DNA of 64,000 nucleotides, taken from contig CALQYT010000005.1 of NCBI GenBank assembly GCA_943348815.1, positions 5,167 through 69,166 of the forward strand, in the 5' to 3' direction. The position numbers and the translations under genes were made by a program. Source of the DNA: Candidatus Nomurabacteria bacterium. GTDB lineage: Bacteria > Patescibacteriota > Minisyncoccia > Phycocordibacterales > SBAW01. The notes under the pieces are model-generated. The model ran no database searches and had not been told where the DNA came from. It saw only the letters and a list, made by a program, of their open reading frames with translations. Positions 1 through 64,000 of this stretch are shown here, piece after piece (the stretch's first letter is position 1; each line of letters starts with the position of its first letter).

Positions 1-628
1 GACCCGACTCCAACACGCGCAACTCGTCGTTGACCGCAATGCGCAACGCCTGAAATACTTTGGTCGCCGGATGGATACGCCCGTGGCGGGCGCGGGCGGG
101 CACCGCATCGCGCACCACCTCGGTAAGCTCGACGGTCGTTTCAAACGGTTTGACTTTGCGGCGCTCGACAATGGCTTTAGCAATCCGACGCGCGTAGCGC
201 TCTTCGGCGTAGCCAAAAAATACATCAGCCAAAACTTTTTCGGACCACGTGTTTAACATCTCGGCCGCACTAAAGCCTGAGCGCGGTTCTGGGCTGTAGC
301 TCATGAGCAGTGGCTCGTCGTGCATAAACGAAAATCCGCGACCCGAATCGAGCTGGGTCATATTCCATCCCAAATCAAAAAGTACTTTATTTACCTGCCC
401 GCCGGCAGGCAGGCTTTCTTTCAACAAATTTTTAATGTCGCCAAAATTGCCTTCAATATCTGCTTTAGTGGCAGGGTCAGCATCGATCGAGATTACTTTG
501 ACGCCCGGTTTCTTAAGCGCTTTGGTGTGCCCGCCGCGACCAAAGGTTGCGTCAACCACCAACTCGCCTTTTTTTGGCGCAAGCTGCTCAAGAACCTCGG
601 CCGACATAACTGAGGTGTGCTCTTTCAT
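1..628 (-). CDS. rsmH: 16S rRNA m4C1402 methyltransferase RsmH/MraW (partial, C-terminus runs off window)
   Basis: Reverse-strand translation from ATG at 626-628 gives MKEHTSVMSAEVLEQLAPKKGELVVDATFGRGGHT..., the typical RsmH SAM-MTase N-terminus. It lies immediately downstream of mraZ with a TAATG stop/start overlap. Confidence 0.85.
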   Translation of the reverse strand, partial: MKEHTSVMSAEVLEQLAPKKGELVVDATFGRGGHTKALKKPGVKVISIDADPATKADIEGNFGDIKNLLKESLPAGGQVNKVLFDLGWNMTQLDSGRGFSFMHDEPLLMSYSPEPRSGFSAAEMLNTWSEKVLADVFFGYAEERYARRIAKAIVERRKVKPFETTVELTEVVRDAVPARARHGRIHPATKVFQALRIAVNDELRVLESG

Positions 629-1062
629 TACAAAATTCCTAAGTCGCCCAAAGTTTGTGCCATCTGGTCGGCACCGCGCTCAATGCGTTTCTTATATTCG
701 TCCCAAGTCTTCTCGTTCCAGATTTCGACGCGGTCCGAAACGCCGGCTAAGACCACCCGCGAGCGCAAGTTGGCAAAATCTTTTAAAAAGTCGGGGATCA
801 AAATGCGCCCGGCCTGGTCGACCTCAACCTCCACCGCCCCCGCCAACAAAAACCGGCTCATGCCGCGCGTGTCGGCCTGACCGACGGGCAGGTTAGAAAC
901 TTTTTCTGCAATCTTTTTCCACGCCAAAAGTGGAAACATAAAAAGGCAGGCGTCGAGCCCGCGCGTAACGACCACCTTACGACCAACTTCTTTACGAAAT
1001 TTAGCGGGGAGGGAAAGCCTCTTTTTTGGATCAAGCGTGTGTTGGTATTCTCCGATTAGCAT
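628..1062 (-). CDS. mraZ: Transcriptional regulator MraZ
   Basis: 144-aa ORF MLIGEYQHTLDPKKRLSLPAKFRKE... with the duplicated MraZ/SpoVT-AbrB fold signature. Synteny mraZ-rsmH. Confidence 0.9.
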   Translation of the reverse strand: MLIGEYQHTLDPKKRLSLPAKFRKEVGRKVVVTRGLDACLFMFPLLAWKKIAEKVSNLPVGQADTRGMSRFLLAGAVEVEVDQAGRILIPDFLKDFANLRSRVVLAGVSDRVEIWNEKTWDEYKKRIERGADQMAQTLGDLGIL

Positions 1063-1075
1063 CTGTTTTTTAGAT

Positions 1076-1150
1076 TATCCCACTACATCCCACTAGTAGA
1101 CATTTTAACTCACTTTGCCCCACTTAGGATACACAAGTTATCCCCACTTC
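1076..1150 (-). promoter_or_regulatory. Putative MraZ operator: phased GTGGG (CCCAC on + strand) repeats upstream of mraZ
   Basis: CCCAC at 1079, 1089, 1119 and 1143, plus a degenerate CTCAC at 1109, mostly on a 10-bp phase. E. coli MraZ binds TGGGN direct repeats spaced 10 bp in its own promoter. Confidence 0.45.
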
Positions 1151-1273
1151 GACGGGGGAAGTAACCAGACCACACTTTTAGGCTATTTGACAACTCCCCG
1201 GTTTGGGAGTATAGTCTCTCGCGGGAAAGGCGTCATTCGAATTCGCAGGACTTCAAACCTGAGGATCAATCGG

Positions 1274-1465
1274 ATGACCATTCGCTGGCACTTTCGTTCG
1301 CTTCACACCCTTGTCGCTGTGTCGCTTATTGCCGCTTGCGCGGCAGTTGCCATTCACGTGGGCCCGAGGGTCTATCGGGATCTCACGGCGGACTACTACC
1401 GCTTTGGCAATTACGTCATCAAGACATGGCCCGGCGGCAGCGAGGTCTATGAAGCAGTGAACTAA
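1274..1465 (+). CDS. Small hypothetical membrane protein (63 aa), GC3-rich cassette
   Basis: ATG at 1274 preceded by a GAGGA RBS. One predicted TM segment (LHTLVAVSLIAACAAVAIHV). Followed by a hairpin plus T-tract terminator (about 1475-1510). Codon usage very GC3-rich. Confidence 0.35.
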   Translation: MTIRWHFRSLHTLVAVSLIAACAAVAIHVGPRVYRDLTADYYRFGNYVIKTWPGGSEVYEAVN

Positions 1466-1630
1466 CTTCCCGAGGGTGCGTCGGCAAAACCGGCGCGCCC
1501 TCATCGTTTTTATACGTGAGGTTATGCACTGTTGGTAATAAAATTTTCCTTGACCCTTCTATGCAATGGGTCTATACCAAAGATAGTGGCGTGCGTGAGT
1601 CCTTTTGAAATAAAGAGGGAATAAAAGAGA

Positions 1631-1776
1631 TGAAAGAAGCAAACTCGCCAACAACAACCAACTGGCGTAGTGACCTTGAGTACACGTTCGGCAAACCCGC
1701 GGTGCGTTGCGGTATCTGGATTATCTCTCTCACCCCTCTTGTGGCGATTGTCCTGGCCGCGCTTTGGTTTGCCTAA
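1631..1776 (+). CDS. Small hypothetical membrane peptide (48 aa)
   Basis: TTGACC-17-TATACC promoter-like element at 1551-1579. RBS AGAGGGA. ORF MKEANSPTTTNWRSDLEYTFGKPAVRCGIWIISLTPLVAIVLAALWFA with a C-terminal TM segment. Hairpin AGCCCA...TGGGCT plus ATTTTG after the stop. Confidence 0.3.
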
Positions 1777-1824
1777 AGCGCCGCGACGAGAATTGTCACG
1801 AAGAGTAGCCCATATTCGTGTGGG

Positions 1825-3345
1825 CTATTTTGATGCCTCTTCCAAACGTTTAACCACAAACTCTTTTGGTAGAGACGAAAGAAACCATCCGGCCTTGGGG
1901 CCGTGGTCCTTACCAAAAAATGCCAAATAGATTGCCTTAAACTCTTTTAGCTCATGCAGTTTGCTATGTAGGTCTTCCCCACTAGGCATTGTTTCAAATA
2001 CTACGATATATCGTAGTATTTCTTGTAGCGCTTTTTTCTGGACATCAGTTAGATTTTTTGCAACGTCGGGCAAAGTTTCTTGCAGTTTGAAAACATATTT
2101 CTCCGGCGCGTACGCCTCGAGCCATTTTTTGGCATAGGCGGCGCGCTCGTCTAACTCGGCACGGTCGGCGTTGGGGAATTCTTTATACAAATCCATGTGC
2201 GGCATCTGCACCATAAACGCTACCTGGCTAAAACGCGGCGGCACCGAGCGCGTTGGTATCTTGCGCTCTGGGTGGATCATTTCAAACAGCCGGGCATAAT
2301 CGTCCTTGGCATTTGACCAGTAACTTTCTGCCAGTTTGTCGTATTGGTCATACAAAACAGGTATCGAGTCCCCTTCCGGATCAAAGTTTCGCTGCTGCGT
2401 TATATCCTTACCAATGAGGGACAATCTAAACATCTTAGGCGGCAGAAGCTCAAAGATCGAACGCGCCGTGCTACCAAGGCCTTTGGACGAGGATATTTTT
2501 TTACCCCCAACCAAAAAGAATTCGTGTGCGACGAAGAACGGCGTCTCGTACTTGAAAACTTCGCGCGAGACATGATCGGCAACCTCGTGAGCTCCACCCT
2601 TGGTTGAGTGATCTTTACCGCCGCCTTCTACCTCTATTCCGCGCGCCTTCCATTTGGCTGCCCATTCGACCTTCCATGGCAATTTACCCCTGCCACCAAA
2701 CGGAGAGAGTCTGCCTTTGTAACCGCAACCGTTTGTGTACTTTACTTTATCTGGACGACAAAATACTTGCACTGTCTCGCCGTCAAAATCAGAAGCTTCG
2801 GTGGTTGCTATTTTTCCACAAGTTGGGCATTTCATCAGGATAGGGAGCCACTCACCCTCTCTCACCCCGCCAGATACTTCTTTATAAATGCGGCGGATCT
2901 CATCGGCACCGAGCAGCGCTTCGCGGATAACCCCATCCATTTTGCCCGAAAGATACCAGTCACTACTAAAATCAAAAATTGGATTAAAGCCCGTGCCTTT
3001 TATTACTTCGCGAAAATCATTCGCAAAATACTCAGCGTAATTCTTGGCGCTCTCGTCGGGAGATGGAACATCCCGCAGTGACTTAGCCAGGTGTGGCTCA
3101 AGATTTTTCCCCGCCAGATAGACGGGAATGCCATCAAAGGCGTCCATATCATTAAACTCAAAGTAATACGTGTTGGGTACATTCCTATCCGCAAGCGCCT
3201 CGCCGATGATGCCATGCATCGCGGCACTGAGCATTGAGCCAATGTGGGCAAAACCCGACATGGTCTTTTCATCACGAATAACCACCGGCCCTTTAGGGCC
3301 AAAGCGGTTCATCACCTCTTGTGCAATACGGTCTGCCCAAAACAT
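1825..3345 (-). CDS. lysK: Class I lysyl-tRNA synthetase (archaeal/spirochaete type)
   Basis: 506 aa. HIGS (HIGH-type) motif near the N-terminus and KISSSKG (KMSKS-type) motif. Internal Zn-binding CPTCGK segment. Overall architecture of LysRS-I. Confidence 0.85.
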   Translation of the reverse strand: MFWADRIAQEVMNRFGPKGPVVIRDEKTMSGFAHIGSMLSAAMHGIIGEALADRNVPNTYYFEFNDMDAFDGIPVYLAGKNLEPHLAKSLRDVPSPDESAKNYAEYFANDFREVIKGTGFNPIFDFSSDWYLSGKMDGVIREALLGADEIRRIYKEVSGGVREGEWLPILMKCPTCGKIATTEASDFDGETVQVFCRPDKVKYTNGCGYKGRLSPFGGRGKLPWKVEWAAKWKARGIEVEGGGKDHSTKGGAHEVADHVSREVFKYETPFFVAHEFFLVGGKKISSSKGLGSTARSIFELLPPKMFRLSLIGKDITQQRNFDPEGDSIPVLYDQYDKLAESYWSNAKDDYARLFEMIHPERKIPTRSVPPRFSQVAFMVQMPHMDLYKEFPNADRAELDERAAYAKKWLEAYAPEKYVFKLQETLPDVAKNLTDVQKKALQEILRYIVVFETMPSGEDLHSKLHELKEFKAIYLAFFGKDHGPKAGWFLSSLPKEFVVKRLEEASK

Positions 3346-3476
3346 TCTGCTTATTGTAGCCTAAGTGGGCTTAATTTTCTCTCTTCGCAGATTCTTGACA
3401 TCTTCATTTTAGTGTGCGAATGTGTGTCTGACAGCGGGGATCTCCCCCTGTTCGACCATCAACAGGAGTACGCACC

Positions 3477-3881
3477 TTGAAGACAGCTACCTCTTCTGCC
3501 AAAGGCATCAACGGCCAAGGCACCAATGGTCATCCCAAAGCCGGCTTGTTGGCTGGGACTGCGCTGCGCTCGCAAAAGCCGCGGAAGGCGGCCACTAGCG
3601 GCAAAAGAAAATCCACCTCGGTCGACAAACACATCGGCGGCCGTGTCCGCATGCGGCGCGAAGAGCTCGGCATGAGCCAGAAAAAACTTGGCAATGCCAT
3701 CGGGGTCGAATATCAACAGATCCAGAAGTACGAGCTCGGCAACAACCGGCTCCCCATCAGCCGCCTGCTCCAGATCGGGCTGGCCTTGAAGGACACGCCG
3801 ATCACCTTCTTCACCGAAGGAGCGACGGATCTGCTCAAGCCGGCGGCCGGTACCCAGGGCGACAAAAAGCCCACCACCTAG
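3477..3881 (+). CDS. XRE-family helix-turn-helix transcriptional regulator (TTG start)
   Basis: TTG start with an AGGAG RBS 8 nt upstream. HTH_3 signature GGRVRMRREELGMSQKKLGNAIGVEYQQIQKYELGNNR. Very GC3-rich, alphaproteobacterial-like codon usage. Intrinsic terminator at about 3905-3942. Confidence 0.7.
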   Translation: MKTATSSAKGINGQGTNGHPKAGLLAGTALRSQKPRKAATSGKRKSTSVDKHIGGRVRMRREELGMSQKKLGNAIGVEYQQIQKYELGNNRLPISRLLQIGLALKDTPITFFTEGATDLLKPAAGTQGDKKPTT

Positions 3882-3977
3882 TTCCTCGAGACATCACGAA
3901 ATGCAGCGCCCCGGACCTTCGATGGTCTGGGGCGTTTTGTTTATACAAATCAACACAATTTCTATATTTTGGTAGTC

Positions 3978-4006
3978 TTGACAAATATGCTTTTATAGAT
4001 TATAGT
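3978..4006 (+). promoter_or_regulatory. Near-consensus sigma70 promoter (TTGACA-17-TATAGT) driving the Omp25-like gene
   Basis: TTGACA at 3978-3983, 17-nt spacer, TATAGT at 4001-4006. Strong RBS AAGGGGGAT precedes the ATG at 4067. Confidence 0.55.
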
Positions 4007-4066
4007 TGAAGGTGGTAATCCGGCGCAGCACGCGTCTGGATCAAGCACCCTAAGGGGGATTTTGAC

Positions 4067-4740
4067 ATGCGTACTACTTTCAGCCTCGCTGCTCTCGCTC
4101 TGGCGGCCGCTTTCTTCTCGACTGCGGCGACTGCCCAGAATCTGCCCTACAAGGTCGCACCGACCGGCTACGACTGGAACAACTGGTACATCGGCGGCAG
4201 CGTCGGTGGCAGCTTCGCCAAGCTCGTCACAGAGCCAAGCGACCCGGTCGACTCCCTGAAACCGAATACGATCAATCTCGGCATTCAGGTTGGCAAGAAC
4301 TGGCGGCCCAGATCAACCTCGGCAAGGGCACTCGGGTCACCTCGGATCCCTTCTTTACGTTGACCGAGACGACCCAGATCCCCTACCAGGGGACGGTATT
4401 GGGCCGCATCGGTGTGTTGCCGACACCGAACATGTATGTCTACATCGGTGCCGGCGTGAGCCTGGCGCAGGTGACGCAGACAGCGCGCTTCGACGACATC
4501 TTCGGCTTTGCAGGCTGGACCAAGAGTACCAGCATTGCGGCCGGCCCGACCGGTGTGATCGGTCTGGAATTTAAACTCCCGGCCGGCTGGTCGCTCGATA
4601 CCCGCTACCAGGCCACGGACTTCTTCATGTCCAAGACCACCTCAGGATGCTCGTTCTGCGGCCCCGACTTTACGTCGAAGAGCAGCATCGTCCAGCACAC
4701 CTTCAAGGTCGGTTTCAACAAGGCCATCCGCGGCGAGTAA
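4067..4740 (+). pseudogene. Omp25/Omp31-family outer-membrane beta-barrel (porin family) gene interrupted by a frameshift near 4300-4360
   Basis: N-terminal signal peptide MRTTFSLAALALAAAFFSTAATAQ plus YDWNNWYIGGSVGG. The second ORF (4360-4740) continues the barrel with alternating amphipathic strands and ends KVGFNKAIRGE. Two overlapping ORFs in different frames. Paralog of the intact gene at 43822-44505. Confidence 0.6.
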
Positions 4741-4825
4741 CCGCGGCCGGCAAGTCCTTCAGTACAAAAAAAGAAACGGCAGCGCTCCCAGGATCACAAC
4801 CTGGGAGCGAATTGTTTATGCGGAG

Positions 4826-5287
4826 CTACTCGACCTTCAAAATTTTATATTTTTGCGTGCCGCGGGGGGTGTGGAAGGAAAATTCATCCCCTTTCTTTTT
4901 GCCCATCAATGCCGCGCCAAGCGGCGAGTGATACGAAACCTTGCCTTGCAAAATATCAGCCTCTTCGGCACCCACAATAGTGTAGGTATGTTTATCGTCT
5001 CCGCCAATTTTTTGTACCGATACCGTGGCGCCCATCCCAACCGTATCGCTTTTGCCCACGCGGATTATTTTGGCGTTTTTTAAAATACTTTCGAGTTTGC
5101 CGATGCGCTCCTCTACCGCGGCCTGCATCTCGCGCGCTTCTTGATACTCGGCGTTTTCAGAAAGGTCGCCCAGGCTGCGTGCGTACTCCAGTTGCTCGGC
5201 AACTTCTTTGCGACGGGTGGTGCGGAGTTCGTCGAGCTCTTTGGTTAACTCTTCAAATTTCTCTTGCGAGATTAGTTCTTCGGTCAT
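4826..5287 (-). CDS. greA: Transcription elongation factor GreA
   Basis: MTEELISQEKFEELTKELDELRTTRRKEVAEQLEYARSLGDLSENAEYQEAREMQA... gives the GreA coiled-coil plus FKBP-like C-domain. Start chosen at the internal Met (ATG 5285-5287) rather than the longer ORF. Confidence 0.85.
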   Translation of the reverse strand: MTEELISQEKFEELTKELDELRTTRRKEVAEQLEYARSLGDLSENAEYQEAREMQAAVEERIGKLESILKNAKIIRVGKSDTVGMGATVSVQKIGGDDKHTYTIVGAEEADILQGKVSYHSPLGAALMGKKKGDEFSFHTPRGTQKYKILKVE

Positions 5288-5330
5288 TGAGACATCAGTG
5301 TATAGGAAGAAAGAATTATTGCAAGCCTGC

Positions 5331-7004
5331 CTAGTCGGCAAACAGGTACTGCGGCGCATTGGCATTAAGCCAGGTAAAAAAATCACTCATTACGGCCGAT
5401 CCACCTATCGTGGTACCAGCCGGAAGATGCTCTAACACCACCGCATACGCGTAGTGCGGATTTTCGTACGGCCAAAAACCGATCATCCACGCGTTTTGCG
5501 CTTCGTTGTGCAGACCAATCTGCGCCGTGCCGGTCTTGGCCGCCACGTGTACAAAGGGAAAATTGATTGCGGTGGCAATGCCTACGGTTACTCCTTGCCG
5601 CATCCCCTCGCGCGCCACCTGCAGTGCATGCGCATCAATAGACACGGTTGTGCCTTGTGGTGTCGATGAAGCCACCAAGGTGGGTGTAAGCAGCGTTCCA
5701 CCATTGGCGATCGTTGCGGCCATGCGCACGGCCTGCAGCGGCGTAATCAGCGTGCCATACTGCCCTATTGCCGTGTGGTAGGTGTCGCCGATGCGCCAGG
5801 TTGGGTCGTCGGGGAAGTTTTCTGCCTTCCACTCCGGCGTGGGGATAGTGCCGCCGACTTCAGAAAATCCGCTGAGCCCCGCATCGTGCCCTAACCCAAA
5901 GCGCTGCAAATAATCGTCAATCCGGCTAATACCGAGCCCCGGCTGATTTTGAAACCCGCCGCCCACTTCATAAAAATAAACGTCGCACGAAACGGCAATA
6001 GCATCGCGTGCGTCGACCCACCCGTTGACGCGCCAGTCTTTAAAAATCGACGGCTGGTCCGGGTTGTACGGGTTGGGCAATACGAGTTTGCCGGTCGAAA
6101 GAATTTTGGTGTACTCGTCGATTACCTTTTCATTAATAGCTGCGGCGGCCATGAGCGGTTTAACAATCGATCCCGGCGCGTACAAGCCGTCGGTCGCACG
6201 ATTTAAAAACGGCAGACGCTTGTCGGCATTGTAGGCGGCTATCGATGCGGAGTTGCCGCCGCTGAGTGCCGTCGACGAATATTCTGGGAAACTCGTAAGC
6301 GCCAGAAGCTCGCCCGTGCGCACATCCATCACGACACCCGCCGCGCCGGTCGCGTGCGCATCCGTTGCACGCGTCGCCAAGACGCTATAGAGCCCTTGCG
6401 AAACCCGTGCGTCGACCGAAAGTGTGAGTTTGCCTCCAGCCTGAGGCGGGGTGACTTTGGACTCCGAAACTACTTTGCCGCGCGCATCGGTTTCGGTAAG
6501 CGTCAAACCATTTTGCCCGGCGAGCGTCGTGTCAAATGCTTTTTCTGCGCCATCGACACCCAAAAACGTGTTGCGAAAATAAAATCCGGCCGAGTCTTTG
6601 GCGGGCGGCTTAACATACCCCACGACATGCGACACTCCTTGATAGTCGGAGTACACGCGCTGCGCAAACTCGTCGGTGGAGGTTGCTCCCCCGCGCTCGT
6701 TCCACGCCAGGGGCCGCCCCGTGCGGTCTACAATGGTGCCGCGGTCGGCAATGATCGTCGTCTGTTCAAGCTGATTCTCCCGTGCCTGTTTAGCATAGGC
6801 CGTGCCTTGTAAAAGCTGGAGGTCGCTTGCGCGTGCTAAAAGTAAAAGTCCTAAGAGCACCAACACCGCCGCTGCGCCGGCAAAGCGTCCGGGCGAAAGT
6901 GGCTTTTCGATTCGGCCCTCAAACTGGTCGCGGTCAAACTTTGCGCTATTTTCCGAATCGAGCAAAATCTCGTCGGGAAAAATTTCCGGCGAGCGCTCTT
7001 TCAT
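5331..7004 (-). CDS. mrdA: Penicillin-binding protein 2 (elongasome transpeptidase)
   Basis: 557 aa. N-terminal TM segment. Transpeptidase motifs SIVKP (SxxK), SCD (SxN) and KTGT. Last gene of the mreBCD-mrdA cluster. Confidence 0.85.
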   Translation of the reverse strand: MKERSPEIFPDEILLDSENSAKFDRDQFEGRIEKPLSPGRFAGAAAVLVLLGLLLLARASDLQLLQGTAYAKQARENQLEQTTIIADRGTIVDRTGRPLAWNERGGATSTDEFAQRVYSDYQGVSHVVGYVKPPAKDSAGFYFRNTFLGVDGAEKAFDTTLAGQNGLTLTETDARGKVVSESKVTPPQAGGKLTLSVDARVSQGLYSVLATRATDAHATGAAGVVMDVRTGELLALTSFPEYSSTALSGGNSASIAAYNADKRLPFLNRATDGLYAPGSIVKPLMAAAAINEKVIDEYTKILSTGKLVLPNPYNPDQPSIFKDWRVNGWVDARDAIAVSCDVYFYEVGGGFQNQPGLGISRIDDYLQRFGLGHDAGLSGFSEVGGTIPTPEWKAENFPDDPTWRIGDTYHTAIGQYGTLITPLQAVRMAATIANGGTLLTPTLVASSTPQGTTVSIDAHALQVAREGMRQGVTVGIATAINFPFVHVAAKTGTAQIGLHNEAQNAWMIGFWPYENPHYAYAVVLEHLPAGTTIGGSAVMSDFFTWLNANAPQYLFAD

Positions 7005-7297
7005 AACGTCTCGCGCGGATTAGAATCGATGACAAACCGTTTGCCCCAAAGATGTGCGAGCGTGCCTACAAGTGCAAAAATAGTAACGGGGAAATAAAAA
7101 TAGGCGGCCGTGCCGGTGGGCGCGCCCCACGCGATGTCGAGCAGGAGTGCTAGACAAACCCCAAATACAAAACGGCCGGAGAGGGTTGCTACTGCCACGC
7201 CGATTATTGCCACCGGCCACAGCGGGATAAGAAACCCGGCCGCCGCAAGCACAAACGTGGTGGCATATATCCATCGGCTGGCGGCGTTGGGTATCAT
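7001..7297 (-). CDS. mreD: Rod shape-determining protein MreD (putative)
   Basis: 98-aa polytopic membrane protein located between mreC and mrdA. Confidence 0.55.
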   Translation of the reverse strand: MIPNAASRWIYATTFVLAAAGFLIPLWPVAIIGVAVATLSGRFVFGVCLALLLDIAWGAPTGTAAYFYFPVTIFALVGTLAHLWGKRFVIDSNPRETL

Positions 7298-8019
7298 GGT
7301 TTTATAATTTCGACATACCGGAGCTCAAACACATTCGCCGGTTCTTGAAAGTATAACGCCACAAACGAGTCGCTTTCGCCGGCACCGACGCCCACTACCT
7401 CTGCTACCAACCCACCCGCAATGCCCGGCAGTACTGCCTGGTCGCCTACCGTCGCTATGGTGGCTGCCGGCACCTGTGCGCGCAGCGAACCCCCACCTTG
7501 GCCCTCTAACTCGAGTGGCAGCGTACCGTGGGCCGTCGTGAGTAGCGCCTGATACTTTTGCCCGGGGGCCGAAAAAAGCGTCACGCGCGCCGTATGCGTG
7601 TATACCTGGGCGACCGTGCCAAGAATGCGCGTACCGCCAGCCGACACCAACGCGCCTTCCGCAACCCCCTCCGCAGAGCCCGCATCAACGACCAGGGTGT
7701 CGTAGGGGGTTGCGGGCGGGCGGGAAAGCACGCCCGCCAACACGCGCATGCCTTCGACCTCCGGACGGCCGAGGCGCGCCTTCAAATCTTTATTTTCCGC
7801 CGCAAGGGCGGCATACTCGGCGCTTGTTTCAAGCGAGGGGTTGGCACTCGCAAATCGCCACTGCATAAGCGGCGTCACGAGTTGCCACCAGGCGGCACTA
7901 AGCGGCCCACGCAAAAATATCGCCAACAAAATAACCAGCACGACTACACCGGCAAGCCACCAACCGCCCGAGCCACGCTTACCTCGTCTGCTATAAATCT
8001 GAGCGTTATTGAATGTCAT
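7294..8019 (-). CDS. mreC: Rod shape-determining protein MreC
   Basis: 241 aa. N-terminal TM segment, coiled-coil (AAENKDLKARL) and a Gly-rich beta domain. Synteny with mreB. Confidence 0.8.
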   Translation of the reverse strand: MTFNNAQIYSRRGKRGSGGWWLAGVVVLVILLAIFLRGPLSAAWWQLVTPLMQWRFASANPSLETSAEYAALAAENKDLKARLGRPEVEGMRVLAGVLSRPPATPYDTLVVDAGSAEGVAEGALVSAGGTRILGTVAQVYTHTARVTLFSAPGQKYQALLTTAHGTLPLELEGQGGGSLRAQVPAATIATVGDQAVLPGIAGGLVAEVVGVGAGESDSFVALYFQEPANVFELRYVEIIKP

Positions 8020-9061
8020 CGTCGTGCTCGGAGAGCATATCGCGATACAGCTCGAAGTTCTCCAAAATTACTCCGGTCCCACGCGCCACCGCCGTCAGCG
8101 GATCGTCGGCTACTACCACTGGTACCTTGAGCCACTCAGCCAATAGTGCGTCGAGCCCTTTGAGCAGCGCGCCGCCACCCGTGAGTACTATCCCTGAGCG
8201 CATAATGTCAGAAAGGATTTCGGGCGGGGTTGTTTCAAGCACCTCGCGCACCGACTCTATGAGCGTGTCGATCGACTGCGATATCGCCTCGCGCACATCG
8301 GCATCGGTAATAATAATCTCGCGCGGCAAACCGGTAATTAAATCGCGCCCGCGGATCGCCGCCTCCAAATGCCCTGCGCCTTCGGCTACCGAACCTATGG
8401 CGATTTTGACCGACTCGGCTGTTTTTTCGCCAATCAAAATTTTAAAGGCCGAACGGACATACGAAACAATATCTTGGTTGAGTTTTTCCCCGGCGATCCG
8501 CAAATTTTTAGAGCGTACAATCCCCCCGAGCGAAAGTACCGCGATGTCCGTGTTGCCGCCGCCAATATCGACGATCATCGATCCCACCGCTTCGCGTATA
8601 GGCAAACGCACTCCCAGGGCTGCGGCGATGGGCTCTTCGACAATATAAACCTCGCGCGCACCGGCGTTTTGTGCGGCGTCTTTAACCGCGCGCATCTCGA
8701 CGTTGGTAATCCCACTCGGCACCCCAATCACGACGCGCGGTCCGAGCATCTTTTTAGACATCGCTTGGGCGCGATTCATCAAGTACGAAAGCATCTCTTC
8801 GGTCGCCTCAAAGTCTGACACCACCCCATCAACCAGCGGCTTAACCGCGACCAGGTGTGCGGGCGTGCGGCCCAACATTTGCCGTGCGGCAGTCCCTACT
8901 GCAACCACCTGTCCCGTCTTTTGGTTGATCGCGACCACTGAAGGTTCGGTCACGACAATTCCCTTGCCACGCAAGTAGACCAGCGTATTGGCCGTGCCGA
9001 GGTCAACCCCGATATCGTTAGAAACCAGCGGAGAAAACTTTTTTTGAAATCTGCTCCACAT
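8006..9061 (-). CDS. mreB: Rod shape-determining actin homolog MreB
   Basis: 351 aa. IGVDLGTANTLVY phosphate-1 motif, MIVDIGGGNTD phosphate-2, and LTGGGALLKGLD. Confidence 0.9.
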   Translation of the reverse strand: MWSRFQKKFSPLVSNDIGVDLGTANTLVYLRGKGIVVTEPSVVAINQKTGQVVAVGTAARQMLGRTPAHLVAVKPLVDGVVSDFEATEEMLSYLMNRAQAMSKKMLGPRVVIGVPSGITNVEMRAVKDAAQNAGAREVYIVEEPIAAALGVRLPIREAVGSMIVDIGGGNTDIAVLSLGGIVRSKNLRIAGEKLNQDIVSYVRSAFKILIGEKTAESVKIAIGSVAEGAGHLEAAIRGRDLITGLPREIIITDADVREAISQSIDTLIESVREVLETTPPEILSDIMRSGIVLTGGGALLKGLDALLAEWLKVPVVVADDPLTAVARGTGVILENFELYRDMLSEHDDDIQ

Positions 9062-9062
9062 T

Positions 9063-10358
9063 TCAGTCCGCGCGCAGATGGCTCAATAATTCAGACAAAG
9101 TTTTGTGCGCTGCCGTTCCTGACGCGCGCTCGACACATTCGTATCTACCCGCTTCGAGCGACTTTTGCGACACGATCACGCGCAGCGGTATGCCCAGCAA
9201 GTCGCTGTCGGCAAATTTTTCGCCCGCACGCACATCGCGGTCGTCCCACAGCACCTCAACTCCCGCTTCGGTCAACTCGCGGTACAACTCTTGTGCGTCT
9301 TTTTGCACCTCTTCATTCCCCGCCGAAAGGTCAACCAAGTGCACACGGAAGGGCGCGAGTGCTTCGGGCCAGACAATGCCTTTGTCGTCGGCAAAAACCT
9401 CCACCGCCGTACCTATTAATCGATCTATCCCAATACCATACGATCCCATAATCACCGGTTGGTTGGCGCCCGCCTCGTCTTTAAACGTCAATCCGAGCGG
9501 CTCGGAATAAAAAGTACCGAGTTTATAGATATTACCTACCTCAACTGCTTTTTCTTCGCGAAGGTCCTCTTTTCGCAGACCAAGTTCAGAAAGAGTCTCA
9601 TCACTGTATACCTCTTTGTTTACTGCCAGCTTACGGCCCTCATGTATATAAATAGTATCTTCTCCCGCGCTGGTGAGCGTCTGAAACTCGTGGCTGAATT
9701 TGGTTCCAAAGCTACCCCCGCTAGCCAACGTGAGGTAGGTTTTGTCGCCCAACCCCACACGATTAAACACCGCGCGATATGCCTCGATTGCCGCTTCGTA
9801 AAAAGTATCAAGCTCTTTCTGATTTTTAGAAAACGAATACAAATCTTTCATTGTAAATTGTCGCAATCGAAAGATGCCGCTTTTCGCACGTAACTCATTA
9901 CGAAACTTAAGTTGAAATTGATATGCGGCGGTCGGCAAATCGCGATATGAGCTGACATAGCCTTTCATCAACTGTGTAATCGCTGGCTCATGAGTATAAG
10001 CGAGGCCTAATTCGGTATCGTTCTTGAGTTTAGTTTTAAACCAGTTATCAACTACCGCATCATCCCATCTGCCAGTTTTTTCCCAAACTTCTTTGTCTTG
10101 TAGAGCGGTCATGACCATTTCTTGTCCCCCGATCTTGTTCATCTCTTCCCGCACGATCTGCTCAACTTTTTTGAAAACACGCAACCCGAGCGGCAAATAG
10201 GAGTAGACTCCTGCCATTTCTTTGTGGATGTAGCCGCCGCGCACGAGCAGTTGAGCATTCTTAGAAACCTCATCTGACGGTGCCTCGCGGCGCGTTTTAG
10301 TAAAGAGTTGTGACTGGCGCATGCAAGCCATTGTACGCTTGAAATACCAAGCAGGCAA
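9063..10358 (-). CDS. proS: Prolyl-tRNA synthetase (short form without INS editing domain)
   Basis: Class II motifs FRLRQFTMKDLYSF (motif 2 region) and GSYGIGIDRLIG (motif 3). N-terminus MRQSQLFTKTRREAP. The true start may be the internal Met at 10322 or 10331. Confidence 0.8.
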   Translation of the reverse strand: MPAWYFKRTMACMRQSQLFTKTRREAPSDEVSKNAQLLVRGGYIHKEMAGVYSYLPLGLRVFKKVEQIVREEMNKIGGQEMVMTALQDKEVWEKTGRWDDAVVDNWFKTKLKNDTELGLAYTHEPAITQLMKGYVSSYRDLPTAAYQFQLKFRNELRAKSGIFRLRQFTMKDLYSFSKNQKELDTFYEAAIEAYRAVFNRVGLGDKTYLTLASGGSFGTKFSHEFQTLTSAGEDTIYIHEGRKLAVNKEVYSDETLSELGLRKEDLREEKAVEVGNIYKLGTFYSEPLGLTFKDEAGANQPVIMGSYGIGIDRLIGTAVEVFADDKGIVWPEALAPFRVHLVDLSAGNEEVQKDAQELYRELTEAGVEVLWDDRDVRAGEKFADSDLLGIPLRVIVSQKSLEAGRYECVERASGTAAHKTLSELLSHLRAD

Positions 10359-10383
10359 AAGGGTTTTAGCCTATTCAGATTTC

Positions 10384-10412
10384 TTGACTTTTGATGTTTA
10401 GTATGCTACACT
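10384..10412 (+). promoter_or_regulatory. Near-consensus sigma70 promoter TTGACT-17-TACACT for ORF 10495
   Basis: TTGACT at 10384-10389, 17-nt spacer, TACACT at 10407-10412. A GGGGGAAAG RBS lies immediately upstream of the ATG at 10495. Confidence 0.5.
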
Positions 10413-10494
10413 TGTCACAGCTCTGTACCGGGCTAAAAGTGCCTAAACCCGCCCCGTAAGGGGCTTTTCGAACTTTCCTGAAAGGGGGAAAGAC

Positions 10495-11601
10495 ATGACT
10501 GCATTAGCAGCGGCCTTAGGGGCCGCCGGACTGACTGGAACGACGGACACCAAAATCCCCGACGCTCCGAAAGACGGCCGCCGGTTCGGCGTCCGTAAAG
10601 GTTTGAGCGGCGGCAGGAAAAGCCGTTGGGGCAGATCTGATCGTCCAAACATGATCGAATGGACGCACGACGAGATCGGCTCCATCAAGATCGAGCTGAT
10701 CAAGTTCACGCTCGGTAGCGTGATCCACCACGAAGGGCCCAACACCTGGAGCCGGATCAACTTCGGCAACCTGGAAAAGCCCAAGCACGTTAAACTCGAT
10801 TTCTCGTACGACCTCAAAGGCGACGTCGAGTTGATCTGGGCCTGCGGCGACAAGGTGATGGACACCCGCGAGGGTAATCCGCCACAGTTCGTCGTACCCA
10901 TCACCTGGAAGCCGGGCCGCAAGACGGGCGATCCGGATATGCCCGAGGTGTCGCACGGCAACAATGAAGACTTCCAGCTCTATGCGTTCAACACCAAGAC
11001 TGGCTTCTGCGTCCACCTCGACATCAGCGCGGTCTCGCGTCATGGCGAGTTCTGGTTGACCGTGCAGGAAGTCACCGGCGCGCGTCTTGCATGGCATAAT
11101 CCCGACCTCACCATCGAGGAGTTGACCTCGGTCGTCGTCGACGACAAGGCCTACACGCTGGTTCCGGTCTACAGCGAAAATTGCTATCCGGGTTTCGATC
11201 CGGTGGCAAGTTGGCAGCGCAGCTACCCCGGCCGCATCGAACAAATCCTTAACTATGCGGTCACGTGGAACGCCGCCGTCCCCGTGGAAGAATGCGAAAT
11301 CGCCACGTGGAAGCCTGAGTGGCCGGCCCAGGTGCCGGACGATCTTGCGTCGAAGGGCTACCACAAGGCGGTTGTCCTTTGGTACAACCTGACGATTGGT
11401 CAAGGTCGCCTCCAGCTCGAGAGCGGCGAGGTGTGCTTCGTCCACTTCAAAGCCGTCCAGGACCAAAACGGTAATTTCCTGGCGCAGCAGGGCGAATTCC
11501 CTGTTCTTCTGCCGGCCACGGGCGTTTACGTCAAGTACATGCTCAAGCCGGACAGGGACCAGGAAATGAAGCCGGCTGCCACGGTGGCACGGGTAGCCTA
11601 G
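10495..11601 (+). CDS. Hypothetical protein (368 aa), GC3-rich cassette between proS and valS
   Basis: Long ORF with a strong RBS and a promoter. No recognisable catalytic motif. N-terminal 50 aa are low-complexity Gly/Arg-rich. Intrinsic terminator 11635-11668. The antisense ORF 10516-11466 is a composition artefact. Confidence 0.5.
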   Translation: MTALAAALGAAGLTGTTDTKIPDAPKDGRRFGVRKGLSGGRKSRWGRSDRPNMIEWTHDEIGSIKIELIKFTLGSVIHHEGPNTWSRINFGNLEKPKHVKLDFSYDLKGDVELIWACGDKVMDTREGNPPQFVVPITWKPGRKTGDPDMPEVSHGNNEDFQLYAFNTKTGFCVHLDISAVSRHGEFWLTVQEVTGARLAWHNPDLTIEELTSVVVDDKAYTLVPVYSENCYPGFDPVASWQRSYPGRIEQILNYAVTWNAAVPVEECEIATWKPEWPAQVPDDLASKGYHKAVVLWYNLTIGQGRLQLESGEVCFVHFKAVQDQNGNFLAQQGEFPVLLPATGVYVKYMLKPDRDQEMKPAATVARVA

Positions 11602-11634
11602 GCGGTCAGAAGAACCGCACTTCAGTTCAACTTC

Positions 11635-11668
11635 GGGGCGACATCTAACAAGGTGTCGCCCTTTTTTA
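11635..11668. terminator. Rho-independent terminator (GGGGCGACA...TGTCGCCC-TTTTTT), bidirectional position
   Basis: Perfect 8-bp stem followed by a T6 tract. Lies between convergent ORF 10495-11601 and valS. Confidence 0.6.
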
Positions 11669-13897
11669 TTATCTAGTACGGGAAAGATTTAGGAGAGTCG
11701 CTGCCAAAGGACGCTCAGGTTTATACAAACTCCCAAAAGCTTCTTCAGTCATAAAGGGCATAAACGGATGTAAAAGTAGTAAGTATTTTTTAAATACTTG
11801 ATCAAAAACGCCGAGCGCGTGCGCATCATCCTCACGTAAAAAGATTTTTTGTACGTATTGCTCTAACTTTGAAAGAAACAGTGTTGCTTTTTCTTGAGCT
11901 TGCGCTACAAAGTAGCGCTCTATATCCCCACCCACCGTTCGGACAAGCGCTTCGGCATCGGCTACTAGTCGCAAATCTTCTGCGGAGTTTTGCTCAGGAC
12001 GTGGTGGAAGGACTTTATACGTGTGTACAATCTCACTCACTCTCCCCATGGTCCATAAACGAGAAGAAAACTTTTTAAATAACTCGAGTCGTTCGTCCGC
12101 AAAATAAAAATCTTCTTGCGTAGCGGTATACGAAACAAGCGCCATGCGCGTCACATCTGCACCATACTTGTTTAAATAATCATCGAGCGTAACTGCGTTG
12201 CCCAAACTTTTGGACATTTTTTGACCATCTTTACTTTTGAGCAAAGAATGAAAATACACTCGCTTAAACGGCAACTGGCCGGTTAAATAGCGACCCAAGA
12301 TTATTTCCCGCGAAATACAGAGGCGCAAAAGATCATGCCCAATGACAACCGCGTCGCTCGGGTAAAAATAGGACTTGTCAGAAAAAGCTTCCGAGTCAAA
12401 CACCATCGCGCCCCAAACACCGGAGGAAAACCACGTATCAAACGTATCGGTCTCGGGAAGATAACTTTTGCCGCCCTCGGGTGTGAGCGTCCATGGAGAA
12501 CCCTCAGCGGCGTACACGCGTTCAAGACCATTTACTATTTCATCCAAAGAGATTCCCTCTTCAAACAAAGTTTGCAAGTTGCCGGAGCGTCTCGAGCCGT
12601 TGGTATCCAAAAACCATACCGTAAACAAGGTCGGGTCCGTGATTTCATACCACAAAGGAATCTTAATCCCCCACACGTTTTGCCGGGCAATAGGCCAGTC
12701 GTGCATCTTTTGTGTCCATTCCGTAAGACCTTTCTCCCGCCAATGAGGTTGGATTATGAGCTCCTTTTTTTGTAACGCTTCAAGTGCCGGCTTACGTAAC
12801 GGCGCCCTTTCATCGTCAAACTTCAAAAACCAGGTCATGCGGATGATCGGCTGTATTGCGTGACCCTTTTTACACAAAAACGTCGGCTCAATATAGGACG
12901 AGTCGACGCTCTCAACCGCATCTTTTGCTTGCAAGAAGTCCAATTCTTTTTTACGCGCCTCCTCAGGCTTGAGGCCCGGATAACCCTCAACCAATGCTCC
13001 TCCCCAATCAAAAAGATCCTGTACGGGGAGTTTATGGCGCAGCGCATACTCAAAATCGTACCGTTTGCTGGAGGGAGAAAAGACCGGTAAAAATGGTTCG
13101 GGGTTCTTAGGGTCAAACTTCCGTTTGCTTGCAATAACCTGCACCTCCTCTCCGGTTATTGGGTTTGTAAGTACCGAACCGATGTGATGGGCAAATCGCG
13201 TGTCTTGGGGATGCACCAAAACATGGGTGGTGGCAAATATGAATTCGGGTCGAGTGGTCGCCAGCGACAAATAGTCATCGCCATCTTTCAAAGGAAACTT
13301 TATGAAATAAAGAGGCGACGCGGTTTCTACTTCTTTTAATTCAACATCGGCCAACACGGTAGCGCAGGAGGTACAGTAATTGACCATGTTCGAACTACGA
13401 TAAATCAAGTCGTCCCCCACCATCTTTTCAAACATCTTCTGTACAAACGCCAACGAACTCTCATCGAGCGTAAAACGAAAACGCGACCAGTCGACACTGG
13501 CGCCCATCGATTTTATTTGACCAACAATCGTTTTATTATTTTTTTCTACAAAAGCACTAATTGCTTTGTATAACTCTCTATGGTCGAGGTCGCTCTTGTC
13601 TTGGCCTTTCTTTTCTAATTCCTGCTCAAAAGTAACCTGCGTCTCATACCCCCCATGATCGGTACTAGGGATCCACAGCGTAGGCTCCCCTTTAGCGCGG
13701 TGGTGTCGCACCAGAATATCTTGGATCGCAATCATAAGCGCATTACCCACATGCAAAGGGCCGCTCGCATTCGGAGGTATCAAGTACGCCGAGTATCGTT
13801 TCCGAGAGTGATCTACACGAGGGCTAAAATAGTTCTCCTTCTCCCACAACCGACTCACTCTCGGCTCTACCTTTTTAAAGTCATAAGCCTCTTCCAT
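11669..13897 (-). CDS. valS: Valyl-tRNA synthetase (compact, no C-terminal coiled coil)
   Basis: PPNASGPLHVGNAL (HIGH-region, variant HVGN). TDHGGYETQ resembles the ValRS GTDHAGIATQ segment. KMSKSLGN present. Start at the internal Met MEEAYDF (ATG 13895-13897). Confidence 0.7.
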   Translation of the reverse strand: MEEAYDFKKVEPRVSRLWEKENYFSPRVDHSRKRYSAYLIPPNASGPLHVGNALMIAIQDILVRHHRAKGEPTLWIPSTDHGGYETQVTFEQELEKKGQDKSDLDHRELYKAISAFVEKNNKTIVGQIKSMGASVDWSRFRFTLDESSLAFVQKMFEKMVGDDLIYRSSNMVNYCTSCATVLADVELKEVETASPLYFIKFPLKDGDDYLSLATTRPEFIFATTHVLVHPQDTRFAHHIGSVLTNPITGEEVQVIASKRKFDPKNPEPFLPVFSPSSKRYDFEYALRHKLPVQDLFDWGGALVEGYPGLKPEEARKKELDFLQAKDAVESVDSSYIEPTFLCKKGHAIQPIIRMTWFLKFDDERAPLRKPALEALQKKELIIQPHWREKGLTEWTQKMHDWPIARQNVWGIKIPLWYEITDPTLFTVWFLDTNGSRRSGNLQTLFEEGISLDEIVNGLERVYAAEGSPWTLTPEGGKSYLPETDTFDTWFSSGVWGAMVFDSEAFSDKSYFYPSDAVVIGHDLLRLCISREIILGRYLTGQLPFKRVYFHSLLKSKDGQKMSKSLGNAVTLDDYLNKYGADVTRMALVSYTATQEDFYFADERLELFKKFSSRLWTMGRVSEIVHTYKVLPPRPEQNSAEDLRLVADAEALVRTVGGDIERYFVAQAQEKATLFLSKLEQYVQKIFLREDDAHALGVFDQVFKKYLLLLHPFMPFMTEEAFGSLYKPERPLAATLLNLSRTR

Positions 13898-13928
13898 TGT
13901 TATAAAACTACCACGACTAATGACATCC

Positions 13929-15029
13929 CTACCCAACGAGTCTTGCAATATCGTGATACGTTACCGCAATCATGAGTGCCACCACCAGCGCAAAGCCGGC
14001 GAGGGTTAAATAATTTACAAACTGTACCGGCACGGGGCGGCGGATGATGCCCTCGATAATAATTATTAAGAGTCGCCCGCCATCAAGCCCGGGGATTGGC
14101 AGGAGGTTAATAAGTGCGAGGTTGATGGAGATAAGTGCGAGTACCACTGCCGCTGCCGAAAATCCTTGTCGCACTGCACCCGCACCAACCCCCGCAATAC
14201 CGATGGGTCCGGCAACCGTGTTCCAATTAGCAACCCCTTGCACGACCGAGCCCAAAAATCCTCCTAAGCCCTGGGCAGTGCGGATCGTCATGTCTTTGGC
14301 CTCTATCGCACCTTGCGCAAGCGCCAAGTGGAGCGGCAGTCGCAACATACCGATGTCTTCCATCTGAATACCCACCGCTTTTTTGCCCTCGACTATCCCC
14401 TCCTCGGCACGCAGCACAAAATTTTGCTCTTTATGTTCTCTGGTGACCGTAAACACCAAACTTTCGTCCTGATGGTCGCTGATAAATTTGGTTACTACCG
14501 CCGACTGCTGGTTGGTGTTGAGCGTGCGCGCGTCGAGCACCACCTTGGCGGTCTGGATTGTCTCTATCGTGTCACCCGGCTGTAGCCCCACCTTTTGCGC
14601 CGGCGAGTTGGGCAATACCGCAACCACGACCGGATGCGGTGCGGTTACGGTGCCAAAGGTTTCTTGCCCGACAGCTGCTTGGACACCCACCAGGTATGCA
14701 CCCGAAAGCGCGAGCCAGCCGACGACCAAGTTCATCGCCACACCCGCGACAATGACTAGCGCTTGTATAAAACGATTTTTGCTCGCCAAACTGCGCGGGT
14801 CGCCCTTGCCCTCCTGACTATCCTCGCCATAAATACTCACGTAGCCACCTACGAGTAAAAGAGAAAAAGAGTAGCGGGTCTCACCCCACTGCATACTAAA
14901 GAGCCGCGGCGGAAAACCGATATTAAACTCGCTGACGCGGATTTTAAACGCTTTGGCCGCAAACAAGTGGCCAAGCTCGTGGACCCAAATGAGCGCAATC
15001 AGCAGCGCGATAAAAATAACGAAGGACAT
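13929..15029 (-). CDS. rseP: Site-2 protease RseP-like zinc metalloprotease (M50) with PDZ domain
   Basis: HELGH zinc motif near the N-terminus, PDZ-like segment, and a C-terminal LDGG motif. Confidence 0.85.
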   Translation of the reverse strand: MSFVIFIALLIALIWVHELGHLFAAKAFKIRVSEFNIGFPPRLFSMQWGETRYSFSLLLVGGYVSIYGEDSQEGKGDPRSLASKNRFIQALVIVAGVAMNLVVGWLALSGAYLVGVQAAVGQETFGTVTAPHPVVVAVLPNSPAQKVGLQPGDTIETIQTAKVVLDARTLNTNQQSAVVTKFISDHQDESLVFTVTREHKEQNFVLRAEEGIVEGKKAVGIQMEDIGMLRLPLHLALAQGAIEAKDMTIRTAQGLGGFLGSVVQGVANWNTVAGPIGIAGVGAGAVRQGFSAAAVVLALISINLALINLLPIPGLDGGRLLIIIIEGIIRRPVPVQFVNYLTLAGFALVVALMIAVTYHDIARLVG

Positions 15030-15580
15030 TATTGGGTTATCTCCTTTTCTTTGCGCTCGAGCATGGCGTCGAAGTTTTTGTTTACCGCGTCGACGCGCTT
15101 TTGCATCTCGTCTTTGGCGCGAAATTTGTCGTCCTCACCCATTTTTTTATCTTTTTCTTGTTTTTGAATGTCGCTCCACACCTCGTCGCGCGCCACGCGC
15201 AAGCCCGCGCGGACTTCCTCTACCTTTTCTTTCGCCAGTTTGGCAAGGGCCTGGCGGCGCTCGCTCGTAAGCTCGGGGAAAGAAACGCGCACTCCCCGTT
15301 CGTCGGCGCCTACCGCCACACCCAGGTTGGCGAGCGTGATAGCCTTCTCAATCTCTTTAGCTTGCGCCGCATCCCACGGCACGATGCGTATGGTGCGCGC
15401 ATCTTCGACCGAAATATTGGCTACCTGCGAGATAGGCATGCGGGTGCCGTAGCTCTCTACCTGCACGCCGTCCAAAATAGCCGGCGCCGCGCGGCCGGTG
15501 CGTATACCCGACAACTCTCTGCCTCCGCGCTCCTCAATTTCTTTAAGCTTTTTATCAAACGGTTTAAAATCGTAGGCCAT
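15029..15580 (-). CDS. frr: Ribosome recycling factor
   Basis: 183 aa, typical RRF sequence (LDGVQVESYGTRMPISQVANISVEDARTIRIVPWD...). Confidence 0.9.
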   Translation of the reverse strand: MAYDFKPFDKKLKEIEERGGRELSGIRTGRAAPAILDGVQVESYGTRMPISQVANISVEDARTIRIVPWDAAQAKEIEKAITLANLGVAVGADERGVRVSFPELTSERRQALAKLAKEKVEEVRAGLRVARDEVWSDIQKQEKDKKMGEDDKFRAKDEMQKRVDAVNKNFDAMLERKEKEITQ

Positions 15581-15867
15581 GTTTGCATTGTATCAAATCC
15601 GGATGCAATAAGCCCCCAACCAGTAGATGGCGGGGGCAGGGTGGGTGCAGGAGTGATTGGTTCGCCTTGCTAGGTCGTAGCATGCCTCTTCCCCATTTGT
15701 GCTGGTGGCCCGGTCCGAGAACCGCCCTGTGTGCCTCTGGCTCCTTCGGGCCGAGGACACACACTGCCAGCCAACACAGAGGTTCGGCGTCGTGCACCAA
15801 CGCCGACGAACGCAAACCAGCTCCTGCACCCGCCGCAACTATACTCCCCTTTTTCAAAACAACAACC

Positions 15868-16530
15868 CTATACTCTGAAGCGTTTAGCCGCCGACGGATA
15901 GATTTTTATGAGCGGGTCTTTAGTGGTGTCGTACACGCGCGCGGGGGCCAGGTAGCGGCCGTAGTGGATGACTCGGTGCGTAAAATGCCCCCATTCTTTT
16001 TTGGGCAAGAGCTCCATCAAATCTTTTTCTATTTTTACGGGGTTCAGATGATCCGAGAGATCAAACCGACGCACAAATCGTATGACGTGTGTATCAACGG
16101 TGACTCCTGCCACTACCCCGTGCGCTTCTTTAAGCACCACCGTCGCCGTTTTGCGTGCCACGCCCGGCAAGCGGAGCATCTCTTCTATCGTGTTTGGCAC
16201 CTTGCCCCCAAACTCTTTTTTGAGCATCTTAGCCGCAGCCAAAATGTTTTTAGTTTTAGCGCGATAAAAACCGGATGATTTTATATCTTGCTCAAACTCC
16301 CGTGGCTTAGCCCGCACGTAGGCACTGAGATTTTTATATTTCTTAAATAATCTTTCGGTGATCTTGTTTACCATCTTGTCGGTGCACTGTGCCGACAGCT
16401 GCACCGCCACCAAAAGTTCGAGCGGGGTTTTATACTTAAGCTCAATTTCTGCGTTTGGGAAAAGTTTTTTAAGCGCGCGGTCGAGCTTTTGTATCCGCTC
16501 GCGGCGGATTTTTAATTGCTGGGGAGACAT
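15868..16530 (-). CDS. nth: Endonuclease III-like HhH-GPD DNA glycosylase (lacks the C-terminal 4Cys Fe-S cluster loop)
   Basis: LLVAVQLSAQCTDKMVN and the HhH-GPD motif LPGVARKTATVVL. No C-X6-C-X2-C-X5-C cluster in the C-terminus. Confidence 0.75.
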   Translation of the reverse strand: MSPQQLKIRRERIQKLDRALKKLFPNAEIELKYKTPLELLVAVQLSAQCTDKMVNKITERLFKKYKNLSAYVRAKPREFEQDIKSSGFYRAKTKNILAAAKMLKKEFGGKVPNTIEEMLRLPGVARKTATVVLKEAHGVVAGVTVDTHVIRFVRRFDLSDHLNPVKIEKDLMELLPKKEWGHFTHRVIHYGRYLAPARVYDTTKDPLIKIYPSAAKRFRV

Positions 16531-17189
16531 AGGGCGAGATGTTCGAGCAACATTTTGATGCTAGGGCTGCGGTCGCGCAGATAGTCGCGGACCATCGCTA
16601 TATCTTCTAACCCCTGTCGCACCTGCGCGTTGGCAAGGTCCGACCTTGCCACCAGGGATTCGAGCGCGTCGACAAACTCCCGGACGCGCTCTTTGGTATC
16701 ATCCTCATTTTTGAGCATTGTGGCGATCATATCGCTGCGCTCTTTTGGCGAAGCACGGAGAAACGAAGCAGCAAGTTGTTGGGCAAAAGTCTGGCCCGCT
16801 CCGGCCCTGCCGGAAAACGGGAGACCCGAGAACTTTTGACTGGCAACTTGCTGCGAAGAATACGCGAGCATGCGCGAGCGCACCGTAGGCAGTAATATTC
16901 CGTGCGGCACTAAAAACACAAACGTAGTCCCCTGCTGCGGCTCTTCTAACAATTTGAGTAATGCTTGTTGTGCCTCGGTCGTTATGGAGGACGCGCCGAC
17001 AAAAAACAAGGCTTCTTTAAAATTTTTTAATCCGGCAAGCGCGATCAACTCGCGCGCGTCATCGACCCCAAACCGCTCAAACTTTTGCGCCACAAAAGCC
17101 TGCCTGCCGGCGGGCAGAGGTTTGAGTTCGGCCTTATGCGCCTCAAACTGACTGAGTGCCCCCTCTATATAGTATGCGTGGTGAGTCAC
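16512..17189 (-). CDS. holB: DNA polymerase III delta-prime-like clamp-loader subunit (short)
   Basis: ALLKLLEEPQQGTTFVFL (box VI/VII) and VRSRM (SRC-type sensor). No Walker A. Confidence 0.55.
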   Translation of the reverse strand: MTHHAYYIEGALSQFEAHKAELKPLPAGRQAFVAQKFERFGVDDARELIALAGLKNFKEALFFVGASSITTEAQQALLKLLEEPQQGTTFVFLVPHGILLPTVRSRMLAYSSQQVASQKFSGLPFSGRAGAGQTFAQQLAASFLRASPKERSDMIATMLKNEDDTKERVREFVDALESLVARSDLANAQVRQGLEDIAMVRDYLRDRSPSIKMLLEHLALCLPSN

Positions 17190-17194
17190 GGATT

Positions 17195-18208
17195 TTACCG
17201 CTTGGCGATGATAGCTTTCTTGTAGGTATCAAGATGGTCGAGTGCGATGCCGCTCCCTTTGGCAACACAATACAGCGCATCTTCGGCAACCTGTGCTTTA
17301 ACACCCGTGCGACGCAGCACCAACTCGGCAAAATTGCGCAACAGTGCGGTGCCACCGGTCATCGTAATGCCCGTGTCGATAATATCGGCGGCTAACTCCG
17401 GCGGTGTTTCTTGCAGCACATCGCGGATCGCTTTAATAATCTCGCGCAGCTCTTTACCCATCGCTTTGACAATATCGTTGGTGCGCAGCTCGACCGAGCG
17501 CGGGAGCCCAGTAATAAAGTCGCGACCACGTACGGTCATCGTCAACTCTTCCTCAACCGGCACCGCCGAGCCAATGCCAATTTTTACATCCTCGGCAGTT
17601 TTATCGCCGATGGCTAGGTTGTAGGTTTTCTTTATATAGTCGGTGATAGCGCGATCAAGTTTGTCACCTGCACACTTAACCGAGATTGAGGCAACGATAC
17701 CACCGAGCGATATCACCGCCACGTCGGCCGTACCACCACCAATATCTACCACCATCCGCCCGCGCGCTTCTTGAATAGGAATACCCGCGCCTATGGCTGC
17801 GAGCACCGACTCTTTAACCACATAGGCATTTTTAGCGCCCGCGCGTATTGCAGCCTCAACCACCGCGCGACGCTCGGTTGAGGTTACCCCAGTTGGTACC
17901 GACACCATCACCTCGGGTTTAAATAGTTGCCAACGCCCAAGCGCTTTGTGGATAAAATAGCGCAGCATCGCTTGCGTGACGCGGTAGTCGGCAATCACGC
18001 CGTCTTTGAGCGGCCGATAGGCGACAATCTCGCCGGGTGTGCGACCGATCATTTCTTTGGCCTCGGCACCCACCGCTAAAATTCGTTTGTCGATTTCTGA
18101 GATAGCGACCACCGACGGTTCGTTGAGTACCACGCCGCGACCGGGCACAAACACCAGGGTGTTGGCCGTCCCCAGGTCGATCCCTAGTTTGGGAGAGAAG
18201 AATGACAT
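17195..18208 (-). CDS. Second MreB/Mbl-like actin homolog
   Basis: LGIDLGTANTLVF, MVVDIGGGTADVAV, MTGGTALL. Start taken at MSFFSPKLGIDLG (ATG 18206-18208). Confidence 0.8.
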   Translation of the reverse strand: MSFFSPKLGIDLGTANTLVFVPGRGVVLNEPSVVAISEIDKRILAVGAEAKEMIGRTPGEIVAYRPLKDGVIADYRVTQAMLRYFIHKALGRWQLFKPEVMVSVPTGVTSTERRAVVEAAIRAGAKNAYVVKESVLAAIGAGIPIQEARGRMVVDIGGGTADVAVISLGGIVASISVKCAGDKLDRAITDYIKKTYNLAIGDKTAEDVKIGIGSAVPVEEELTMTVRGRDFITGLPRSVELRTNDIVKAMGKELREIIKAIRDVLQETPPELAADIIDTGITMTGGTALLRNFAELVLRRTGVKAQVAEDALYCVAKGSGIALDHLDTYKKAIIAKR

Positions 18209-18284
18209 CGCAGGCCCATGATACTGGAGTTCCACTACCAAAACAAACGTGCTATAACAACGGCGGTAGGTGGGAGATAGCACC

Positions 18285-18452
18285 ATGAATCGCACCGAGA
18301 TGTGTCAACATTGCGGGCAAGAAGTGCCCGTTGGTGAAGGCTGCAACGAGTCGCAGGCCCGGGAATGTGTCAACATGTCCGGTCGTCGTTCGCGAGAGGA
18401 GCGAGACGCAACCACATTCGACGACCGCGAAGCTTTGGAAGAACACCGCTAA
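18285..18452 (+). CDS. Small Cys-rich (zinc-ribbon-like) protein, 55 aa, GC3-rich cassette
   Basis: RBS GGTGGGAGA. MNRTEMCQHCGQEVPVGEGCNESQAREC shows a CxxC...C...C arrangement. Terminator CGCCGCGC...GCGCGG-TTTTTATTTT at 18463-18493. Confidence 0.4.
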   Translation: MNRTEMCQHCGQEVPVGEGCNESQARECVNMSGRRSREERDATTFDDREALEEHR

Positions 18453-18546
18453 AGTCACTTTTCGCCGCGCATCTAAGGCGCGGTTTTTATTTTGAGAAAA
18501 CTTTTTATACTTGCGTGTGATAGTTTGATATATCAAACTATTTCCT

Positions 18547-19824
18547 CTACGCTATTTCCCGTTTGATGTTAAGGCCGACCTTGGCGAGACGCTCTTCTAT
18601 GGCTTCGTAGCCGCGGTCAATATGGTACACATGGTCGATCTGCGAAGTGCCATCAGCAACCGCCGCTGCCATCAAAAACGCCAACCCTGCGCGGATGTCT
18701 GGGCTTTGCAAATTGCGCGCATGCAGGGGTGTGGGGCCTTTTATTGAGATCTGTTGCGGATTCCATAGCGTAATATCCGCACCCATTTGTATAAGGTCTT
18801 GTGTGTAATTGAGGCGGCCGCCCCAGATCGTTTCGAACATCGTACTCTCACCTTCGGCCTGCGTTAGATACACCACCATCGGCGGCTGCAGGTCGGTGGC
18901 AAAGCCCGGATATTCGTGTGTGCGAATTTGGAGCGGTTTGAGCGGCGTCTTACCACGAACAGTAATACTCGACGCCGTTGTCGTAATTTCAACACCCGAG
19001 TCTCGCAAAAGTTCTATCAACATTTCGCAATGCGTTGGATTGCAGTCAGTGATCGTAAGTTCGGATGCGGCCAGGGCGCCGAGTAATACAAACGTTCCCG
19101 CTTCTATCCTATCGGGCATGGTTTGGAGTGTGGCGCCCTCCGAGCGCAAGAGTGCCCCGCCTACGACGGTGATAGTTGGTGTGCCAGCACCGGTTATTTT
19201 GGCCCCACAGCGATTGAGAAACTCTGCCAATTCGACAATCTCAGGCTCCATCGCCACGTTTTTTAATACCGTAGTCCCCTGCGCCAATACTGCCGCCATC
19301 ATGATGGTTTCAGTGGCCGTCACACTTACAAAACGAAAAAATATTTCGGCGCCCTTCAAGCCTTTGGGGGCCGATACCGAGTAGCGCTCTTGCGAGAAGC
19401 CAACCTCGGCGCCCAATTTTTGAAACCCTTCAATAAACATATCAATCGGCCGTGGGCCGATAACATCGCCGCCGGGGTGCGGAAAAGAAACTTTGCCAAA
19501 CCGCGCGAGTACGGGGCCACTTAGGACTATCGAGGCACGCAGCGTGCGCGCCAAACGCTCGTCGATATCGGTCGAGCTCGCCGAGCGCGGATCGATGGTA
19601 CAGCTACCGGATGCGTGCTCGACACGCGCGCCCAAGCCCACCAACAGCTCGCTCATGCGCGCGACATCCTCGATCTGCGGCACGTTGGTAAGCGCAACAG
19701 GGCCGTCAAACAACAGCGCCGCGGCCATCGATTTGAGCACGGCGTTTTTAGCACCACGCACCGGTATCGTGCCCTGCAGGGTGCGTGCGCCCGCTAAGCC
19801 CTCTATCAAAAATTTGCTACTCAT
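18547..19824 (-). CDS. murA: UDP-N-acetylglucosamine 1-carboxyvinyltransferase
   Basis: GAKNAVLKSMAAALL, and the active-site region with Cys in ...GPVLARFGKVSFPHPGGDVIGPRPID... Start at MSSKFLIEGL (ATG 19822-19824). Confidence 0.85.
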   Translation of the reverse strand: MSSKFLIEGLAGARTLQGTIPVRGAKNAVLKSMAAALLFDGPVALTNVPQIEDVARMSELLVGLGARVEHASGSCTIDPRSASSTDIDERLARTLRASIVLSGPVLARFGKVSFPHPGGDVIGPRPIDMFIEGFQKLGAEVGFSQERYSVSAPKGLKGAEIFFRFVSVTATETIMMAAVLAQGTTVLKNVAMEPEIVELAEFLNRCGAKITGAGTPTITVVGGALLRSEGATLQTMPDRIEAGTFVLLGALAASELTITDCNPTHCEMLIELLRDSGVEITTTASSITVRGKTPLKPLQIRTHEYPGFATDLQPPMVVYLTQAEGESTMFETIWGGRLNYTQDLIQMGADITLWNPQQISIKGPTPLHARNLQSPDIRAGLAFLMAAAVADGTSQIDHVYHIDRGYEAIEERLAKVGLNIKREIA

Positions 19825-20168
19825 CTTTTTTTTCGTGCTTCCCCTCCCCTTCGGTCGGGACAGGCTTTGGTTTAATTTCCCACCAAAATTTTTTGGAAAA
19901 ATCTTTTGCATCATCGCATATGCGGCGCAAATAATATAGGTCTTTGGTGGGGATAGCGACCAACAAGCGCCCCATACGCGGCATCGTAAGCGGCGGTAAC
20001 TTGGCGTGCTTGCGCGATTCGTTGAGTCGGTCCATAAAATATTTCATCATCTCGCCGCGCTCGGTGACCTTATCGCGCTTGGAGCGCTTGGAAGGCTCGG
20101 ACATGTGTTGGCCAATATGCTGCATAGACGAATTATACACTTTGGCGCATAGTACTAGGATGAAAGAC

Positions 20169-20735
20169 AGGGTGACACAGGTGGGCGACCCGGTCCTGCG
20201 CACGACGGCTGTACCCGTGCCTAAAAAAGATATTGGCGGCCGCAAACTGGCAGCGCTGATTAAACATATGAGCGATACTCTCAAACACGAGGGTTTTGGC
20301 GTGGCCATTGCTGCCCCGCAAGTTGGCGAGTCGCTGCGGCTTTTTGTCGTGGCCGGCAGCGTGTTTGAAAAGGATGGCGATGACGATGAAAAACCGATTG
20401 ATACGGGCAAGAAAAAAAGCATCGGGCCCGACCGCGTCTTCATCAACCCCGAAATTACCCGCCGCTCGCGGAATAAAAAAGAAATGTCTGAAGGCTGTTT
20501 GAGCGTCCGCGGCAAATACGGCACGGTTATGCGGCATGAAAAGGTGACGCTCAAAGCACTGACCGAAAAGGGCGAGCCGGTCACCTACAACGGTACAGGA
20601 CTCTTAGGGCACATCTTCCAGCACGAATGCGACCACCTGGACGGCATACTCTATATAGACAAGACCGTGCGGCTTGAGGAGGACGAAGACATGAAGGGGG
20701 CGCGGCAAAAACTAAAAGACAAACACGGCATCTAA
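20169..20735 (+). CDS. def: Peptide deformylase
   Basis: Motifs GVAIAAPQVG, EGCLSV and HECDHLDG. Start at the internal ATG 20169. Confidence 0.85.
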   Translation, partial: RVTQVGDPVLRTTAVPVPKKDIGGRKLAALIKHMSDTLKHEGFGVAIAAPQVGESLRLFVVAGSVFEKDGDDDEKPIDTGKKKSIGPDRVFINPEITRRSRNKKEMSEGCLSVRGKYGTVMRHEKVTLKALTEKGEPVTYNGTGLLGHIFQHECDHLDGILYIDKTVRLEEDEDMKGARQKLKDKHGI

Positions 20736-20737
20736 CC

Positions 20738-21490
20738 ATGAAAAATCCTTTGTTTGCTTTTTTTGGCACGTCAGTAGACTCGACCTACGCTTTGCGCGCA
20801 CTTGAAACCCACGGACTCTCCCCCGCCCTCGTAGTGGACACCAAAGACATTCCGATGGAGCTCTACAACACCGAGTGGGATTTCTTTTTGGTTGCCTCCT
20901 ACGGAAAAATTTTAAAAAAAGAAGTACTCGACTTGCCTCGTCACGGCTGCATCAACATCCACCCGTCGCTTTTGCCCAAGTTTCGCGGCCCCTCGCCGTA
21001 TGTATCGGCTATTTTGGCAGACGAGCGCGAGACAGGCGTAACGATTATGCAAATGGCCGAAAAGATGGACGCCGGACCTATCCTTGCCCAAGCCCGCATC
21101 GAGATAGCCGCGGAAGACTGGCCTCCCAAAGGACTGCTTCTTTCTGAGATGTTGTTTACCGAAGGGGTTAATTTATTGGTAGAAGTCTTGCCCGAATACT
21201 TGGACGGTACGCTTAAACTGGAGACTCAAGACGAGAACAAAGCGACCTATACGAAAAAATTTACGGATGAAGACGCTTTGATTGATTTAGATGGCGACCC
21301 ACGTCAGCAATTTTTAAAAATCCGTGCGTTCGACAAAAATCCGCGGGCGCATTTTATACAGGGTACCAAGAGGGTTATCATCACCGACGCGCACCTTATT
21401 GATAGTAAACTCGAGCTCTTGACCGTCATCCCCGAAGGCAAAAAAGAGATGCCCTATAACGATTATCTCCGAGGCGTGCGCAAAAACTAG
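20738..21490 (+). CDS. fmt: Methionyl-tRNA formyltransferase (short form)
   Basis: INIHPSLLPKFRGPSP (formyl-transferase SLLP motif) plus a C-terminal Fmt_C-like segment. Genetically coupled to def. Confidence 0.75.
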   Translation: MKNPLFAFFGTSVDSTYALRALETHGLSPALVVDTKDIPMELYNTEWDFFLVASYGKILKKEVLDLPRHGCINIHPSLLPKFRGPSPYVSAILADERETGVTIMQMAEKMDAGPILAQARIEIAAEDWPPKGLLLSEMLFTEGVNLLVEVLPEYLDGTLKLETQDENKATYTKKFTDEDALIDLDGDPRQQFLKIRAFDKNPRAHFIQGTKRVIITDAHLIDSKLELLTVIPEGKKEMPYNDYLRGVRKN

Positions 21491-21594
21491 GAAGCCTTCA
21501 TACGATCTTAAGGGTGAATAGTTAATGCTGAGCAATAGAAGCTCGGCTGTAATGCCCTGCTTCGCACAGCTTTACTCAACTATTTTATAACCCT

Positions 21595-22287
21595 ATGAAA
21601 GTACAAAAAATAATAGCGGGTGCCGCAGCGGCAACCGCACTTATGTTCGGCACGGCAGTATTTGCACAGAGCGCTCCCACCGTGGGTGTCACGGGCTCCT
21701 TCCCCTCAAGTGTGCAAGCGGGCACGCAGGATACGGCCGTGGCGTTTATTACGCTCACTGCATCAGGTGCACCAACCTCGACAGTAAGTGTCACTTCGCT
21801 CCCCATCGTGTTTGCAAACACGGGGGTCGTGTCGGACTGCCGGTTGCATAGCAACGGGGCAGAGCTCGGCGGTGGACTTAACACGGGCAGCAATGTGTTG
21901 CTTACCCCGGGCGTGGTTAACCAAATCATGCTCGACGCACCGCTCCAGCTAACGACTGGCGCTCCGACGACGCAGCTTACGTTGCGCTGCGACATCTCAG
22001 CTGCTACACCGGTAGGCTACGTGCTTGGCATTGCGTTTGCGCCGGGTAATATCGTCGCTCAAACCGGCACCAGCACTGCAATAATTCCTTTCGGCCTTGG
22101 TATCCCGAGCGGAGCACCGTTTGCGGGTGAGTTTACGATCCTGGGCGGCACGGGCACTCCGACTCCTACACCGGGTACTCCAAACACCGGTGCTGGTGGC
22201 AACGCAGCCATGATCCTTACCTTGCTCACCCTTGCGGGTGTGGTAGCAATCGGCGGCATGGTGCGCTTGGTCGCTCGACGCGCTTAA
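21595..22287 (+). CDS. Secreted Thr/Gly-rich protein with C-terminal sorting-signal-like anchor
   Basis: Signal peptide. C-terminus ...TPGTPNTGAGGNAAMILTLLTLAGVVAIGGMVRLVARRA is a motif, then a hydrophobic span, then a basic tail, like sortase substrates. Confidence 0.5.
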   Translation: MKVQKIIAGAAAATALMFGTAVFAQSAPTVGVTGSFPSSVQAGTQDTAVAFITLTASGAPTSTVSVTSLPIVFANTGVVSDCRLHSNGAELGGGLNTGSNVLLTPGVVNQIMLDAPLQLTTGAPTTQLTLRCDISAATPVGYVLGIAFAPGNIVAQTGTSTAIIPFGLGIPSGAPFAGEFTILGGTGTPTPTPGTPNTGAGGNAAMILTLLTLAGVVAIGGMVRLVARRA

Positions 22288-22302
22288 GGTCTTGGTCTAC
22301 AC

Positions 22303-22336
22303 AAAACCCCCGGCCGTTATGGCCGGGGGTTTTGTC
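22303..22336. terminator. Bidirectional intrinsic terminator AAACCCCCGGCC...GGCCGGGGGTTTT
   Basis: 10-bp perfect stem flanked by A-tract and T-tract, between convergent genes. Confidence 0.65.
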
Positions 22337-22345
22337 TATGACTAA

Positions 22346-22705
22346 TTAGAGACTCCGCCGCCAACCGCGAATATAGTCTTTAACTCTCGCGGCGCTGCGG
22401 CGGAAGATGTGTAAACGCTTTTTCTTGTTGCGGCTTAGCTCGCCAAACACTGCATTGTTTGCCACATCTATGGCTGCGTGCATGCTTTCGCCCCACGCAC
22501 TGGCGCGGTACACCGAGCCGGCAGACTCAACCGTTAGTTCGGCACGATAATGTTCGCCATGCCGCATTTCTTGATACTCCAACTCCACGTCAACATGTGA
22601 CGGGTCTTGCAAAAACTTTTCGATCCCCTCCAATTTGCGGTCGAGGTATGAGCGGAGCTCAGGAGTAATCGAGAGTCCGGTACCTTTAAGATTGTAGTTG
22701 AGCAT
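22346..22705 (-). CDS. hpf: Ribosome hibernation promoting factor / RaiA family
   Basis: 119 aa, MLNYNLKGTGLSITPELRSYLDRKLEGIEKFL..., a typical S30AE fold sequence. Confidence 0.8.
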   Translation of the reverse strand: MLNYNLKGTGLSITPELRSYLDRKLEGIEKFLQDPSHVDVELEYQEMRHGEHYRAELTVESAGSVYRASAWGESMHAAIDVANNAVFGELSRNKKKRLHIFRRSAARVKDYIRGWRRSL

Positions 22706-22731
22706 GAACTCATTGTACCTGAAGTCCTGCT

Positions 22732-22965
22732 CTATTCCATCTCCGTTTCTTCGTTTTTAATTTCTTCGACTTCGCTCATTTCGGACACTTCGTCCTCGTG
22801 CCTTTTATGAGTCGCTTGGCCGCCTTTGCGGCCGGCCTCGGCGGCCTCTTGCGAGTCAAACTCGTGCGCCGTACCTTTGAGGTGGGCAGCCTTACCGCCC
22901 TTGCTTGCTATCTCGCGTTGCTTAGCCGCGTCCATTGCGGCAAAGCCGCGGGGATTGTTAGCCAT
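22732..22965 (-). CDS. KGG-repeat general stress protein
   Basis: ASKGGKAAH and GRKGGQATH KGG repeats, acidic C-terminal tail. Confidence 0.6.
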   Translation of the reverse strand: MANNPRGFAAMDAAKQREIASKGGKAAHLKGTAHEFDSQEAAEAGRKGGQATHKRHEDEVSEMSEVEEIKNEETEME

Positions 22966-23073
22966 ATCGTGTTAAGGGATTAGGGGTCTCTAATCAATCG
23001 ACACCTCATCCTACCCGCCCCTGCATTAAAGCTGGATTAAGACGCTTTTCTCATTAAAAAACGCAGCCATATT

Positions 23074-23754
23074 TCAGGCTGCGGTATTACAAGGATGCGG
23101 ACGGAAGCCGGGACGAACATCTGCGTCGACCCATTCAAGCTGCTCCTTGTCCGTCATGACCAGCGGAGCCAACAAGGGCTCTGCACAGAAGATCGAGCGG
23201 AAGAAGCAGGTCGAAGTGCCCGTGTGGCACGCCAGACCCTTGCCGAGCACATCAACGCGGCAAAGAATGACGTCGCCTAGCATGCTTACGCGGTAGAGCT
23301 GCAACTGCAAGAAGTTGCCGCTCTCCTTACCCTTGGTCCACAACTCCTTGCGCGAGCGGGACCAAAAGGTGACGTGTTTGGTATCGAGGGTCCGCTGCCA
23401 CGCCACCGCATTGGCATAAGCGACCATGCGGACGTCACCCTTGGTGTCCTGCACAACCACCATGACAAGGTTATTGGGATCCTGACTGAAAACGGGATCC
23501 CTTTTGGACCACCATTCGCGCGCTCGAGACGACTCGACAAGCATCAACACCGCATCACCGTCGCAGTCGACACGAACGTCGAGCATCTTGGACACGGACC
23601 CCGCTTCGACCGTGACCAGACCATGACGCAACACCGACCTAAATTCGAATTCGGTAATGTTGCCGGCCCAGATCACGTCCCTGGTGTGGGCATCTTGGAC
23701 AACGGCGGCAACCATGCGGTTTAAGCCGGAGAATTTCGGTTTCAAGATCTTCAA
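23074..23754 (-). CDS. Orphan tandem phosphoribosyl-AMP cyclohydrolase (HisI)-like protein, TTG start
   Basis: C-terminal half VVQDTKGDVRMVAYANAVAWQRTLDTKHVTFWSRSRKELWTKGKESGNFLQLQLYRVSMLGDVILCRVDVLGKGLACHTGTSTCFF matches the canonical PRA-CH core (SRSR, DCD-like, CHTG). The N-terminal half is a degenerate copy (VDCDGDAVLML). GGAGGAAAC RBS plus TTG start. Own terminator 23040-23073. GC3-rich. Confidence 0.6.
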   Translation of the reverse strand: MKILKPKFSGLNRMVAAVVQDAHTRDVIWAGNITEFEFRSVLRHGLVTVEAGSVSKMLDVRVDCDGDAVLMLVESSRAREWWSKRDPVFSQDPNNLVMVVVQDTKGDVRMVAYANAVAWQRTLDTKHVTFWSRSRKELWTKGKESGNFLQLQLYRVSMLGDVILCRVDVLGKGLACHTGTSTCFFRSIFCAEPLLAPLVMTDKEQLEWVDADVRPGFRPHPCNTAA

Positions 23755-23820
23755 GTTTCCTCCTTGCCGGGGCTACCGGTCTGCCAGACAAGCTGTCGAT
23801 GATACTACCTAATTATTCGT

Positions 23821-24204
23821 TTATTTGCTAGGAGCCTTTTCGCCAAAATAACAAGCCTCTATATTATTGCCGTCCAGGTCGAGCACAAACGCCGCGTAGT
23901 AGTCGGGCCCATAGTCGGTGCGGAAGCCCGGCGCCCCGTTGTCTTTGCCACCGGCAGCGATACCCTCTTTGTGAAATTTTTGCACTGCCTCTTTGCTTTT
24001 GGCACCCACCGCCACATGCATCGGCTGCACTTTGTCGGGCTTTTGTACGATCCAAAAACTGGTCGACTCCCCTTCGCAAAACCCACCCGCATTCCACTCG
24101 GCATAGTCGCGCTGCAGCACATACCCTACCGGTTTAAGCAGGCGCGTATAAAACTCCTTGGACTTCTTATAATCGCTCACCGGCACCGAGACATGTTCGA
24201 TCAT
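23821..24204 (-). CDS. VOC/glyoxalase-family protein
   Basis: 127 aa, MIEHVSVPVSDYKKSKEFYTRLL, a typical glyoxalase/bleomycin-resistance fold N-terminus. Confidence 0.6.
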   Translation of the reverse strand: MIEHVSVPVSDYKKSKEFYTRLLKPVGYVLQRDYAEWNAGGFCEGESTSFWIVQKPDKVQPMHVAVGAKSKEAVQKFHKEGIAAGGKDNGAPGFRTDYGPDYYAAFVLDLDGNNIEACYFGEKAPSK

Positions 24205-24242
24205 GAGGTCAGTCTAACTCACTATTCTGGAGAGAGGATGAA

Positions 24243-25466
24243 TTATTTACCCAGGTTTAGTTGTGCTCGAGTGCCTGGGCCCACATAGCCAACCGCCTCT
24301 AATCCGTGGGCTTTTTGATATGCCTGCACTGCTTTGGAAGTTACCTGCCCAAAGTAACCCGTTGCGTCGCCTGAGAAATAGTTAAGATCTTTCAGCAGTT
24401 TTTGTAATGCGGTGACGTCGGCACCCGAACTACCTACGCCCAGATATTTTTTAAACACATACAGAATTTTTGTAGCAGAGGTCGACCCTGTTGATGTTTG
24501 GGTAGTCTGTGCAGAGGTAGACGTTTGAGTAGAAGTGTCAGAGGAAGTAGCAGTAGTTGGCGGTTGATACGGCACGGTGATAGTAATGCTGGCATTCAGT
24601 TTTTGACCGCGCGTATCACTCACCGCAATAGTGAGTGGGTGCGCGCCAATATCTTTGTACTGCGGCGTAAAGCTCGCGCGGCCCGCCGAATCTATCATGA
24701 CTGAAGAACTGCTCATCCAAAAAGCATCCCGCAAAGCAAAAGTTGGATTAACAAAACCGGTTGTCGATGCCACAAAGGTCATCTTTTCGCCCACCCGCAC
24801 CGTAGTGCCCGGTAGCAAGTTAAGAAGGGTGAGCGAGGGCACGGGCAGCACCGTAAATTTCTGCGTAACCGTCGTGCTAAAGCCCGCACTGTCTTGTGCC
24901 GTGATAGTGAGCGTGTGCACCCCAATATCTTGCGGGAGCGGTGTCCAGTTAAGGAGCCCGCCCGCAGAGACAGAACTACTACGGATCGACGAACCGGGAA
25001 AAGAATCACTAATGCCGTACGTTGGGTTACTAAGGCCGGTCGTGGTGACGGTAAAAGTAACCGGGTACCCAATGGTCACGGTATCCGACGCAAGATTAGC
25101 AACACCTCCCGTTGGACCCGCAGTAACGGCGACCGTCACACTAAGCGTTGCGGTGTTACCAAGTGCATCGGCAAGACTGATGGCAAAGGTATGCGTGCCG
25201 ACATCGTCTTTGTTGGGGTACCAAACAAAGTTGCCCGAGCTATCGATGTTGCCAGTGGTCGCTCCTCCGGAGAATGAGTCGACCAACGTGTAGCTCGGGT
25301 GGCTAAAACCGCTCGGCAGGACAATAAAAGAGACGCGGGTGCCCGCAGTAACGGTGGTGCCAGGATACGGCGTAGTTGCGGTGGCCGATGCCGCAGCCGA
25401 CGCCAACACCGGAACACAGAGTAAAGAAATTCCAATTACTAGTCGTACAAAAAATTTAAAATGCAT
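24243..25466 (-). CDS. Secreted multi-Ig-like-domain protein with C-terminal peptidoglycan-binding (PG_binding_1) domain
   Basis: Signal peptide MHFKFFVRLVIGISLLCVPVLASA. Repeated beta-rich modules. C-terminus GSSGADVTALQKLLKDLNYFSGDATGYFGQVTSKAVQAYQ. Confidence 0.65.
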   Translation of the reverse strand: MHFKFFVRLVIGISLLCVPVLASAAASATATTPYPGTTVTAGTRVSFIVLPSGFSHPSYTLVDSFSGGATTGNIDSSGNFVWYPNKDDVGTHTFAISLADALGNTATLSVTVAVTAGPTGGVANLASDTVTIGYPVTFTVTTTGLSNPTYGISDSFPGSSIRSSSVSAGGLLNWTPLPQDIGVHTLTITAQDSAGFSTTVTQKFTVLPVPSLTLLNLLPGTTVRVGEKMTFVASTTGFVNPTFALRDAFWMSSSSVMIDSAGRASFTPQYKDIGAHPLTIAVSDTRGQKLNASITITVPYQPPTTATSSDTSTQTSTSAQTTQTSTGSTSATKILYVFKKYLGVGSSGADVTALQKLLKDLNYFSGDATGYFGQVTSKAVQAYQKAHGLEAVGYVGPGTRAQLNLGK

Positions 25467-25512
25467 GTCGTAATTATAGTGCATTAAAAACCGCCCCAGT
25501 TGTTGGGGGCGG

Positions 25513-26022
25513 CTATTCTCCTGGTTCTTTGTGGTATTCCCTGCGTCCTGGCCGCTGATCGCCAAAACTTTGTACCGGCGCAACGTGGCGCATTTGTTGC
25601 GGCGGCTGAAGAGGGATCGGCGAATCTGGGTCGAAGCGGGGGTTGAACATTCGCACAACCACCCTCCCCTCTACCAAGACCTTAGCCGGCAGTAACTGGC
25701 CAGCTTTGTAGTTAGTAGTTGGCGGATCATTATTTGCGAGCGCCAGGTGGTGGCCCATATACAAAACGCAATTGGGCTCTCTATCCTTATCTACTGGCCA
25801 GTAATGCACAACGGCAGCAGCCCAAGGGAAGGCTGGGTCGTCAGTCTTTACCTCCACGTGCGCTACCGCTTTGGCAATATCACTTTTCTTACGCTTGCTG
25901 AAGGGTAGCCCATGGAAACACTCAACGGTACCCGGGGGCCCGGGATACTCCCGCCAACCGTAACTTCCGTCGTCGGAAAGTTTTGTACTGAGTGGCTTAT
26001 CTACCGTGACAAATAATTTCAT
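25513..26022 (-). CDS. Hypothetical protein (170 aa), GC3-rich cassette
   Basis: GAGGGGAGCC RBS before MKLFVTVDK. Terminator CCGCCCCCAACAACTGGGGCGG-TTTTT downstream on the minus strand. No recognisable motifs. Confidence 0.4.
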   Translation of the reverse strand: MKLFVTVDKPLSTKLSDDGSYGWREYPGPPGTVECFHGLPFSKRKKSDIAKAVAHVEVKTDDPAFPWAAAVVHYWPVDKDREPNCVLYMGHHLALANNDPPTTNYKAGQLLPAKVLVEGRVVVRMFNPRFDPDSPIPLQPPQQMRHVAPVQSFGDQRPGRREYHKEPGE

Positions 26023-26081
26023 GGCTCCCCTCGCCAAGTTTGCTGCAGGGACGCGACTTACTACCGGCAGTTTAGCATTTA

Positions 26082-27158
26082 TTAGATTTCCACAAACTTT
26101 CCATCTTTGTACTGATGGATCACCACCTCTGGCAGACGAGTACCGACCGCATTGAATTTTACTTCCCCCGATGCACCGCTAAACTTGAAATTATTTTTTA
26201 ACGCAGATAGCCAATCATTTTTATTTTTCTGCGCTAGCATGGCGAGTATAGACACCGCATCGTAGGCATAATCTGCAGTTAACACCGGCTCTGCTTTGTA
26301 GGTAGATTTATACGTCGATACAAATTCACTCGTTTTGGTATCCGGCAAAGTAGAAGAAATACATCCTTCGAATATATCCTTTCCTACTTTAGCGGTGTAC
26401 TCGCCGATCGAGAATTCGAGATTGCCGTCACAAATGATGGCGACGGTATGTTTAGGGTCATACAGTTTCAGATCTTGGAGATATTTAATCCCTTCCTCCA
26501 GCGGCAAGAACACGGTAGTGGCATCCGGTTTAAAAGCCAAGATCTTTTGTGTCTCTGTGCGGAAGTCCGACCCGGGCGGCAACGCAAATGTCTCGACCAT
26601 GTCGTTTTTATCGACTCCCTTCAAAAAATCATCTTTCCATTGCTGCCACAAGCTACCGCTTTGGCTGTACACGATCGCGATCCGATTAAACCGCTTACTC
26701 GCTTCTTCGCCCAGTCGGGGCGCTATCTTGTCGCTCGCGGGCATAAGCTGAAAGACCGTATCATCTTCGTGGTACAAGGACTCCCCGAGCGAAAAGAGTA
26801 ACGTGTGATCTTGCGCCACAATGGGCTTCAGCGCTCCGATGACCGGCGCACTCACGGCAACTACCGCATCTACCTGGTTGATACTTTTTAATTTCTCATA
26901 CGCTAAGACACCAACCTTTGGGTCGTACTTGTCGTCCTCAAAAATAAGCTGGACAGCTTGTCCTTTGGCTTGCAAAGCTTTTTGCGAGAGCAACATCGCA
27001 TTTCTTTCTGACTCACCTAAGAAAGCATACTGTCCCGACAGCGGTGCGATGACTCCGATTTTTATTCCGCCGGACGGAGTTGTTTTTTGGGTAGCTAAAC
27101 CCCACGCTGCAATCCCAACTACTACCGCAAGCCCAAAAACTATGACAACTTTTTTCAT
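26082..27158 (-). CDS. ABC transporter substrate-binding protein (type-1 periplasmic binding fold, Liv-like)
   Basis: Signal/anchor MKKVVIVFGLAVVVGIAAWG. IKIGVIAPLSGQYAFLGESERNA is typical of the branched-chain amino-acid binding family. Confidence 0.7.
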   Translation of the reverse strand: MKKVVIVFGLAVVVGIAAWGLATQKTTPSGGIKIGVIAPLSGQYAFLGESERNAMLLSQKALQAKGQAVQLIFEDDKYDPKVGVLAYEKLKSINQVDAVVAVSAPVIGALKPIVAQDHTLLFSLGESLYHEDDTVFQLMPASDKIAPRLGEEASKRFNRIAIVYSQSGSLWQQWKDDFLKGVDKNDMVETFALPPGSDFRTETQKILAFKPDATTVFLPLEEGIKYLQDLKLYDPKHTVAIICDGNLEFSIGEYTAKVGKDIFEGCISSTLPDTKTSEFVSTYKSTYKAEPVLTADYAYDAVSILAMLAQKNKNDWLSALKNNFKFSGASGEVKFNAVGTRLPEVVIHQYKDGKFVEI

Positions 27159-27270
27159 CTGGCGAGTATACCGTTTGTGTAAAACAAAGAGTATATTTTT
27201 TATACTAAAATCAAAAAAGCATTATTTAACAACATAAAATAAGATTAAATTTGACGAAAATTACGTCATA

Positions 27271-28089
27271 TTGTATATTACCCGGGTGAAAGCTACTACC
27301 CGTCGGGCAAAAATACTCGGATTTTCAGGCCTGGAAACTGCCTTATTTGAGGAACTCTCAGAGAGACCTACCAGTGTCTCTGATCTTGCTCGTCGGCTCA
27401 AAAAACCGCGGACTTCTTTATTTGAGCCCCTAAAGTCTCTACACAAAAGAGGTTTTGTAGAACCCACAAAAATTGGCAAAAGAACTTGGTGGAAAAAAGT
27501 GTCTCAAGAGTCGCTTACTCATTCATTGGGGACCGCGTTGTTAAGTGGGATAATTCCTGGCGACGCGCCCGCGCATCCGGAGTTTTTTCTGCACCAGGGC
27601 AAGCAAGCTCTTTCAAAAATTTATTACCAGCTTGGCGATTGCAAAAAAGAACGAGTGCTTTTTATACAACCCAACGCATCACTCGCAAGCTCGTTAAAAG
27701 CTTTTACCCAAGACGATCTGGTTGAAATAAATACTCGCATAAAAAAGAGCTCCGTAATTATGGAGACCATTCTGCAAGAAAATGTAATACCCCATTGGGC
27801 AGAGGCGATTAAGAAAAAAGGATGGTCAGTGGAAAAGGTACTGCGGGCGGTTGAGGGCCGTGCGGCTGACACCACCTATGTACCAAAAGAGTTTTTAAAC
27901 TTTAACTCCGAAATTATTGTGATGCCCAAAGTTGCGTACATCGTCAACTGGGACCGTCTTGTGGCAATCGAAATACATAATCAAGAAACCTTAGGGTTGT
28001 TAAGAGAAATATTTGCCTTTGCAAAACATTTTGGTCATAAGGTTAACCTTAACGAGTTGGTAGCACGCCAGCACAACAATAAAAATTAA
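27271..28089 (+). CDS. Winged-helix transcriptional regulator (TTG start)
   Basis: wHTH segment SVSDLARRLKKPRTSLFEPLKSLHKRGFVEP plus an uncharacterised C-terminal domain. Confidence 0.5.
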   Translation: MYITRVKATTRRAKILGFSGLETALFEELSERPTSVSDLARRLKKPRTSLFEPLKSLHKRGFVEPTKIGKRTWWKKVSQESLTHSLGTALLSGIIPGDAPAHPEFFLHQGKQALSKIYYQLGDCKKERVLFIQPNASLASSLKAFTQDDLVEINTRIKKSSVIMETILQENVIPHWAEAIKKKGWSVEKVLRAVEGRAADTTYVPKEFLNFNSEIIVMPKVAYIVNWDRLVAIEIHNQETLGLLREIFAFAKHFGHKVNLNELVARQHNNKN

Positions 28090-28100
28090 AAAGCCGCCAG

Positions 28101-28493
28101 TTATTTTTGTGGCGACTTGGTTTGGGCGAAGCGGATGCAGTAGAAGAGCTTCCCTCGTTGCCGCTCGACACTAAATCCGTTGCGGCCGAGCACCTTTTGG
28201 CTGGCGAGGTTGTCGATGTTAGCGGAGGCCCTTATTGCTGGGACTTCCCATTGCTTGAAGACCCAGTCGCACATAAGCCCGACCGCCTGCGTAGCAAAAC
28301 CGCGCTGTTGGTATAGCCAGTACGTGTCATATCCGAGCACCACATCACCGGTACTACCCAACCCGAATCCGCCTAACCCTACAAGATGGTTGCGGTACAT
28401 GAACTGAAATTGCATTTCACAGATATGCTGGAGCCAAAAGTCAGAGTGGCCGGCCAGCACAAAACCCACCGTTGGGGCATGCATGACGGTCAC
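28101..28493 (-). CDS. GNAT-family N-acetyltransferase
   Basis: 130 aa. C-terminal ASANIDNLASQKVLGRNGF resembles the GNAT motif A/B region. Confidence 0.55.
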   Translation of the reverse strand: MTVMHAPTVGFVLAGHSDFWLQHICEMQFQFMYRNHLVGLGGFGLGSTGDVVLGYDTYWLYQQRGFATQAVGLMCDWVFKQWEVPAIRASANIDNLASQKVLGRNGFSVERQRGKLFYCIRFAQTKSPQK

Positions 28494-28603
28494 TCCCGTT
28501 GATCCGCACAGAGCGTATCACGATACAAAAATTTTGTCTGCTGCTTTTTTGCCAAACCCAAAACCACCCCCGCGGGGGTGGTTTTGCGACCAGAAGGGTG
28601 AGA

Positions 28604-29704
28604 CTAGCGTTTCGTGGTAAACGAGACGATGTCCCCTGCTACCGTGCCTTGCGGGTTGCGGGCAACGCCGCGGTAGTAGTACGTGGTGTTGTTGGAGAGT
28701 CCATTTGCAGTCACCGATACATTGGTCGTTGCTTCGCCCGGCAGTGTTTGCGTTGCCGTGACGGTACCAAGAATGTTGGTCAAGAGCGGCGTGGTGCCGT
28801 ACTCAAACCAATAGGAGCTCGCGGCGTTGTGCGGATTGATCCGCGCGTTGAGCGTTGCCGTTGAGGTGCCCACAAGTGTCGCTGCCGTCGTATCCACCAT
28901 TGGCAAACCGGTTGTCGCCGGGCCCGCCGTAGTAAAGCTCTGTGTCGCGCCGCTTACCGTCCCATAGTTATTTTGCGCGTTGAAGCGATAATAATATTTG
29001 GTCTGCGGGCTCAGCGTCCCGACCGGCACCGCAATAGGGAGAGAGTCGGTACCGCTGCCGGCAACCCCGAAGGAGCTCACGCTGCCGAAGTTTGGCGTCG
29101 TGCCGTACTCAAACCAGTACGTAGTTTGTGCGTTGTTTGGGTTAACATGTCCGTTGAGTGTTGCGTTGGTGCGGTCGATAGCCGTTGCCGCATTGGTGCT
29201 CACCGTCGGTGCCTTGCCTACCGGCGGCGGATTGGCTGTGGTGGTAAAGGTGTACGTATTCCCTTCAACGCTGCCAAAACTATTTTGTGCGCTCATGCGG
29301 TAGGAGTACGTCGTGTTGGGCGTCAGTCCGCTCAAGAATGCGGGTGTTGCGACCGTGACAAATCCAGCACCAACCGTTTTTGGTGTCGTGCGGTTCGTGA
29401 GCGAGCCGGAGGTGCCGAAGTCAAACCAATAGGTGGTCAAGGCTCCGTTGGGGGCAACGTACCCCGTGACAACCGCGCTCGTGTCAGCCGGGACAGCCAA
29501 GCGTCCGGTCTGCACGCCAGGGAGGCCTGCCGATTGTGCGGGCACCGGCGGCGTGGTTGCCGTATCGGTGTTCCCGGTCTGCTGTGTGGTGGTTGCCGTA
29601 CCTCCCGTCGTCGAGGTTCCCGTGCTGCCGTTCCAAACCATATAGCCAATAACTAAAACTACCAGCACTGCTAGCGCACCTATGATCGTGTTTGTTGAAT
29701 TCAT
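28604..29704 (-). CDS. Secreted protein with three fibronectin-III-like repeats
   Basis: N-terminal TM/signal. Threefold repeat ...TTYWFEYGTT...YYYR...TVSG..SFTT. Confidence 0.6.
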   Translation of the reverse strand: MNSTNTIIGALAVLVVLVIGYMVWNGSTGTSTTGGTATTTQQTGNTDTATTPPVPAQSAGLPGVQTGRLAVPADTSAVVTGYVAPNGALTTYWFDFGTSGSLTNRTTPKTVGAGFVTVATPAFLSGLTPNTTYSYRMSAQNSFGSVEGNTYTFTTTANPPPVGKAPTVSTNAATAIDRTNATLNGHVNPNNAQTTYWFEYGTTPNFGSVSSFGVAGSGTDSLPIAVPVGTLSPQTKYYYRFNAQNNYGTVSGATQSFTTAGPATTGLPMVDTTAATLVGTSTATLNARINPHNAASSYWFEYGTTPLLTNILGTVTATQTLPGEATTNVSVTANGLSNNTTYYYRGVARNPQGTVAGDIVSFTTKR

Positions 29705-29904
29705 ACATTTATATGAAAATGGTTAATAGCTGAGCTTAACTCCGGGTAGATGTGTTTTGTATGAGGGCTACATCGAATGCCTCGTATATCATCTGTTAAG
29801 ATACTTAGTATGAGTAACAAAAGTGGTAAAAAATCCTGGGCTGCATCGAAAACGGTCCGCGACGTCGCCGCCCGGGTCAAGGGCGACAGCAAAAAGAAAA
29901 AGTA

Positions 29905-30888
29905 TTAAACCACCCGAATTTGGGTAAAGTTCTTCCCTTCCAAACCTTTAATCGTTACCGGCTCCCAGGCTGCCTGTGCCTTTTCGAGTTGTGAGGGTGA
30001 AAGGATGGTCTCGATAAAACTATCCTCACGCTTTTGAAGCGCCCCGACCCCTACCCAAAATTTAGCGACCGATGTTTTAGTAGTCCCGATAGGGATAACA
30101 TTCGGCTCGAAGAAAACCGTAAACGCACTTATATTTTCAGTCGTGTACGAAGGTCGCACGCGAGTCTGCTTTTCTTGCAGGTTGTAATAGGCGTAATGCA
30201 TCAGGTCCACCTTTTCGCGCCAAAGCGGATCTTTGCTTTGCTCAGGGGTTACCTTTACGTTCATTTCTATAGAGCGTATTGCGGCGTCTGACAATGGTTG
30301 AGGGTTTGCTGCGCGAACCTGCTTTAACTTTTCCATCTCTGCGGCGAGTCCTGCCTCAAAAACTTCAGTGCTTTCGTACTGTGATCTCTCCAAAAAGACC
30401 TCGAACTTTAAATTTGCGGGAGCATACGGAGTAATAAAAGTCAGCAACTTAGCAAAACTTTGCTGGTAAGCGTCCAGATCGGCCTGGGGAATATTGTTCA
30501 TCTTACTAATGACCACCTCATCGACCCAAAAGGTAAAAGTCACTCCCTGCGGGTACAGCGCACACACCGGTTTAAGCCATCGCACGATATACATGATCGT
30601 AAAGAGTTCGGCCCAATCGGCTTCGGGCGTCTCCTCCAAGCGCCAGAGCTTGTATCCGCCAAAAGGCCAGGAAATTTTTATAGGTTCTTTGTCGGCAATA
30701 TTTTTCTCGAGAGCCGTTCTGATGATTTTTTGATTTTTTTCGGGTACCGAGAATTTTCTAAACTTTTTCGACATCAGCGCGGTAAAAATAGCCTGAGCCA
30801 TCTCGGCGTTGTCTTTGGGTTTTGTACTAGACGGCAAAGACGACTTGAGAGCATCAAGTTGAGAAGAGATGTACTCTTGTGCATTCAT
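29905..30888 (-). CDS. Hypothetical protein (327 aa)
   Basis: Long ORF with backbone-like codon usage. No recognisable motif. Confidence 0.45.
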   Translation of the reverse strand: MNAQEYISSQLDALKSSLPSSTKPKDNAEMAQAIFTALMSKKFRKFSVPEKNQKIIRTALEKNIADKEPIKISWPFGGYKLWRLEETPEADWAELFTIMYIVRWLKPVCALYPQGVTFTFWVDEVVISKMNNIPQADLDAYQQSFAKLLTFITPYAPANLKFEVFLERSQYESTEVFEAGLAAEMEKLKQVRAANPQPLSDAAIRSIEMNVKVTPEQSKDPLWREKVDLMHYAYYNLQEKQTRVRPSYTTENISAFTVFFEPNVIPIGTTKTSVAKFWVGVGALQKREDSFIETILSPSQLEKAQAAWEPVTIKGLEGKNFTQIRVV

Positions 30889-30893
30889 AGAGA

Positions 30894-30966
30894 GATGCGG
30901 GTAGGAATTGAACCTACGTCTCCTGCCTTGCGGGCAGGCGCCTGAATCCGTCTCGGCGACCGCATC
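30894..30966 (-). tRNA. tRNA-like element (degenerate; possible tRNA-Cys GCA with C33)
   Basis: Minus-strand 73-nt GATGCGG...GTAGGTTCAATTCCTACCCGCATC has a perfect 7-bp acceptor stem and a canonical T-arm. The D-arm pairs poorly. The best anticodon loop CCGCAAG lacks U33. Confidence 0.3.
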
Positions 30967-30987
30967 GGGGTGATTATAACAGAATAC

Positions 30988-31656
30988 CTATTTCCAAGTG
31001 TCGTAGAGCTTTCTAACGGCGGTGATGTCATACTCAGGAATATGGACAGGGACGCGCGACTCGCTCGCACTCGCGGGAGGTGTTGCGGCCAGTAGGCAGG
31101 ACGTGCCGTGATACTGCGGCGCATCATTAGGGTCGGCACCCGCGGGTACAAGTTGTATAGTAATCAGGTCTACGTTCTTTTCGGCAATACCTCCTAAGGT
31201 ACCCTCCGAATATTCAATAGAATATGTCTTCCCATCTTTTACAAAAGTGCGAGATTGCGAAAAAAGAGTAGCAACACCCATGTCGCCTTCGTTTTGGGTT
31301 ATTGGACAAAAGATATTAGCAGTGACTCCTCCTACCCCATCAGACAGGGTATACACTTCTTCGCCCCGAACGGTGCTTACTTCTGCCGGCCAGCCGGTTG
31401 GCCACACAAACGTGTAGCCGTTGCTGGTGGTGTAGGTTTGCCACCCAGTTATAGGTTTTGGCGTACGGTTTTCATTTTCATCGGCAGAAGACTGCGGATG
31501 ATACGAGTCCTGGCTACTTTGAGGCACGTAGGAAGAGTCAACAACCGCCTGATATTGCATCCCGATATAAAAACAGAGGACCGGTACCACCACCAGAAAC
31601 AGAATGATTGCCCCCAGTTTTGAATACCAGGTAACCTCGTGCCATTTAATTTCCAT
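30988..31656 (-). CDS. Membrane-anchored secreted hypothetical protein
   Basis: N-terminal TM LGAIILFLVVVPVLCFYIG then a Ser/Gln-rich linker. Confidence 0.45.
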   Translation of the reverse strand: MEIKWHEVTWYSKLGAIILFLVVVPVLCFYIGMQYQAVVDSSYVPQSSQDSYHPQSSADENENRTPKPITGWQTYTTSNGYTFVWPTGWPAEVSTVRGEEVYTLSDGVGGVTANIFCPITQNEGDMGVATLFSQSRTFVKDGKTYSIEYSEGTLGGIAEKNVDLITIQLVPAGADPNDAPQYHGTSCLLAATPPASASESRVPVHIPEYDITAVRKLYDTWK

Positions 31657-31703
31657 ACCAAAACTATAGCACCGGTTTTTGCCTAATTTGCTAGAATAGA
31701 CTC

Positions 31704-31955
31704 ATGACTACAAAAGGAGTTGCCGGAGGCACGATACACACGATGCCCGCGGATTGGCGGAAGGCGCTTAATGCTACCCCGGCCGCCAAAGCGGTATGGG
31801 ATGACATTACCCCACTCGCGCGCAATGAGTGGATATGCTGGGTTACCTCCGGCAAAAAAGCCGAGACACGTGACATACGAATCAAAAAAGGACTCTCCAA
31901 ACTAAAAAGCGGCATGCGCCGCCCGTGTTGCTGGGCAGGCTGCCCGCATCGTTAA
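31704..31955 (+). CDS. YdeI/OmpD-associated family protein
   Basis: 83 aa. MPADWRKALNATPAAKAVWDDITPLARNEWICWVTSGKKAETRDIRIKK matches the YdeI_or_OmpD-associated pattern. Confidence 0.55.
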   Translation: MTTKGVAGGTIHTMPADWRKALNATPAAKAVWDDITPLARNEWICWVTSGKKAETRDIRIKKGLSKLKSGMRRPCCWAGCPHR

Positions 31956-32296
31956 GAACGTTTTAGTTTGCCCACGAGATAGTGAATAACTGAGGCAAGG
32001 ATGGTCCAGTAGACAAGCAAGTAGATACCGACAAATGGAGGAGGCGGGTCTTCTTTCAAAAAATCAACTTGGGGCGCCGCTATGGGCCCGAGCAAAACAA
32101 TTTTGATCGGCAAAATAATTGTGGACACCGCGCGCTTCCAGGCTAGTGGTGAGTCGCTACCGGTCGTCAGTACAGAATCGGGCGCTTGAGGAAACCCTCG
32201 AACGCCGGTTGTCCCCAAAAGTGAGGTCGTAATAAAAAGGAAGGCGAAGCCGAAGATAATAAAGAAAATAACAAATTTGGTTCTTGAAATAGCCAT
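31952..32296 (-). CDS. Hypothetical membrane protein
   Basis: Three hydrophobic segments. No other motif. Confidence 0.35.
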   Translation of the reverse strand: MAISRTKFVIFFIIFGFAFLFITTSLLGTTGVRGFPQAPDSVLTTGSDSPLAWKRAVSTIILPIKIVLLGPIAAPQVDFLKEDPPPPFVGIYLLVYWTILASVIHYLVGKLKRS

Positions 32297-32339
32297 AACT
32301 TCTCAAACACTACCACGGACAAGGAAGTTACCAATCCTT

Positions 32340-32696
32340 TTAAATCCGGAAGAATTCGTCGTTCTCGCCTTCTTCGTACCCCATCAGCCGCCAAAAGCCG
32401 TGCGCGGTACTTTTGACATTGCTCGCGTACACTGCAAGCTCGTGTTTGTCACAATAATCGTGTATTGCTCCGATAACTTTACTCCCGACGCCGCTCACGC
32501 GGCTGTCGATGTTGCGGATTTCGAATGAATCGTCGTGCACAACAAACGAAAGGCTAAAGGAGTTGGTATCAATCTCTTGCGTCTCCCCGTCCGACTCAAT
32601 TACTGTTGGTTCGCCGGTTGCAACCAAAAGCATATTCGCCAGTTCTCGAATCGGCGGCTGCCCCTCTGCACTTCCCTCTTGTCGTTTTTCTAGCAT
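32340..32696 (-). CDS. Small acetyltransferase-like protein (GNAT-like)
   Basis: 118 aa. Tentative GNAT-like core. Confidence 0.3.
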   Translation of the reverse strand: MLEKRQEGSAEGQPPIRELANMLLVATGEPTVIESDGETQEIDTNSFSLSFVVHDDSFEIRNIDSRVSGVGSKVIGAIHDYCDKHELAVYASNVKSTAHGFWRLMGYEEGENDEFFRI

Positions 32697-32812
32697 GTAG
32701 GGATTGTAACAAAATAATCTCTTACGTACCTTGTTTTAATTTAGGTGAGTTCTTGCTATGTGGGGACTCGAAAAAATAGATAAAAAACGGTATAGTGCTG
32801 ATTGTTCGACAT

Positions 32813-33074
32813 TCCGCGGTAGCTCAATGGTAGAGCAGCTCCCTGTCAGCAGGCAGCCTTTCGCCGCAAGGCGGATTGAATAACTTTGGGATAACGGTGG
32901 ACCCCTCGCCAAACCGGCAGGGCAACACCGTGGGAACCTCGCTATAGTCGCGGGGGCGCCGTAGAGACTAGATACCAAAGCACCCCTCGTGGGTGGTGAT
33001 ATAGTCCACTCCCGCAAGAAACTGTGGGGCGCAGTGTAAGGAGTTGGTTCCAGGTTCGAGTCCTGGCCGCGGAG
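32813..33074 (+). tRNA. tRNA (probably Thr, anticodon UGU or GGU) interrupted by an approximately 190-nt group I-like intron in the anticodon loop
   Basis: 5' exon TCCGCGG-TA-GCTC-AATGGTA-GAGC-A-GCTCC-CT (acceptor, D-arm, anticodon stem). 3' exon TGTAA-GGAGT-TGGTT-CCAGG-TTCGAGT-CCTGG-CCGCGGA-G pairs perfectly with the 5' half. The 5' exon ends in U and the insert ends in G. Confidence 0.6.
32845..33034 (+). ncRNA. Putative group I (IC3-like) self-splicing intron inside the tRNA
   Basis: Contains GCCGTAGAGACTAGATACCAAAGCACCCC, closely resembling the conserved P7/P3 core (GUAGAGACUAGACGGCACCC) of the proteobacterial tRNA group I introns. Confidence 0.5.
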
Positions 33075-33081
33075 CAAAAAT

Positions 33082-33103
33082 ATCAAGGTTCGACCTTGAT
33101 GGG
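33082..33103. repeat. REP-like hairpin ATCAAGG-TTCGA-CCTTGAT
   Basis: 7-bp stem, 5-nt loop. Copies also at 34659-34680 and, inverted, at 38982-39002. Related copies at 59391-59457. Confidence 0.6.
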
Positions 33104-33193
33104 TTAACTAGACATTTTCATTATTTTATGTTTTATTAGTGCCGGCGCAGTTCGCCACAGCACAACCCTCTAAAACTGAGGAAGGGCATAGCT

Positions 33194-34090
33194 ATGACCA
33201 GCCGAGTCATGTTTTCTACCGCGGTGAGGACTCAATTGCCTCACATGAATAGAATTCACCACGCGCAATACCGGCGGCGACTCCTCGCCTCCGGGATCAG
33301 CGACGACCAGGGCAACCCGACTGAGCTTGCATATTTCTTAGACGAACTTTACGGCCCTTGTCTGCAGGACGTGGAGTTTTTCTGCGGGCAAAGCAACCTC
33401 TTCCGCATGATCGCGGCAGGTAAAGTTGTCTGGGAGATTCAAAAGCACTTCCCTGCAATTAAGACGCGAGTCGTCTCTGCCCTGGCTGCACTCATAGCTA
33501 AAGGCAGCATCCATCGTCGCAAATCCCCGGAGGACATGCGGCCGTTCTTCCAACGTAGGGATACGTTGTCTGACCTGCTCGACGAAGCGACGATGCTGAT
33601 CCACGCGAGCGAACAGATCAACTCGGTACCCGACGGCCAAAAGAGTGCCGCATTAAGTGGACTCCGGATCGATCCTCATCAGTTTCGGATAGTCCGGGCC
33701 GAATGGGCGCGGATCTTCTCCACACTTAAGGGGGACGATCCCGTCGATTACCGGGTGGTAGGCAATCACGCGGTACCACTACGTTGCGCGATCCTCGCCG
33801 GTACGCACTGGATCAATACCTTCGACCGGTACGGTGTGCTGCAAGACCTGTCTATCTGTAGCGTGCTCTATGAGAGGAGCGTAGATATCCAGGCTTACGA
33901 TCCAAACGACCTCGCCGTCGTCGGCTGGAACTTCCCAATGTCGGTAATGGACCAGGAATGGGACATGACCTCAGAAGGCTACCCGCTGACGTTGGTCACG
34001 AGAGCAGAAATGGAGCGCCACGCCCCCCATCTGCTCGAACTTCCTTTCGTCAAAAAACAATTCGCCGGCTTTCAACGGCCAAGCGAGTGA
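33194..34090 (+). CDS. Hypothetical protein (298 aa), first gene of GC3-rich island next to the tRNA
   Basis: GAGGAAGGG RBS. GC3-rich. Terminator GCCCGCG...CGCGGGC-TTTTTAATTTAA at 34112-34150. Confidence 0.45.
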   Translation: MTSRVMFSTAVRTQLPHMNRIHHAQYRRRLLASGISDDQGNPTELAYFLDELYGPCLQDVEFFCGQSNLFRMIAAGKVVWEIQKHFPAIKTRVVSALAALIAKGSIHRRKSPEDMRPFFQRRDTLSDLLDEATMLIHASEQINSVPDGQKSAALSGLRIDPHQFRIVRAEWARIFSTLKGDDPVDYRVVGNHAVPLRCAILAGTHWINTFDRYGVLQDLSICSVLYERSVDIQAYDPNDLAVVGWNFPMSVMDQEWDMTSEGYPLTLVTRAEMERHAPHLLELPFVKKQFAGFQRPSE

Positions 34091-34239
34091 ATTAACGGTC
34101 GCTAAAACCGACCAACCTTCAAGAGCCCGCGCCAAAACGCGGGCTTTTTAATTTAAGAAAATAAATGTTGTTTTTTTGACTCTCCTAGAGTAGTCTCTCT
34201 GCCAGAAGAGCTGCATACCGCAGCGCAGACGAGGGTGCC

Positions 34240-34530
34240 ATGATTCTGAGCCAAGACCGACTGAATGCGATCACGTTGTTGTTGATGTTGGGGACGACAA
34301 CCCACGAAGATTTTAATTCGCCAACAAACACGCCGATCTACCGCCTCGGCAGACTGGCGGCCGAGTTGGCCGAACTGCAGAACCGGCTCCAAGAGACCGC
34401 TGCGGAAGTCAGCAAACATCTTGCCGAGCGGATTGGCGAAAAAGCACCGACCGCTGAGGAGCTTGAGGCCTTCGTTCCACTTCTAGCCGAACAGATGCGA
34501 GACCTCAAACCTGCGCGGCGATCGTACTAA
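34240..34530 (+). CDS. Hypothetical small protein (96 aa), predicted helical/coiled-coil
   Basis: GAGGGTG RBS. AAELAELQNRLQETAAEVSKHLAERIG. Followed by GCGGCTTTTTAATTTAAATTT and a second terminator at 34617-34650. Confidence 0.4.
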   Translation: MILSQDRLNAITLLLMLGTTTHEDFNSPTNTPIYRLGRLAAELAELQNRLQETAAEVSKHLAERIGEKAPTAEELEAFVPLLAEQMRDLKPARRSY

Positions 34531-34658
34531 GCTTCCCTACCCGGGCGGCTTTTTAATTTAAATTTATGTTCGTGGAACATGTATTAGTTCCCGCCCCAAA
34601 ACAAAAACAGAAGCCGTCGGGTGTACTCGGCGGCTTTTTTGTTTAATGAAGACAAAAA

Positions 34659-34680
34659 ATCAAGGTTCGACCTTGATGGG
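34659..34680. repeat. REP-like hairpin ATCAAGG-TTCGA-CCTTGAT (copy 2)
   Basis: Identical to the copy at 33082. Confidence 0.6.
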
Positions 34681-34766
34681 CTTGATTTTTATTACTCAAA
34701 GGGTAGCTTTGTGTCAGAGGTTCGACTGCCCTCATAAAGCAGTCAATGGATCGCAGGGGGATCGCG

Positions 34767-35159
34767 ATGGCTGAGCGTTTCTTTGTCATCGCCGCAAAAG
34801 AAGTGGCGTTGGCACAGGGGGCAACCCCAAACAATAAGTTCATCGCCGCGTCGGGGGCTGACCCTGCTACGGCGGCGAGGTTTACTCGAATCGCCTTCGT
34901 CGGCGGAGAACCAACCATGGTGACCGTCCAATGGTACATCCAAACCTTTGTTGCCAAAGCAGACGGCACCTTAGTTGCCGATGAAGAATATCGGGCGCGC
35001 GATGCGACTCTCGGTGTTCTGCTTAAAATCGGACTGACTGACTCACTGGTGCTGATCGAGGAATGGCTATACGCTGCCTTCGAAAGATACTGCAAGGCAG
35101 CAGGCATTGAAGTTACCAAGCACTACTTCGACGGGACACTCTCACAAGCAACTTCCTGA
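34767..35159 (+). CDS. Hypothetical protein (130 aa)
   Basis: AGGGGGATCGCG RBS before MAERFFVIAAKEV. GC3-rich. Confidence 0.4.
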   Translation: MAERFFVIAAKEVALAQGATPNNKFIAASGADPATAARFTRIAFVGGEPTMVTVQWYIQTFVAKADGTLVADEEYRARDATLGVLLKIGLTDSLVLIEEWLYAAFERYCKAAGIEVTKHYFDGTLSQATS

Positions 35160-35188
35160 CTGCCCTAGTGCCAAAGGACGCTTCAGTC

Positions 35189-35467
35189 ATGCCCAAACGT
35201 AACCGTTTCGACCGCATGTCGCCCACCAAGTTTTTCGCCAAGGAAAGACTGATGAGGTTGGGGATCTCCTCCAACACTGCCGGACGAGCGAGCAAGGGGG
35301 CGCACGAGTACGCCTATGTGCGCGGCAATTTTCCCACCATGAGGAGATTCGCGGCGCATTACAACACCCGCGACTCGTTCGTCCCGACCCCTTCCAACTT
35401 TGGCAAAGCTTCTTGGGACGCACTCGTCCTCGCCATCAAGTCGGCCAGACTGCCTTTCGAAGACTAA
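35189..35467 (+). CDS. Hypothetical small protein (92 aa)
   Basis: AAAGGACG RBS before MPKRNRFDRMSPTKFF. Terminator GCGAGCGGC-TTTTTTAATTTAG at 35468-35495. Confidence 0.4.
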   Translation: MPKRNRFDRMSPTKFFAKERLMRLGISSNTAGRASKGAHEYAYVRGNFPTMRRFAAHYNTRDSFVPTPSNFGKASWDALVLAIKSARLPFED

Positions 35468-35587
35468 CCAGCTGCTCCCGCGAGCGGCTTTTTTAATTTA
35501 GTAAATTACCGACTCCCCTACTTGACGTTGGGTTTAATATATGTTAAAGGGTTATCACCCTATACCAAGCACGGAAGGAGTTGGCCC

Positions 35588-35965
35588 ATGGCCAAAGTAC
35601 ACAAAGGCACTGCCAAACAGAAGGCCAAAAAGAAACGGCGGATCACCATCCGCGGACCACGGCGCAACCGTACCCCTGAGGAAGAAGTCGCGATGCACGA
35701 CATGCAAGCGCTGATCTTCACGGATTACCTTCGGCGCAAAGGGGCCCACGGCCCCCGCGAGCATCGCGAGCTCGCCGAGGACGCGGACCTGAGCTTTCGG
35801 ACGGTCCAGGGCATCGTGGAAGGAACCACACTCTGGTTCCGAGCCGAAACGGAGCGCAAGCTCCACAAAGCGCTCGGTGTCCGGCGCGACCTCACTGACA
35901 CGGTGACCGGCAAGCGCATCGACCCGCGGAGATATTACAACAAGATTCCCCGCAAGTTCTTCTAA
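35588..35965 (+). CDS. Basic DNA-binding protein with XRE-like HTH (126 aa)
   Basis: GGAAGGAG RBS. N-terminus MAKVHKGTAKQKAKKKRRITIRGPRRNR is Lys/Arg-rich. ELAEDADLSFRTVQGIVEGTTLWFRAETERKLHKALGV resembles an HTH_3 domain. Terminator GGCCGCCGACACCCATCGGCGGC-TTTTTG at 35985-36015. Confidence 0.45.
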   Translation: MAKVHKGTAKQKAKKKRRITIRGPRRNRTPEEEVAMHDMQALIFTDYLRRKGAHGPREHRELAEDADLSFRTVQGIVEGTTLWFRAETERKLHKALGVRRDLTDTVTGKRIDPRRYYNKIPRKFF

Positions 35966-36149
35966 CGCATCCGTCCCCGACAAAAGCAGAGGCCGCCGAC
36001 ACCCATCGGCGGCTTTTTGTTTGGTTACTCCTTTACAGCCAAGCGTTTTCAACCTCTACTTTGTTATACACAGCCCAAAGGCTCGACTAAGTTAGTTTAA
36101 TTTCGTACTGATTAAGTATAAAAGCTAAGGGATTTACTATAACTACCGC

Positions 36150-37607
36150 ATGGCTACTACTAACGGCAAGGGATTAAAAGATTTTTTGGAGATCCCGTAC
36201 GATGAATTAGAGACTCGCAATCTTAAAGCAAAAGAGCGGCAGGAAAAACTTTCTCCCCAAGCGCTGCAAAAAGAGTACGTCGCGTATTTACAAAAAGAAA
36301 AACGGATCAAAGCGGTGACGCTGTGCTTTACCGACATCGAGGGGCGCCTGCACATGCTCGACTACGACAAAAAGTTTTTGCTCGACTCGTTGCAAAATTT
36401 AACCTTCGACGGCTCCTCCATCCGCGGATTTACGCCGCAGCATGAAAGTGACCTGCGGCTCGAGGTCGACTGGGGTTCGGCGCGCTTTATGCCCGCCGAT
36501 ATTTTTGGCCCCGGCAAAGTTATCTTTTTTGCCTCGGTACTTAACCGCGACCGCACCCCCTATCACAGCGACTTCCGCGGGATGCTTAAAGCGCACACGC
36601 TTGCGTTGGCTAAAAAAGAAGGCCTCGATGCCTACGCCGCGCCCGAAATAGAGGGCTTTTTGGTAGACGGGGTCAACAGCGAACAACAATTTGAGGTCAC
36701 TAAAGGCTTTACGCTTATTTCCTCCGGCGGCTACTATCACTCGCTCCCGCAAGACAAACTCCGTATCTTTATCGACACCTGCGCCGAGGCTCAGCGCGCA
36801 ATGGGGTTTAAAAACGAAAAGGACCACCCCGAAGTGGCGCCCTCGCAGTTTGAGATGAACTTCTCTTACGCACCGGTGGTGCGTGCCGCCGACAACGTAC
36901 AACTCTACAAACTCATTTGTAGGCAAGTTGCGCGCAATATGGGGCTCACGGCAACCTTCTTGCCCAAGCCCTTTACCGGGATCAACGGCTCGGGGATGCA
37001 CACCAACTTTTCGCTCTCTAAAAAAGGCCCGGCCGGGCAGGCCAAAAATATCTTCCACGACCCCAAAGGCCAAGATGGCCTCTCCAAAATCGCGTGGGAC
37101 ATGATCTCACGGCTCTTAAACCATGCACCCGAAATTTGCCTCGTGCTCAACTCATCGGTCAATAGCTACCGCCGGCTCGACCCGCATTTTGAGGCACCCA
37201 ACCAGATTAAAGTCTCCCCTATCGACCGCGGTTCGATGATCCGCATCCCCGTCGGCAACGAGCGCACGGCGCGCATCGAGTTGCGCTCGGTCGCACCCGA
37301 CGCCAACCCCTACCTCGTGCTCTACACCATGTTGCGTGTCGGGCTTGAAGGGCAAAAATTAAAGAAAGACGAAAGCAAACGCGAGCGTCTGCGGTTTTTG
37401 CCCGACAACATCCAAGACGCGATAGCGCTGATGAAGAGCAGTAAGTTTATGGATGCGGTGTTGGGCGAGGAAAGCAAGCAGAAGTTTATTCAGTATAAGC
37501 AAGCCGCGGCGGATCGATCGCCGCGCGCACTCGGCGCGACTATCAAACGCACCGAGATTATTTATCATCACGAAGTAACGAACCAACTTCTATGGAACAG
37601 CTTTTAG
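36150..37607 (+). CDS. glnA: Glutamine synthetase
   Basis: 485 aa. FDGSSIRGF (beta-grasp) and a catalytic domain with a GSGMHTNFSL-type motif (INGSGMHTNFSLS). Confidence 0.85.
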   Translation: MATTNGKGLKDFLEIPYDELETRNLKAKERQEKLSPQALQKEYVAYLQKEKRIKAVTLCFTDIEGRLHMLDYDKKFLLDSLQNLTFDGSSIRGFTPQHESDLRLEVDWGSARFMPADIFGPGKVIFFASVLNRDRTPYHSDFRGMLKAHTLALAKKEGLDAYAAPEIEGFLVDGVNSEQQFEVTKGFTLISSGGYYHSLPQDKLRIFIDTCAEAQRAMGFKNEKDHPEVAPSQFEMNFSYAPVVRAADNVQLYKLICRQVARNMGLTATFLPKPFTGINGSGMHTNFSLSKKGPAGQAKNIFHDPKGQDGLSKIAWDMISRLLNHAPEICLVLNSSVNSYRRLDPHFEAPNQIKVSPIDRGSMIRIPVGNERTARIELRSVAPDANPYLVLYTMLRVGLEGQKLKKDESKRERLRFLPDNIQDAIALMKSSKFMDAVLGEESKQKFIQYKQAAADRSPRALGATIKRTEIIYHHEVTNQLLWNSF

Positions 37608-38953
37608 GCGCGGCGCAACGCCGCATGTTTTTGCTCCACTCGCTCTTTTGGATAGCGCTCGGGTGCGCGGTCGGTTGGCTGGCAACCTACTTTGCCGGCG
37701 CCTCGGCGGGCGATGCGGGGAGCGCCATCTCCAGCGGCGACACCGCGTGGATGCTTGCCTCCTCGGCATTAGTCATGATTATGACCCCGGCGGTGGGCTT
37801 CTTTTACGGCGGCATGGTGTCGTCTAAAAATGTCGTCTCGGTCATTAAACAATCGCTGATTATTCTTGCGCTCATTTCGGTGCAGTGGGTGGTGTTTGGC
37901 TACTCGCTCGCGTTTGGCCCGGACACGGGGCTCGGTATTATTGGCAATCTCAGCTTCTTTGGGCTCCATGGCGTCGGCTTTGCACCCGACCCCAACTACG
38001 CCGCAACGATCCCCGCGCTCGTGTTTATGATCTTCCAGGCAATGTTTGCGATCATCACGCCAGCACTCATCATTGGCGCCTTTGTTGAGCGCATTAAATT
38101 TAAAACCCTCGTACTCTTCACCTTATTGTGGGCAACGCTGGTGTATGACCCGGTCGCGCACTGGGTGTGGTCACCGATGGGATGGCTCCACTCGCTCGGC
38201 GCCTTGGATTTTGCGGGCGGCACCGTGGTGCACATGACGGCCGGATTCTCGGCGCTCGCGGCCGCGATGTTGGTAGGCAAACGCTTGCAAGGCAGCAGCC
38301 CCGCGCAGAGCGCGGGCAACGTCCCGTTTGTTATTTTGGGCGCCGCCCTCTTGTGGTTTGGCTGGTTTGGCTTTAATGCCGGCTCGGCCCTGGCGGCCGG
38401 TGCGCTCGCCGCAAGTGCCTTTGTGGTTACTAACACGGCGGCTGCAGCAGCCGCGCTTACGTGGGTCGCCCTTTCGTGGGCAGAAAATCGCAAACCCTCC
38501 GCCATGGCCGCCGCGATAGGTGCGGTGTGCGGACTTGTGGCCATAACGCCCGCCTCAGGCTATGTTGGCCCGGTCGCGGCAATTGCTATCGGTATTCTGG
38601 GCGGCGCCGTCACCTACTTGGCGGTCTACTTCCGCAGCCGGCGAATACGCATCGACGACTCGCTCGACGTTTGGGCGGGCCACGGCATTGGCGGACTTAC
38701 GGGCGCCATACTCACCGGTGTCTTTGCCGAAAAAGCAATCAACGCCGCGGGCAACAACGGACTCTTGTTTGGCGATCCGCACCAACTCTGGGTGCAGATT
38801 ATTGCCGTCGCCGCGGTTGGCGTCTACTCATTTGTCGCCACGTGGATCATACTCAAAGTAATTGCAATCTACGTCCCCTTGCGTGTTGAGTCGCACGAAG
38901 AAGAAGCGGGCCTCGACCTCGCCGTCCACGGCGAACCTGCCTATCGTAACTAA
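37592..38953 (+). CDS. amtB: Ammonium transporter Amt
   Basis: 453 aa, about 11 TM segments. DTAWMLASSALVMIMTPAVGFFYGGMV and DFAGGTVVHMTAG signatures. Confidence 0.9.
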   Translation: MEQLLGAAQRRMFLLHSLFWIALGCAVGWLATYFAGASAGDAGSAISSGDTAWMLASSALVMIMTPAVGFFYGGMVSSKNVVSVIKQSLIILALISVQWVVFGYSLAFGPDTGLGIIGNLSFFGLHGVGFAPDPNYAATIPALVFMIFQAMFAIITPALIIGAFVERIKFKTLVLFTLLWATLVYDPVAHWVWSPMGWLHSLGALDFAGGTVVHMTAGFSALAAAMLVGKRLQGSSPAQSAGNVPFVILGAALLWFGWFGFNAGSALAAGALAASAFVVTNTAAAAAALTWVALSWAENRKPSAMAAAIGAVCGLVAITPASGYVGPVAAIAIGILGGAVTYLAVYFRSRRIRIDDSLDVWAGHGIGGLTGAILTGVFAEKAINAAGNNGLLFGDPHQLWVQIIAVAAVGVYSFVATWIILKVIAIYVPLRVESHEEEAGLDLAVHGEPAYRN

Positions 38954-38981
38954 GACCACTTTCTGTTTTCACCTTTCCCGC

Positions 38982-39002
38982 ATCAAGGTCGAACCTTGAT
39001 GG
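38982..39002. repeat. REP-like hairpin ATCAAGG-TCGAA-CCTTGAT (inverted copy)
   Basis: Same stem as the copies at 33082 and 34659 with the loop reversed. Immediately follows the amt stop. Confidence 0.55.
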
Positions 39003-39214
39003 AATTGACAAAACCTACAATACACTGTAATTTCGCGCGAGATAGTAGTCTCTTGGTTCGCCGCAGTATAGAGTTGCCCGAACACTGTGCGCATCTGTGC
39101 TGTGGCGAACCAGACGGTCCGCCCAAGATGATAGGCCGACGCACCGATTGCGAAGTCCAGCCGCACGAAATTCTGCTGTTCCGCATCCCATCGCACTGGA
39201 TCGAGGAGCTATAA
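38996..39214 (+). CDS. Possible small Cys-rich ORF (72 aa) starting inside the REP
   Basis: ATG lies within the REP hairpin. Followed by a GGAGCGGC-TTTTTGATTTGAA terminator-like element. Weak. Confidence 0.2.
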   Translation: MMELTKPTIHCNFARDSSLLVRRSIELPEHCAHLCCGEPDGPPKMIGRRTDCEVQPHEILLFRIPSHWIEEL

Positions 39215-39266
39215 GCGATTGAAATAGCCAAAGTCGCCCCATCACGGAGCGGCTTTTTGATTTGAA

Positions 39267-39815
39267 TTACTGCTCCGGTACAAACAATCTATCTTGTTCT
39301 TCGGGGGCTATTTTTTCCTCAAAGGTCACATCGCTAGCGTTTTCTTTTTGCATTTCTTGCTTACGAAACTCAAAATAAGTGCGTGTAGCTTCTTCGTCTA
39401 CCACGGAGGCCTCATATCTTTTCCAAAATTCTGATTCTTCCAACATACCTCCTTTCTTATCCTGAATCCGGTAGTCTGTCCCATCATAACGACCAGAATT
39501 TTGTTCTTGTCTCCATCGCTCAAGAGTTCGAGATTTCCCTTGCCCCGGCACTCCTAAGCGCCGGCGCACATCAGCAATCATCCGTGTATATCCTTGGTGT
39601 GGCCCTCGCCGTACCCAGGCCAACTTTGCGCTTGCAAAAAATAAATCTTCGCCATTCCGAGTAACCACCTCCGCATATTTCCAAACCGCATAACCATCAT
39701 TAACCGTGATCTGAAAACCTTGTTTTGTATCTTTCATGAACTTCTCGCGGGGAAACCGGTTTGCGGGAGAGGTTTCCTGCGCGATAGGAGCCGGTCTTTG
39801 TTCTCCAGTAGACAT
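39267..39815 (-). CDS. Hypothetical protein (182 aa) with Walker-A-like GVPGQGKS segment
   Basis: Moderate-GC ORF. The GxxxxGKS match is isolated and too C-terminal for a classical NTPase. Confidence 0.35.
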   Translation of the reverse strand: MSTGEQRPAPIAQETSPANRFPREKFMKDTKQGFQITVNDGYAVWKYAEVVTRNGEDLFFASAKLAWVRRGPHQGYTRMIADVRRRLGVPGQGKSRTLERWRQEQNSGRYDGTDYRIQDKKGGMLEESEFWKRYEASVVDEEATRTYFEFRKQEMQKENASDVTFEEKIAPEEQDRLFVPEQ

Positions 39816-39855
39816 AGCAAAACTATAACATCAAGATTATGGTACAACGATAGGC

Positions 39856-40677
39856 ATGGCAACGCTCACTATTGGCACGCGCGGGAGCAAGCTTGCGCTG
39901 GTGCAAACCGATCTTACGGCACAAGCGCTTAAACGTGCCGACCCGACGCTCGAAATTAAAATCCGGGTTATAGAAACACACGGCGACCAAAACCAAAACC
40001 CCATCCCGCTCGACACGATTGGCAAGGGATGGTTTACCAAAGAAATTGAAGAGGGGCTGCTAAAAAAAGAAATAGATCTTGCGGTGCATAGCCTTAAAGA
40101 TTTAGCCGAGGAGATGCCCGCAGAACTTACGATCGCCGCTTATTTGCCGCGCGAGGACGCGCGGGACGTGCTGATTACCAAACAGGGCGAGTCGTTAGAA
40201 GAACTAAAACAAGGTGCGATCATTGGCACCGACAGCACGCGCCGATCGGTGCAAATTAAAGCACTCCGCCCCGACTTGGTAGTGCAAAGCCTGCGCGGCA
40301 ATGTACCGACCCGCGTACAAAAATTGCAAACCGAACAGTATGACGCCATTATTTTGGCGGCTGCCGGACTCAAACGTTTGGGGATGGCAGACAAAATCAC
40401 CCGCTACTTTGAGCCATACGAAATGACGCCGGCACCGGGCCAAGGAATACTCGCCGTGCAAACCCGCGCCGACACATCGTCAGGCGATCTGATTAGGCGT
40501 ATCAACGATAAAAAGGCGGCCACTGCGGCAGAGCTAGAGCGCACCTTTTCGGCCAAACACGGTGGCGGCTGCAAATCGCCAACGGGCGCCTACGCGTGGT
40601 GCGAGGGTTCAAAATGGTACTTGCTTGGCATGACCGAGCAGAATGGTAAGATCATGCGCGAAACTCATGAGATTTGA
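39856..40677 (+). CDS. hemC: Porphobilinogen deaminase (hydroxymethylbilane synthase)
   Basis: MATLTIGTRGSKLALVQTD..., the canonical HemC N-terminus. Dipyrromethane cofactor Cys near the C-terminus (GGCKSP). Confidence 0.85.
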   Translation: MATLTIGTRGSKLALVQTDLTAQALKRADPTLEIKIRVIETHGDQNQNPIPLDTIGKGWFTKEIEEGLLKKEIDLAVHSLKDLAEEMPAELTIAAYLPREDARDVLITKQGESLEELKQGAIIGTDSTRRSVQIKALRPDLVVQSLRGNVPTRVQKLQTEQYDAIILAAAGLKRLGMADKITRYFEPYEMTPAPGQGILAVQTRADTSSGDLIRRINDKKAATAAELERTFSAKHGGGCKSPTGAYAWCEGSKWYLLGMTEQNGKIMRETHEI

Positions 40678-41197
40678 GGTGCGCATAACTACTTCCCCGC
40701 TTTCTGTGCGCCTACCAAAACTCGAGCGCTACGATTTGATTGTCTTCACCAGCAAAAACGCTCAAAAGTTTTTTACTTTGGCGCTACATAAATATAAAAC
40801 AAAAATACCCAAGCATGCCCGCGTAGTACGCGTTGGTCCAAGAGCAGAACTTCTCAAACTCGAATTAAAAAATAAAAAGATTTTATTCCCCCGCTCCGAC
40901 CTCGCGCCGTTTGCTATCATCCGCCAACTCCGCGCACGCGGTGCTCAAGTGCGCGTACTGCCGCTCTACACTACCGACGCCGTTTTACTTACCAAAAAAC
41001 AAAAAGAATCTTTACTTGAGGGCGCTTACCGCGAGCTCTATTTTAAAAGCCCCTCAGGAGTCACCGGTTTTTTGCAGCAGTTTAACCGCATACAACAAAA
41101 ACAACTGCTCAGTATCCCCGCACTCTGTATCGGAACTACCACCGCAAGCGCCGCCAAAGCTGCGGGGTTTAAAAAAGTCTCAATACGGTACTATTAG
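40643..41197 (+). CDS. hemD: Uroporphyrinogen-III synthase (short)
   Basis: YDLIVFTSKNAQKFF (HemD signature). Overlaps the hemC 3' end. 184 aa is shorter than usual. Confidence 0.55.
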   Translation: MVRSCAKLMRFEVRITTSPLSVRLPKLERYDLIVFTSKNAQKFFTLALHKYKTKIPKHARVVRVGPRAELLKLELKNKKILFPRSDLAPFAIIRQLRARGAQVRVLPLYTTDAVLLTKKQKESLLEGAYRELYFKSPSGVTGFLQQFNRIQQKQLLSIPALCIGTTTASAAKAAGFKKVSIRYY

Positions 41198-41200
41198 GCT

Positions 41201-41836
41201 ATGCCCTACCACAGCTACATCTTTTTTGACGGCATCCCCGGCGCACCCAAAAAAGCGAAAGAAGCTTTTGCCAAACGCATCGCTAAAGAAAAGCGCGTGC
41301 GTACACGCGCCTACGCAACACTTGGGTTTAAACGGGGCACGCACTTTATGCTCCACTGCAACACCAAAGCGCCCGATATTATTCAAGAATTTATCCGCGA
41401 CCTCTTGCACACCGAGCTAGGAAAGTATTTGCGCATCAGCTACACCCTGCTGGGCATGACGCGCTCATCGCAATACAACCCCAAAAAACCACCGGCACAA
41501 AGCGCGCCCGAAGCACCGCATCGCTATCTAGTGGTCTACCCCTTTACTAAAACGGTCGAGTGGCACCTACTGCCCTACGATGAGCGGCGCGCGATGATGA
41601 AGGCGCATGTCGAGGTTGGGCGCGCCTACGCCAGCAGTATTTCGCAACTTCTACTCTACTCGTTTGGGATCGACGACCACGAGTTTATTGTTTCGTACCA
41701 AATGGACGACCTTGATGAGTTTCAACAACTCGTGATGGAGCTGCGCGGTACCGAAGGCCGTCGCTATACCAAAAACGACACGCCAATATTTACCTGCACC
41801 CATATGCCGGTTGCCGAGGCGCTTGAGATGCTATGA
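41201..41836 (+). CDS. hemQ: Chlorite-dismutase-family coproheme decarboxylase (HemQ-like)
   Basis: RYLVVYPFTKTVEWHLLPYDERRAMMKAHVEVGR and the C-terminal ferredoxin-like half are typical of the Cld/HemQ family. Confidence 0.6.
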   Translation: MPYHSYIFFDGIPGAPKKAKEAFAKRIAKEKRVRTRAYATLGFKRGTHFMLHCNTKAPDIIQEFIRDLLHTELGKYLRISYTLLGMTRSSQYNPKKPPAQSAPEAPHRYLVVYPFTKTVEWHLLPYDERRAMMKAHVEVGRAYASSISQLLLYSFGIDDHEFIVSYQMDDLDEFQQLVMELRGTEGRRYTKNDTPIFTCTHMPVAEALEML

Positions 41837-42819
41837 GTAATTTGTTTTTGCGCGCCTGCCGCGGCGAGCGCGTTGAGCGGGTGCCGGTGTGGTTTATGCG
41901 CCAGGCGGGACGCTCACTGCCCCGCTATCGCGAGCTACGCAAAACCTACGGCGTACTTGAGCTAACCCAAACTCCCGCATTGGCGGCGGAGGTGAGTATC
42001 GAGCCCATAGAGCGCCTTGGGGTTGATGCGGCAATACTCTTTGCCGACATTATGCTCTTGCCCATGGCGATGGGCGTCGACGTACAAATAGTAGAGGGTG
42101 TGGGCCCCGTGATAGCCAAACCGGGGCCGGAGTTGCAGCCATTTGACCCGAGCCGTGTGGCGTTTTTGGCAGAGACCATAAAAATTTTGCGCTCCAAACT
42201 TGCGGTGCCAGTAATTGGGTTTAGCGGCGCGCCGTTTACGCTCGCCAGTTATTTAATCGAGGGTAAGCCGAGCCGCACCTGGCTCACCACAAAGAAGTTT
42301 ATGCTCGAGCGCCCGGCCGAGTGGGACCTCCTGATGCAAAAGCTTTCGGACGGGGTCATTGAGTACCTAAAATTACAAATTGCCGCGGGCGCGCAAGCGG
42401 TGCAGTTGTTTGATAGTTGGGTGGGATGTCTCTCGCCCGTACAGTATCGCGCGCAAGTGCTACCGCATGTGCAGAAAATTTTTAAAGCGCTCGGCCCCAC
42501 GGTTCCGCGCTTACACTTTGGCACACACACGGCCGGCATGCTCGAAGATTTTGCCAATGTCGAGTGCGAGGTTATTGGGGTTGACTGGCGCATAAGCCTT
42601 GCCGAGGCACGCAAGCGCATTGGCAATAAAACTTTGCAAGGCAACCTCGACCCAACACTGCTGCTTGGCCCGTGGGAGGCACTAACCCAAACGGTCGATC
42701 ATATGCTGGCCGAAATAGACTCAAAACAAAAGTACATTTTTAATCTTGGCCACGGCATGCTGCCCGAAGCCAATGATGCGGTGGTTAAAAAACTGGTTGA
42801 CTATGTCCACACCAAATAA
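41833..42819 (+). CDS. hemE: Uroporphyrinogen decarboxylase
   Basis: MSNLFLRACRGERVERVPVWFMRQAGRSLPRYRELRK, the canonical HemE N-terminus. ATGCTATGA overlap with hemQ. Confidence 0.9.
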   Translation: MSNLFLRACRGERVERVPVWFMRQAGRSLPRYRELRKTYGVLELTQTPALAAEVSIEPIERLGVDAAILFADIMLLPMAMGVDVQIVEGVGPVIAKPGPELQPFDPSRVAFLAETIKILRSKLAVPVIGFSGAPFTLASYLIEGKPSRTWLTTKKFMLERPAEWDLLMQKLSDGVIEYLKLQIAAGAQAVQLFDSWVGCLSPVQYRAQVLPHVQKIFKALGPTVPRLHFGTHTAGMLEDFANVECEVIGVDWRISLAEARKRIGNKTLQGNLDPTLLLGPWEALTQTVDHMLAEIDSKQKYIFNLGHGMLPEANDAVVKKLVDYVHTK

Positions 42820-43684
42820 AACGGAGGGAAAAGTAGGGGTGGTACTGATGACCTACGGCTCGGCCACCACGGCCGAACATGTAGCCGAGTACTTTGCCCA
42901 TATATATAAGAGTCCGTCGCTCGAGCTTATTGCTGACTTTGAAAACCGCTACCGGTTGGTAGGCCGCTCGCCCTTGGTTGAAATTACCCAAAAGCAAGCC
43001 GCACTCCTACAAGAAAAACTAGGGACAAATTTTGTGGTGCGCGCTGGCATGCGACACTCAGCACCCTTTATTGCCGATGCGGTAGCTGAGTGTCGCGCCG
43101 AGGGTGCCACCGTGCTGCGCGGCATCATACTCTCGCCGCAATACTCGCCCGTTATTATGCGCGGATACGAAACCGAGTTTGCCACGGCGGCGCAACAAGG
43201 GGGATTTACGGATTTTAAAATCGCGCCACCGTGGCCTACCCAGCCGCGGTTTGTCGAGTTGCTCGCGCAGCGTATTGAGCGCGCACTGACTCAACCTATG
43301 CCGGTGATATTTACCACCCACAGTTTGCCCAAAAAAGTAATTGACCAAGACCCAAGCTACCTCAGCCAACTGCAAGCAACCATCGACGCGGTGCGCGCAC
43401 TACTCCCGGCCGACCTCAAATGGTGTGCAGCGTACCAAAGCGCCGGCCACACGCCCGAAGAGTGGCTCAAGCCCGACCTGGTTGATGTTTTGCGAGAACT
43501 GCGCGGCAAAAAATCATCGGTTTTGATCGTCCCCATCCAATTCCTCTCCGACCATTTAGAAGTCCTCTACGACCTCGACATCGCCGCCCGCGCCCAGTGC
43601 GAGGAGTTTGGGATTGCGTATAATCGTATTGAGTTACCCAACACTCACCCTCTTTTTATTTCCGCATTATCCTCTTTAATTTGA
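42803..43684 (+). CDS. hemH: Ferrochelatase (probably coproporphyrin ferrochelatase)
   Basis: KVGVVLMTYGSATTAEHVAEYFAHIYK N-terminus, HSLP-type motif (IFTTHSLPKK), and C-terminal QFLSDHLEVLYDLD. Confidence 0.8.
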   Translation: MSTPNKTEGKVGVVLMTYGSATTAEHVAEYFAHIYKSPSLELIADFENRYRLVGRSPLVEITQKQAALLQEKLGTNFVVRAGMRHSAPFIADAVAECRAEGATVLRGIILSPQYSPVIMRGYETEFATAAQQGGFTDFKIAPPWPTQPRFVELLAQRIERALTQPMPVIFTTHSLPKKVIDQDPSYLSQLQATIDAVRALLPADLKWCAAYQSAGHTPEEWLKPDLVDVLRELRGKKSSVLIVPIQFLSDHLEVLYDLDIAARAQCEEFGIAYNRIELPNTHPLFISALSSLI

Positions 43685-43821
43685 CATTTGGTTATCCCCG
43701 TGCGGTAGTTGATAATAGTTTTAGGGATGATATACTCATCAACGGATGGGCGCGTTCCATCTCTCAGCCTGCAGCTGGGCCTATGAGTCGACTTTAACGT
43801 TAACTCTCGGGAGAAATTGAA

Positions 43822-44505
43822 ATGAAACGTGCAATGATGGCAGCCCTCGGGCTGCTTGCGATGGCACCCGTGGCGCAAGCCGCGGATTTGCCAAGTCCTC
43901 CGTGGAAAGCGCCGGCGTTCTCGGCAGTCCCCGGAAACTTCAGTGGCCTCACCGTCGGCATCATCGGTGCTGGCGCGTGGGCGAGCGGCCCGACCAGTGG
44001 CGCGTTCGGTGGCATCCAGGTTGGCTACAATTGGCAAAACGGCCCCTGGGTGGTCGGCGTGAATACCGACATCCTGCTGGGCAGCCAGAAGCACTCGACC
44101 GGCGTCAACATGGCCGGCGTGAGCTTTGACTTCACGGACCGGGCGAACTATCTCGGTTCGGTTACCGCCAAACTGGGCGTCACTCCGGCGTCGCAATGGC
44201 TGTTCTACGGCGAAATCGGCGGGGCCTATAGCACCGTCTATCACAAGATTGGCCTCAGCCCGATCGCCGGCACTGTCTCGGCCAAGTCCAACAAGGTCGG
44301 ACTGACCGCAGGCGGGGGCGTCGTCTATGCTCTGACGCCGAATCTGCAACTCGAAGCCAAGTACAATGCGATCTGGTTCTCGGGTGATAGCCCCACCTAC
44401 GTCTACGGTCCGGTATCCTTCGTCGTCAGTTATCCGAAGGTCACCGAGCACGTGGCGAAGGTCGGCATCAACTACCGTTTCGACAACACCGCCTGGCGCT
44501 TCTAG
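43822..44505 (+). CDS. Omp25/Omp31-family outer-membrane beta-barrel protein (porin-family OMP), intact
   Basis: Signal peptide MKRAMMAALGLLAMAPVAQA. Alternating-hydrophobic strands. C-terminal ...VGINYRF with terminal Phe. GGGAGAAATTGAA RBS. GC3-rich. Terminator 44540-44575. Confidence 0.7.
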   Translation: MKRAMMAALGLLAMAPVAQAADLPSPPWKAPAFSAVPGNFSGLTVGIIGAGAWASGPTSGAFGGIQVGYNWQNGPWVVGVNTDILLGSQKHSTGVNMAGVSFDFTDRANYLGSVTAKLGVTPASQWLFYGEIGGAYSTVYHKIGLSPIAGTVSAKSNKVGLTAGGGVVYALTPNLQLEAKYNAIWFSGDSPTYVYGPVSFVVSYPKVTEHVAKVGINYRFDNTAWRF

Positions 44506-44539
44506 ATCTAGATCTCGCCGCCAGCGATCCTCAAATGCA

Positions 44540-44575
44540 AAGGCCGCCCTTCGGGAGCGGCCTTTTTGTTTCCAA
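44540..44575. terminator. Bidirectional intrinsic terminator GGCCGCCC-TTCG-GGAGCGGCC-TTTTTG
   Basis: GC-rich stem with a TTCG tetraloop and a T-tract. Between the convergent OMP gene and the SWIB gene. Confidence 0.65.
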
Positions 44576-44591
44576 AAAACGAAAACTTGAA

Positions 44592-44849
44592 TTATTTCAT
44601 GTGGCCCGAGACGAGCTTCGTCATCTCGAACATAGTAACCTCTCCTTTGCCACCAAACAGCTTCTTAAGCTTGTCGTCCGCAAGGATGTTGCGCTTATTC
44701 TTAGGATTCTGAAGATTATGCTTCTTGATGTACTCCCAGATCTTTTTAACAACCGTGCCGCGCGACATAGGACCTTTGCCTACGACGGCTTCCAAATCGG
44801 CGGAGAGATTAAGGGGCTTGAGTAATGCGGGGTTAGCTTTGCGTACCAT
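44592..44849 (-). CDS. SWIB/MDM2-domain protein
   Basis: 85 aa. GKGPMSRGTVVKKIWEYIKKHNLQNPKNKRNILADDKLKKLFG is the canonical SWIB motif. Confidence 0.8.
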   Translation of the reverse strand: MVRKANPALLKPLNLSADLEAVVGKGPMSRGTVVKKIWEYIKKHNLQNPKNKRNILADDKLKKLFGGKGEVTMFEMTKLVSGHMK

Positions 44850-44934
44850 ATATATCTAAAAGATTAATAAAATGTCTACCGCCCCAGTATACACTATTCA
44901 TAGAAGTGTCATATAGAGAGTCCATACTAGAGCT

Positions 44935-45108
44935 ATGCACGTAACCTTTACCTGCAAATATTGTGGACACGAAGAGCACGGCGAGGCCTCCCGGCTCCTC
45001 ATGACCAAGATTAGGATGTGGAACCATCTCAACGATGCCCATCCGGGCCTGGTTGAGCCATTTTCTAGCTCGGTTGAGGAGGCGATGCAGCCCACCGAGG
45101 CGGCATAA
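44935..45108 (+). CDS. Possible small Cys/His-containing protein (57 aa)
   Basis: MHVTFTCKYCGHEEHGEASRLLMTKIRMWNHLNDAHPGLVEPF... GC3-rich. Below the 60-aa ORF-track cutoff. No clear RBS. Confidence 0.25.
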   Translation: MHVTFTCKYCGHEEHGEASRLLMTKIRMWNHLNDAHPGLVEPFSSSVEEAMQPTEAA

Positions 45109-45167
45109 GAACACACGCTGGGGGGCTGTAAAGTTGCAGACCTCCGCCGTACGTATATTGTGGATTC

Positions 45168-47246
45168 TTGAGGACAATTATGCTTCCACAGGTACTACGA
45201 CAGCTCCTTAAACGCTCTTTTGTCGTGCGCCTCCTCCTTGCCACTATTGGCTACGGCGTAGTAGTTACGGGCAGTTTGTATTTGGTCCCCGCGGGCGGAT
45301 CGGGCGCTTCACTCGTGTGGCCGCCGGCTGCAGCGGGTGTGGCACTGCTCTTTTTTGGGGGTCTTGAATTGTGGCCCGCGATAGCAATCGCTTTTTTTGT
45401 AACCCTTTTTGCCCACGACATCAGCCCGCCACTTACCGCTATTACCGCAATCGCTAACGTGCTCGAATCGGTGGTGGGCGCCTACCTCCTGCGCAACTAC
45501 GTTGGCTTTAGCCCGCATATTGGCCGCCTGCGCGATGCGTTGGGTTTGATCTTAAGCTCATTTGTTTCGACGCTTATTTCTGCATCCGTCATAACGATTG
45601 GCGTCGGACTCATCAACCACAACGGGGTTCTTAACGGCGACTTGTGGGTCGGGATCTGGATAGGACACCTGGTCAGTTTAATTTCGATGGCGCCGTTTGT
45701 GTTGCGCTGGGGACACCGACCCTTTTTCCACAAAACGCGGAACGAGGTTTTGGAGGGTCTGGCAATTTTCGGCAGTATCACCGTACTTACCTTTTTTCTT
45801 TTTTGGACGCCGTACGGCTCGATAGGTATCATATCGCTCCTCTACATCCTCATCATCCCGCTTATTTGGGCTGCGTTGCGCGCGGGGCCGCGCGGCATGT
45901 CGCTCGCACTGTTTATTATCGCGCTCGGAGGTGCAGCGGGAATCTTGTTTGGCTTTGGACCTATTACCCACAGCGCTAACTTGCCACAAGCACTGTTTGG
46001 CGTGCAGATGATTATTGGCACGCTCGCGTTTATCTTTTTGCCCTTTACTTCTATTACCGAGGAGCGCAAAGAAGCGGTTACGAAGCTAGAGCGTCACGTC
46101 GGCGAGCTTGAGGTGGCACTGCAAAAAATTAGTTCTGAGGACCAGGCTAAGTCGGACTTTATCGCCATACTGGCGCACGAGCTGCGCAACCCACTCTCAC
46201 CTATCCTCTCGGGTCTTGAACTTTTGAAATCAAAACAACACGGGCCCCCGGACGTCCTGCACATGATGGGCGCACACCTGCACACCGTGGCGCGATTGTT
46301 GGACGACTTGTTGGACATGTCGCGGATTTCGCAAAAGCGGCTCAAGTTGCAACGCGAGCCGGTGGAGATCCATGCGGTGATGGCGCAAACCGTCGAAATG
46401 GTTAAACCCTACCTCGACTCGCGCGAACACCATTTGCAAGTGGAGCTGCCGCAAAAAGAAGTCTGGGTTGACGGAGACCCGGTCCGGTTGTCTCAAATTT
46501 TTGTAAATCTCCTCAACAACGCGGCAAAGTACACCGACCCCGGCGGCACTATCGTACTCTCTGTTACCGAACAGCATGGCGAAGTGGTGGTACGCGTACG
46601 TGATACCGGCATCGGGATAGAAGCGGAGCGCCTGAACAAAATTTTTGAGCCGTTTGGTGCTAGCGAAAAGACCGAACGACGGCCTGGAGGTTTGCACATC
46701 GGGCTTTCGCTCGCTAAACGTATTGCCGAAATGCACAGCGGCAGTATTGCGGTGTACAGCAAAGGGCCGGGACAGGGCACGGAGTTTGTGGTGCGCTTGC
46801 CTATCCCACAAGAGCGCGTGCTCCCCTTTGAGGGCACGCTTAAACGCATCCGCGGCCGCTTTAGCAAAAATTCTATTGCGCCGCGCGGCGGGCTTACGGT
46901 GCTGGTGGTTGATGACAACGAACCGGCGGCCCAGGGTCTGGCGCTCTTGCTAAAAAATAACGGCCATACGGTGACGGTGGCCTACACGGGCGCACAAGCA
47001 ATACGCAGCGCCATGGACACGCAGCCGCAGGTGGCGCTGCTCGACATTGGGCTCCCCGACATGGACGGTCACGACCTTGCCACCAAACTCCGTGAGCGTT
47101 TTGGCGACAAGCTCGCGCTCGTAGCATTGACCGGCTACGGACAAGAACAAGATCGCCAAAAAGCCCTCCGCGTTGGTTTTGCCGAGCATTTGATCAAACC
47201 GGTTTCAATTGTTGATGTCGAACGCGTCTTGCAGGAACTCTTTTAG
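45168..47246 (+). CDS. Hybrid sensor histidine kinase (MASE1-like membrane sensor - HisKA - HATPase - REC)
   Basis: 8 TM N-terminal domain. H-box ILAHELRNPLSPI. G-boxes DTGIGIEAERLNKIFEPF and GGLHIGLSLAKRIAEMH. Receiver domain with LVVDDNEP...DIGLPDMDG. Confidence 0.85.
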   Translation: MRTIMLPQVLRQLLKRSFVVRLLLATIGYGVVVTGSLYLVPAGGSGASLVWPPAAAGVALLFFGGLELWPAIAIAFFVTLFAHDISPPLTAITAIANVLESVVGAYLLRNYVGFSPHIGRLRDALGLILSSFVSTLISASVITIGVGLINHNGVLNGDLWVGIWIGHLVSLISMAPFVLRWGHRPFFHKTRNEVLEGLAIFGSITVLTFFLFWTPYGSIGIISLLYILIIPLIWAALRAGPRGMSLALFIIALGGAAGILFGFGPITHSANLPQALFGVQMIIGTLAFIFLPFTSITEERKEAVTKLERHVGELEVALQKISSEDQAKSDFIAILAHELRNPLSPILSGLELLKSKQHGPPDVLHMMGAHLHTVARLLDDLLDMSRISQKRLKLQREPVEIHAVMAQTVEMVKPYLDSREHHLQVELPQKEVWVDGDPVRLSQIFVNLLNNAAKYTDPGGTIVLSVTEQHGEVVVRVRDTGIGIEAERLNKIFEPFGASEKTERRPGGLHIGLSLAKRIAEMHSGSIAVYSKGPGQGTEFVVRLPIPQERVLPFEGTLKRIRGRFSKNSIAPRGGLTVLVVDDNEPAAQGLALLLKNNGHTVTVAYTGAQAIRSAMDTQPQVALLDIGLPDMDGHDLATKLRERFGDKLALVALTGYGQEQDRQKALRVGFAEHLIKPVSIVDVERVLQELF

Positions 47247-47265
47247 CTGAAACTTTGCAGGTTTC

Positions 47266-47995
47266 TTTGCAGGTTTAACCTGCATTTTGTGTTGTAAAAT
47301 AAAATCACTATGGCTACTCGAGCACCATTGCAGATCGGCGAATGGTACCACTGTTTCAATCGCGGTGTGGACAAACGATCTATTTTTGAGGACTCGCGAG
47401 ATTACGAACGATTCTTAGTACATCTCTACGTCAGTAATGGTACTCGAAATATTCGCATCTCGAGTCTGCCAAACACTCGGCTGAAAGAGGTAGTAGCAAA
47501 CCAAAAGATAGACCGCGGAGAATCGTTAGTTGAAATCGGAGCATATGCCCTTATGCCTTCTCATCCCCACCTGCTTATGCGCCAAGTACGAGAAAACGGT
47601 ATCGCTCTGTTCATGCAAAAAGTATTTACTGGTTACACCATGTATTTTAATAACAAGTATACGCGTACCGGAAGTCTTTTTGCCGGCACTTTTAAATCAA
47701 AACATATTCTCGATGATCTATATCTTAAAAGGGTCCTACCTTATGTATTACTTAACCCGGTTGAACTATTCGAGCCACGTTGGAAGAATGGTGTTGGATT
47801 CTTACCCCGTATCGCTAAGAAACTAGAAGATTATCCTTACACTAATCTTTCAAATTTTCTCCAAAAGGGTAACCCCCACGAAAAGATAGCTACTACGGAT
47901 TGGTCTGCTTATTACGAAAAAATACCAACTCTAAAAGAAATGCTCCAAGAGGCTCAAGCGTATTATGCCGAACGTAACCTTGCAGGTTAAACCTG
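47266..47995 (+). mobile_element. RAYT unit: REP-associated tyrosine transposase flanked by TGCAGG-TT(T)AA-CCTGCA hairpins
   Basis: Hairpin at 47278-47294 upstream and 47981-47995 overlapping the stop codon. A related hairpin lies at 59415-59431. Confidence 0.6.
47310..47990 (+). CDS. REP-associated tyrosine transposase (IS200/IS605-like HUH Y1 transposase, RAYT)
   Basis: WYHCFNRGVDKRSIFEDSRDYERFLVHLY and the HUH motif in AYALMPSHPHLLMRQ. Tyr-containing C-terminal region (YTMYFNNKYTRTGSLF). Confidence 0.7.
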   Translation: MATRAPLQIGEWYHCFNRGVDKRSIFEDSRDYERFLVHLYVSNGTRNIRISSLPNTRLKEVVANQKIDRGESLVEIGAYALMPSHPHLLMRQVRENGIALFMQKVFTGYTMYFNNKYTRTGSLFAGTFKSKHILDDLYLKRVLPYVLLNPVELFEPRWKNGVGFLPRIAKKLEDYPYTNLSNFLQKGNPHEKIATTDWSAYYEKIPTLKEMLQEAQAYYAERNLAG

Positions 47996-48036
47996 TATAG
48001 TTTGTTTTAAAATAAGGTCTTTTTGAATTAAATTTT

Positions 48037-48639
48037 TTAGCTTGCTAGTGTGGCGTATACCACCAAGCGATGGTCGTAGGTTTTAGCGCCCTGCACCCAC
48101 GCGCCGTCGCAGGTTACTAAGTTAAGCCGCGCCTGATCGGCCCGCGAAAATAATTTTTGGAGCGGAACTTCTTGATACGGATACAGCGCCACTTCTTGCA
48201 CCACAAAGCGGCGCGTTGCCCCGCCCGCAGTGTCAACAAATAATTCGTCGCCTTTTTTAATTTGATTCAATTGTTTAAATACCCCCGGCAGCGCTAACCC
48301 ATTGTCGACATGGCCATCCATCACCGCGCTCCCCACAAAGCCGGGCACGGTGCCCAAGCGATACCATCCGACATCGGTGTAGTTGGTTGGCACGGCCATG
48401 TTGCCGGTTTTGCCAACACCCACGTGCTGCACGTTGGTGTCGATGCCCAAACTTGGGATGCGCAAACGGCTCGGCAGATCTTGTGGCGAGGCATCCCCCA
48501 TGAGCGGTTGCGGCTGCACGGCCGCCTCCGGCTCTTGCGGAGCAACAACCGTTGCTTGCCAAAACGTCACGCTAAAAACACCCGCGCCAAGCAGGACCGC
48601 TGCCAGTGCCGCGAGCACTTTGATGGTTCGTGATTTCAT
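48037..48639 (-). CDS. Sortase-family transpeptidase
   Basis: N-terminal TM. Catalytic TLXTC-type motif NLVTCDG, with upstream His (MDGHVDNG) and downstream Arg. Confidence 0.7.
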   Translation of the reverse strand: MKSRTIKVLAALAAVLLGAGVFSVTFWQATVVAPQEPEAAVQPQPLMGDASPQDLPSRLRIPSLGIDTNVQHVGVGKTGNMAVPTNYTDVGWYRLGTVPGFVGSAVMDGHVDNGLALPGVFKQLNQIKKGDELFVDTAGGATRRFVVQEVALYPYQEVPLQKLFSRADQARLNLVTCDGAWVQGAKTYDHRLVVYATLAS

Positions 48640-48651
48640 CTTGAAGATTGG

Positions 48652-49119
48652 CTAGCCCAACACCTTAGTATGAAAGAAATTTCTGAAAACGAGATGAACA
48701 ATCCAGACGGCGGCCACCGCGAGCACGACACTCGCCATAATATCTACCGGCCAGTGAAGCCCGGCCATAATGCGCGCGACGCCTACGGCGAGGGTCAAAA
48801 CCCAAAGGGCTACACCCACGCGCCAGTCGACTAGCCACGCCACCGAAGCAAAGACGCCACCGAGCAAGGTGTGGTCAGAGGGGAATGAGTTGTCGACCTC
48901 GTGAGGAACCAGTGGCGTAAATCCTTCGACCGCAAAGGGTTGTTGGTGGCTAAAAAAAACTCCGGCCAAACGCGCGAGTACGTAGCCCAGTGCGAGCGAG
49001 ACAACGAGTACCGCATACAACTGCACACGCAAGCGGGGACGGCTCCATATCGCCACCACTGCCGCGAGCGCGATAATCGCTATTAAATATTTTGCCGCAA
49101 AAATTATGAGGATGTTCAT
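48652..49119 (-). CDS. PAP2-family phosphatase (undecaprenyl-diphosphatase-like)
   Basis: PSDH and ARIMAGLHWPVD PAP2 motifs. 4 TM segments. Confidence 0.65.
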   Translation of the reverse strand: MNILIIFAAKYLIAIIALAAVVAIWSRPRLRVQLYAVLVVSLALGYVLARLAGVFFSHQQPFAVEGFTPLVPHEVDNSFPSDHTLLGGVFASVAWLVDWRVGVALWVLTLAVGVARIMAGLHWPVDIMASVVLAVAAVWIVHLVFRNFFHTKVLG

Positions 49120-49847
49120 GACTCTATTTTACTGGTAACTTCTCTCACGTCGCGATAGTTTCTTGTATACGGGCGACCTAAAAAGTTGGTGCTTAAAAAG
49201 TTGAGTGCGTAGATCCATCCCATATACAAAAATCCTTCTTGCTGCAAACGGCGGCCCGAGGTGTAGGCATACAAACTCCAAGTCCATTTCACCCTCCCCC
49301 ATTTTGCGATACGCCGCGCCACGTCGGTATCCTCGCCATAAAACGAAATACTCGTATCAAAACCGCCGGCCTTTTCCCACGCATCACGCTTAATCACAAA
49401 ATTTCCTCCTTGCAGCATGCGACCAAACGCCCAACCGGGGAAATAAAAAACTTTTACCAGCGCGCGTTGCCACAAGGGCAAGTCGTAATAAATATACGGG
49501 CCAGAGAGTGCCACGAGATTTTTGTCCTTTTCAAACTCGGCAATTACTTTTTTGAGCCAACCTTGCGGCAAGCGCGTGTCTGCATCGACATTAGCGACCA
49601 ATTCACCTTTAGTGGCAACAAACCCTGCACGTCGAGCATAAACTAATCCTTTCAATTTCTCTTCCACCACGGTGACGCCCGGGAATTTGAGCGCCTCCTC
49701 GCGGGTGTGGTCGGTCGAAGCGTTGTTTACTACCACCACCTCAACCTCAAGACCGGGGTTGCGTTTGATCTCCTCAAATACTGCCTCGAGACACTTCCCT
49801 ATCCCTTTTTCCTCGTTGTAGGCGGGTATAACAAAACTAAGCTTCAT
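49116..49847 (-). CDS. GT2-family glycosyltransferase (polyprenyl-phosphate sugar synthase-like)
   Basis: MKLFSVIPAYNEEKGIGKCLEAV and the DAD motif (VDADT). Confidence 0.75.
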   Translation of the reverse strand: MKLSFVIPAYNEEKGIGKCLEAVFEEIKRNPGLEVEVVVVNNASTDHTREEALKFPGVTVVEEKLKGLVYARRAGFVATKGELVANVDADTRLPQGWLKKVIAEFEKDKNLVALSGPYIYYDLPLWQRALVKVFYFPGWAFGRMLQGGNFVIKRDAWEKAGGFDTSISFYGEDTDVARRIAKWGRVKWTWSLYAYTSGRRLQQEGFLYMGWIYALNFLSTNFLGRPYTRNYRDVREVTSKIES

Positions 49848-49936
49848 TGAAACTAGCCTATCATAATTTGCTAATTTAAATTTTTAAATTAAAACCGGCC
49901 GCCTCCTCCTGAGAGAAAGCGGCCGGGTCGAACTTG

Positions 49937-50587
49937 TTAGCCAATTCGCCACCAGGTGGCGGTGCCGAAGATCAGCGCAACGGCGATCACCGCGCCCCAG
50001 GGACCAGCGTCCCAAAGCGGATAGGGCGGGAAGTCGGCCGATGGATTCATCTTTTCCAGCATGTGGTTGCCGGCGAAGACGTGCGCCGTCATGTACCACG
50101 CAGTAAACAGCAGCAGCGCAGGGTTCGGGTTTTCCGTGGCGATGTAAGTGAGAATCAGGATCGTTATCGCCGCGGTAAACAGGACGAAGTGCGTCTTGCC
50201 GGCGGCGTTCAGTCCGCCGTCGGTGATCATGTAGTCCGGGTACGGCACCAACGTGTAGAGATAGTGCATACCCGCACTTATCAGGATTGCGATGATCAAG
50301 GCGAAGCCAACCGCATAGACCTTGGTCTGATAGCCGAAGGCCCGCAGTTCGATCATCTTGTCCATGGTCCACTCCTCAGCGTGGAGCGCGACCAGAGTTG
50401 CCATCAGCGGGATCAGTCCAAACAGTACCATCCAGGTGCTACCGTGCCGGAAGAAGGTGATGCCTTGCTCGATCCCAGCCGCTTTCATTTGCGCGGGATA
50501 AAGCATGTTGCCGATCCAGGCCAGGAATGCTTGCAGCAGCCAGAGTGCGACTCCAACCCCTGCCGTCCAGAACCAAAGACGCACCAT
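49937..50587 (-). CDS. Hypothetical polytopic membrane protein (216 aa), GC3-rich cassette
   Basis: About 6 TM segments. Terminator CCGGCCGC...GCGGCCGG-TTTTAATTTAAA downstream on the minus strand (49884-49930). Confidence 0.4.
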   Translation of the reverse strand: MVRLWFWTAGVGVALWLLQAFLAWIGNMLYPAQMKAAGIEQGITFFRHGSTWMVLFGLIPLMATLVALHAEEWTMDKMIELRAFGYQTKVYAVGFALIIAILISAGMHYLYTLVPYPDYMITDGGLNAAGKTHFVLFTAAITILILTYIATENPNPALLLFTAWYMTAHVFAGNHMLEKMNPSADFPPYPLWDAGPWGAVIAVALIFGTATWWRIG

Positions 50588-50716
50588 GTGCGCCCCCTTT
50601 CTTTGCTTGTGTTAAACCAAAAACTCAACGTTCAGTTCGCGAGCACAATACCACATTGGTTATAAAAATCAATAGTTAAATTAAAAATGGCCGGGTGCTT
50701 ACGCAACTCGGCCAGA

Positions 50717-51019
50717 TTACCCTTTGATTGCGACCCGAAGGAAAGCCCCCACCAATGCGCCGAAACACAGTAAAGCGATGGCGACCAAAATCCGAATGGC
50801 TTCCAAAGTATTGCGTCCTCCGTGACTCTTGATCCACTCGAGCGTGGAGGGGTCGAACTGGTCGACAACAGAAGCTGGAAACGCTTGTAGCCACGGGAAG
50901 AGGAGCGCTAGCACCACATAGACCGTGCAGACCAAAAGCACCAGCCCGAACCTCCAGAACAGGCCCGTAAGCAGGCCTGCAATTACGATCACCAACAAGG
51001 ATGCTTGCAGCGTCGACAT
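50717..51019 (-). CDS. Hypothetical small membrane protein (100 aa), GC3-rich cassette
   Basis: GAGGA RBS. 3 TM segments. Terminator GGCCG...CGGCC-ATTTTTAATTTAAC (50650-50700, minus strand). Confidence 0.4.
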   Translation of the reverse strand: MSTLQASLLVIVIAGLLTGLFWRFGLVLLVCTVYVVLALLFPWLQAFPASVVDQFDPSTLEWIKSHGGRNTLEAIRILVAIALLCFGALVGAFLRVAIKG

Positions 51020-51098
51020 GATGTCCTCGAAATCGGTTAGAGGGATACGCAGGAACGAATCACCCCAAAAATATCACGAGGTATACTTATTTCCAACC

Positions 51099-52280
51099 AT
51101 GAAGATCGCGTTTTATTCGGACAACTTTTACCCCGAACTATCGGGGATCACCGACACCATTGTCACGACCGGCAAAGAATTAAAAAAACGCGGGCACGAG
51201 ATTGTGTACGTCGGCCCCTACTACGCGCCCGCCGACTACGCCAAAGCCAACCGGCAGTATCCCGAGCGGCCCGAGGACGACCAGATTGAAGGCATGCCGA
51301 TTGTGCGGCTGCGCTCTATCCCCCTGCGCCCCTCGCCCACCGGCCAATCGCGCTTTGCTATCCCCTCCGGCCGTACGCTCGAGTACATGCGCACCTTTAA
51401 GCCCGATATCATCCACACCCAGAGCCCCTACTCGCTTGGGTGGGAGGCGCGCAAAGTGGCAGTGGGTTTGGGCGTGCCGCTCGTGGGCACTAACCACACG
51501 GCTATTGAAGATTTTTTTCCGCCCTTTACGCGCGCACTGATGCGCCGGTGGGACGCGCGCTACTACAACTCGTGCGATTTTGTGTCGGCACCGTATGAGC
51601 GACTGCTAGGGCGCATGCGCGAGGTTGGATTTAAAAAGCCTGGCCACGCCGTCCCCAACCCCGCCGACCTGCATGAGTTTTTGCCCGCGACTGCCGAAGA
51701 AAAAATTGCGGATCGTGAAGCGTTTGGCTTGCAAGGACCGGTGATTTTGTATGCGGGCCGGCTCGGCGTCGAAAAGCGTGTCGATGTGATGGTGCGCGCA
51801 ATGCCGATACTGCTTAAAGAATTCCCCACGCTCACGTTGGTGGCAACGGGGCACGGCGCCGCGCGCACCGGTTTGGACAAGCTGGTCCAAAAACTTGGCG
51901 TGGCCAAGCAGGTGCGCTTTACCGGCTTTCTCTCGCGCGCGGCGCTCACCCACGCCTACAAAACCGCCGACCTTTTTGGTATGACCTCAACCTCCGACAG
52001 CCAATCGTTGGCGCTCATGCAAGGCTATGCCTCTGGGTTGCCGGCGGTGTGCGCCGCTGCACGCGGCTTGCCCGACTACGTGCCCGCCGATTGCGGCTTT
52101 TTAATCGAACCTAACAACCCCGCCGACTTTGCCGCCAAAGCCGCGCAACTCCTGCGCGACGAACCGCTGCGCGCCCGCATGGGCGTAGCCGCGATCGACT
52201 ATTCTAAAAATTTCGCCCCCGAAAAAATTGCGCAGCAGTGGGAGGAGATCTACTCCGAGGCACTCAAAAAGACTCCCTAG
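51099..52280 (+). CDS. GT4-family (GT-B) glycosyltransferase
   Basis: Start MKIAFYSDNFYPELSGI (ATG 51099). C-terminal E-X7-E-like region (LALMQGYASGLPAV). Confidence 0.75.
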   Translation: MKIAFYSDNFYPELSGITDTIVTTGKELKKRGHEIVYVGPYYAPADYAKANRQYPERPEDDQIEGMPIVRLRSIPLRPSPTGQSRFAIPSGRTLEYMRTFKPDIIHTQSPYSLGWEARKVAVGLGVPLVGTNHTAIEDFFPPFTRALMRRWDARYYNSCDFVSAPYERLLGRMREVGFKKPGHAVPNPADLHEFLPATAEEKIADREAFGLQGPVILYAGRLGVEKRVDVMVRAMPILLKEFPTLTLVATGHGAARTGLDKLVQKLGVAKQVRFTGFLSRAALTHAYKTADLFGMTSTSDSQSLALMQGYASGLPAVCAAARGLPDYVPADCGFLIEPNNPADFAAKAAQLLRDEPLRARMGVAAIDYSKNFAPEKIAQQWEEIYSEALKKTP

Positions 52281-52337
52281 ACTTTTAGTCACTTATTTCG
52301 TACCCTCTTCTGATAACGTACACCAAGGGAGGGACCC

Positions 52338-52895
52338 ATGCAGCGAGCGATCTTAACGATCGGCCCGCAGTGTGCGGGCAAATCAACCTTCTGCGAAAAA
52401 GTCGTCGAAAAATATCCGAATGTGGTCATGGTGAGTAGAGATGCAATCTTACGCAGGCTTTTCGGCAGCGTATGGCGTAGCCCTTACTCCAATGACTTCT
52501 TTGTTGCTTGGCAGGAACTATGGAAAGAAGCTGCCGAATATCTAAAGAAGCCCGATACCACCTTAATCGTAGATGGTTACAACCCTTCGCTTAGTAAACG
52601 CCGCGAGATAGTAGCAAAATTGCGTGAGCTTGGGGCGCAGCGAGTCTACGGTTGGCACTTTGTAACACCTGTCGATCAGTGCTTAGCGTGGAGCTTCGTG
52701 AGAAACCCAGTAAAGAATCCGAAGGGCCATTGGGCGAAAATAGTGATCGAGACAAGAGAAGACAACTACCGATCCTATTGGAAGAGCTTCCACGCCGAGC
52801 CGCTCGGCGCACGACTATTCACGCGAGTACGTCGCATCAACGTCCTCAAACAAATGCCAGCGGATATTCTGGATTTTTCCTCAAAGAACAGCTGA
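52338..52895 (+). CDS. P-loop kinase-like protein (AAA_33 / polynucleotide-kinase-like fold)
   Basis: Walker A GPQCAGKST at residues 9-17, then VSRD and DGYN (Walker-B-like). AAGGGAGGG RBS. Terminator GAACAGCT...AGCTGTTC-TTTTTAATTTTTA. Confidence 0.5.
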   Translation: MQRAILTIGPQCAGKSTFCEKVVEKYPNVVMVSRDAILRRLFGSVWRSPYSNDFFVAWQELWKEAAEYLKKPDTTLIVDGYNPSLSKRREIVAKLRELGAQRVYGWHFVTPVDQCLAWSFVRNPVKNPKGHWAKIVIETREDNYRSYWKSFHAEPLGARLFTRVRRINVLKQMPADILDFSSKNS

Positions 52896-52912
52896 AGTGC
52901 TAGCTGTTCTTT

Positions 52913-53524
52913 TTAATTTTTACGCGCCTCCTTCTCCGCCTGAGCCAAGCGGCGGTTCATGTGACGGCGGAAGAAGTAGTAGCCGATTGCCAACACCGAC
53001 AATGCGGCAATAACGTACGGAATCTTTTCCAAAATCGCGGTGATCGTGCCGCCAAAGGTTTGCCCAAAAAAGTATCCTAGAAACAGCAGGACGCCGTAGT
53101 GCATCACCGCAACCGCAAGACCGTAAGTAAAGAACTTTTTAACATCCATCTTGACCAACCCCGCGACCACAATAAACCCGGCCGCAACGCCGTAGGAAAG
53201 TTTGCTAATAAACATCGTTTTGCCCGGGTAGGTTTGCCAAAGCGTGCGTACCTCGTCTAAATGTTCTTCGGTAACGCCCATGCGGTGAATAACTTTTACG
53301 ACCCAGCGGGTGTTTGCCCCAACGTAGCCCAAATAATAACAACTAAGATCGACGATCATGTCGCGCGCCAAAAAGAAGATAGCGAGCGCTCCGATATTAA
53401 AGTACCCCGCCGCTGCTAAAGTACCGGCAAAAAACGCAACAATCGGCCCCTCGACAAACGAGAGCGGTAAGAGTATTAAGTACCGGTACTCTATGATCGA
53501 GTGCAACAGCGGCGAGGTATCCAT
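52913..53524 (-). CDS. DedA/VTT-domain membrane protein
   Basis: 203 aa. LPLSFVEGPIVAFFAGTLAAAG is typical of the DedA family. Confidence 0.7.
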   Translation of the reverse strand: MDTSPLLHSIIEYRYLILLPLSFVEGPIVAFFAGTLAAAGYFNIGALAIFFLARDMIVDLSCYYLGYVGANTRWVVKVIHRMGVTEEHLDEVRTLWQTYPGKTMFISKLSYGVAAGFIVVAGLVKMDVKKFFTYGLAVAVMHYGVLLFLGYFFGQTFGGTITAILEKIPYVIAALSVLAIGYYFFRRHMNRRLAQAEKEARKN

Positions 53525-53544
53525 CGCCCTAGTATACTAAATGT

Positions 53545-54198
53545 ATGTGGCTGCTATTGATAGAACGCTACAGAGAATCGTGGTTTGACACGCACGTCCG
53601 TTTTTCTATTCCTCTCTCTTTTATTATTTTTTTGCTCGCGATTTTTGGCGTCCAGCCACTTGCTATCGAGTACACCAACGATGTCGCCACCAACCCCGTC
53701 GGAGACATCGTCCTTTCTAACATTCCGGTCTTCCAGGTCGGGTGGATTTTTGTCTACGGGATGTTTATCCTCGTCGCGTTTATTACGCTGCTCTGCCTGC
53801 TGCACCCCAAACGCATCGCCTTTACGCTCCACTCACTCACGCTGTTTGTGCTCATCCGTTCGCTGTTTGTATCACTCACCCACGTAGGCGCGTTTGGCAC
53901 GCAAGCGGTGTCACACTTTGGACCCGGGATTACGCAAATGTTTTTTGCGGCCGACCACTTTTTTTCGGGCCATGCGGGCGCGCCGTTTTTAATGGCACTC
54001 ATGTACTGGCACGTCAAACCCTTGCGCTACATCTTTTTGGCGTGGTCGGTATTCTTTAGCGTGTTGGTACTCCTCGGCCACCTCCACTACACCATCGACG
54101 TGCTCGCCGCCTTCTTTATCACCTACGGTATCTACCACCTGGCGCTGTGGCTATTCCCTAAAGAACGGGCTCTATTCCTGGAAGCTACCCCAAACTGA
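53545..54198 (+). CDS. PAP2-superfamily membrane protein (PAP2_C / SMS-like motif)
   Basis: FFSGHAGAPF ... GHLHYTIDVLAAFFI, the SGH...HYTxDV pattern. Confidence 0.6.
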   Translation: MWLLLIERYRESWFDTHVRFSIPLSFIIFLLAIFGVQPLAIEYTNDVATNPVGDIVLSNIPVFQVGWIFVYGMFILVAFITLLCLLHPKRIAFTLHSLTLFVLIRSLFVSLTHVGAFGTQAVSHFGPGITQMFFAADHFFSGHAGAPFLMALMYWHVKPLRYIFLAWSVFFSVLVLLGHLHYTIDVLAAFFITYGIYHLALWLFPKERALFLEATPN

Positions 54199-54279
54199 AG
54201 CTACCCTTCATTAAGACTTCAGACTATACTCTCCATACTCTGTAGGGTCGATTATTACGAGCATTAAGGCTTCAGATTT

Positions 54280-54969
54280 ATGCACATCCTTATTGTCGAA
54301 GACGAAGAGCGGCTCGCCAAAGCCCTAAAAAAAGGCCTCGAGCTCAAGGGGTACGCCGTTGATTGGCTCCCCGACCCCGAAAAGGCCCGAAGCCGTATTT
54401 TGCTCTACCGGAGCGAGTACGATCTTATTATTCTCGACCTCATGTTGCCGGGGTTAGACGGCGCACAAATTACCGAATCGGTACGCAAAGAGGGCGTCAC
54501 CACGCCGATTATTATTTTGACCGCGCGCAACGAGACCGAACACAAGGTTGATTTACTGAATAAAGGCGCCGACGACTACATCGTTAAACCGTTTTCGTTC
54601 GAAGAGTTGCTCAGCCGCATCTCTGCCGTGCTACGCCGCCCCAAACAGCAAAAACCGGTTGTGCTCAAAGTAGGTCCACTCGAGATGGACATGGCCACAC
54701 GCGTCGTACGCAAAGGCGGCGAAGAAATTCCGCTGACGCTCAAGGAGTTTGCGCTACTGGAGTGCTTTATGCGCCAGCCGGGCGAGGTATTGTCGCGCGA
54801 AAAGTTGTTTGACCACGTGTGGGACTTCAACTCGCTGTCTTGGAGCAACGTGCTCGACGTGCACATGAAAAACTTACGCAAAAAATTAGGCACCGATGAA
54901 AACGGCGACCAGCTATTTGAAACAATCCGCGGCGTGGGCTACCGCCTCGTGGGAGAAGTTCGCGAGTAA
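54280..54969 (+). CDS. OmpR-family response regulator
   Basis: MHILIVEDEERLAKALKKGLELKGY..DLIILDLMLPGLDG receiver domain plus winged-helix C-terminus (FETIRGVGYRL). Confidence 0.9.
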   Translation: MHILIVEDEERLAKALKKGLELKGYAVDWLPDPEKARSRILLYRSEYDLIILDLMLPGLDGAQITESVRKEGVTTPIIILTARNETEHKVDLLNKGADDYIVKPFSFEELLSRISAVLRRPKQQKPVVLKVGPLEMDMATRVVRKGGEEIPLTLKEFALLECFMRQPGEVLSREKLFDHVWDFNSLSWSNVLDVHMKNLRKKLGTDENGDQLFETIRGVGYRLVGEVRE

Positions 54970-55942
54970 GTATAAGAACGACCTCTTCTTCCGCACCTCC
55001 GCCCACATTATTGGCCTCCAGGCGGGGTTTGTGGCGGTATGTGCTGGAGCGTTTGCGGTGGCACTAGTCTACCCCGCCCTAGGCTGGGCGATTTTTGGCG
55101 CCCTCGTGATTTTTGCCTTTGTATGCGGGGCGCTGTTGGCGCGCTTTACGCTGGGCCCTGCGCGGCGCACCGCCCAGTATCAAAAACTTTTTATATCCAA
55201 TGTCGCACACGAGTTGCGTACGCCGCTCTCAATTATTAAAACCGAAAGTGAGGTGGCGCTGATTGACGAGGCGCTCCCCTCTCCGCTGAAACGCATTTTT
55301 GGCGAAATTATCGAGGAGTTAAACCGCGCCTCCGAGATCATCAACAACTTGCTGTCGCTCGAAACCCTGACCCGTCCCGAGCGGATGCAGTTCCAAAGCA
55401 TTGACGTAGCACCCATGCTCGACGAGGTAGTGCGGCGGCTTGGCCAACTAGCACACGAGCGGGCCATTAAAGTGACGATACGCAAGGAACCAGGGGCTAT
55501 CGTCTGGGGCAACGCCACGGCGCTCGAGCAAATTATGACGAACCTGATTAAAAACGCGCTCTCCTACACCCCCGCCAAGGCCCACGGCACCGTCTCGGTT
55601 ACCCTGCGGCCCGAGTCGGGGATGGTGCTGTTTGCGGTACAAGATACCGGCATTGGCATCGCCCAAGAAGACCTGCAGCATATTTTTGAGCCGTTTTACC
55701 GCGCCGACACCTCCCGCAACCGCAAAATAAAAAAGAGCGGCTCGGGTTTGGGGCTCACGATTGTGAGCGAGATGGTACGCACCCACCACGGGCGCATCCA
55801 TGTGCGCAGTGAACTGAAGAGTGGCACGATAGTGTCTATTTATTTGCCGCAAGGCGGTGCCAACAAAAGCCGCGAAAAGAGCGAGACCTCGATTGATTAC
55901 TCGGCACCCGGAGCTCGAGCCACTTCTTCATCCGCACTTTAA
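54896..55942 (+). CDS. Sensor histidine kinase (cognate of the OmpR-family regulator)
   Basis: 2 TM segments. H-box NVAHELRTPLS. N/G boxes LIKNALSYTP and DTGIGIAQEDLQHIFEPFYRAD, GSGLGLTIVSEMV. Confidence 0.85.
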   Translation: MKTATSYLKQSAAWATASWEKFASKYKNDLFFRTSAHIIGLQAGFVAVCAGAFAVALVYPALGWAIFGALVIFAFVCGALLARFTLGPARRTAQYQKLFISNVAHELRTPLSIIKTESEVALIDEALPSPLKRIFGEIIEELNRASEIINNLLSLETLTRPERMQFQSIDVAPMLDEVVRRLGQLAHERAIKVTIRKEPGAIVWGNATALEQIMTNLIKNALSYTPAKAHGTVSVTLRPESGMVLFAVQDTGIGIAQEDLQHIFEPFYRADTSRNRKIKKSGSGLGLTIVSEMVRTHHGRIHVRSELKSGTIVSIYLPQGGANKSREKSETSIDYSAPGARATSSSAL

Positions 55943-56157
55943 GCACCCTTTGGTATTCTGCAACTGTTGCGCGCACAGAAGAATGTTTGACGGGGCGGCG
56001 CTCCTGAGCCACATAGTGGCCGCTGTTACCTGCCAGACAAACGCACCGTTATAAAGGTCATACTAGTAAGTTCGCGCTAAGGCGGTATGAAAGAAGCACT
56101 GGTTTAGCCGAGGGGCCCTGCACCAAGGTGTTGGGGCCCCTCGGCGTAACTTGAAAG

Positions 56158-56925
56158 CTACTTAGTACCCGCAATGATATGTAGGACATCACGCGCCGAG
56201 TGTTCGCCGACAAATGTTTCAAACAAATAGAGGTTGTCGAGGTCGCGCAGTATCGCCATAACCGCCACGATAGTAACTACAAATGAAGCCTTAAGTAAGG
56301 AGGGTATTAAAAGCCCGACCGATGGAATGATAGAGATGGTAGTGATGAGAATGATGACGAAGAAAATCATGAGATACCACTGAAAGGGCACCATCTCCTC
56401 GTACCAAAGCATCACCATATTTTTGCGTAGCACTTGCGCATCGGAGAGATTGCTCATGATGCGCCCTATCGCCTGCCCGCGAAGACTCTCTATTTTATTA
56501 TCGCCAATGAGACGCTCCAGCAGCGCATGTATCGAAGTGATGGTGTTTGATTTGTTGGTAAAGTGAAAGTCCCATCGTCTGGTCTCTAACACTTTGTGGT
56601 AGTGAGCGGTTAAGATTTTTGTTACTTCTTGGTGGAACTCTGCAGAAACATTGGTAGAAGCGCGGTAACAGCCGGTCAGTTTTCCGTCGAAGGTACTGAT
56701 GATCTCGCGTATTTTAGTGTAGCGATTTCCTTGCCGCGTGATAAAAAAACCCGCAAACATCGAGAAAACGAAGGTGGTGATGGTGATAAACGTCTTATCA
56801 GTATTCTCTGCGCCAAAGCTCACGGAAAAGTAGAGGCAAAAGACTGCAATAAACAGGAGTACAAAAAGACTTTGGGTGCGCCTGGTGTGCATGAGAACAT
56901 TGTAGCGCAAATTTTTGGCGTACAA
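56158..56925 (-). CDS. Hypothetical membrane protein (255 aa)
   Basis: N- and C-terminal TM clusters. Lower GC than surroundings. Confidence 0.4.
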   Translation of the reverse strand: MYAKNLRYNVLMHTRRTQSLFVLLFIAVFCLYFSVSFGAENTDKTFITITTFVFSMFAGFFITRQGNRYTKIREIISTFDGKLTGCYRASTNVSAEFHQEVTKILTAHYHKVLETRRWDFHFTNKSNTITSIHALLERLIGDNKIESLRGQAIGRIMSNLSDAQVLRKNMVMLWYEEMVPFQWYLMIFFVIILITTISIIPSVGLLIPSLLKASFVVTIVAVMAILRDLDNLYLFETFVGEHSARDVLHIIAGTK

Positions 56926-57286
56926 TTACCCTATGGAGGGCCTCTCTAACTATGAGAAGGAAGTTCGTCCGTGGGGAAACTTTGAGCGCTTTACGCTCAA
57001 TGAGCCCTGCACGGTCAAGATTATTACCGTCGAGCCCAACCAGCAGCTCTCGCTCCAGCAGCATGAGCATCGCGACGAAGAGTGGAAGATCCTCCGCGGC
57101 TCGGGCATTGTCACCGTTGACGACACTAAAACCGCTGTTACTCCAGGCGATGAATTTCGGGTGCTGCGGGGCGAGCGACATCGGGTTGCAAGCGGCATCG
57201 ATGGCCTGCAATTTTTAGAAATCTCCTTCGGACAGTTTGATGAAAACGACATTACCCGCCTAGAAGACAACTATGGACGGGTCTGA
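56915..57286 (+). CDS. Cupin-domain protein (mannose-6-phosphate isomerase type II C-terminal-like)
   Basis: RPWGNFERF ... PNQQLSLQQHEHRDEEWKILRGSGIVTVDD, a cupin_2 pattern. Confidence 0.65.
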   Translation: MAYNYPMEGLSNYEKEVRPWGNFERFTLNEPCTVKIITVEPNQQLSLQQHEHRDEEWKILRGSGIVTVDDTKTAVTPGDEFRVLRGERHRVASGIDGLQFLEISFGQFDENDITRLEDNYGRV

Positions 57287-58391
57287 TCTGCTGCGGTTTT
57301 TGTTAATTCTTGCCGCATTATTTTTTGCGTGCTTGGCGCTGCTTTTTTATTGGATAGCGTCGGTGCGCCGGCCGATTAGGCTGTGGCGATCGGCCAAAAA
57401 TCCAATACTCCGCCCCGACCCAACGCATTGGTGGGAGTCGGAGGCCGTGTTTAACCCGGCGGCGCTCTATCACGACGGCCGTGTGCACTTGTTTTATCGT
57501 GCGATGGGTCACGACGGCGTCTCACGCGTGGGACATGTCAGCTCGGCCGATGGTATCCACTTTGACGAGCGCTCGCCCACTCCGGTGTTCGACAAAAAGC
57601 CCGACTTTCATCCGCCCCCTAAAGTTAGTTACGCAACGCTTACCTACGACACCGACCAGTACGCCTCGGGCGGTGGTTGGGGCGGGGTTGAAGATCCGCG
57701 CGTGGTTAAAATCGACGATCGCATTTACATGACCTTCAGCGTTTTTGAAGGCTGGCAGTCAATACGGCTTGGCGTTACGTCCATGCTGCACCGTGATTTG
57801 GACGACCGTGCGTGGAATAACTGGTTACCTTACATCCCTATGTCGCCGCGCGGACAAACGCACAAAAATTGGGTTCTTTTCCCCGAAAAAATAAACGGCA
57901 AGTTTGCGATATTGCACGCGCTCACCCCCACCATCATGATCGAGTATGTCGATGATTTGGAGAATTTGCGCGACAAACCGATCCAGAGCAACAACCACCG
58001 TTCGGGGCGTAAGGGAAAGTGGGATGTGATCATTCGTGGCGCGGGCGCGCCGCCTATCTACACGCCGTACGGCTGGCTATTGCTATACCATGGTTTTGAT
58101 CCCAACAACGGGCCAGGGTATAACGTGGGCGCAATGTTGCTTGACCTGCACGAACCAGAGAAAATTTTGTACCAAACCGACGAACCGATCTTACAACCGA
58201 CTGAATGGTACGAAAACGACTGGAAACCAGGGGTAACCTACGCCTCGGGCGCGTGCGTGGTTAAAGGCGAGCTGTTTGTCTACTATGGCGGTGGCGACAA
58301 ATATATTGCGGCCGCCCACGCGCCCCTGCGCGACTTCCTGCGCAAACTTATGACCCACCAACACGCGGTCCTTACCCCGGTAAAAGTATGA
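57273..58391 (+). CDS. GH130-family (DUF377) glycoside phosphorylase/hydrolase, membrane-anchored
   Basis: N-terminal TM. FNPAALYHDGRVHLFYRAMG, GHVSSADGIHF and DPRVVKIDDRIYMTF match the GH130 five-bladed propeller. Confidence 0.65.
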   Translation: MDGSDLLRFLLILAALFFACLALLFYWIASVRRPIRLWRSAKNPILRPDPTHWWESEAVFNPAALYHDGRVHLFYRAMGHDGVSRVGHVSSADGIHFDERSPTPVFDKKPDFHPPPKVSYATLTYDTDQYASGGGWGGVEDPRVVKIDDRIYMTFSVFEGWQSIRLGVTSMLHRDLDDRAWNNWLPYIPMSPRGQTHKNWVLFPEKINGKFAILHALTPTIMIEYVDDLENLRDKPIQSNNHRSGRKGKWDVIIRGAGAPPIYTPYGWLLLYHGFDPNNGPGYNVGAMLLDLHEPEKILYQTDEPILQPTEWYENDWKPGVTYASGACVVKGELFVYYGGGDKYIAAAHAPLRDFLRKLMTHQHAVLTPVKV

Positions 58392-59392
58392 AGGCCTATG
58401 AGCAACACGCTGGCAAGGCGGTTGAGGATTCGCGCTTCAGTCATATGATGGCTATAGCACTTGACCCTAGCTCTCACTACAAAAAAGGGGTCATACGCTG
58501 CATCACCAGCCGCGAGGGAGACGTGGCTACAAAAGGATATATAGACCGAAGCGAGTTATATACAATCTCCGGAGAAACGCTGGAGAAATTTTTGGTTGGA
58601 GAACGACTACAAATAAAAAACGAAAAAGAAACTTTAGACCGGCTCAACAGCGAAGAGTGGAATTTTATAGGGCTTGAAGACCCGGATATCTTTGTCGACG
58701 ACAAGACCGGCCTCACTCATCTGTACTTTACGATGCCGCTTCTTAATAGAGACTCAACAAAAGAACAAGCTCTTATAAATCTGGGACACGCTGTGGGTCG
58801 AAATCTAGACTCGCTCGAGATGACTATGCCTGCACTGCAAGCAGATGCAAACAATACTGCAAAAGAAGTTTCTATCGCACCCATAAACTCCAAAGGAGTT
58901 CGTTACAATCTTATCGAATCAAGCTCGATTGAGGATGGGGTGTGGTATTCGACCGTGCGCGTTGCTATTGCCGCTGACATGGGTATGCCATGGCAGTTTG
59001 GCGAGACGGTCTTCCATCCAAATAAGCACAACATCCCGTGGATAGGCGGGCACGCATCGCCCGGACCGCTCTTTTCTAAAACATTTATTGATGTCGGCGA
59101 GGGCAAGGCGGTCGGGGTAATCAACGGCCGCGAGGCCAACAAGCACAAGGGTGGTAAAACTGTGTATGGAATATTTTCTGTCGGGCTTTTTATCTACGAT
59201 TATGAAAAAGGAACGATTGATTGGGTCTCACCCGAGCCGTTTATCCACGATACCGAGGCGCGTACTATTACTTTTGCCAGCCAATTTGTCGAAACAAAAC
59301 CGGGCGAAGGAGTTTTGTACGCGCACGTCGACGACTCGTTTGTCAGGGCTTATACCCTGCATGCCGAAAGTATTAGAGCTCTCCTCCCCTGA
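58388..59392 (+). CDS. Hypothetical beta-propeller-like protein (334 aa)
   Basis: Lower-GC ORF. No clear motif. Confidence 0.4.
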   Translation: MKAYEQHAGKAVEDSRFSHMMAIALDPSSHYKKGVIRCITSREGDVATKGYIDRSELYTISGETLEKFLVGERLQIKNEKETLDRLNSEEWNFIGLEDPDIFVDDKTGLTHLYFTMPLLNRDSTKEQALINLGHAVGRNLDSLEMTMPALQADANNTAKEVSIAPINSKGVRYNLIESSSIEDGVWYSTVRVAIAADMGMPWQFGETVFHPNKHNIPWIGGHASPGPLFSKTFIDVGEGKAVGVINGREANKHKGGKTVYGIFSVGLFIYDYEKGTIDWVSPEPFIHDTEARTITFASQFVETKPGEGVLYAHVDDSFVRAYTLHAESIRALLP

Positions 59393-59457
59393 GCAAGGTT
59401 CGACCTTGCTCACTTGCAGGTTAAACCTGCAGAATAAGCAAGGTCCGACCTTGCTTA
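59391..59457. repeat. REP cluster: GAGCAAGG-TTCGA-CCTTGCTC / TGCAGGTTAAACCTGCA / AAGCAAGG-TCCGA-CCTTGCTT
   Basis: Three adjacent hairpins combining both REP families seen elsewhere in the window. Confidence 0.6.
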
Positions 59458-59560
59458 TTTGTTGTGCTGTAAGGATTTTTGATATATTGACGAAAAACAG
59501 TTTTGGAGGTATAATCGGGATAAGTTCGAAGTTCCGTTTTAACCCAAGGAGAAGACCCCG

Positions 59561-59806
59561 ATGGACGAGAGTCCTCACTTCTACGTTCGGACCTATGACA
59601 CTCCAGGTTGGCTGGTGCTCGCAATGCTCTGCATTACGCTGCTTGCCTGCTGGGTGTCATATCACACGCCGCCAAGCATGGAACGGCTCGGTTACTGGCT
59701 CGCCACAGCAATAGCCGCGGCCTTCAGCGCGTTCCTGGTGTACCGCTGGATATATGGCCGACCGGTGCGACATGACTGCGTCGACCCGATGATCCGGGAC
59801 ATCTGA
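59561..59806 (+). CDS. Small membrane protein (81 aa), GC3-rich cassette
   Basis: AAGGAGAAG RBS. Two TM segments (WLVLAMLCITLLACWV, WLATAIAAAFSAFLVY). Confidence 0.4.
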   Translation: MDESPHFYVRTYDTPGWLVLAMLCITLLACWVSYHTPPSMERLGYWLATAIAAAFSAFLVYRWIYGRPVRHDCVDPMIRDI

Positions 59807-59877
59807 CCGGCCCCGACAAATTGTGCTCGGCCCCTGGAGAAATCCGGGGGCTTTGAGTTTTTGGTGATACAATTTTT

Positions 59878-61806
59878 GTGATGTACGTTATTCGTCGGTC
59901 GGAACATAATCCTTTGATCTCGCCCCAAAACGACAAACAGTGGGAGGCGCGCGGCACCTATAACCCCACCGTCGTACAAAAGGGCAAGGTTACGCATATG
60001 TTTTATCGCGCACTCGGCCGTCCCGACGCCCTGATGACCCCCGCCGGCATATCGTCGATTGGCAAAGCGCTCTCGCTCGACGGCGAGCACTACCAAAACC
60101 GCCGGCAGTTTATTATCCCCACCGAGCCCTGGGAGAAATATGGCTGCGAGGACCCGCGCGTCACTTTTTTTGAAGGCAAGTATTATATTTTTTATACCGC
60201 GCTCGGCGGCATGCCCTTTGGCCCCGGCAATATCAAAGTGGCGGTCGCGGTTTCGAAAGATTTAGAGACGATCGAAGAAAAGCATCTCGTCACGCCGTTT
60301 AACGCCAAGGCGATGGCGCTTTTTCCCGAGCGCGTCAACGGCAAGATTACCGTCATACTCACCGCGCACACCGACGAGCCGCCGGCGCGTATCGCCATTG
60401 CGCAGTGCGACAAGATGGAAGAGCTCTGGGACCTAGGTTTTTGGGAGCGCTGGCACAGCGAGCTTGGCGAGCACATCATCAACCCGCTGCGGTTTGACCA
60501 CGACCACGTCGAGGTAGGCGCGGCGCCACTTAAAACCAAAGACGGCTGGCTCTTGTTTTATTCCTACATTCAAAATTATTTCGGCGGCGGCGACCGCGTG
60601 TTTGGCATCGAAGCACTGTTGTTGGACAATAAAGATCCACGCCTGATCCGCGGCAAAACCAAGGGCCCGATTATGGTCCCGCAAGAGATTTACGAAAAGT
60701 ACGGTATTGTGCCCGACATTGTCTTCCCCACCGGCGCAATACTCCACAAAAATAACCGCGTCGATTTGTACTATGGCGGTGCCGACACCGTGTGTGCCAA
60801 AGCCTCGCTCAACTTGCCCGACTTACTTTCGGCACTCATCCCCGAGCGCCGCGTCGAGCTGTGCGAGCGCGTTAAAAACAATCCTATACTTTCACCCACT
60901 AAAGAACATTCGTGGGAAAGCCGCGCCGTATTTAACGCCGCAACGGTAGAGTTGGGCAAAGACGTGCACATTTTGTATCGCGCCATGGGCGAGGATAACA
61001 CCAGCGTGATGGGCTGGGCTAAAAGTAAAGATGGCATCAAAATTACCGGGCGAGGACAAGAACCCGCGTACGTGCCGCGCGAGGACTTTGAGATGAAGCG
61101 CAACCAACCTAACGGCAACTCGGGGTGCGAGGATCCGCGCATAACCAAAATTGGCGACACCCTCTACATGACCTACACCGCTTACAACGGCGTTGACGCC
61201 ACGCGCGTCGCGCTTACCTCTATCTCGACCAAAGATTTCTTGGCCAAAAAGTGGGATAAATGGAGCAAGCCGGTACTCACCACGCCGGACAAGGTCAACG
61301 ACAAAGATACCTGTTTGTTGTCCGAAAAAGTAGACGGCAAGTACATGCTGCTGCACCGGATTGACCCGCAGTTATGCGCCGACTTTTTGGACACGCTCGA
61401 CTTTGACAAATCGCGCCTCACCCGCTGTATCGAGATTATGGGTCCGCGCCCCGGCTGCTGGGATAGCCAAAAAATAGGCATCGCCGGGCCGCCGATTAAA
61501 ACCAAAAAAGGCTGGCTGCTTATTTATCACGGGGTTTCTAAAACCACAACCTATCGCTTGGGTGCGGTACTCTTAGACCCTAAAAATCCTTCCGTAGTTC
61601 TCTCGCGCAGCGTCGATGCTATTTTGGAACCGATCGAAGAGTACGAGCGCGTAGGGATCGTGCGCAACGCGGTGTTTAGCTGCGGTTCGGTCTTGCGCGG
61701 CGACACACTCTTTATATACTACGGCGGTGCCGATACCGTGCTGTGCGTCGCTAAAGTATCGCTTAAAAAATTACTAAAAATCTTACTGCCCGAAAACTTG
61801 CAATGA
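59878..61806 (+). CDS. Tandem (duplicated) GH130-family glycoside phosphorylase
   Basis: Two DUF377/GH130 modules (residues about 1-320 and about 330-642). Each has NP(L/I)xSP...W(E)xxxxFN(P/A)...YRA(L/M)G and CEDPR(V/I)T and GGAD motifs. Confidence 0.7.
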   Translation: MMYVIRRSEHNPLISPQNDKQWEARGTYNPTVVQKGKVTHMFYRALGRPDALMTPAGISSIGKALSLDGEHYQNRRQFIIPTEPWEKYGCEDPRVTFFEGKYYIFYTALGGMPFGPGNIKVAVAVSKDLETIEEKHLVTPFNAKAMALFPERVNGKITVILTAHTDEPPARIAIAQCDKMEELWDLGFWERWHSELGEHIINPLRFDHDHVEVGAAPLKTKDGWLLFYSYIQNYFGGGDRVFGIEALLLDNKDPRLIRGKTKGPIMVPQEIYEKYGIVPDIVFPTGAILHKNNRVDLYYGGADTVCAKASLNLPDLLSALIPERRVELCERVKNNPILSPTKEHSWESRAVFNAATVELGKDVHILYRAMGEDNTSVMGWAKSKDGIKITGRGQEPAYVPREDFEMKRNQPNGNSGCEDPRITKIGDTLYMTYTAYNGVDATRVALTSISTKDFLAKKWDKWSKPVLTTPDKVNDKDTCLLSEKVDGKYMLLHRIDPQLCADFLDTLDFDKSRLTRCIEIMGPRPGCWDSQKIGIAGPPIKTKKGWLLIYHGVSKTTTYRLGAVLLDPKNPSVVLSRSVDAILEPIEEYERVGIVRNAVFSCGSVLRGDTLFIYYGGADTVLCVAKVSLKKLLKILLPENLQ

Positions 61807-62171
61807 AGTCCGGCTTCTCCAGTAAAAATCCCGCCCTGCGCCGGCGGGCAGTGCTCGCTCTCCAAATTAGACCTCCGAAAAACGCCATAAAATTACTAGC
61901 GAGGGCCTTGACTAAGGACCCCTCCGCGGTGATACGACACGAGGCTGCTTTCGTGCTTGGGGCGCTGCACAGAAGAAAAGCTTTATCACCACTTATAAAA
62001 GCCGCGCTGCAGGATCCATCTGACTTAGTGCGACACGAAGCAATCGAAGCACTTGGCGATTTAGGTATTAAAACGGCAAAAGTAAAAAAACTCCTCCTAA
62101 AATTTCAAAAAGAGCCTAATCCCATTATAAAAGATACCGCCTTGATCGCATACAAAACTCTAAAACTTTAA
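61803..62171 (+). CDS. HEAT/PBS-lyase-repeat protein
   Basis: Repeats VRHEAAFVLGAL / VRHEAIEALGDLG. Confidence 0.6.
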   Translation: MKSGFSSKNPALRRRAVLALQIRPPKNAIKLLARALTKDPSAVIRHEAAFVLGALHRRKALSPLIKAALQDPSDLVRHEAIEALGDLGIKTAKVKKLLLKFQKEPNPIIKDTALIAYKTLKL

Positions 62172-62185
62172 ACTCCAACTATAAC

Positions 62186-62205
62186 CCATATGATATATCA
62201 TATGG
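62186..62205. repeat. Perfect 20-bp palindrome CCATATGATATATCATATGG (two inverted NdeI sites), copy 1
   Basis: Seen in sequence. A second copy (TCATATGATATATCATATGGC) lies at 62639-62659, overlapping the start codon of the TrpR-like gene. Confidence 0.7.
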
Positions 62206-62216
62206 TTCACTGTCAC

Positions 62217-62642
62217 TTATCTATCTTTATATTCTTTAGGCCAGGGAAACAACAGAAAATGGGCGGGGTATTTCTTTTTTAGACGATAGAGCAAACTGGT
62301 GGCATATAATTTCTTTTCTTTACGTTTTTGATATTCCTCTTCCATTCCCTTAATTGCTCGTTCATAACCAGGCATCTGATCCTGCAACCATCGGTGTACA
62401 CGATGCACAGTATCCATTCCAACTTTTAAACTCCCAGAAATATTTTCATGACTATGTCCTGCAATAAGTCGCCGCGCAATAAGAATCCGGCGACCAAGCA
62501 TAATGCGCTCGCTTGGCGTGAGGAGATCGCGCAAAAATAATTTCATTGCATCCCTGCCGCGCACACTCCCGGCTGCGGTATATAACGCATCTAACGTTTC
62601 TATCCTCTGCTGGTCATTGAGTTCTCGTGGCCGTACTTTCAT
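62217..62642 (-). CDS. TrpR/YerC-YecD-like DNA-binding protein
   Basis: LLTPSERIMLGRRILIARRLIAGHSHENISGSLKVGMDTVHRVHRWL matches the Trp-repressor-like family. Start at MKVRPREL (ATG inside the palindrome). The longer ORF to 62801 is less likely. Confidence 0.55.
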   Translation of the reverse strand: MKVRPRELNDQQRIETLDALYTAAGSVRGRDAMKLFLRDLLTPSERIMLGRRILIARRLIAGHSHENISGSLKVGMDTVHRVHRWLQDQMPGYERAIKGMEEEYQKRKEKKLYATSLLYRLKKKYPAHFLLFPWPKEYKDR

Positions 62643-62659
62643 ATGATATATCATATGGC
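62639..62659. repeat. Palindrome copy 2 (CATATGATATATCATATGG) at the TrpR-like gene start
   Basis: Seen in sequence. Overlaps two alternative ATG starts (MIYHMKVR). Confidence 0.7.
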
Positions 62660-62724
62660 TAAATGTCTCTGATTTATGAAAGGCCTGGGGATAGAGGGAG
62701 AAAATTGAGCGGGAAGACGGTATA

Positions 62725-63489
62725 GTGCTAAACATGGTTGCCCACCCAAAACTTGTTGTGTTTGACCTCGACGGTACGCTGGCCGAAAGCAAGCAGCGCA
62801 TACCCGCACAAATGGGCGAGCGGCTAGCCGCGCTTTTGCAAAAGATGCCGGTTGCGATTATGTCCGGCGCCGGATTCCCCCAGTTTGAAAGGCAGGTCTT
62901 CCCCGCATTGCCGCTGGAAGCTAAACTCGACCGGCTCTACATATTCCCCGACAATGCGGCGCAGTGTTTTATTTATCGCCAAGGCACCTGGCACGCGCAG
63001 TATGACAACGCGTTTACTCTCGTTGAACGTGAGCATATTTTAAAAGCGCTCGACGAAGCCTTAAACGAAACTGGTCTCCACGACGTACCAGTGCGTGTGT
63101 GGGGGCAGCGGGTTGAAGACCGCGGCGCGGAGATTGTGTTCTCCGGCCTCGGTCAGGAAGCGCCGCCGGAAGAAAAGCGTAAATGGGATCCGGACGGTAC
63201 TAAAAAAAATGCCCTGCGCACGGCACTGGCTAAACGTCTGCCCGAATTTTCAGAAGGTGCCAACGGCTCGACCTCGGTCGACATCACCCGCAAAGGCATC
63301 AACAAAGCCTACGGCGTGCAGCGGCTGACTGAATTGACCCAAATTTCCCCCGCACAAATGTTATATGTGGGCGACGCACTCGAAGAAGGCGGCAACGACG
63401 CGGTGGTTATTGGCACCGGCATTCCTACCCACACCGTATTTGGCCCCGAAGAGACCGCGGGCCTTATAGACGAGCTTTTGCGCTCTTAA
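62725..63489 (+). CDS. HAD-superfamily hydrolase (phosphomannomutase/Cof-like subfamily IIB)
   Basis: VVFDLDGTLAESKQ motif I, and GDALEEGGNDAVV motif IV region. Confidence 0.7.
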   Translation: MLNMVAHPKLVVFDLDGTLAESKQRIPAQMGERLAALLQKMPVAIMSGAGFPQFERQVFPALPLEAKLDRLYIFPDNAAQCFIYRQGTWHAQYDNAFTLVEREHILKALDEALNETGLHDVPVRVWGQRVEDRGAEIVFSGLGQEAPPEEKRKWDPDGTKKNALRTALAKRLPEFSEGANGSTSVDITRKGINKAYGVQRLTELTQISPAQMLYVGDALEEGGNDAVVIGTGIPTHTVFGPEETAGLIDELLRS

Positions 63490-63510
63490 AAATAGGAGTA
63501 CTATAGGGGC

Positions 63511-64000
63511 ATGATAGCCGGAACAAGTACGGGACGCTTTTTTACTATAAGTGTGGTCGCGGTTTTGGGTTTGTGCGCTTTTATTTCTATCCCGCTTGCA
63601 CGTGCCACATCAAGTGCCGAGCAGACAGATGTCTCTGCACTTTCGGCCGTAAGCGGCGGCGGCGAGCAGCGTTTGGGTACCGGACTTTCTGGTTCGGTTG
63701 CCGCGCTTGCAATGAAATTTAAAGAAAACGATACGGCAAGCATGGAGGTAAATGGCTTCCCCTATGCCATCCTCAACGAGTGTCTCGATTCTTCTTACCT
63801 CAATTGTGCCCAGCCGGCGGCGTTTAACTACCACAACGACCCGGCCTACTTCTCGTACGTATCGCACGTGGGAGACGACATTGTGGTATCAATCTACAAA
63901 GATGCGAGTGCCATAGATTACGACAACACGCCTTACACACTCAACCCTGCTCTCTACTACTCGATCTCGTTCTTTATCTTCCCGAATTCGGGTACCGGCT
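63511..64000 (+). CDS. Secreted hypothetical protein (partial, continues beyond window)
   Basis: AGGAGTA RBS. TM/signal VVAVLGLCAFISIPLARA. No stop within the window. Confidence 0.45.
   Translation, partial: MIAGTSTGRFFTISVVAVLGLCAFISIPLARATSSAEQTDVSALSAVSGGGEQRLGTGLSGSVAALAMKFKENDTASMEVNGFPYAILNECLDSSYLNCAQPAAFNYHNDPAYFSYVSHVGDDIVVSIYKDASAIDYDNTPYTLNPALYYSISFFIFPNSGTG

Follow-up and report, generated by a model that had tools for sequence, protein, structure and literature searches.

Phage morons, as reportedly described by Hendrix and colleagues, are extra genes of lambdoid phages that are flanked by a promoter and a terminator of their own. The genes described here, which we call B genes, resemble morons in that each is a single gene between backbone genes, is served by a sigma-70 promoter and a factor-independent terminator of its own, and differs from its neighbours in base composition. 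However, they lie among housekeeping genes on a cellular chromosome, with no match to phage families or viral contigs, and the B units persist at syntenic sites across species. A second point of comparison is the atypical gene, for which the usual model is drift toward host composition. Work with GeneMarkS-2 found that atypical genes often have a lower GC content than typical genes (PMC6028130). As with atypical or horizontally acquired genes and genomic islets (PMC6028130), B genes are a patchy minority class with their own codon statistics; unlike them, B genes are richer in GC3, retain their composition as they diverge in step with their neighbours, and have a different initiation mode in addition to different codons. 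The “group C” genomes of GeneMarkS-2 (Actinobacteria and Deinococcus-Thermus) mix leaderless with Shine-Dalgarno (SD)-led genes (PMC6028130). The genome studied here is similar in having a Pribnow box 6 to 8 nt before first-in-operon starts and SD-led genes elsewhere, but the initiation mode goes together with a distinct codon dialect and with accessory status. Our literature search found no report of a leaderless grammar, or of such dialect coupling, in Patescibacteria. The integron gene cassette was rejected as a model: there is no shared attC-type border element, and B units have their own promoters while integron cassettes do not.

The window, meaning the whole 64,000-nucleotide stretch that was analysed, comes from the chromosome of a Patescibacteria (CPR) bacterium of the Adlerbacteria/Paceibacteria type, of whose genome 75 kb was available. 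Its MreB is 89% identical to that of Patescibacteria MAGs, and we recovered 80 syntenic loci. Two gene classes are present, written and expressed differently. The backbone neighbours of the B units are proS, valS, mreB, murA, lysS, glnA and hem genes. The B class amounts to about 15 genes (7.8 kb in total) for fast-evolving accessory products, namely membrane or exported proteins, nucleic-acid binders and orphans. An earlier note on this DNA had described a mosaic in which self-contained units with extremely GC3-biased codons lie between the genes of a different backbone. Taken as a whole, that observation held in part. Every ORF it listed is present at the coordinates given, none of the flagged ORFs breaks a backbone gene, and the units form a genuine two-class mosaic; the “extreme” GC3 bias was overstated.

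GC3 turned out to be a blunt measure of a mosaic that is itself real. The flagged ORFs do have a higher mean GC3 (0.70 versus 0.585), a comparison that is circular because the earlier reader picked the ORFs by GC3, and “extremely” was an overstatement, as only 10 of 18 ORFs reach 0.70. Flagged ORF 25513-26022 has a GC3 of just 0.55, and the unflagged backbone genes amtB (37592-38953) and a glycosyltransferase (50925-52280) have 0.71. We used an unsupervised and sharper index, idx, defined as (TTC+ATC+AAG)/(all Phe, Ile and Lys codons). Its values in the window were bimodal, with the roughly 57 backbone genes clustering around 0.29 and the roughly 15 B genes around 0.69, and a two-component mixture (means 0.69 and 0.29) was strongly favoured (BIC −67 versus −30). 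In the pooled classes, the B and backbone fractions were 0.77 versus 0.19 for Phe TTC, 0.74 versus 0.38 for Ile ATC, and 0.59 versus 0.30 for Lys AAG. Ten ORF segments passed Bonferroni correction against the backbone rate (10495-11601, p = 1e-16), and codon usage places 13 flagged genes in the B class. Four tiny ORFs (1274, 18285, 34240 and 44935) have too few informative codons for a class call; three of these (1274, 18285 and 34240) do show a B-type SD site and terminator.

The GC3 of B genes is about 0.70 whatever the codon context (0.70/0.70/0.74/0.70). The corresponding backbone values are 0.70/0.58/0.68/0.40, falling from 0.70 in S-S codons to 0.40 in W-W codons. The backbone prefers TTT, ATT/ATA and AAA, and its GC3 therefore drops in A/T-rich contexts. 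The same pattern by context was found in 33 related genomes. GC2 and amino-acid usage are shifted in B genes too. The units, with one native gene for comparison, are as follows.

1187..1502, plus strand: small unit with promoter TTGACA-17-TATAGT (1187-1215), 63-aa ORF (1274-1465) and 13-bp-stem terminator (1472-1502); class not callable from 7 informative codons; promoter, SD (−5.6) and terminator B-type
3477..3936, plus strand: B gene for a 134-aa XRE-type HTH regulator (Pfam HTH_3, E = 1e-7); idx 0.67, GC3 0.76, SD −6.9, terminator 3905-3936
3978..4809, plus strand: B gene for a frameshifted OMP_b-brl beta-barrel; promoter 3978-4006, ORF pieces 4067-4363 and 4360-4740 (idx 0.82 and 0.79), SD −10.2, terminator 4783-4809
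9063..10358, minus strand: proS, an example of the native grammar; TACAAT ends 7 nt before the ATG (leaderless), no SD site, idx 0.25
10384..11662, plus strand: B gene for a 368-aa protein with a cold-shock domain at its C terminus; promoter-like site 10384-10412, ORF 10495-11601, terminator 11635-11662
18285..18484, plus strand: 55-aa Cys-rich ORF, too short for a codon class; SD −10.0, terminator 18464-18484, homologues in L047 and L038
23074..23754, minus strand: B gene for a 226-aa protein with HisI (PRA-CH) domains in tandem (Pfam PRA-CH matches two stretches, E = 2e-29); idx 0.70, SD −11.2
25513..26022, minus strand: weaker B gene for a 169-aa orphan (no match in Pfam, PHROG or PADLOC searches); idx 0.57, GC3 0.55, SD −7.8, hairpin and T-run right behind the stop codon
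33194..36030, plus strand: cluster of five B units, 33194-34090, 34240-34530, 34746-35159, 35189-35467 and 35588-35965 (298, 96, 137, 92 and 125 aa; idx 0.65, 0.33 with n = 9, 0.68, 0.69 and 0.62), all five proteins orphans in Pfam, PHROG and PADLOC searches
43822..44570, plus strand: B gene for an intact 227-aa OMP_b-brl beta-barrel with signal peptide, C-terminal Phe and terminator; ORF 43822-44505, idx 0.83
44592..44849, minus strand: SWIB-domain gene, B-class by codons (idx 0.70, p = 2e-4) and overlooked by the earlier reader; no SD site
44935..45108, plus strand: 57-aa Cys/His-rich ORF; 5 informative codons only, weak SD (−3.2)
49860..51019, minus strand: two B genes for membrane proteins, 49937-50587 (216 aa, idx 0.77, SD −10.6) and 50717-51019 (100 aa, idx 0.69, SD −5.9), each with a terminator (−28.8 and −15.3 kcal/mol, respectively)
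59561..59860, plus strand: B gene for an 81-aa membrane protein; idx 0.62 (n = 8), SD −8.3, terminator −23.6 kcal/mol

The two classes also differ in their expression signals. On the contig, a −10 box ending 5 to 9 nt before the start was found at 21 of 54 backbone genes and at 0 of 14 B genes (random expectation, 5.5%). Backbone genes are largely leaderless, with this box upstream of the ATG and a weak SD site or none. The strong ribosome binding sites reported for the flagged ORFs were borne out, the median SD duplex being −7.8 kcal/mol for B genes versus −3.0 kcal/mol for the backbone (p = 1.3e-4). So were the near-consensus promoters, of which TTGACA-17-TATAGT at 1187 and 3978 has 11 of 12 matches, and the terminators, with hairpins of −12 kcal/mol or stronger at 88% of B units versus 26% of backbone 3′ ends. 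The five strongest terminators between 1 and 20 kb all lie 3′ of flagged ORFs. Common terminator tails are likewise present: GCGGCTTTTT occurs at 34545, 34630, 35484 and 36009, among others, and TTTTTAATTTAA at 34145, 34550 and 50676 (minus strand). Within the five-unit cluster, the tail GC(G)GCTTTTT(T)AATTTA is common to three terminators, and four of the five units have a hairpin and T-run of their own; 34746-35159 runs directly into the next ORF. Across the clade, the leaderless signature was found at 3.5% of B versus 39% of core genes (p = 2e-9) and a strong SD site at 53% versus 12% (p = 1e-18 for SD strength), a split that repeats in about 77 related genomes. Among core genes alone, SD strength had no link to codon class (rho = −0.03), in a test that is noisy because start codons were guessed.

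The two classes recur clade-wide, with B genes co-inherited with their neighbours and their composition persisting. This architecture was found in dozens of related MAGs, where B genes occupy conserved intergenic hot spots such as proS/rseP and greA/lysS; several B units are antisense to their neighbours. The proS slot holds at least three B families, in different genomes. The family of 10495-11601 is small and always lies beside proS, and that of the 216-aa protein numbers 121 representatives at E < 1e-3, the closest being 43% identical. Distribution is patchy, with the GC3 outliers of relatives concentrated in genes present in <10 loci. In two B families of eight genomes each, the mean idx difference was 0.43 to 0.44 and every member exceeded 0.15. 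In B orthologue pairs, 4-fold-site retention tracks that of core genes of the same genome pair, on evidence from 14 orthologue pairs at two or three hot spots. B genes keep a GC3 of 0.87 in L048 and 0.88 in L043, versus backbones of 0.52 and 0.45, and among relatives B GC3 stays near 0.72 across backbone GC3 of 0.40 to 0.89. Since B orthologues diverge along with their neighbours but do not lose their composition, that composition appears to be maintained rather than the mark of an un-ameliorated import.

As to origin, the earlier interpretation survives in its two-class mosaic and in the best matches of the two beta-barrels; a chimera, a single donor and a recent un-ameliorated import are not supported. 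That the mosaic is a chimeric or engineered construct is hardly conceivable, in spite of the sharp compositional borders and textbook promoter-RBS-terminator units that would suit one. Identical junctions recur in contigs assembled independently from other runs (ERR5863124, ERR5863125 and ERZ27280321) for each region tested (1-10, 9-17, 20-26, 33-45 and 62-64 kb), the junction of the five-unit cluster with glnA being seen again in Logan contig L173. B genes occupy the same slot in >20 MAGs that other studies assembled independently. The pattern recurs in dozens of related genomes and is therefore biology, not assembly error. Continuing import, in which foreign cassettes with their own promoter, SD site and terminator are repeatedly acquired and not yet ameliorated, is a possible but rather doubtful explanation. 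The donors would be GC-richer, SD-using bacteria, plausibly the diderm hosts of these episymbionts. Import would fit the patchy distribution, the fact that B proteins are singletons at 90% identity clustering, the decay of one outer-membrane protein (OMP) gene by frameshift, and a composition largely independent of the resident backbone, as a fixed-composition external pool would give. It is also favoured by the alphaproteobacterial best matches of the beta-barrels and by P0029, a remoter OMP homologue whose surroundings are typically proteobacterial. The diderm-type proteins among B genes, those of related CPR MAGs included, point to import for part of the class. However, outside matches reach only 32-35% (OMP) or, for the HisI-like protein, about 50% over its C-terminal domain alone and in mixed taxa, so that no recent donor is visible. 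Only the two beta-barrel genes point to the single alphaproteobacterial donor once proposed; the others are mostly orphans, and the largest B family, that of 10495-11601, has no detected homologue outside Adlerbacteria-like contexts. Whole families stay B-class at a syntenic site across deep divergence, and synonymous divergence of B pairs equals that of neighbouring core genes with no drift toward backbone composition, which also speaks against a recent un-ameliorated import. The window has no integrase and no tRNA-linked island, its sole tRNA (Cys, 30892-30966) not adjoining any B gene. Comparison of cassette borders in the window found no direct repeats and nothing in common beyond the terminator tails, and searches of phage or viral families, viral contigs and defence families, including PHROG and PADLOC, gave no matches. 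Of the marks of a horizontally acquired island or atypical gene, composition and patchiness fit, but mobility marks, an identifiable donor and amelioration are absent. Origins are mixed, the cold-shock-domain family being known from this lineage alone and the beta-barrels ultimately from diderm bacteria.

What, then, holds the B composition? Ordinary translational selection, with B genes the most highly expressed and C- and G-ending codons optimal, is improbable. L21, L27, GroES, MraZ and GreA are shifted the same way, the promoters, SD sites and terminators of B genes are strong, and one B product has a cold-shock domain, a class that is often abundant. However, the shift of ribosomal proteins is slight (L21 +0.14, n = 31; L27 +0.11; L9 +0.01; idx of L21 on this contig, 0.41) compared to +0.3 to +0.55 for B genes. 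GC3 looks like a uniform ~0.7, not a preference for a single optimal codon in each family, and AGG, CGG and CGA, the rare Arg codons, are not avoided but rise. In an Akashi test of two families, S-ending codons were no commoner at conserved residues than elsewhere (odds ratio 0.90-1.11, |z| < 1.2), GC2 and amino acids have moved as well, and a frameshifted pseudogene keeps the full B pattern. GC-biased gene conversion at recombination hot spots would lift cassette GC independently of codon context and reach GC2, and B genes do sit in hot spots with allele and family turnover. We consider it more improbable still: non-coding flanks of B genes are not GC-enriched (0.469 versus 0.483), 4-fold sites are nearly equal (0.72 in B versus 0.67 in backbone), and in GC-rich relatives the GC3 of B genes in S-S codons lies below that of the backbone. 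We infer that the composition is neither left over from a donor nor an ordinary high-expression codon bias. We lean toward coding-sequence selection, tied to use as a stand-alone, SD-initiated mRNA, as what holds the B composition. In this reading, each B unit starts from a sigma-70 promoter and has a leader of 60-90 nt that includes a strong SD site, then the ORF and a strong intrinsic terminator that probably shields adjoining operons from read-through; the first gene of a native operon is usually leaderless.

The two beta-barrels merit separate mention. Their best matches are indeed the Bradyrhizobium/Rhodopseudomonas “outer membrane immunogenic protein,” although at no more than 32-35% identity. 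The ORF at 4067-4740 is present but is a single beta-barrel gene with a frameshift near 4303-4308; its sequence, frameshift included, is identical in the independent Logan assembly L087. The protein of 43822-44505 begins with MKRAMMAALGLLAMAPVAQA-ADL and ends in AWRF, consistent with a Sec signal peptide and a C-terminal aromatic residue. It scored 42.6 bits for Pfam OMP_b-brl (cut-off, 28.7) and also matched OmpA_membrane. From its AlphaFold2 model (pLDDT 83) and Foldseek matches to OmpA, OmpX, OmpW and Ail (E = 1e-8 to 1e-6), it is predicted to be a small antiparallel barrel, OmpA/OmpX/OmpW-like. It resembles the 8-stranded Omp25/Omp31/RopB-type barrels of Alphaproteobacteria in signal peptide, OMP_b-brl score, C-terminal Phe and predicted fold; it differs in its low identity to any known member, in a second copy that is frameshifted, and in its host. 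The CPR lineage is regarded as lacking an outer membrane, which makes diderm-type outer-membrane proteins notable here. B genes of related CPR MAGs also include OMP_b-brl matches, an autotransporter-like match below threshold and a PEP-CTERM motif that narrowly misses its cut-off.

All of the GC3-rich open reading frames (ORFs) flagged from the sequence alone are present, and the two-class mosaic described in the earlier note is real and stronger than GC3 implies. The claimed GC3 excess holds for the mean (0.70, versus 0.585 for the backbone, i.e., the native genes around these ORFs), but the distributions overlap. Just 10 of the 18 flagged ORFs have a GC3 of ≥0.70, 25513-26022 has 0.55, and two unflagged backbone genes have 0.71. 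The separation was clearer with idx, the fraction of TTC, ATC, and AAG among all Phe, Ile, and Lys codons. Backbone genes range from 0.12 to 0.44, plus two mild outliers, and the two backbone genes with a GC3 of 0.71 are backbone-like (0.25 and 0.31), whereas flagged genes with enough informative codons range from 0.57 to 0.85. An unsupervised two-component mixture on idx was strongly preferred (means, 0.69 and 0.29), and ten ORF segments passed Bonferroni correction, with 10495-11601 reaching p = 1e-16. Codon class is not callable for four tiny ORFs (1274, 18285, 34240, and 44935). We refer to the roughly 15 stand-alone small genes with their own codon usage as B genes.

The difference lies in particular codon families. 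TTC makes up 0.77 of Phe codons in B genes versus 0.19 in the backbone, ATC 0.74 versus 0.38 of Ile, AAG 0.59 versus 0.30 of Lys, and GTC 0.45 versus 0.24 of Val, while the Asn, Glu, Ala, Gly, Pro, and Thr codons are used nearly alike. When codons were classed by their first two bases as strong (S) or weak (W), the GC3 of B genes was flat across the S-S, S-W, W-S, and W-W contexts (0.70, 0.70, 0.74, and 0.70) compared to 0.70, 0.58, 0.68, and 0.40 in the backbone. A caller based on codon positions 1 and 2 also returned antisense ORFs, e.g., 10516-11466 (minus strand). These are shadows of GC3-rich genes, as tblastn shows conservation of the plus frame alone, and genes were then called with an amino-acid composition score instead.

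The suggestion that the contig is chimeric or engineered was refuted, as its junctions recur in separate assemblies (Logan ERR5863124 and ERR5863125; ENA ERZ27280321). The repeated junctions are lysS-HTH-OMP-greA, proS-10495-valS, the HisI-like gene, the five-gene cluster by glnA, and hemH-OMP-SWIB. The single-base frameshift (4303-4308) in the OMP gene 4067-4740 recurs unchanged in a separate Logan assembly and is therefore no assembly error; the gene is either truly a pseudogene or subject to a programmed shift. The B genes with assignable products, and the orphans, are as follows.

3477-3881, XRE-type HTH protein
4067-4740, OMP_b-brl beta-barrel
23074-23754 (minus strand), tandem HisI (PRA-CH) domain protein, first domain degenerate
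25513-26022, orphan
33194-35965, five genes, all orphans
43822-44505, OMP_b-brl beta-barrel, unrelated to that at 4067-4740
49937-50587, membrane protein
50717-51019, membrane protein
59561-59806, membrane protein

The beta-barrel at 43822-44505 carries a signal peptide and ends in Phe, and its AlphaFold2 model (pLDDT 83) matches OmpA, OmpX, OmpW, and Ail. Its best sequence matches are Bradyrhizobium and Rhodopseudomonas proteins at 32 to 35%. A single alphaproteobacterial donor, as the earlier note proposed, could at most apply to the two OMP genes and is otherwise not borne out. The best matches of the HisI-like protein extend over one domain, with about 50% identity, and come from mixed taxa. 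No database match spans both of its domains, clustering at 90% leaves the tandem form as a singleton, and the window contains no other histidine-pathway genes. Every tested B protein was a singleton at this clustering level, compared with a 106-member cluster for MreB; the family of 49937-50587 counts 121 representatives (E < 1e-3). The only PHROG and PADLOC matches of the B proteins were generic HTH ones, searching IMG/VR with 10495-11601 and 33194-34090 revealed no related sequences, and there were no direct repeats at the cassette borders. The SWIB-domain family is rare in bacteria; one member, at 44592-44849 (minus strand), was overlooked in the earlier note and has B codon usage but no Shine-Dalgarno (SD) sequence and no clear leader. 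The contig continues past the start of the window with four further genes of the B class (15218-18325 of contig L086). They comprise two membrane-protein genes (194 and 176 aa), a 72-aa ORF, and an orphan of 267 aa, and they adjoin rplU, which has the native dialect.

The two classes also differ in their expression signals. With start codons as called on public contigs, the median SD duplex of B genes was -7.8 kcal/mol, with 73% at ≤-6, compared to -3.0 kcal/mol and 17% for other genes (p = 1.3e-4), in line with the strong ribosome binding sites noted earlier. Conversely, a TANNNT box ending 5 to 9 nt before the start, mostly TACAAT, TATAAT, or TATACT, precedes 21 of 54 backbone genes and none of the 14 B genes, with 5.5% expected at random. 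In the first-in-operon genes proS (10323-10335), lysS (3346-3360), frr (15581-15595), and glnA (36135-36149), the -10 box ends 6 to 7 nt before the ATG and no SD is present, from which we conclude that such backbone mRNAs are probably leaderless. B promoters sit 60 to 90 nt upstream. The near-consensus sigma-70 promoters were confirmed, with TTGACA-17-TATAGT at 1187 and 3978 as the top matches within 1-20 kb, where the five strongest terminators each lie 3' of flagged ORFs. Over the whole window, a hairpin of ≤-12 kcal/mol followed by a T-run ends 88% of B units versus 26% of backbone 3' ends. The terminator tails common to several units are real as well. Among core genes, SD strength did not correlate with codon class, but this was a weak test that relied on guessed start codons. 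A hairpin motif, CAAGGT(T/C)CGACCTTG, occurs six times (16634, 33084, 34661, 38984 on the minus strand, 59394, and 59439), where 0.16 occurrences would be expected. Most copies lie between genes, next to B units or where operons end; the motif could be a REP-like element or a common terminator stem.

We recovered 80 syntenic loci from relatives, and the pattern extends to them. Core GC3 is exceeded by >0.10 in 1 to 3% of genes found in at least 10 loci versus 29 to 32% of those found in 2 to 9 loci, and idx has a heavy right tail of 67 genes. Across about 77 related genomes, the leaderless signature was found for 3.5% of B genes (n = 57) versus 39% of core genes (n = 906; p = 2e-9), and a strong SD was found for 53% versus 12% (p = 1e-18). 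B GC3 stays at about 0.68 to 0.73 in every codon context despite a backbone S-S GC3 of 0.40 to 0.89. In the GC-rich relative L176, backbone idx is 0.35 to 0.45 at a GC3 of 0.8, and the B orthologue has 0.81. The proS-side gap carries an opposite-strand B gene in >20 genomes, drawn from at least three families (cold-shock-domain, 145-236-aa, and 340-480-aa). Several members of different families in this slot (~6600-8700 of L003-L082) start alike, M-x-x-L-x-A-A-L-x-x-A-G..., e.g., the window gene, L012, L029, L030, and L031, which hints that the variable bodies have an N-terminal module in common. A second hot spot is the greA-lysS gap, where L020 has an OMP_b-brl gene. Other relatives have, in B dialect, another OMP_b-brl protein and sub-threshold matches to an autotransporter beta-domain and to a PEP-CTERM motif.

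Orthologues of 10495-11601 occupy the same slot in at least 10 genomes, and all are GC3-rich relative to their own backbone (0.87 versus 0.52 in L048, 0.88 versus 0.45 in L043, and 0.65 versus 0.42 in L030) except that in L010 (0.58 versus 0.60). A search of 5.8 billion proteins added five clusters alone, at 44 to 53% identity; P0076, the one whose context was read, shows exact synteny. Two 8-genome B families have a mean didx (an idx-based measure) of 0.43 to 0.44, with all members above 0.15. In 14 orthologue pairs, the residual 4-fold-site identity of B genes (0.05 to 0.92) tracks that of core genes of the same genome pair (0.12 to 0.72), implying that B genes share their neighbours' history and have kept their composition while most synonymous sites turned over. 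For families with orthologue pairs, this co-divergence rules out simple, un-ameliorated recent import. B proteins evolve faster (identity, 0.5 to 0.6) than core proteins (0.7 to 0.77). In the cold-shock-domain family, pairwise identity is uncorrelated with that of ProS or MreB, a comparison that carries little information because the genomes are nearly equidistant and proS itself is mosaic.

Taken together, B genes are best seen as a second gene class that runs through the clade and whose separate dialect is maintained. Ordinary translational selection does not suffice to account for it. The mreB-centred loci hold no ribosomal-protein genes, and for this comparison the rest of the contig was read and metagenomes were scanned with L21. 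L21 on the source contig has an idx of 0.41, and the shifts in 31 related loci were +0.14 for L21, +0.11 for L27, and +0.01 for L9 versus +0.3 to +0.55 for B genes. Moreover, B codon usage amounts to a GC3 of about 0.7 throughout, with no single optimal codon per family, rare Arg codons rise, and the Akashi test was negative. Regional GC-biased conversion is unlikely, as non-coding DNA flanking B genes has no GC enrichment (0.469 versus 0.483) and the 4-fold sites of B and backbone genes differ little. That B genes sit at the neutral equilibrium of the genome fits the window, where S-S GC3 is 0.70 in both classes, but fails in relatives with a backbone S-S GC3 of 0.42 to 0.57. By elimination, we infer selection on the B coding sequences, tied to their use as stand-alone, SD-led mRNAs. 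For part of the class, above all the diderm-type proteins, an external pool of fixed composition has to be taken seriously as a competing explanation.

A bolder reading is that B units are written for another expression machinery and, as genes or as gene products, act in or on the diderm host, e.g., by transfer to the host cell or insertion into its outer membrane. Three features favor it: canonical sigma-70 promoters, SDs, and terminators together with proteobacteria-like, context-free codon usage; a composition at a fixed point whatever that of the symbiont; and beta-barrels with a BAM-type C terminus, whose assembly would be impossible in a cell that has no outer membrane. Nevertheless, we consider this reading very improbable. 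CPR bacteria are generally considered to lack an outer membrane, which raises the question of what role diderm-type outer-membrane proteins play there. Our literature search found neither outer-membrane beta-barrels or proteins in Patescibacteria nor a report coupling codon dialect, initiation mode, and accessory status.

B units resemble phage morons in having their own promoter and terminator, odd composition, and a place between backbone genes, but they lie in a cellular chromosome without phage marks. They fit the “atypical genes” of GeneMarkS-2, and the backbone is similar to its leaderless “group C” genomes (PMC6028130). If one small genome maintains two dialects, one leaderless, A/T-tract-rich, and native and the other leadered, SD-dependent, GC3-rich, and accessory, then a functional class of CPR genes can be recognised by its codon usage and initiation mode. 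Because many members are exported or membrane proteins, the B class is a plausible place to seek host-interaction genes in organisms that are not yet culturable. The pattern also cautions that HGT calls based on composition can mislabel long-resident genes.

The window, of 52.8% GC, comes from contig ena:ERZ27280317:k141_122670 (75,641 bp) and encodes class I LysRS, PBP2, MreC/D, two MreB paralogues, ProRS, a short ValRS, RseP, RRF, MurA, Def/Fmt, GlnA-AmtB, a heme pathway, and a hybrid histidine kinase. Its MreB shares 89% identity with that of Patescibacteria MAGs labelled Adlerbacteria, Paceibacterota, or Kaiserbacteria. The two mreB paralogues (8006-9061 and 17195-18295) lie 8 kb apart, and each is kept across the clade. 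ProS and MreB identities clash between the same genome pairs (L030, L031, L029, L010, and L024), e.g., 97% for MreB and 61% for ProS between L031 and L030, and the proS region itself seems to have been exchanged between lineages. The native-dialect heme pathway (39856-43684; hemC, hemD, chlorite-dismutase-like HemQ, hemE, and hemH) and glnA-amtB (36150-38953, also native) are capacities that one would not expect of a reduced CPR genome. An Rfam scan of the window returned tRNA alone, with no known riboswitches in the long leaders. Lastly, the palindrome CATATGATATATCATATG at 62187-62224 and 62640-62677 flanks a Trp-repressor-like gene (62217-62654) on both sides and is probably its operator pair.

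Follow-up and report, generated by a model that had tools for sequence, protein, structure and literature searches.

A predicted tRNA-Asn(GUU) gene split at position 35/36 by a compact 190-nt group I intron

We analyzed a 64-kb stretch of DNA (64,000 nt, hereafter the window) and conclude that positions 32813-33074 of its forward strand very probably encode a precursor tRNA-Asn(GUU), with a 190-nt group I intron between U35 and U36 of the anticodon loop. The element is a further member of a published and experimentally proven class of introns (Nakagawa et al., 2026, mSystems, PMC13011429). The original prediction had described a tRNA gene whose anticodon loop is interrupted by a group I intron some 190 nt long, and that description is borne out by the alignment to the Rfam model RF00028, by helices P1-P9 and by covariation across homologues. 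Its choice of threonine (anticodon UGU or GGU) is revised here, as the splice site lies two bases further 3′, at 35/36 and not 33/34, which yields Asn(GUU).

Results

The tRNA gene lies in two halves on the + strand of the window, and the gap between them, read directly from the sequence, is exactly 190 nt. The 5′ exon (32813-32846) was delimited by the sequence, by ARAGORN in intron mode and by exon parsing. It contains the acceptor strand UCCGCGG, U8 and A9, a D-arm (GCUC-AAUGGUA-GAGC), A26 and the anticodon stem strand GCUCC, and it ends with the loop bases C32, U33, G34 and U35. The 3′ exon (33037-33074, + strand), delimited by the same three means, begins with U36, A37 and A38 and continues with the stem strand GGAGU, the variable loop UGGUU, a T-arm (CCAGG-UUCGAGU-CCUGG), the acceptor strand CCGCGGA and the discriminator base G73; as read from the sequence, CCA is not encoded at the 3′ end of the tRNA (33074). 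Taken together, the two exons form a perfect cloverleaf. A promoter-like site (TCGAAA, a 17-nt spacer and TATAGT; 32768-32796, + strand) is located about 17 nt before the first base of the tRNA. A consensus scan found one such site where 0.8 were expected, no better than chance, and a promoter role for it is only suggestive.

The intron proper (32847-33036, + strand) is defined by RF00028, by its helices, by covariation and by a covariance model described below. It contains no ORF, and its last base, G33036, is the omega G. In P1 (32843-32856), C32-U33-G34-U35 of the exon and C32847 of the intron pair with G32852-G-C-A-G32856, so that GCAG (32853-32856) forms the internal guide sequence and the wobble pair U35 (32846)·G32853 marks the 5′ splice site. 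The P2 hairpin (32860-32875) is closed by a GCAA tetraloop of the GNRA type (32866-32869). P3 (32884-32889 with 32975-32980) encloses P4 (32894-32899 with 32926-32931), P5/P5a (32903-32910 with 32916-32922, placed by the RF00028 alignment, the drawn helices and covariation) and P6 (32937-32942 with 32950-32955). The catalytic core (32961-33006) consists of J6/7 and the 5′ strand of P7 (GUAGAGACUAGA, with P7 at 32966-32970), P8 (32981-32985 with 32991-32995), and J8/7 with the 3′ strand of P7 (GAUAUAGUC, with P7 at 33002-33006), J6/7, J8/7 and both P7 strands being assigned from the RF00028 alignment. The P9 hairpin (33011-33028) carries a GAAA-containing loop. All of these elements are on the + strand. 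The RF00028 alignment and covariation thus recover the hallmarks of a group I core, namely the P3-P9 helices, the guanosine pocket in P7, J6/7 and J8/7. The motifs quoted in the original prediction can both be located (GTAGAGACTAGA, 32961-32972; GCACCCC, 32980-32986), and its observation that the intron follows a U and ends in G holds at 35/36 as well (U35 and G33036).

When P1-P9 were drawn from the window sequence alone, 52 of 52 pairs were canonical, and every helix that the original prediction had proposed to fold could be formed. Independently, the thermodynamic minimum free energy fold of 32838-33044 recovers P1, P2, P4, P5, P6, P7, P9 and the anticodon stem, with an unremarkable fold z-score of -1.47. 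P10 amounts to one base pair at most, which suggests that the anticodon stem, in place of P10, probably keeps the exons together. Of the compensatory P1/P10 pairing anticipated at the outset, the P1 part is seen in the fifth pair of that helix, but P10 cannot exceed a single pair.

The group I fold of the insert is strongly supported by covariation across homologues. For this analysis, the window copy and 37 homologues (n = 38) were aligned with MAFFT (alignment A1), and the window structure was projected onto the alignment. Standard pairs occupy 90.8% of cells, compared with 36-43% when the pairing partners are slid by 1-3 columns, and changes on both sides of a pair are seen in 31/52 pairs, compared with 15-21/52 in the slid controls. 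The covariation score is 0.461 vs. 0.08-0.13 in the slid controls, and none of 500 shuffles reached the observed value. P2, P3, P6, P8 and P9 each contribute four to six compensating pairs, including 6/6 pairs in P2 and 5/6 in each of P3, P6 and P9, while both P3 and P4 are paired in 100% of cases. The four exon pairs of P1 are invariant (CG, UA, GC and UG, each in 38/38 sequences) because they sit in an anticodon loop; its fifth pair, formed by the first intron base and its partner, does covary (AU in 25, CG in 7 and GC in 6). The J6/7, P7 and J8/7 columns are also invariant, but this is partly forced by the pattern used in the homologue search. Since both P7 strands were fixed by that pattern, their invariance is uninformative either way. 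A covariance model built from A1 (R1), whose seed includes the window copy, gives one match only on the 64 kb, at 32838-33044 with 184.5 bits. Relatives outside the seed reach 145-202 bits, a range shared by the members of the seed.

Standard annotation tools overlook this gene. ARAGORN with default settings reports nothing at 32813-33074, its sole report in the window being a tRNA-Cys at 30892-30966. Rfam at the gathering threshold has no match at the tRNA/intron locus, and an Rfam scan of the whole 64-kb window by E-value missed it as well. With introns allowed, ARAGORN reports a split tRNA at 32813-33075, named tRNA-Asp (gtc) i(37,176). The original prediction had proposed RF00028 as a check, and a focused Rfam scan of 32700-33200 (a 501-nt search) does give a match (31.4 bits, E = 3e-6), but one below the Rfam gathering score of 50. 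The alignment nevertheless spans model positions 1-253 and includes P3, P4-P5, P6, J6/7-P7, P8, J8/7-P7′ and P9. For tRNA introns, a cutoff of 18-20 bits has been used on the grounds that bacterial sequences are absent from the Rfam seed (Williams, 2020, bioRxiv 10.1101/2020.01.27.920355).

The sequence offers two candidate introns of equal length. Removal of 32845-33034 (33/34) would give the loop CUUGUAA and tRNA-Thr(UGU), and removal of 32847-33036 (35/36) would give CUGUUAA and tRNA-Asn(GUU). The first of these was the choice of the original prediction, and it has some points in its favor: U33 (32844) precedes the site, G33034 ends the alternative intron, and ARAGORN, which accepts both spliced products, names the 33/34 version tRNA-Thr(tgt). 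Among relatives, ARAGORN and tFind likewise often give Thr, the two-base shift making them call Thr(UGU) at 33/34 frequently (PMC13011429); in our material, ARAGORN miscalls the split tRNA-Asn of one related contig (L157, described below) as Thr. The structure of the intron argues for the other site. The only good P1 helix places the U·G wobble at U35, and the base opposite U33 is an A in 38/38 homologues. Among the relatives listed, the G that would end a 33/34 intron is replaced by A or U in 6/38 seed and 11/42 non-seed sequences (17/80), whereas the G that ends the 35/36 intron is kept in 80/80. The exons point the same way, as the window tRNA has U1-A72 and G73, unlike the intron-less tRNA-Thr in related loci, of which 45/47 have G1-C72 and U73; U1-A72 with G73 occurs in one of the two intron-less tRNA-Asn found there. 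G73 and the anticodon are identity elements of tRNA-Asn, as established for E. coli tRNAs. We relied on acceptor and discriminator features for the isotype in place of overall similarity, as comparison of the whole spliced tRNA with intron-less tRNAs of related loci had no resolving power (best scores to Phe, Thr and Lys, 0.75-0.80, with no separation). Finally, relatives of the intron have been shown to self-splice in vitro, with the junction sequenced and located at 35/36, and a G-to-C mutant of the omega G blocked exon ligation; the introns tested were those of the tRNA-Asn of GCA_016700035.1 and the tRNA-Asp of GCA_001029755.1 (PMC13011429). With the wobble, the alternative terminal G and the acceptor and discriminator bases all at odds with it, a tRNA-Thr(UGU) split at 33/34 is highly improbable. 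The site, the CUGUUAA loop and the Asn rather than Thr features of the exons all place the window copy in the 35/36 tRNA-Asn class.

The tRNA-Asp (gtc) i(37,176) call of ARAGORN with the -i option represents another reading, by which a protein endonuclease would, as happens in archaea, excise a 176-nt intron following position 37 of a tRNA-Asp(GUC). At that boundary, the 5′ splice site is not preceded by a U and the intron does not end in G. Group I core sequence would stay behind within the "exon", and the boundary clashes with the CUGU|...G|UAA junction that the family conserves. Moreover, genuine tRNA-Asp hosts within the family have G1-C72 and a CAC 3′ junction. We therefore regard the likelihood of this reading as practically negligible and retain tRNA-Asn(GUU) with the 35/36 intron.

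Homologues were collected with the DNA pattern AGACTA...GATATAGTC...GGTTCRA, searched in one genome per GTDB species, which returned at least 120 loci, most of them in Patescibacteria MAGs. Among the 120 genome loci listed, at least 91 score above 140 bits with R1, again mostly from Patescibacteria MAGs. The family of tRNA-Asn, -Asp and -Tyr introns scores 145-217 bits, and other tRNA introns caught by the pattern score 25-111 bits. Parsing of the exons in the listed matches gave the junction CUGU|...G|UAA with U1-A72 and G73 for Asn(GUU), and CUGU|...G|CAC with G1-C72 and G73 for Asp(GUC). A later set of listed matches added CUGU|...G|AAA for Tyr(GUA), likewise split at 35/36; the tRNA-Tyr(GUA) hosts are L030, L044, L063, L072, L074, L083, L084, L090, L100, L103, L108, L110, L117, L120 and L124. 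The family is limited to tRNAs with GUN anticodons because the guide GCAG reads C32-U33-G34-U35, and Asn, Asp and Tyr were the ones seen. Among the matches listed, the introns nearest to the window copy are L106 and L053, both from Patescibacteria MAGs and at most ~76% identical. The core of the Azoarcus intron presumably shares the GUAGAGACUAGA stretch with the window intron, in agreement with the match to the proteobacterial core drawn in the original prediction. Among the matches listed, however, the closest relatives are Patescibacteria tRNA-Asn/Asp/Tyr introns and not the classical proteobacterial tRNA introns. The window itself contains no rRNA over its 64 kb. A protein encoded next to the locus (29905-30888) shares 77% identity with one from Candidatus Kaiserbacteria, and its other named homologues are in Paceibacterota, Nomurabacteria and the "Patescibacteria group". 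The host is likely to be a Kaiserbacteria-like Patescibacterium, although the heme-pathway genes and the outer-membrane-protein gene noted below are unusual for that phylum.

Several relatives are of interest in their own right. On an ENA ERZ1292627 contig (L157, 8930-9244), whose flanking 327-aa protein is 81% identical to that of the window, a tRNA-Asn is likewise interrupted at 35/36 and shows the P1 design of the window copy; its intron is 241 nt long and scores just 73 bits with R1. This low score indicates that the intron core at one site can differ markedly between related genomes. In the three loci with homologues of the flanking 327-aa protein (L155-L157), synteny with the window does not go beyond the pair made up of the tRNA-Cys and this gene. 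Twenty-five IMG/VR viral contigs (L002-L026) also matched the group I/tRNA pattern, and many of these matches are intron-split tRNA genes. In L002, L005, L012 and L021, for example, the loop reads CU|UCUAA, consistent with tRNA-Arg(UCU) split at 33/34. Their scores of just 25-82 bits against the Asn/Asp model of the family place these contigs in a different lineage. In some family members (L049, L065, L079, L082, L096, L113 and L132), hundreds of bases separate the 5′ exon from the intron core downstream of it; L049, for instance, has its exon at 7014-7047 and a core beginning near 7394. This spacing points to large insertions near P1/P2, possibly homing-endonuclease genes of the HNH type such as those reported in tRNA-Asn introns (PMC13011429).

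Discussion

The nearest known counterpart of the window element is the 35/36 intron class of Patescibacteria. In a sample of 95 complete Patescibacteria genomes, Nakagawa et al. found that 15 tRNA-Asn and 3 tRNA-Asp genes carry an intron at 35/36, a site enriched in this group (19/28 cases), and assigned 25 of the 28 introns at 35/36 to subgroup IA, compared with 81% of tRNA introns in IC (PMC13011429). Earlier, Williams had raised the number of intron-split bacterial tRNA types from 4 to 21 (Williams, 2020, 10.1101/2020.01.27.920355); going by the account in Nakagawa et al. (PMC13011429), one of these types, Asn.4Ug, is occasionally scored as Thr.2Ug. With this class (PMC13011429; Asn.4Ug) the window copy shares the host tRNA, the site, the CUGU|...G|UAA junction and the GCAG guide. 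It aligns end to end with such introns in A1, its 190 nt fall within the published length range of 184-894 nt, it has no homing endonuclease, and published members were likewise missed by standard tools or miscalled Thr(UGU). The window copy differs in being a short form that lacks the receptor motifs of P5 and P8, in having GCAA and not GAAA in L2, and in being at most ~76% identical to the nearest listed loci. In addition, the published material consists of complete genomes, whereas the window copy is on a draft contig. The classical IC3 introns, namely those of Azoarcus tRNA-Ile(CAU), Agrobacterium tRNA-Arg(CCU), cyanobacterial tRNA-Leu(UAA) and tRNA-fMet, are also small ribozymes without an ORF that interrupt an anticodon loop and use the two-step, guanosine-initiated chemistry. 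Unlike the window copy, they are inserted at 36/37, 34/35 or 33/34 and in other host tRNAs. Published work also sets them apart, as IC, from the introns at 35/36, most of which were assigned to IA (PMC13011429). The window copy is thus one more example, compact and receptor-less, of a self-splicing class, and it opens no new question. Its practical value is as a case for annotation: the gene is unseen by default ARAGORN and by Rfam at the gathering threshold, and intron-aware tools tend toward a Thr or Asp label. A genome would then seem to lack tRNA-Asn, and estimates of its completeness would go wrong.

From the relatives tested in vitro and the established chemistry of group I introns, we infer that the window copy would splice itself. 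Following transcription, the intron would fold into its P1-P9 core, with the guide GCAG (32853-32856) pairing to C32-U33-G34-U35 and the U35·G wobble sitting at the cleavage site. An exogenous guanosine bound in P7 would attack after U35 (32846). G33036 would then enter the same P7 pocket, and the freed 3′-OH of U35 would attack after G33036, joining the exons as ...CUGU + UAA... with an anticodon loop of CUGUUAA. The expected ligated junction reads ...GCUCCCUGU|UAAGGAGU..., and RNase P, 3′ trimming and CCA addition would complete the tRNA.

An alternative reading is that the intron has decayed and no longer splices itself, in which case the tRNA would be a pseudogene or a protein helper would be needed. 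The sub-threshold RF00028 score (31.4 vs. 50) and the fold z-score of just -1.47 could be read in this way. So could the nine departures from consensus positions that at least 85% of the family conserve and the absence of the tetraloop-receptor motifs of most relatives. Most relatives have GAAA in L2 (exact or with one extra flanking base) and, as judged by a loose pattern search, an 11-nt-receptor-like CCUAAG...UAUGG in P8 and P5. The window copy has a short P8, GCAA in L2 and neither receptor motif, from which it follows that its tertiary packing differs from that of the majority. Other members with a short P8 (L046, L053, L066 and L089), as well as L068, share this short form and have GGAA or GUAA in L2. 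This pattern fits the usual swap between docking of GAAA into a receptor and docking of a GNRA loop onto a helix, and lends weak support to a functional fold; a GNRA loop in L2 is what receptor-less docking would lead one to expect. Against decay, all family-invariant columns are kept, none of the 52 modelled pairs is non-canonical, and the exons form a perfect cloverleaf. The nine deviations lie in peripheral P5, P8 and linkers, with none in the core, and several are common to short-form members. On this evidence a decayed intron is very unlikely, and self-splicing remains our preferred reading for the window copy.

Splicing of this kind needs free guanosine or GTP and could therefore act as an RNA-level gate on the supply of tRNA-Asn, a speculation also raised by the authors of the published class (PMC13011429). 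Within a reduced genome, the split gene may be the only one for tRNA-Asn; this content was judged from the 64-kb window only, and a second, intact tRNA-Asn is possible elsewhere in the genome. If such a gate were real, the receptor-less 190-nt short form would represent its pared-down variant, adapted to this function. Another, separate idea concerns the orphan genes downstream, which between the palindromes at 33082 and 34659 could possibly constitute a mobile cassette that uses the palindromes and not an integrase. We consider these ideas, a gate on the supply of tRNA-Asn and, separately, a mobile cassette formed by the palindrome-bracketed orphan block, unlikely.

The palindrome next to the tRNA gene (33082-33100, + strand; ATCAAGGTTCGACCTTGAT, 19 nt) belongs to a set of six related copies in the window, and it has no part in the intron mechanism. 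Exact copies of the 19-mer occur at 33082, 34659 and 38982, where none would be expected by chance in the 64-kb window, and variants occur at 16634, 59392 and 59437, the last two 45 nt apart. Their consensus is (A/G)(T/C)CAAGGTYCGACCTTG(A/G)(T/C), and no T run follows the 33082-33100 palindrome on the + strand. The REP hairpin noted in the original prediction is accordingly a real, repeated palindrome for which "REP-like" is a fair description. The palindromes are candidates for a REP-like element or a protein-binding site.

Five orphan ORFs (33194-35965, + strand) start 120 nt downstream of the tRNA 3′ end, and none of them has a Pfam or PHROG match. They had been described as a GC3-rich island, and their GC3 is indeed raised (0.59-0.73 vs. 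0.42-0.57 for most upstream genes), but the rise extends into the adjacent housekeeping genes glnA (0.67) and amt (0.71), and one upstream gene also reaches 0.67. The first orphan ORF has four homologues among 5.8 billion proteins, two of them amid prophage-like or defence-like genes with no adjoining intron-bearing tRNA. A position immediately downstream of a tRNA gene is shared with islands that target such genes. Unlike these, the window has no integrase with the block next to the tRNA, no second copy of the 20-nt tRNA 3′ end, even with three mismatches allowed, and no phage or Pfam matches among the five ORFs. The block is possibly an accessory region. Integration at the tRNA, for which the original prediction had pointed to tRNA genes as hotspots, is not supported, the GC3 rise not being specific to the island either.

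Other features of the window were noted in passing. A match to Rfam His_leader at 22205-22338 (+ strand; 36.1 bits vs. a gathering score of 49, E = 0.041) is probably due to chance. Conserved DNA at 31743-31956 was considered as a non-coding RNA and rejected, as it is a + strand protein gene whose product, judged from its translation, looks YdeI-like. Genes for heme synthesis are present at 39856-43684 (also L001) and encode porphobilinogen deaminase, HEM4, a chlorite-dismutase-like (HemQ-type) protein, URO-D and ferrochelatase. Just upstream of them (36150-38953) are the genes for glutamine synthetase and an ammonium transporter. Heme genes are not usually seen in a Patescibacteria-like genome, and horizontal transfer, a chimeric contig or an atypical lineage may account for them. 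An ORF at 43822-44505 (+ strand) has outer-membrane beta-barrel and OmpA-like Pfam matches and a proteobacterial-looking signal peptide, a surprising combination, given that the lineage is generally considered to have no outer membrane. Two full-length MreB paralogues are encoded less than 10 kb apart (8006-9061 and 17195-18295, both on the - strand), and a class I (archaeal-type) lysyl-tRNA synthetase is encoded at 1825-3345 (- strand).

Follow-up and report, generated by a model that had tools for sequence, protein, structure and literature searches.

The intact gene at 43822-44505, designated OMP2, lies in a window of 64,000 nucleotides (the whole stretch of DNA that was analysed) and is predicted to encode an eight-stranded outer-membrane beta-barrel. 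It is accompanied by the elements of a transcription unit of its own and is followed by a convergent SWIB-domain gene. An ORF of 268 aa (43645-44451) runs antisense to it. The features at this locus are as follows.

43709..43736, plus strand: sigma-70-like promoter of OMP2, TTGATA, 16 nt, then TG-n-TATACT (extended -10); promoter scan, 10/12 matches plus the TG
43809..43812, plus strand: Shine-Dalgarno sequence GGAG, 8 nt 5' of the OMP2 ATG, read from the sequence
43822-44505, plus strand: OMP2, intact Omp25/Omp31-family gene, 227 aa, predicted 8-stranded beta-barrel (PF13505, AlphaFold2, Foldseek, orthologs)
43822-43881, plus strand: signal peptide of OMP2, aa 1-20, by inspection
44540..44572, no strand assigned: GC-rich hairpin and T-run between the convergent OMP2 and SWIB genes, a putative bidirectional intrinsic terminator (sequence, RNA fold)
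44592..44849, minus strand: SWIB-domain gene, 85 aa, convergent to OMP2 (PF02201, 106.5 bits)

The initial annotation of this DNA had assigned 43822-44505 to the Omp25/Omp31 type, and profile searches agree: the protein passes the gathering threshold of Pfam PF13505 (OMP_b-brl; 42.6 bits, cut-off 28.7) and also that of the OmpA_membrane profile (27.7 bits, cut-off 21). The signal peptide that had been proposed is also seen by inspection, the N-terminus MKRAMMAALGLLAMAPVAQA|ADLP being of the Sec type with an A-x-A site; A18, A20, and D22 are invariant in the Omp25/Omp31 family and in four orthologs (OMP2 included). The C-terminus, described earlier as INYRF with a terminal Phe, reads ...KVGINYRFDNTAWRF. 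The terminal Phe is there, but INYRF stands 7 residues before the end, and the beta-signal GINYRF is followed by a C-terminal extension in which Phe is last (...VGINYRFDNTAWRF). A beta-barrel is predicted by AlphaFold2 (mean pLDDT 86.2, pTM 0.75), with a signal helix and eight long antiparallel strands. In a Foldseek search of the PDB, the best matches of this model were the OmpA transmembrane domain, Ail, OpcA, OmpX, NspA, and OmpW, and these named 8-stranded barrels were matched with a probability of 1.0, E values of 1e-8 to 1e-5, and target-length-normalised TM-scores of 0.44-0.71. On the profile scores and the predicted model, OMP2 is a real Omp25/Omp31-type protein with a predicted 8-strand barrel.

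OMP2 resembles the Omp25/Omp31 family of the Hyphomicrobiales (Rhizobiales), the "outer membrane immunogenic protein" group of PF13505, in its size (~220-240 aa), in its eight amphipathic strands, in a Sec signal peptide ending in A-x-A and followed by AD(L)P, in the strand 2 motif GG-Q-(V/L)-GYNWQ, and in a C-terminal (K)(V/A)G(I/L)NYRF that may be followed by a short extension whose last residue is aromatic. However, OMP2 and three orthologs, described below, are 27-37% identical to any proteobacterial member and form their own clade. They carry the motifs GS(T/V)(V/T)AK(V/L)G..P and F-x-GD-x-x-x-Y, have lost the YNWTGFY of strand 1, and show a reduced hydrophobic/polar contrast. They also appear to be encoded in Patescibacteria-type genomes, from a group considered to be without an outer membrane and BAM. 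In the wider set of 8-stranded barrels named above, the predicted fold is matched and OMP2 has long protruding hairpins like those in OmpX and Ail, but sequence identity to OMP2 is 11-19%, and the known members sit in a lipopolysaccharide outer membrane, assembled by BAM. The Omp25/Omp31-type family returned 3,802 matches at E<=1e-3. The named ones are from Bradyrhizobium, Rhodopseudomonas, and Pseudolabrys, and, four contigs aside, every family relative with an organism name is alphaproteobacterial. A word-indexed search with OMP2 gave matches of alphaproteobacterial type at ~27-35% identity, the best at 34-35%. The 255-aa secreted ORF of contig L017 was considered as a further OMP and rejected, with no Pfam, NCBIfam, PHROG, or PDB sequence match and an hhalign match to the signal peptide only.

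The backbone of the window is that of the Patescibacteria and is Paceibacteria-like. Two of its genes serve as reference points.

1825-3345, minus strand: class I LysRS
4826-5287, minus strand: GreA

The LysRS is 72, 65, and 62% identical to proteins from MAGs of Patescibacteria, Paceibacterota, and Adlerbacteria, respectively. GreA adjoins LysRS in 75 of 80 CPR loci, and a GreA-PBP2-MreC-MreB-ProRS synteny is common to the window and the CPR loci retrieved through LysRS. These identities and this synteny bear out the CPR-like, monoderm-looking backbone that had been proposed from the class I LysRS and from several surface features, all of which were found: the sortase (48037-48639), surface proteins of the peptidoglycan-binding/Ig-like and FN3-like type, and a sortase-substrate-like protein (21595-22287), whose C-terminus (...TPNTGAGG, then a hydrophobic stretch, then RLVARRA) resembles a sortase sorting signal. 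The 75.6 kb of this genome that was inspected contained no BAM, Lpt, Lol, or Tol gene. The CPR are treated as a monoderm clade without outer-membrane systems (10.1101/2021.05.31.446380; PMC12102498; PMC8871954), and CPR envelopes have been imaged in very few lineages (PMC8871954).

Three orthologs of OMP2 (P0067, P0068, and P0070) were found by an exhaustive phmmer (HMMER) search, with identities of 34-40% (36-40% in the phmmer alignments) and scores of 111-127 bits; the next single-barrel match scored ~94 bits. They lie on contigs L091, L090, and L092, from datasets SRR16608030, GCA_041643115.1, and SRR26786763, in that order. These are short contigs (1.1-3.7 kb), and their CPR identity is based on similarity to window genes and on gene order, not on taxonomic markers. 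On each of them the OMP gene is followed by a convergent SWIB gene of 85 aa that is 86% (L090), 83% (L091), or 82% (L092) identical to that of the window. L091 additionally carries a small ORF (55% identity to the window) and a histidine kinase (61%), and L090 carries PAP2 (60%) and a peptidoglycan-binding surface protein. The promoter-OMP-terminator-SWIB arrangement is found in the window and in all three contigs, with flanking genes that are 55-86% identical. The -35 box and extended -10 are kept 5' of the three orthologs (TTGACA-17-TGCTATACT or TGCTATTCT), a purine-rich GGAG/GGGG stands at the Shine-Dalgarno place in all four OMP2-type loci, and the hairpin CAAAGG(G)CCGC...GCGGCC(C)TTTTT is present in L090, L091, and L092. 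In the OMP2 leader, no conserved RNA structure and no Rfam match were found. OMP2 and its three orthologs, the only four known, form one clade in 159 of 200 NJ bootstraps, a support of 80% that falls short of decisive.

Two further observations concern the surroundings of OMP2. The metagenome scan found a single heme-operon relative, L089, which has hemCDQEH with no OMP or SWIB gene downstream; in this nearest heme-operon relative, the synteny upstream of OMP2 breaks. A weak IS200-like ORF (47310-47990), which has CPR homologs, lies 2.8 kb from OMP2.

Among the OMP2 orthologs, identity at the third positions of conserved four-fold codons is 0.31-0.50, compared with 0.32-0.38 expected from composition, and the synonymous divergence of SWIB and of the histidine kinase is comparable to that of OMP2. 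The chance that an unconstrained ORF stays open at this composition is 1-2e-3 per lineage, and four of four were observed open. All four ORFs are intact (227-229 aa) although their synonymous sites are close to saturated, which indicates a long history of vertical inheritance in which OMP2 was kept by purifying selection. Each of them retains the signal peptide, the eight strands, and the C-terminal NYRF, and the GC3 of the orthologs matches that of their neighbours. The sequence comparison thus indicates that OMP2 has been inherited as a unit under purifying selection, and since at least four diverged genomes retain it intact beside the same neighbours, it probably still has a function in its carriers. 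Conservation in the clade is 0.70-0.77 in the strands of the barrel base and 0.53-0.56 in the L4 loop and the hairpin tips. This pattern, with a conserved base and long hairpin tips that vary and evolve fast, is what a surface or interface protein would be expected to show. Hydrophobic/polar alternation is present, but its contrast is weaker in all four orthologs: in a divergent alignment, the hydrophobic positions have KD values of 1.71-2.12 against 2.77±0.50 in the family, and the polar positions lie at z +2.3 to +3.4 relative to the proteobacterial family. This could mean that the protein is no longer membrane-embedded, or it could be an alignment artefact.

A second barrel gene, OMP1, lies between LysRS and GreA in the same window, and the features of this interval are listed here.

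3346..4825, no strand assigned: lineage-specific insertion of 1,480 bp between LysRS and GreA (spacer comparison)
3477..3881, plus strand: Xre-family HTH regulator of alphaproteobacterial type (PF01381 HTH_3)
3905-3936, strand not stated: terminator of the plus-strand Xre gene (terminator scan)
3978..4006, plus strand: promoter-like site of OMP1, TTGACA-17-TATAGT (promoter scan, 11/12)
4067..4740, plus strand: OMP1, pseudogene of an Omp25/Omp31-family barrel (PF13505, frames)
4783..4809, plus strand: terminator-like hairpin 3' of OMP1, 10-bp stem with 8 GC pairs (terminator scan)

The spacer between GreA and LysRS has a median length of 87 bp among 75 Patescibacteria/CPR loci, compared with 1,480 bp in the window. 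No OMP or Xre homolog occurred within ±10 kb of 80 CPR loci, and a scan with the family HMM of all ORFs in the 80 CPR LysRS loci (~1.4 Mb) returned no further Omp25-like gene. Because OMP1 and the Xre gene fill a 1.48-kb insertion in a spacer of ~87 bp median length, OMP1 is best regarded as decaying cargo. Its frame 1 runs from 4067 to 4303, to ...GIQVGKNW, with a stop at 4363, and frame 3 runs from 4303 to its stop at 4740, which places a ±1 frameshift at about 4301-4305, where there is no homopolymer run. The frameshift that had been located near 4300-4360 is reproduced in a second assembly made with a different assembler (Logan ERR5863124, L005), which gave the identical sequence and the same two-piece gene call. 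Against PF13505 the two pieces score 13.9 bits (N part, positions 2-54) and 26.5 bits (C part, positions 87-171), both below the cut-off of 28.7; when joined, they score 60.5 bits, end to end, with the family HMM, which was built from the OMP2 word-indexed matches. The C-terminus, ...VGFNKAIRGE, has lost the aromatic beta-signal that is present in OMP2 and in its three orthologs. Programmed frameshifting was considered and rejected: inspection of 4298-4306 by eye showed no slippery heptamer, and degeneration also affects the C-terminal signal.

A homolog search of 5.8e9 proteins with joined OMP1 gave no single-sequence match at E<=1e-3, and OMP1 groups with the OMP2 clade in only 11 of 200 bootstraps. 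The paralogy with OMP2 that had been suggested for 4067-4740 therefore holds at the level of the family only; with 26% identity and separate placement in the tree, the two are not recent paralogs. As judged from these sequences, OMP1 is a now-dead copy that was acquired separately from OMP2. The adjoining Xre gene has its best database matches at about 60% identity over the HTH half. A tblastn search of plasmids with Xre gave 739 records, and the genera listed are all alphaproteobacterial (Rhizobium, Sinorhizobium, Agrobacterium, Azospirillum, Caulobacter, and roseobacters), at 37-48% identity among the matches listed. A search for a donor that carries Xre and OMP genes as a linked pair found none; P0052 adjoins LuxI/LuxR genes, and P0056 sits among small ORFs. 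A specific donor is not pinpointed because the identities of the OMP and Xre genes are low, mostly 25-48% apart from that HTH half. The GC3 of the OMP and Xre genes is 0.76-0.84 (0.78 in OMP2), compared with 0.59±0.08 and a maximum of 0.72 among 52 backbone genes, but this high GC3 is not diagnostic of foreign origin, because the native CPR gene at 10495-11601 also has a GC3 of 0.77. The codon fit of the OMP and Xre genes is unremarkable.

We consider it probable that the two barrels have distinct histories, OMP2 having been retained under selection after transfer and OMP1 being a separately arrived pseudogene. The earlier suggestion of "non-functional cargo" would thus apply to the frameshifted OMP1 in its lineage-specific insertion and not to OMP2, with its three syntenic, intact orthologs. 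An ancestor of one Paceibacteria subclade would have acquired OMP2 horizontally from a diderm resembling an alphaproteobacterium; the data indicate that the gene has since been passed on as a complete transcription unit (strong sigma-70-type promoter, Shine-Dalgarno sequence, ORF, and hairpin terminator) beside the convergent SWIB gene. From its signals it is presumably expressed, and the protein would be exported by Sec, freed of its signal peptide, and folded as a barrel outside the cytoplasmic membrane. OMP1 would have arrived with the alphaproteobacterial-type Xre gene in one 1.48-kb insertion, followed by the frameshift and the loss of the C-terminal aromatic signal. The initial annotation had also considered the OMPs as a sign of a diderm host, and this is plausible in light of the alphaproteobacterial affiliation of the named OMP relatives and of the genera listed among the Xre plasmid matches. 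Patescibacteria live as epibionts or parasites and acquire foreign genes; their T4SS, for example, is proposed to derive from monoderm partners (PMC12102498). OMP1 and Xre resemble such horizontally acquired genes, as an alphaproteobacterial-type insertion in a conserved spacer. The case differs in that the OMP product is specific to the outer membrane, a compartment that the recipient is thought not to have, and in that OMP2 has long been retained.

It is unlikely, in our estimation, that the OMP-SWIB-(small ORF)-histidine kinase block is instead a transferable island, L090-L092 deriving from unknown diderm donors and OMP2 being a passenger in CPR. The three contigs carry no taxonomic marker genes, SWIB, histidine kinase, and PAP2 may not be specific to the CPR, and the break in upstream synteny in L089 would fit an island. 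However, the GC content of L090-L092 is 56-59%, like that of the window, compared with 64-66% in L093 and L094, the ordinary high-GC diderm carriers of the family. L090 encodes an Ig-repeat protein with a C-terminal peptidoglycan-binding domain like that at 24243-25658 of the window and a PAP2 like that at 48652-49119. Gene order differs by local rearrangement, fitting vertical descent, and at synonymous sites the OMP has diverged as far as its neighbours have. The window locus bears no integrase, repeat, or tRNA signatures, and a search for flanking repeats or tRNA integration sites gave nothing convincing.

That three diverged genomes have syntenic orthologs, whose promoter, terminator, and SWIB neighbour are conserved, also makes it quite unlikely that OMP2, like OMP1, is recent non-functional cargo that has not yet decayed; synonymous sites have neared saturation while length, frame, signal peptide, and beta-signal were kept, and the orthologs share the GC3 of their neighbours. 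That OMP2 was an orphan or recent cargo had first been suggested by the word-indexed search, which returned no close relative (best 34-35%), and was overturned by the exhaustive search. The GC3 of OMP2 is nonetheless at the top of the genome range, GC-rich DNA keeps long ORFs by chance (the 268-aa antisense ORF is an example), and the other copy in this genome, OMP1, has already become a pseudogene.

A Paceibacteria subclade could alternatively possess an outer lipid layer or outer-membrane-like structure in which OMP2 is a normal resident. The four orthologs keep the full OMP grammar (signal peptide, eight amphipathic strands, and terminal NYRF beta-signal), their conservation pattern of conserved base and variable exposed tips is OMP-typical, and few CPR envelopes have been imaged (PMC8871954). 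We regard this as distinctly improbable, given that the CPR are considered a monoderm clade without outer-membrane systems (10.1101/2021.05.31.446380; PMC12102498), that the window encodes a sortase, a sorting-signal-like substrate, and peptidoglycan-binding surface proteins with no BAM/Lpt/Lol/Tol gene in 75.6 kb, and that the hydrophobic contrast is reduced in the four orthologs.

An origin of the barrels as moron genes of a prophage or mobile element, like lambda Lom or Ail, is very improbable. Phage barrels (lambda Lom, Ail/Lom, OMP_b-brl) share the fold (10-21% identity in BFVD matches, with E values as low as 7e-9) and the presence of an OMP gene on mobile DNA, the Xre gene adjoining OMP1 matches phage repressor PHROGs, and expressed 8-stranded OMPs can block adsorption of E. 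coli phages (10.1101/2025.02.28.640651); however, neither OMP1 nor OMP2 has a PHROG or other phage sequence match, and neither locus has phage structural genes, an integrase, tRNAs, or att repeats in its vicinity.

Identical ferrochelatase|OMP2|SWIB junctions were found in the 75.6-kb ENA contig (ERZ27280317 k141_122670) as well as in the ERR5863124, ERR5863125, and ERZ27280321 assemblies, and the OMP1 locus recurs in two assemblies. The chimerism raised earlier is thus unlikely, because several assemblies reproduce the junctions of OMP2 (four) and of OMP1 (two). That the OMP genes came from a co-occurring alphaproteobacterium through assembly chimerism or contamination of the bin is barely credible, even though the family is otherwise alphaproteobacterial, GC3 is high, and a related Xre gene lies in a proteobacterial-type (LuxI/LuxR) contig of the same accession series (ERZ27286115), since both loci lie within a single contig and are flanked on each side by CPR-syntenic genes, MEGAHIT-type and Logan assemblies from several runs agree exactly on the junctions, the closest alphaproteobacterial match reaches only ~35% identity where contamination would give near-identity, and orthologs occur in other datasets with the same CPR-type neighbours.

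The reading that we favour thus remains that of a retained OMP2 and a separately acquired, decayed OMP1. The dead OMP1 in the same genome indicates that such genes arrive repeatedly and are mostly lost, against which the retained OMP2 stands out. In terms of method, the orthologs, which changed the interpretation, escaped the word-indexed search and came to light only through exhaustive HMMER scanning.

Much of bacterial diversity belongs to the Patescibacteria/CPR, which are thought to be single-membrane epibionts. A barrel with a C-terminal signal of the kind read by BAM has no obvious place in a CPR cell, yet the gene is intact and has its own strong promoter in lineages that are nearly saturated at synonymous sites. 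Its most likely role, put tentatively, would be contact with the envelope of a diderm (alphaproteobacterial) host or with another hydrophobic layer. More specifically, the OMP2 clade may represent a host-derived effector or anchor, in which Paceibacteria living on alphaproteobacteria-like diderms export a captured host-type barrel, its host assembly signal still in place, that inserts into or docks onto the host outer membrane for attachment or for tapping lipids and nutrients which CPR are unable to make, or else it may mark a CPR subclade with an unseen outer lipid layer; we hold this pair of possibilities to be rather doubtful on present evidence. The finding bears on whether all CPR are without an outer layer, on how epibionts interact with diderm hosts, and on whether captured host envelope genes can predict the host, which here would be alphaproteobacteria related to Bradyrhizobium, Rhodopseudomonas, and Pseudolabrys. 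If OMP2 does act as a host effector or anchor, or does reside in an outer lipid layer, this would represent new CPR cell biology and a pointer to the host.

OMP2, the intact gene, and its companions in the window are as follows.

43822-44505, + strand: OMP2, an open reading frame (ORF) of 227 aa
44592-44849, - strand: SWIB gene, convergent with OMP2
3477-3881: Xre-type HTH regulator gene
4067-4740: OMP1, the frameshifted family member

OMP2 scored 42.6 bits against PF13505 (OMP_b-brl; Pfam curated threshold, 28.7) and 27.7 bits against OmpA_membrane (Pfam threshold, 21). Its N terminus, MKRAMMAALGLLAMAPVAQA|ADLP, reads by inspection as a putative Sec signal peptide, and its C terminus, ...KVGINYRFDNTAWRF, consists of the family beta-signal and a seven-residue extension whose last residue is again Phe. 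The AlphaFold2 model, calculated from an alignment of 38 family members (A1; mean pLDDT, 86.2; pTM, 0.75), comprises a signal helix and eight long antiparallel strands, and the solved structures that match it best, the OmpA transmembrane domain, Ail, OpcA, OmpX, NspA, OmpW and OprF, are all small outer-membrane barrels. The PF13505 score, the C-terminal beta-signal and the eight-strand model bear out the initial annotation of an Omp25/Omp31-type barrel with a signal peptide. OMP2 falls in the PF13505 Omp25/Omp31 group on sequence, fold and motifs alike; one defining property of this group, that the protein resides in an outer membrane and depends on BAM for its assembly, is in doubt for OMP2. 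Many database proteins of the same type carry 2 to 5 tandem barrel units (P0069, 998 aa; P0071, 906 aa; P0072 to P0078; and many others of ~450 to 500 aa), every unit with its own YNWTGFY…GINYRF motifs; they are either genuine fusions of several barrels or the result of reading through tandemly arrayed genes in alphaproteobacteria-like genomes.

A word-indexed search with OMP2 returned only alphaproteobacterial-type relatives of 27 to 35% identity. When 1.84 billion cluster representatives were scanned exhaustively with HMMER, three clearly better matches emerged, P0067, P0068 and P0070 (228 to 229 aa, 36 to 40% identity by phmmer, 111 to 127 bits), and the next single-barrel match scored ~94 bits. 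As the word-indexed search missed all three of these syntenic orthologs, its negative results are unreliable for fast-evolving surface proteins. The orthologs lie on contigs from three datasets other than that of the window (percentages are identities to window genes).

L091 (SRR16608030; P0067): OMP, then a convergent 85-aa SWIB (83%), a small ORF (55%) and a kinase (61%)
L090 (GCA_041643115.1; P0068): OMP, then SWIB (86%), an Ig-repeat protein with a peptidoglycan-binding domain, and PAP2 (60%)
L092 (SRR26786763; P0070): OMP, then SWIB (82% over the part present)

Gene order in L091 is that of the window. All four loci have a -35 box (TTGACA/TTGATA) with an extended -10 element (TG-n-TATACT or TATTCT) and a ribosome-binding site (GGAG/GGGG), and in each of them the same strong hairpin terminator separates the OMP gene from SWIB. 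Among 124 family members, OMP2 and its three orthologs formed a clade in 159 of 200 neighbor-joining bootstraps. The module is restricted to a subclade, since the next-tier match, P0088, lies in a context of 64 to 66% GC without SWIB, and neither OMP nor SWIB follows hemH in L089, the only heme-operon relative from the metagenome scan.

Third-position identity at conserved four-fold codons of the four loci (31 to 50%) is close to the composition expectation (32 to 38%), and SWIB and the kinase show similar divergence, indicating that OMP2 diverged along with its neighbors to near-saturation. All four ORFs are open (227 to 229 aa), the chance of random sequence of this composition remaining stop-free over ~228 codons being 1-2e-3, and the signal peptide and terminal NYRF persist in all four proteins, which have 45 invariant residues. 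On purely computational evidence, from four sequences of which three lie on short contigs, OMP2 has been retained in four diverged lineages. Conservation is higher in the barrel-base strands (0.70 to 0.77) than in the long hairpin tips and loop L4 (0.53 to 0.56), the pattern of surface-exposed OMPs. Identity to the orthologs is 34 to 40% for OMP2 versus 55 to 86% for the neighboring genes, all of which evolve more slowly, and this suits a surface or interface protein. Relative to the proteobacterial family, all four proteins are less hydrophobic at family-hydrophobic positions (z, -1.3 to -2.1) and less polar at family-polar positions (z, +2.3 to +3.4); the weaker contrast may reflect a different environment or alignment noise.

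OMP1 runs in frame 1 to ...GIQVGKNW (~4303; stop at 4363) and then in frame 3 to 4740. The first piece matches the N part of PF13505 and the second its C part, the joined sequence scores 60.5 bits end to end on the family HMM, and the C terminus, ...VGFNKAIRGE, is without the aromatic signal. There is no homopolymer at the frameshift, which is probably genuine, and a Logan contig of ERR5863124 carries an identical frameshifted locus. Because of the frameshift and the lost beta-signal, OMP1 is a pseudogene, despite its own promoter-like site (11/12 match) and terminators. A single-sequence search with it among 5.8 billion proteins gave no match. It shares only 26% identity with OMP2 and grouped with the OMP2 clade in no more than 11 of 200 bootstraps, so it represents another branch of the family; of the "paralog" first described, family membership and frameshift stand, but OMP1 is not a recent duplicate of OMP2. 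The proposal that the OMP genes are non-functional cargo likewise holds in part: it fits the decaying OMP1 and does not fit OMP2, which has syntenic orthologs. Chimerism is very unlikely, because both loci recur across assemblies (OMP2 with upstream ferrochelatase and downstream SWIB in Logan contigs of ERR5863124 and ERR5863125 and in ERZ27280321; OMP1 in ERR5863124) and the shift has no homopolymer; the window itself lies within ENA contig ERZ27280317 k141_122670 (75,641 bp).

GreA adjoins LysRS in 75 of 80 retrieved Patescibacteria loci, with a median spacer of 87 bp. The window's spacer, at 1,480 bp, contains the Xre gene and OMP1, homologs of which occur in 0/80 of these loci. The Xre protein matched 739 plasmid records in a collection of mostly enterobacterial plasmids, and among the matches listed every genus is alphaproteobacterial. 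Its best relatives in a large protein database have ~60% identity over the HTH half, and no donor with Xre adjoining an OMP was found among the relatives' loci examined. OMP1 is a separately acquired, decaying gene. The closest Xre relative (L086; ENA ERZ27286115 k141_430087; 61% over the HTH half) has LuxI/LuxR quorum-sensing genes beside it, and its contig belongs to the accession series that includes the window's sample; proteobacterial-type genomes with related Xre genes thus appear among the set of assemblies that contains the CPR (Patescibacteria) organism. The spacer tolerates foreign DNA, since a few other CPR genomes hold unrelated inserts there, and foreign genes seem to have landed in it repeatedly.

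L006, 7487-8189: spacer insert
L019, 8697-10000: spacer insert
L035, 8725-10000: spacer insert

The inserts include helical membrane proteins of 151 and 218 aa and small ORFs without Pfam matches. In the same spacer of Patescibacteria MAG H43-bin025_1 (L017:558-1325, - strand) lies a 255-aa, beta-rich ORF with a signal peptide (…GLGTAHA|ADAP), the C terminus …GLKFGGACSF, and a GC3 of 0.84 (adjacent LysRS, 0.58). Sequence searches of Pfam, NCBIfam, PHROG and PDB gave no match for this ORF, which may be a further foreign gene, secreted or beta-barrel-like, at the insertion site of OMP1.

The backbone of the window is, judging by its genes, that of Patescibacteria, as first suspected: its class I LysRS is 72% identical to that of a "Patescibacteria group bacterium," 65% to a Ca. 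Paceibacterota MAG and 62% to a Ca. Adlerbacteria MAG, and the GreA-PBP2-MreC-MreB-ProRS neighborhood is common to the window and dozens of retrieved Patescibacteria loci. The sortase, class I LysRS, peptidoglycan-binding and FN3-like proteins and the sorting-signal-like protein at 21595-22287 are all present. Pfam annotation of the window gave the following.

Aminoacyl-tRNA synthetases, RseP, RRF, a short HolB, MurA, Def and a short Fmt
Two MreB genes, a peptidoglycan-binding/Ig-like protein and an FN3-like protein
Glutamine synthetase, Amt and a hemC-D-Q-E-H operon
SWIB, a MASE1 hybrid kinase, sortase, PAP2, glycosyltransferases and two GH130 enzymes

It included no BAM, Lpt, Lol or Tol genes. 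CPR have been placed within a monoderm clade (10.1101/2021.05.31.446380; PMC12102498), and few CPR envelopes have actually been seen (PMC8871954).

Several other genes of the window deserve mention. The protein at 21595-22287 (+) is secreted, rich in Thr, Pro and Gly, and ends in …TPNTGAGG, a hydrophobic segment and RLVARRA, which looks like a non-canonical sortase sorting signal; it may pair with the sortase at 48037-48639 (-), 26 kb away. Both MreB paralogs (8006-9061 and 17195-18295, both -) are full-length (~441 bits each on MreB_Mbl) and, with MreC and PBP2, give this small genome a full rod-shape system. Patescibacteria do not usually make heme; the operon at 39856-43684 (+) encodes hemC, hemD, a hemQ/chlorite-dismutase-like protein, hemE and hemH, and is of the coproporphyrin-dependent type typical of monoderms. 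A syntenic operon (L089:3909-7897, on a 67.8-kb metagenome contig) is 44 to 70% identical. Directly upstream, at 36150-38953 (+), lie genes for glutamine synthetase and for an ammonium transporter, a larger nitrogen-metabolism complement than reduced CPR genomes usually have. A 368-aa ORF at 10495-11601 (+), without a Pfam match, has a GC3 of 0.77, as high as the OMP genes; three CPR loci (L014, L007, L019) have syntenic homologs (23 to 30% identity), which mark it as a native CPR-specific gene, so GC3 alone is an unreliable transfer marker here. A 226-aa ORF at 47310-47990 (+), 2.8 kb from OMP2, has a very low GC3 (0.37), a weak IS200-like Y1 transposase match (E, 0.004) and homologs in two CPR loci (L061, L084; 42 to 45% identity), and may be a REP-associated or IS200-type element.

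Foreign genes are known in Patescibacteria. Monoderm groups have been noted to contain a few predicted transmembrane barrels (PMC10629564), and the literature searched yielded no description of a conserved, syntenic clade of OMP-type barrels in CPR. Here a complete, conserved transcription unit in a CPR chromosome encodes an alphaproteobacterial-type secreted protein predicted to be an 8-stranded barrel, and the genome has another, independent copy that is decaying. This is probably the outcome of an old transfer, vertical retention of OMP2 under selection, and a separate dead copy, OMP1. The ancestor of the subclade would have gained OMP2 from an alphaproteobacterium-like diderm; the protein would be exported by Sec, its signal peptide cleaved, and would fold into a barrel outside the cytoplasmic membrane and act at the cell surface. 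Its destination may be the outer membrane of a diderm host that the epibiont attaches to, an outer layer so far unrecognized in CPR cells, or the wall zone, where the barrel would be soluble or bound peripherally; each of these is far more tentative than the history of transfer and retention.
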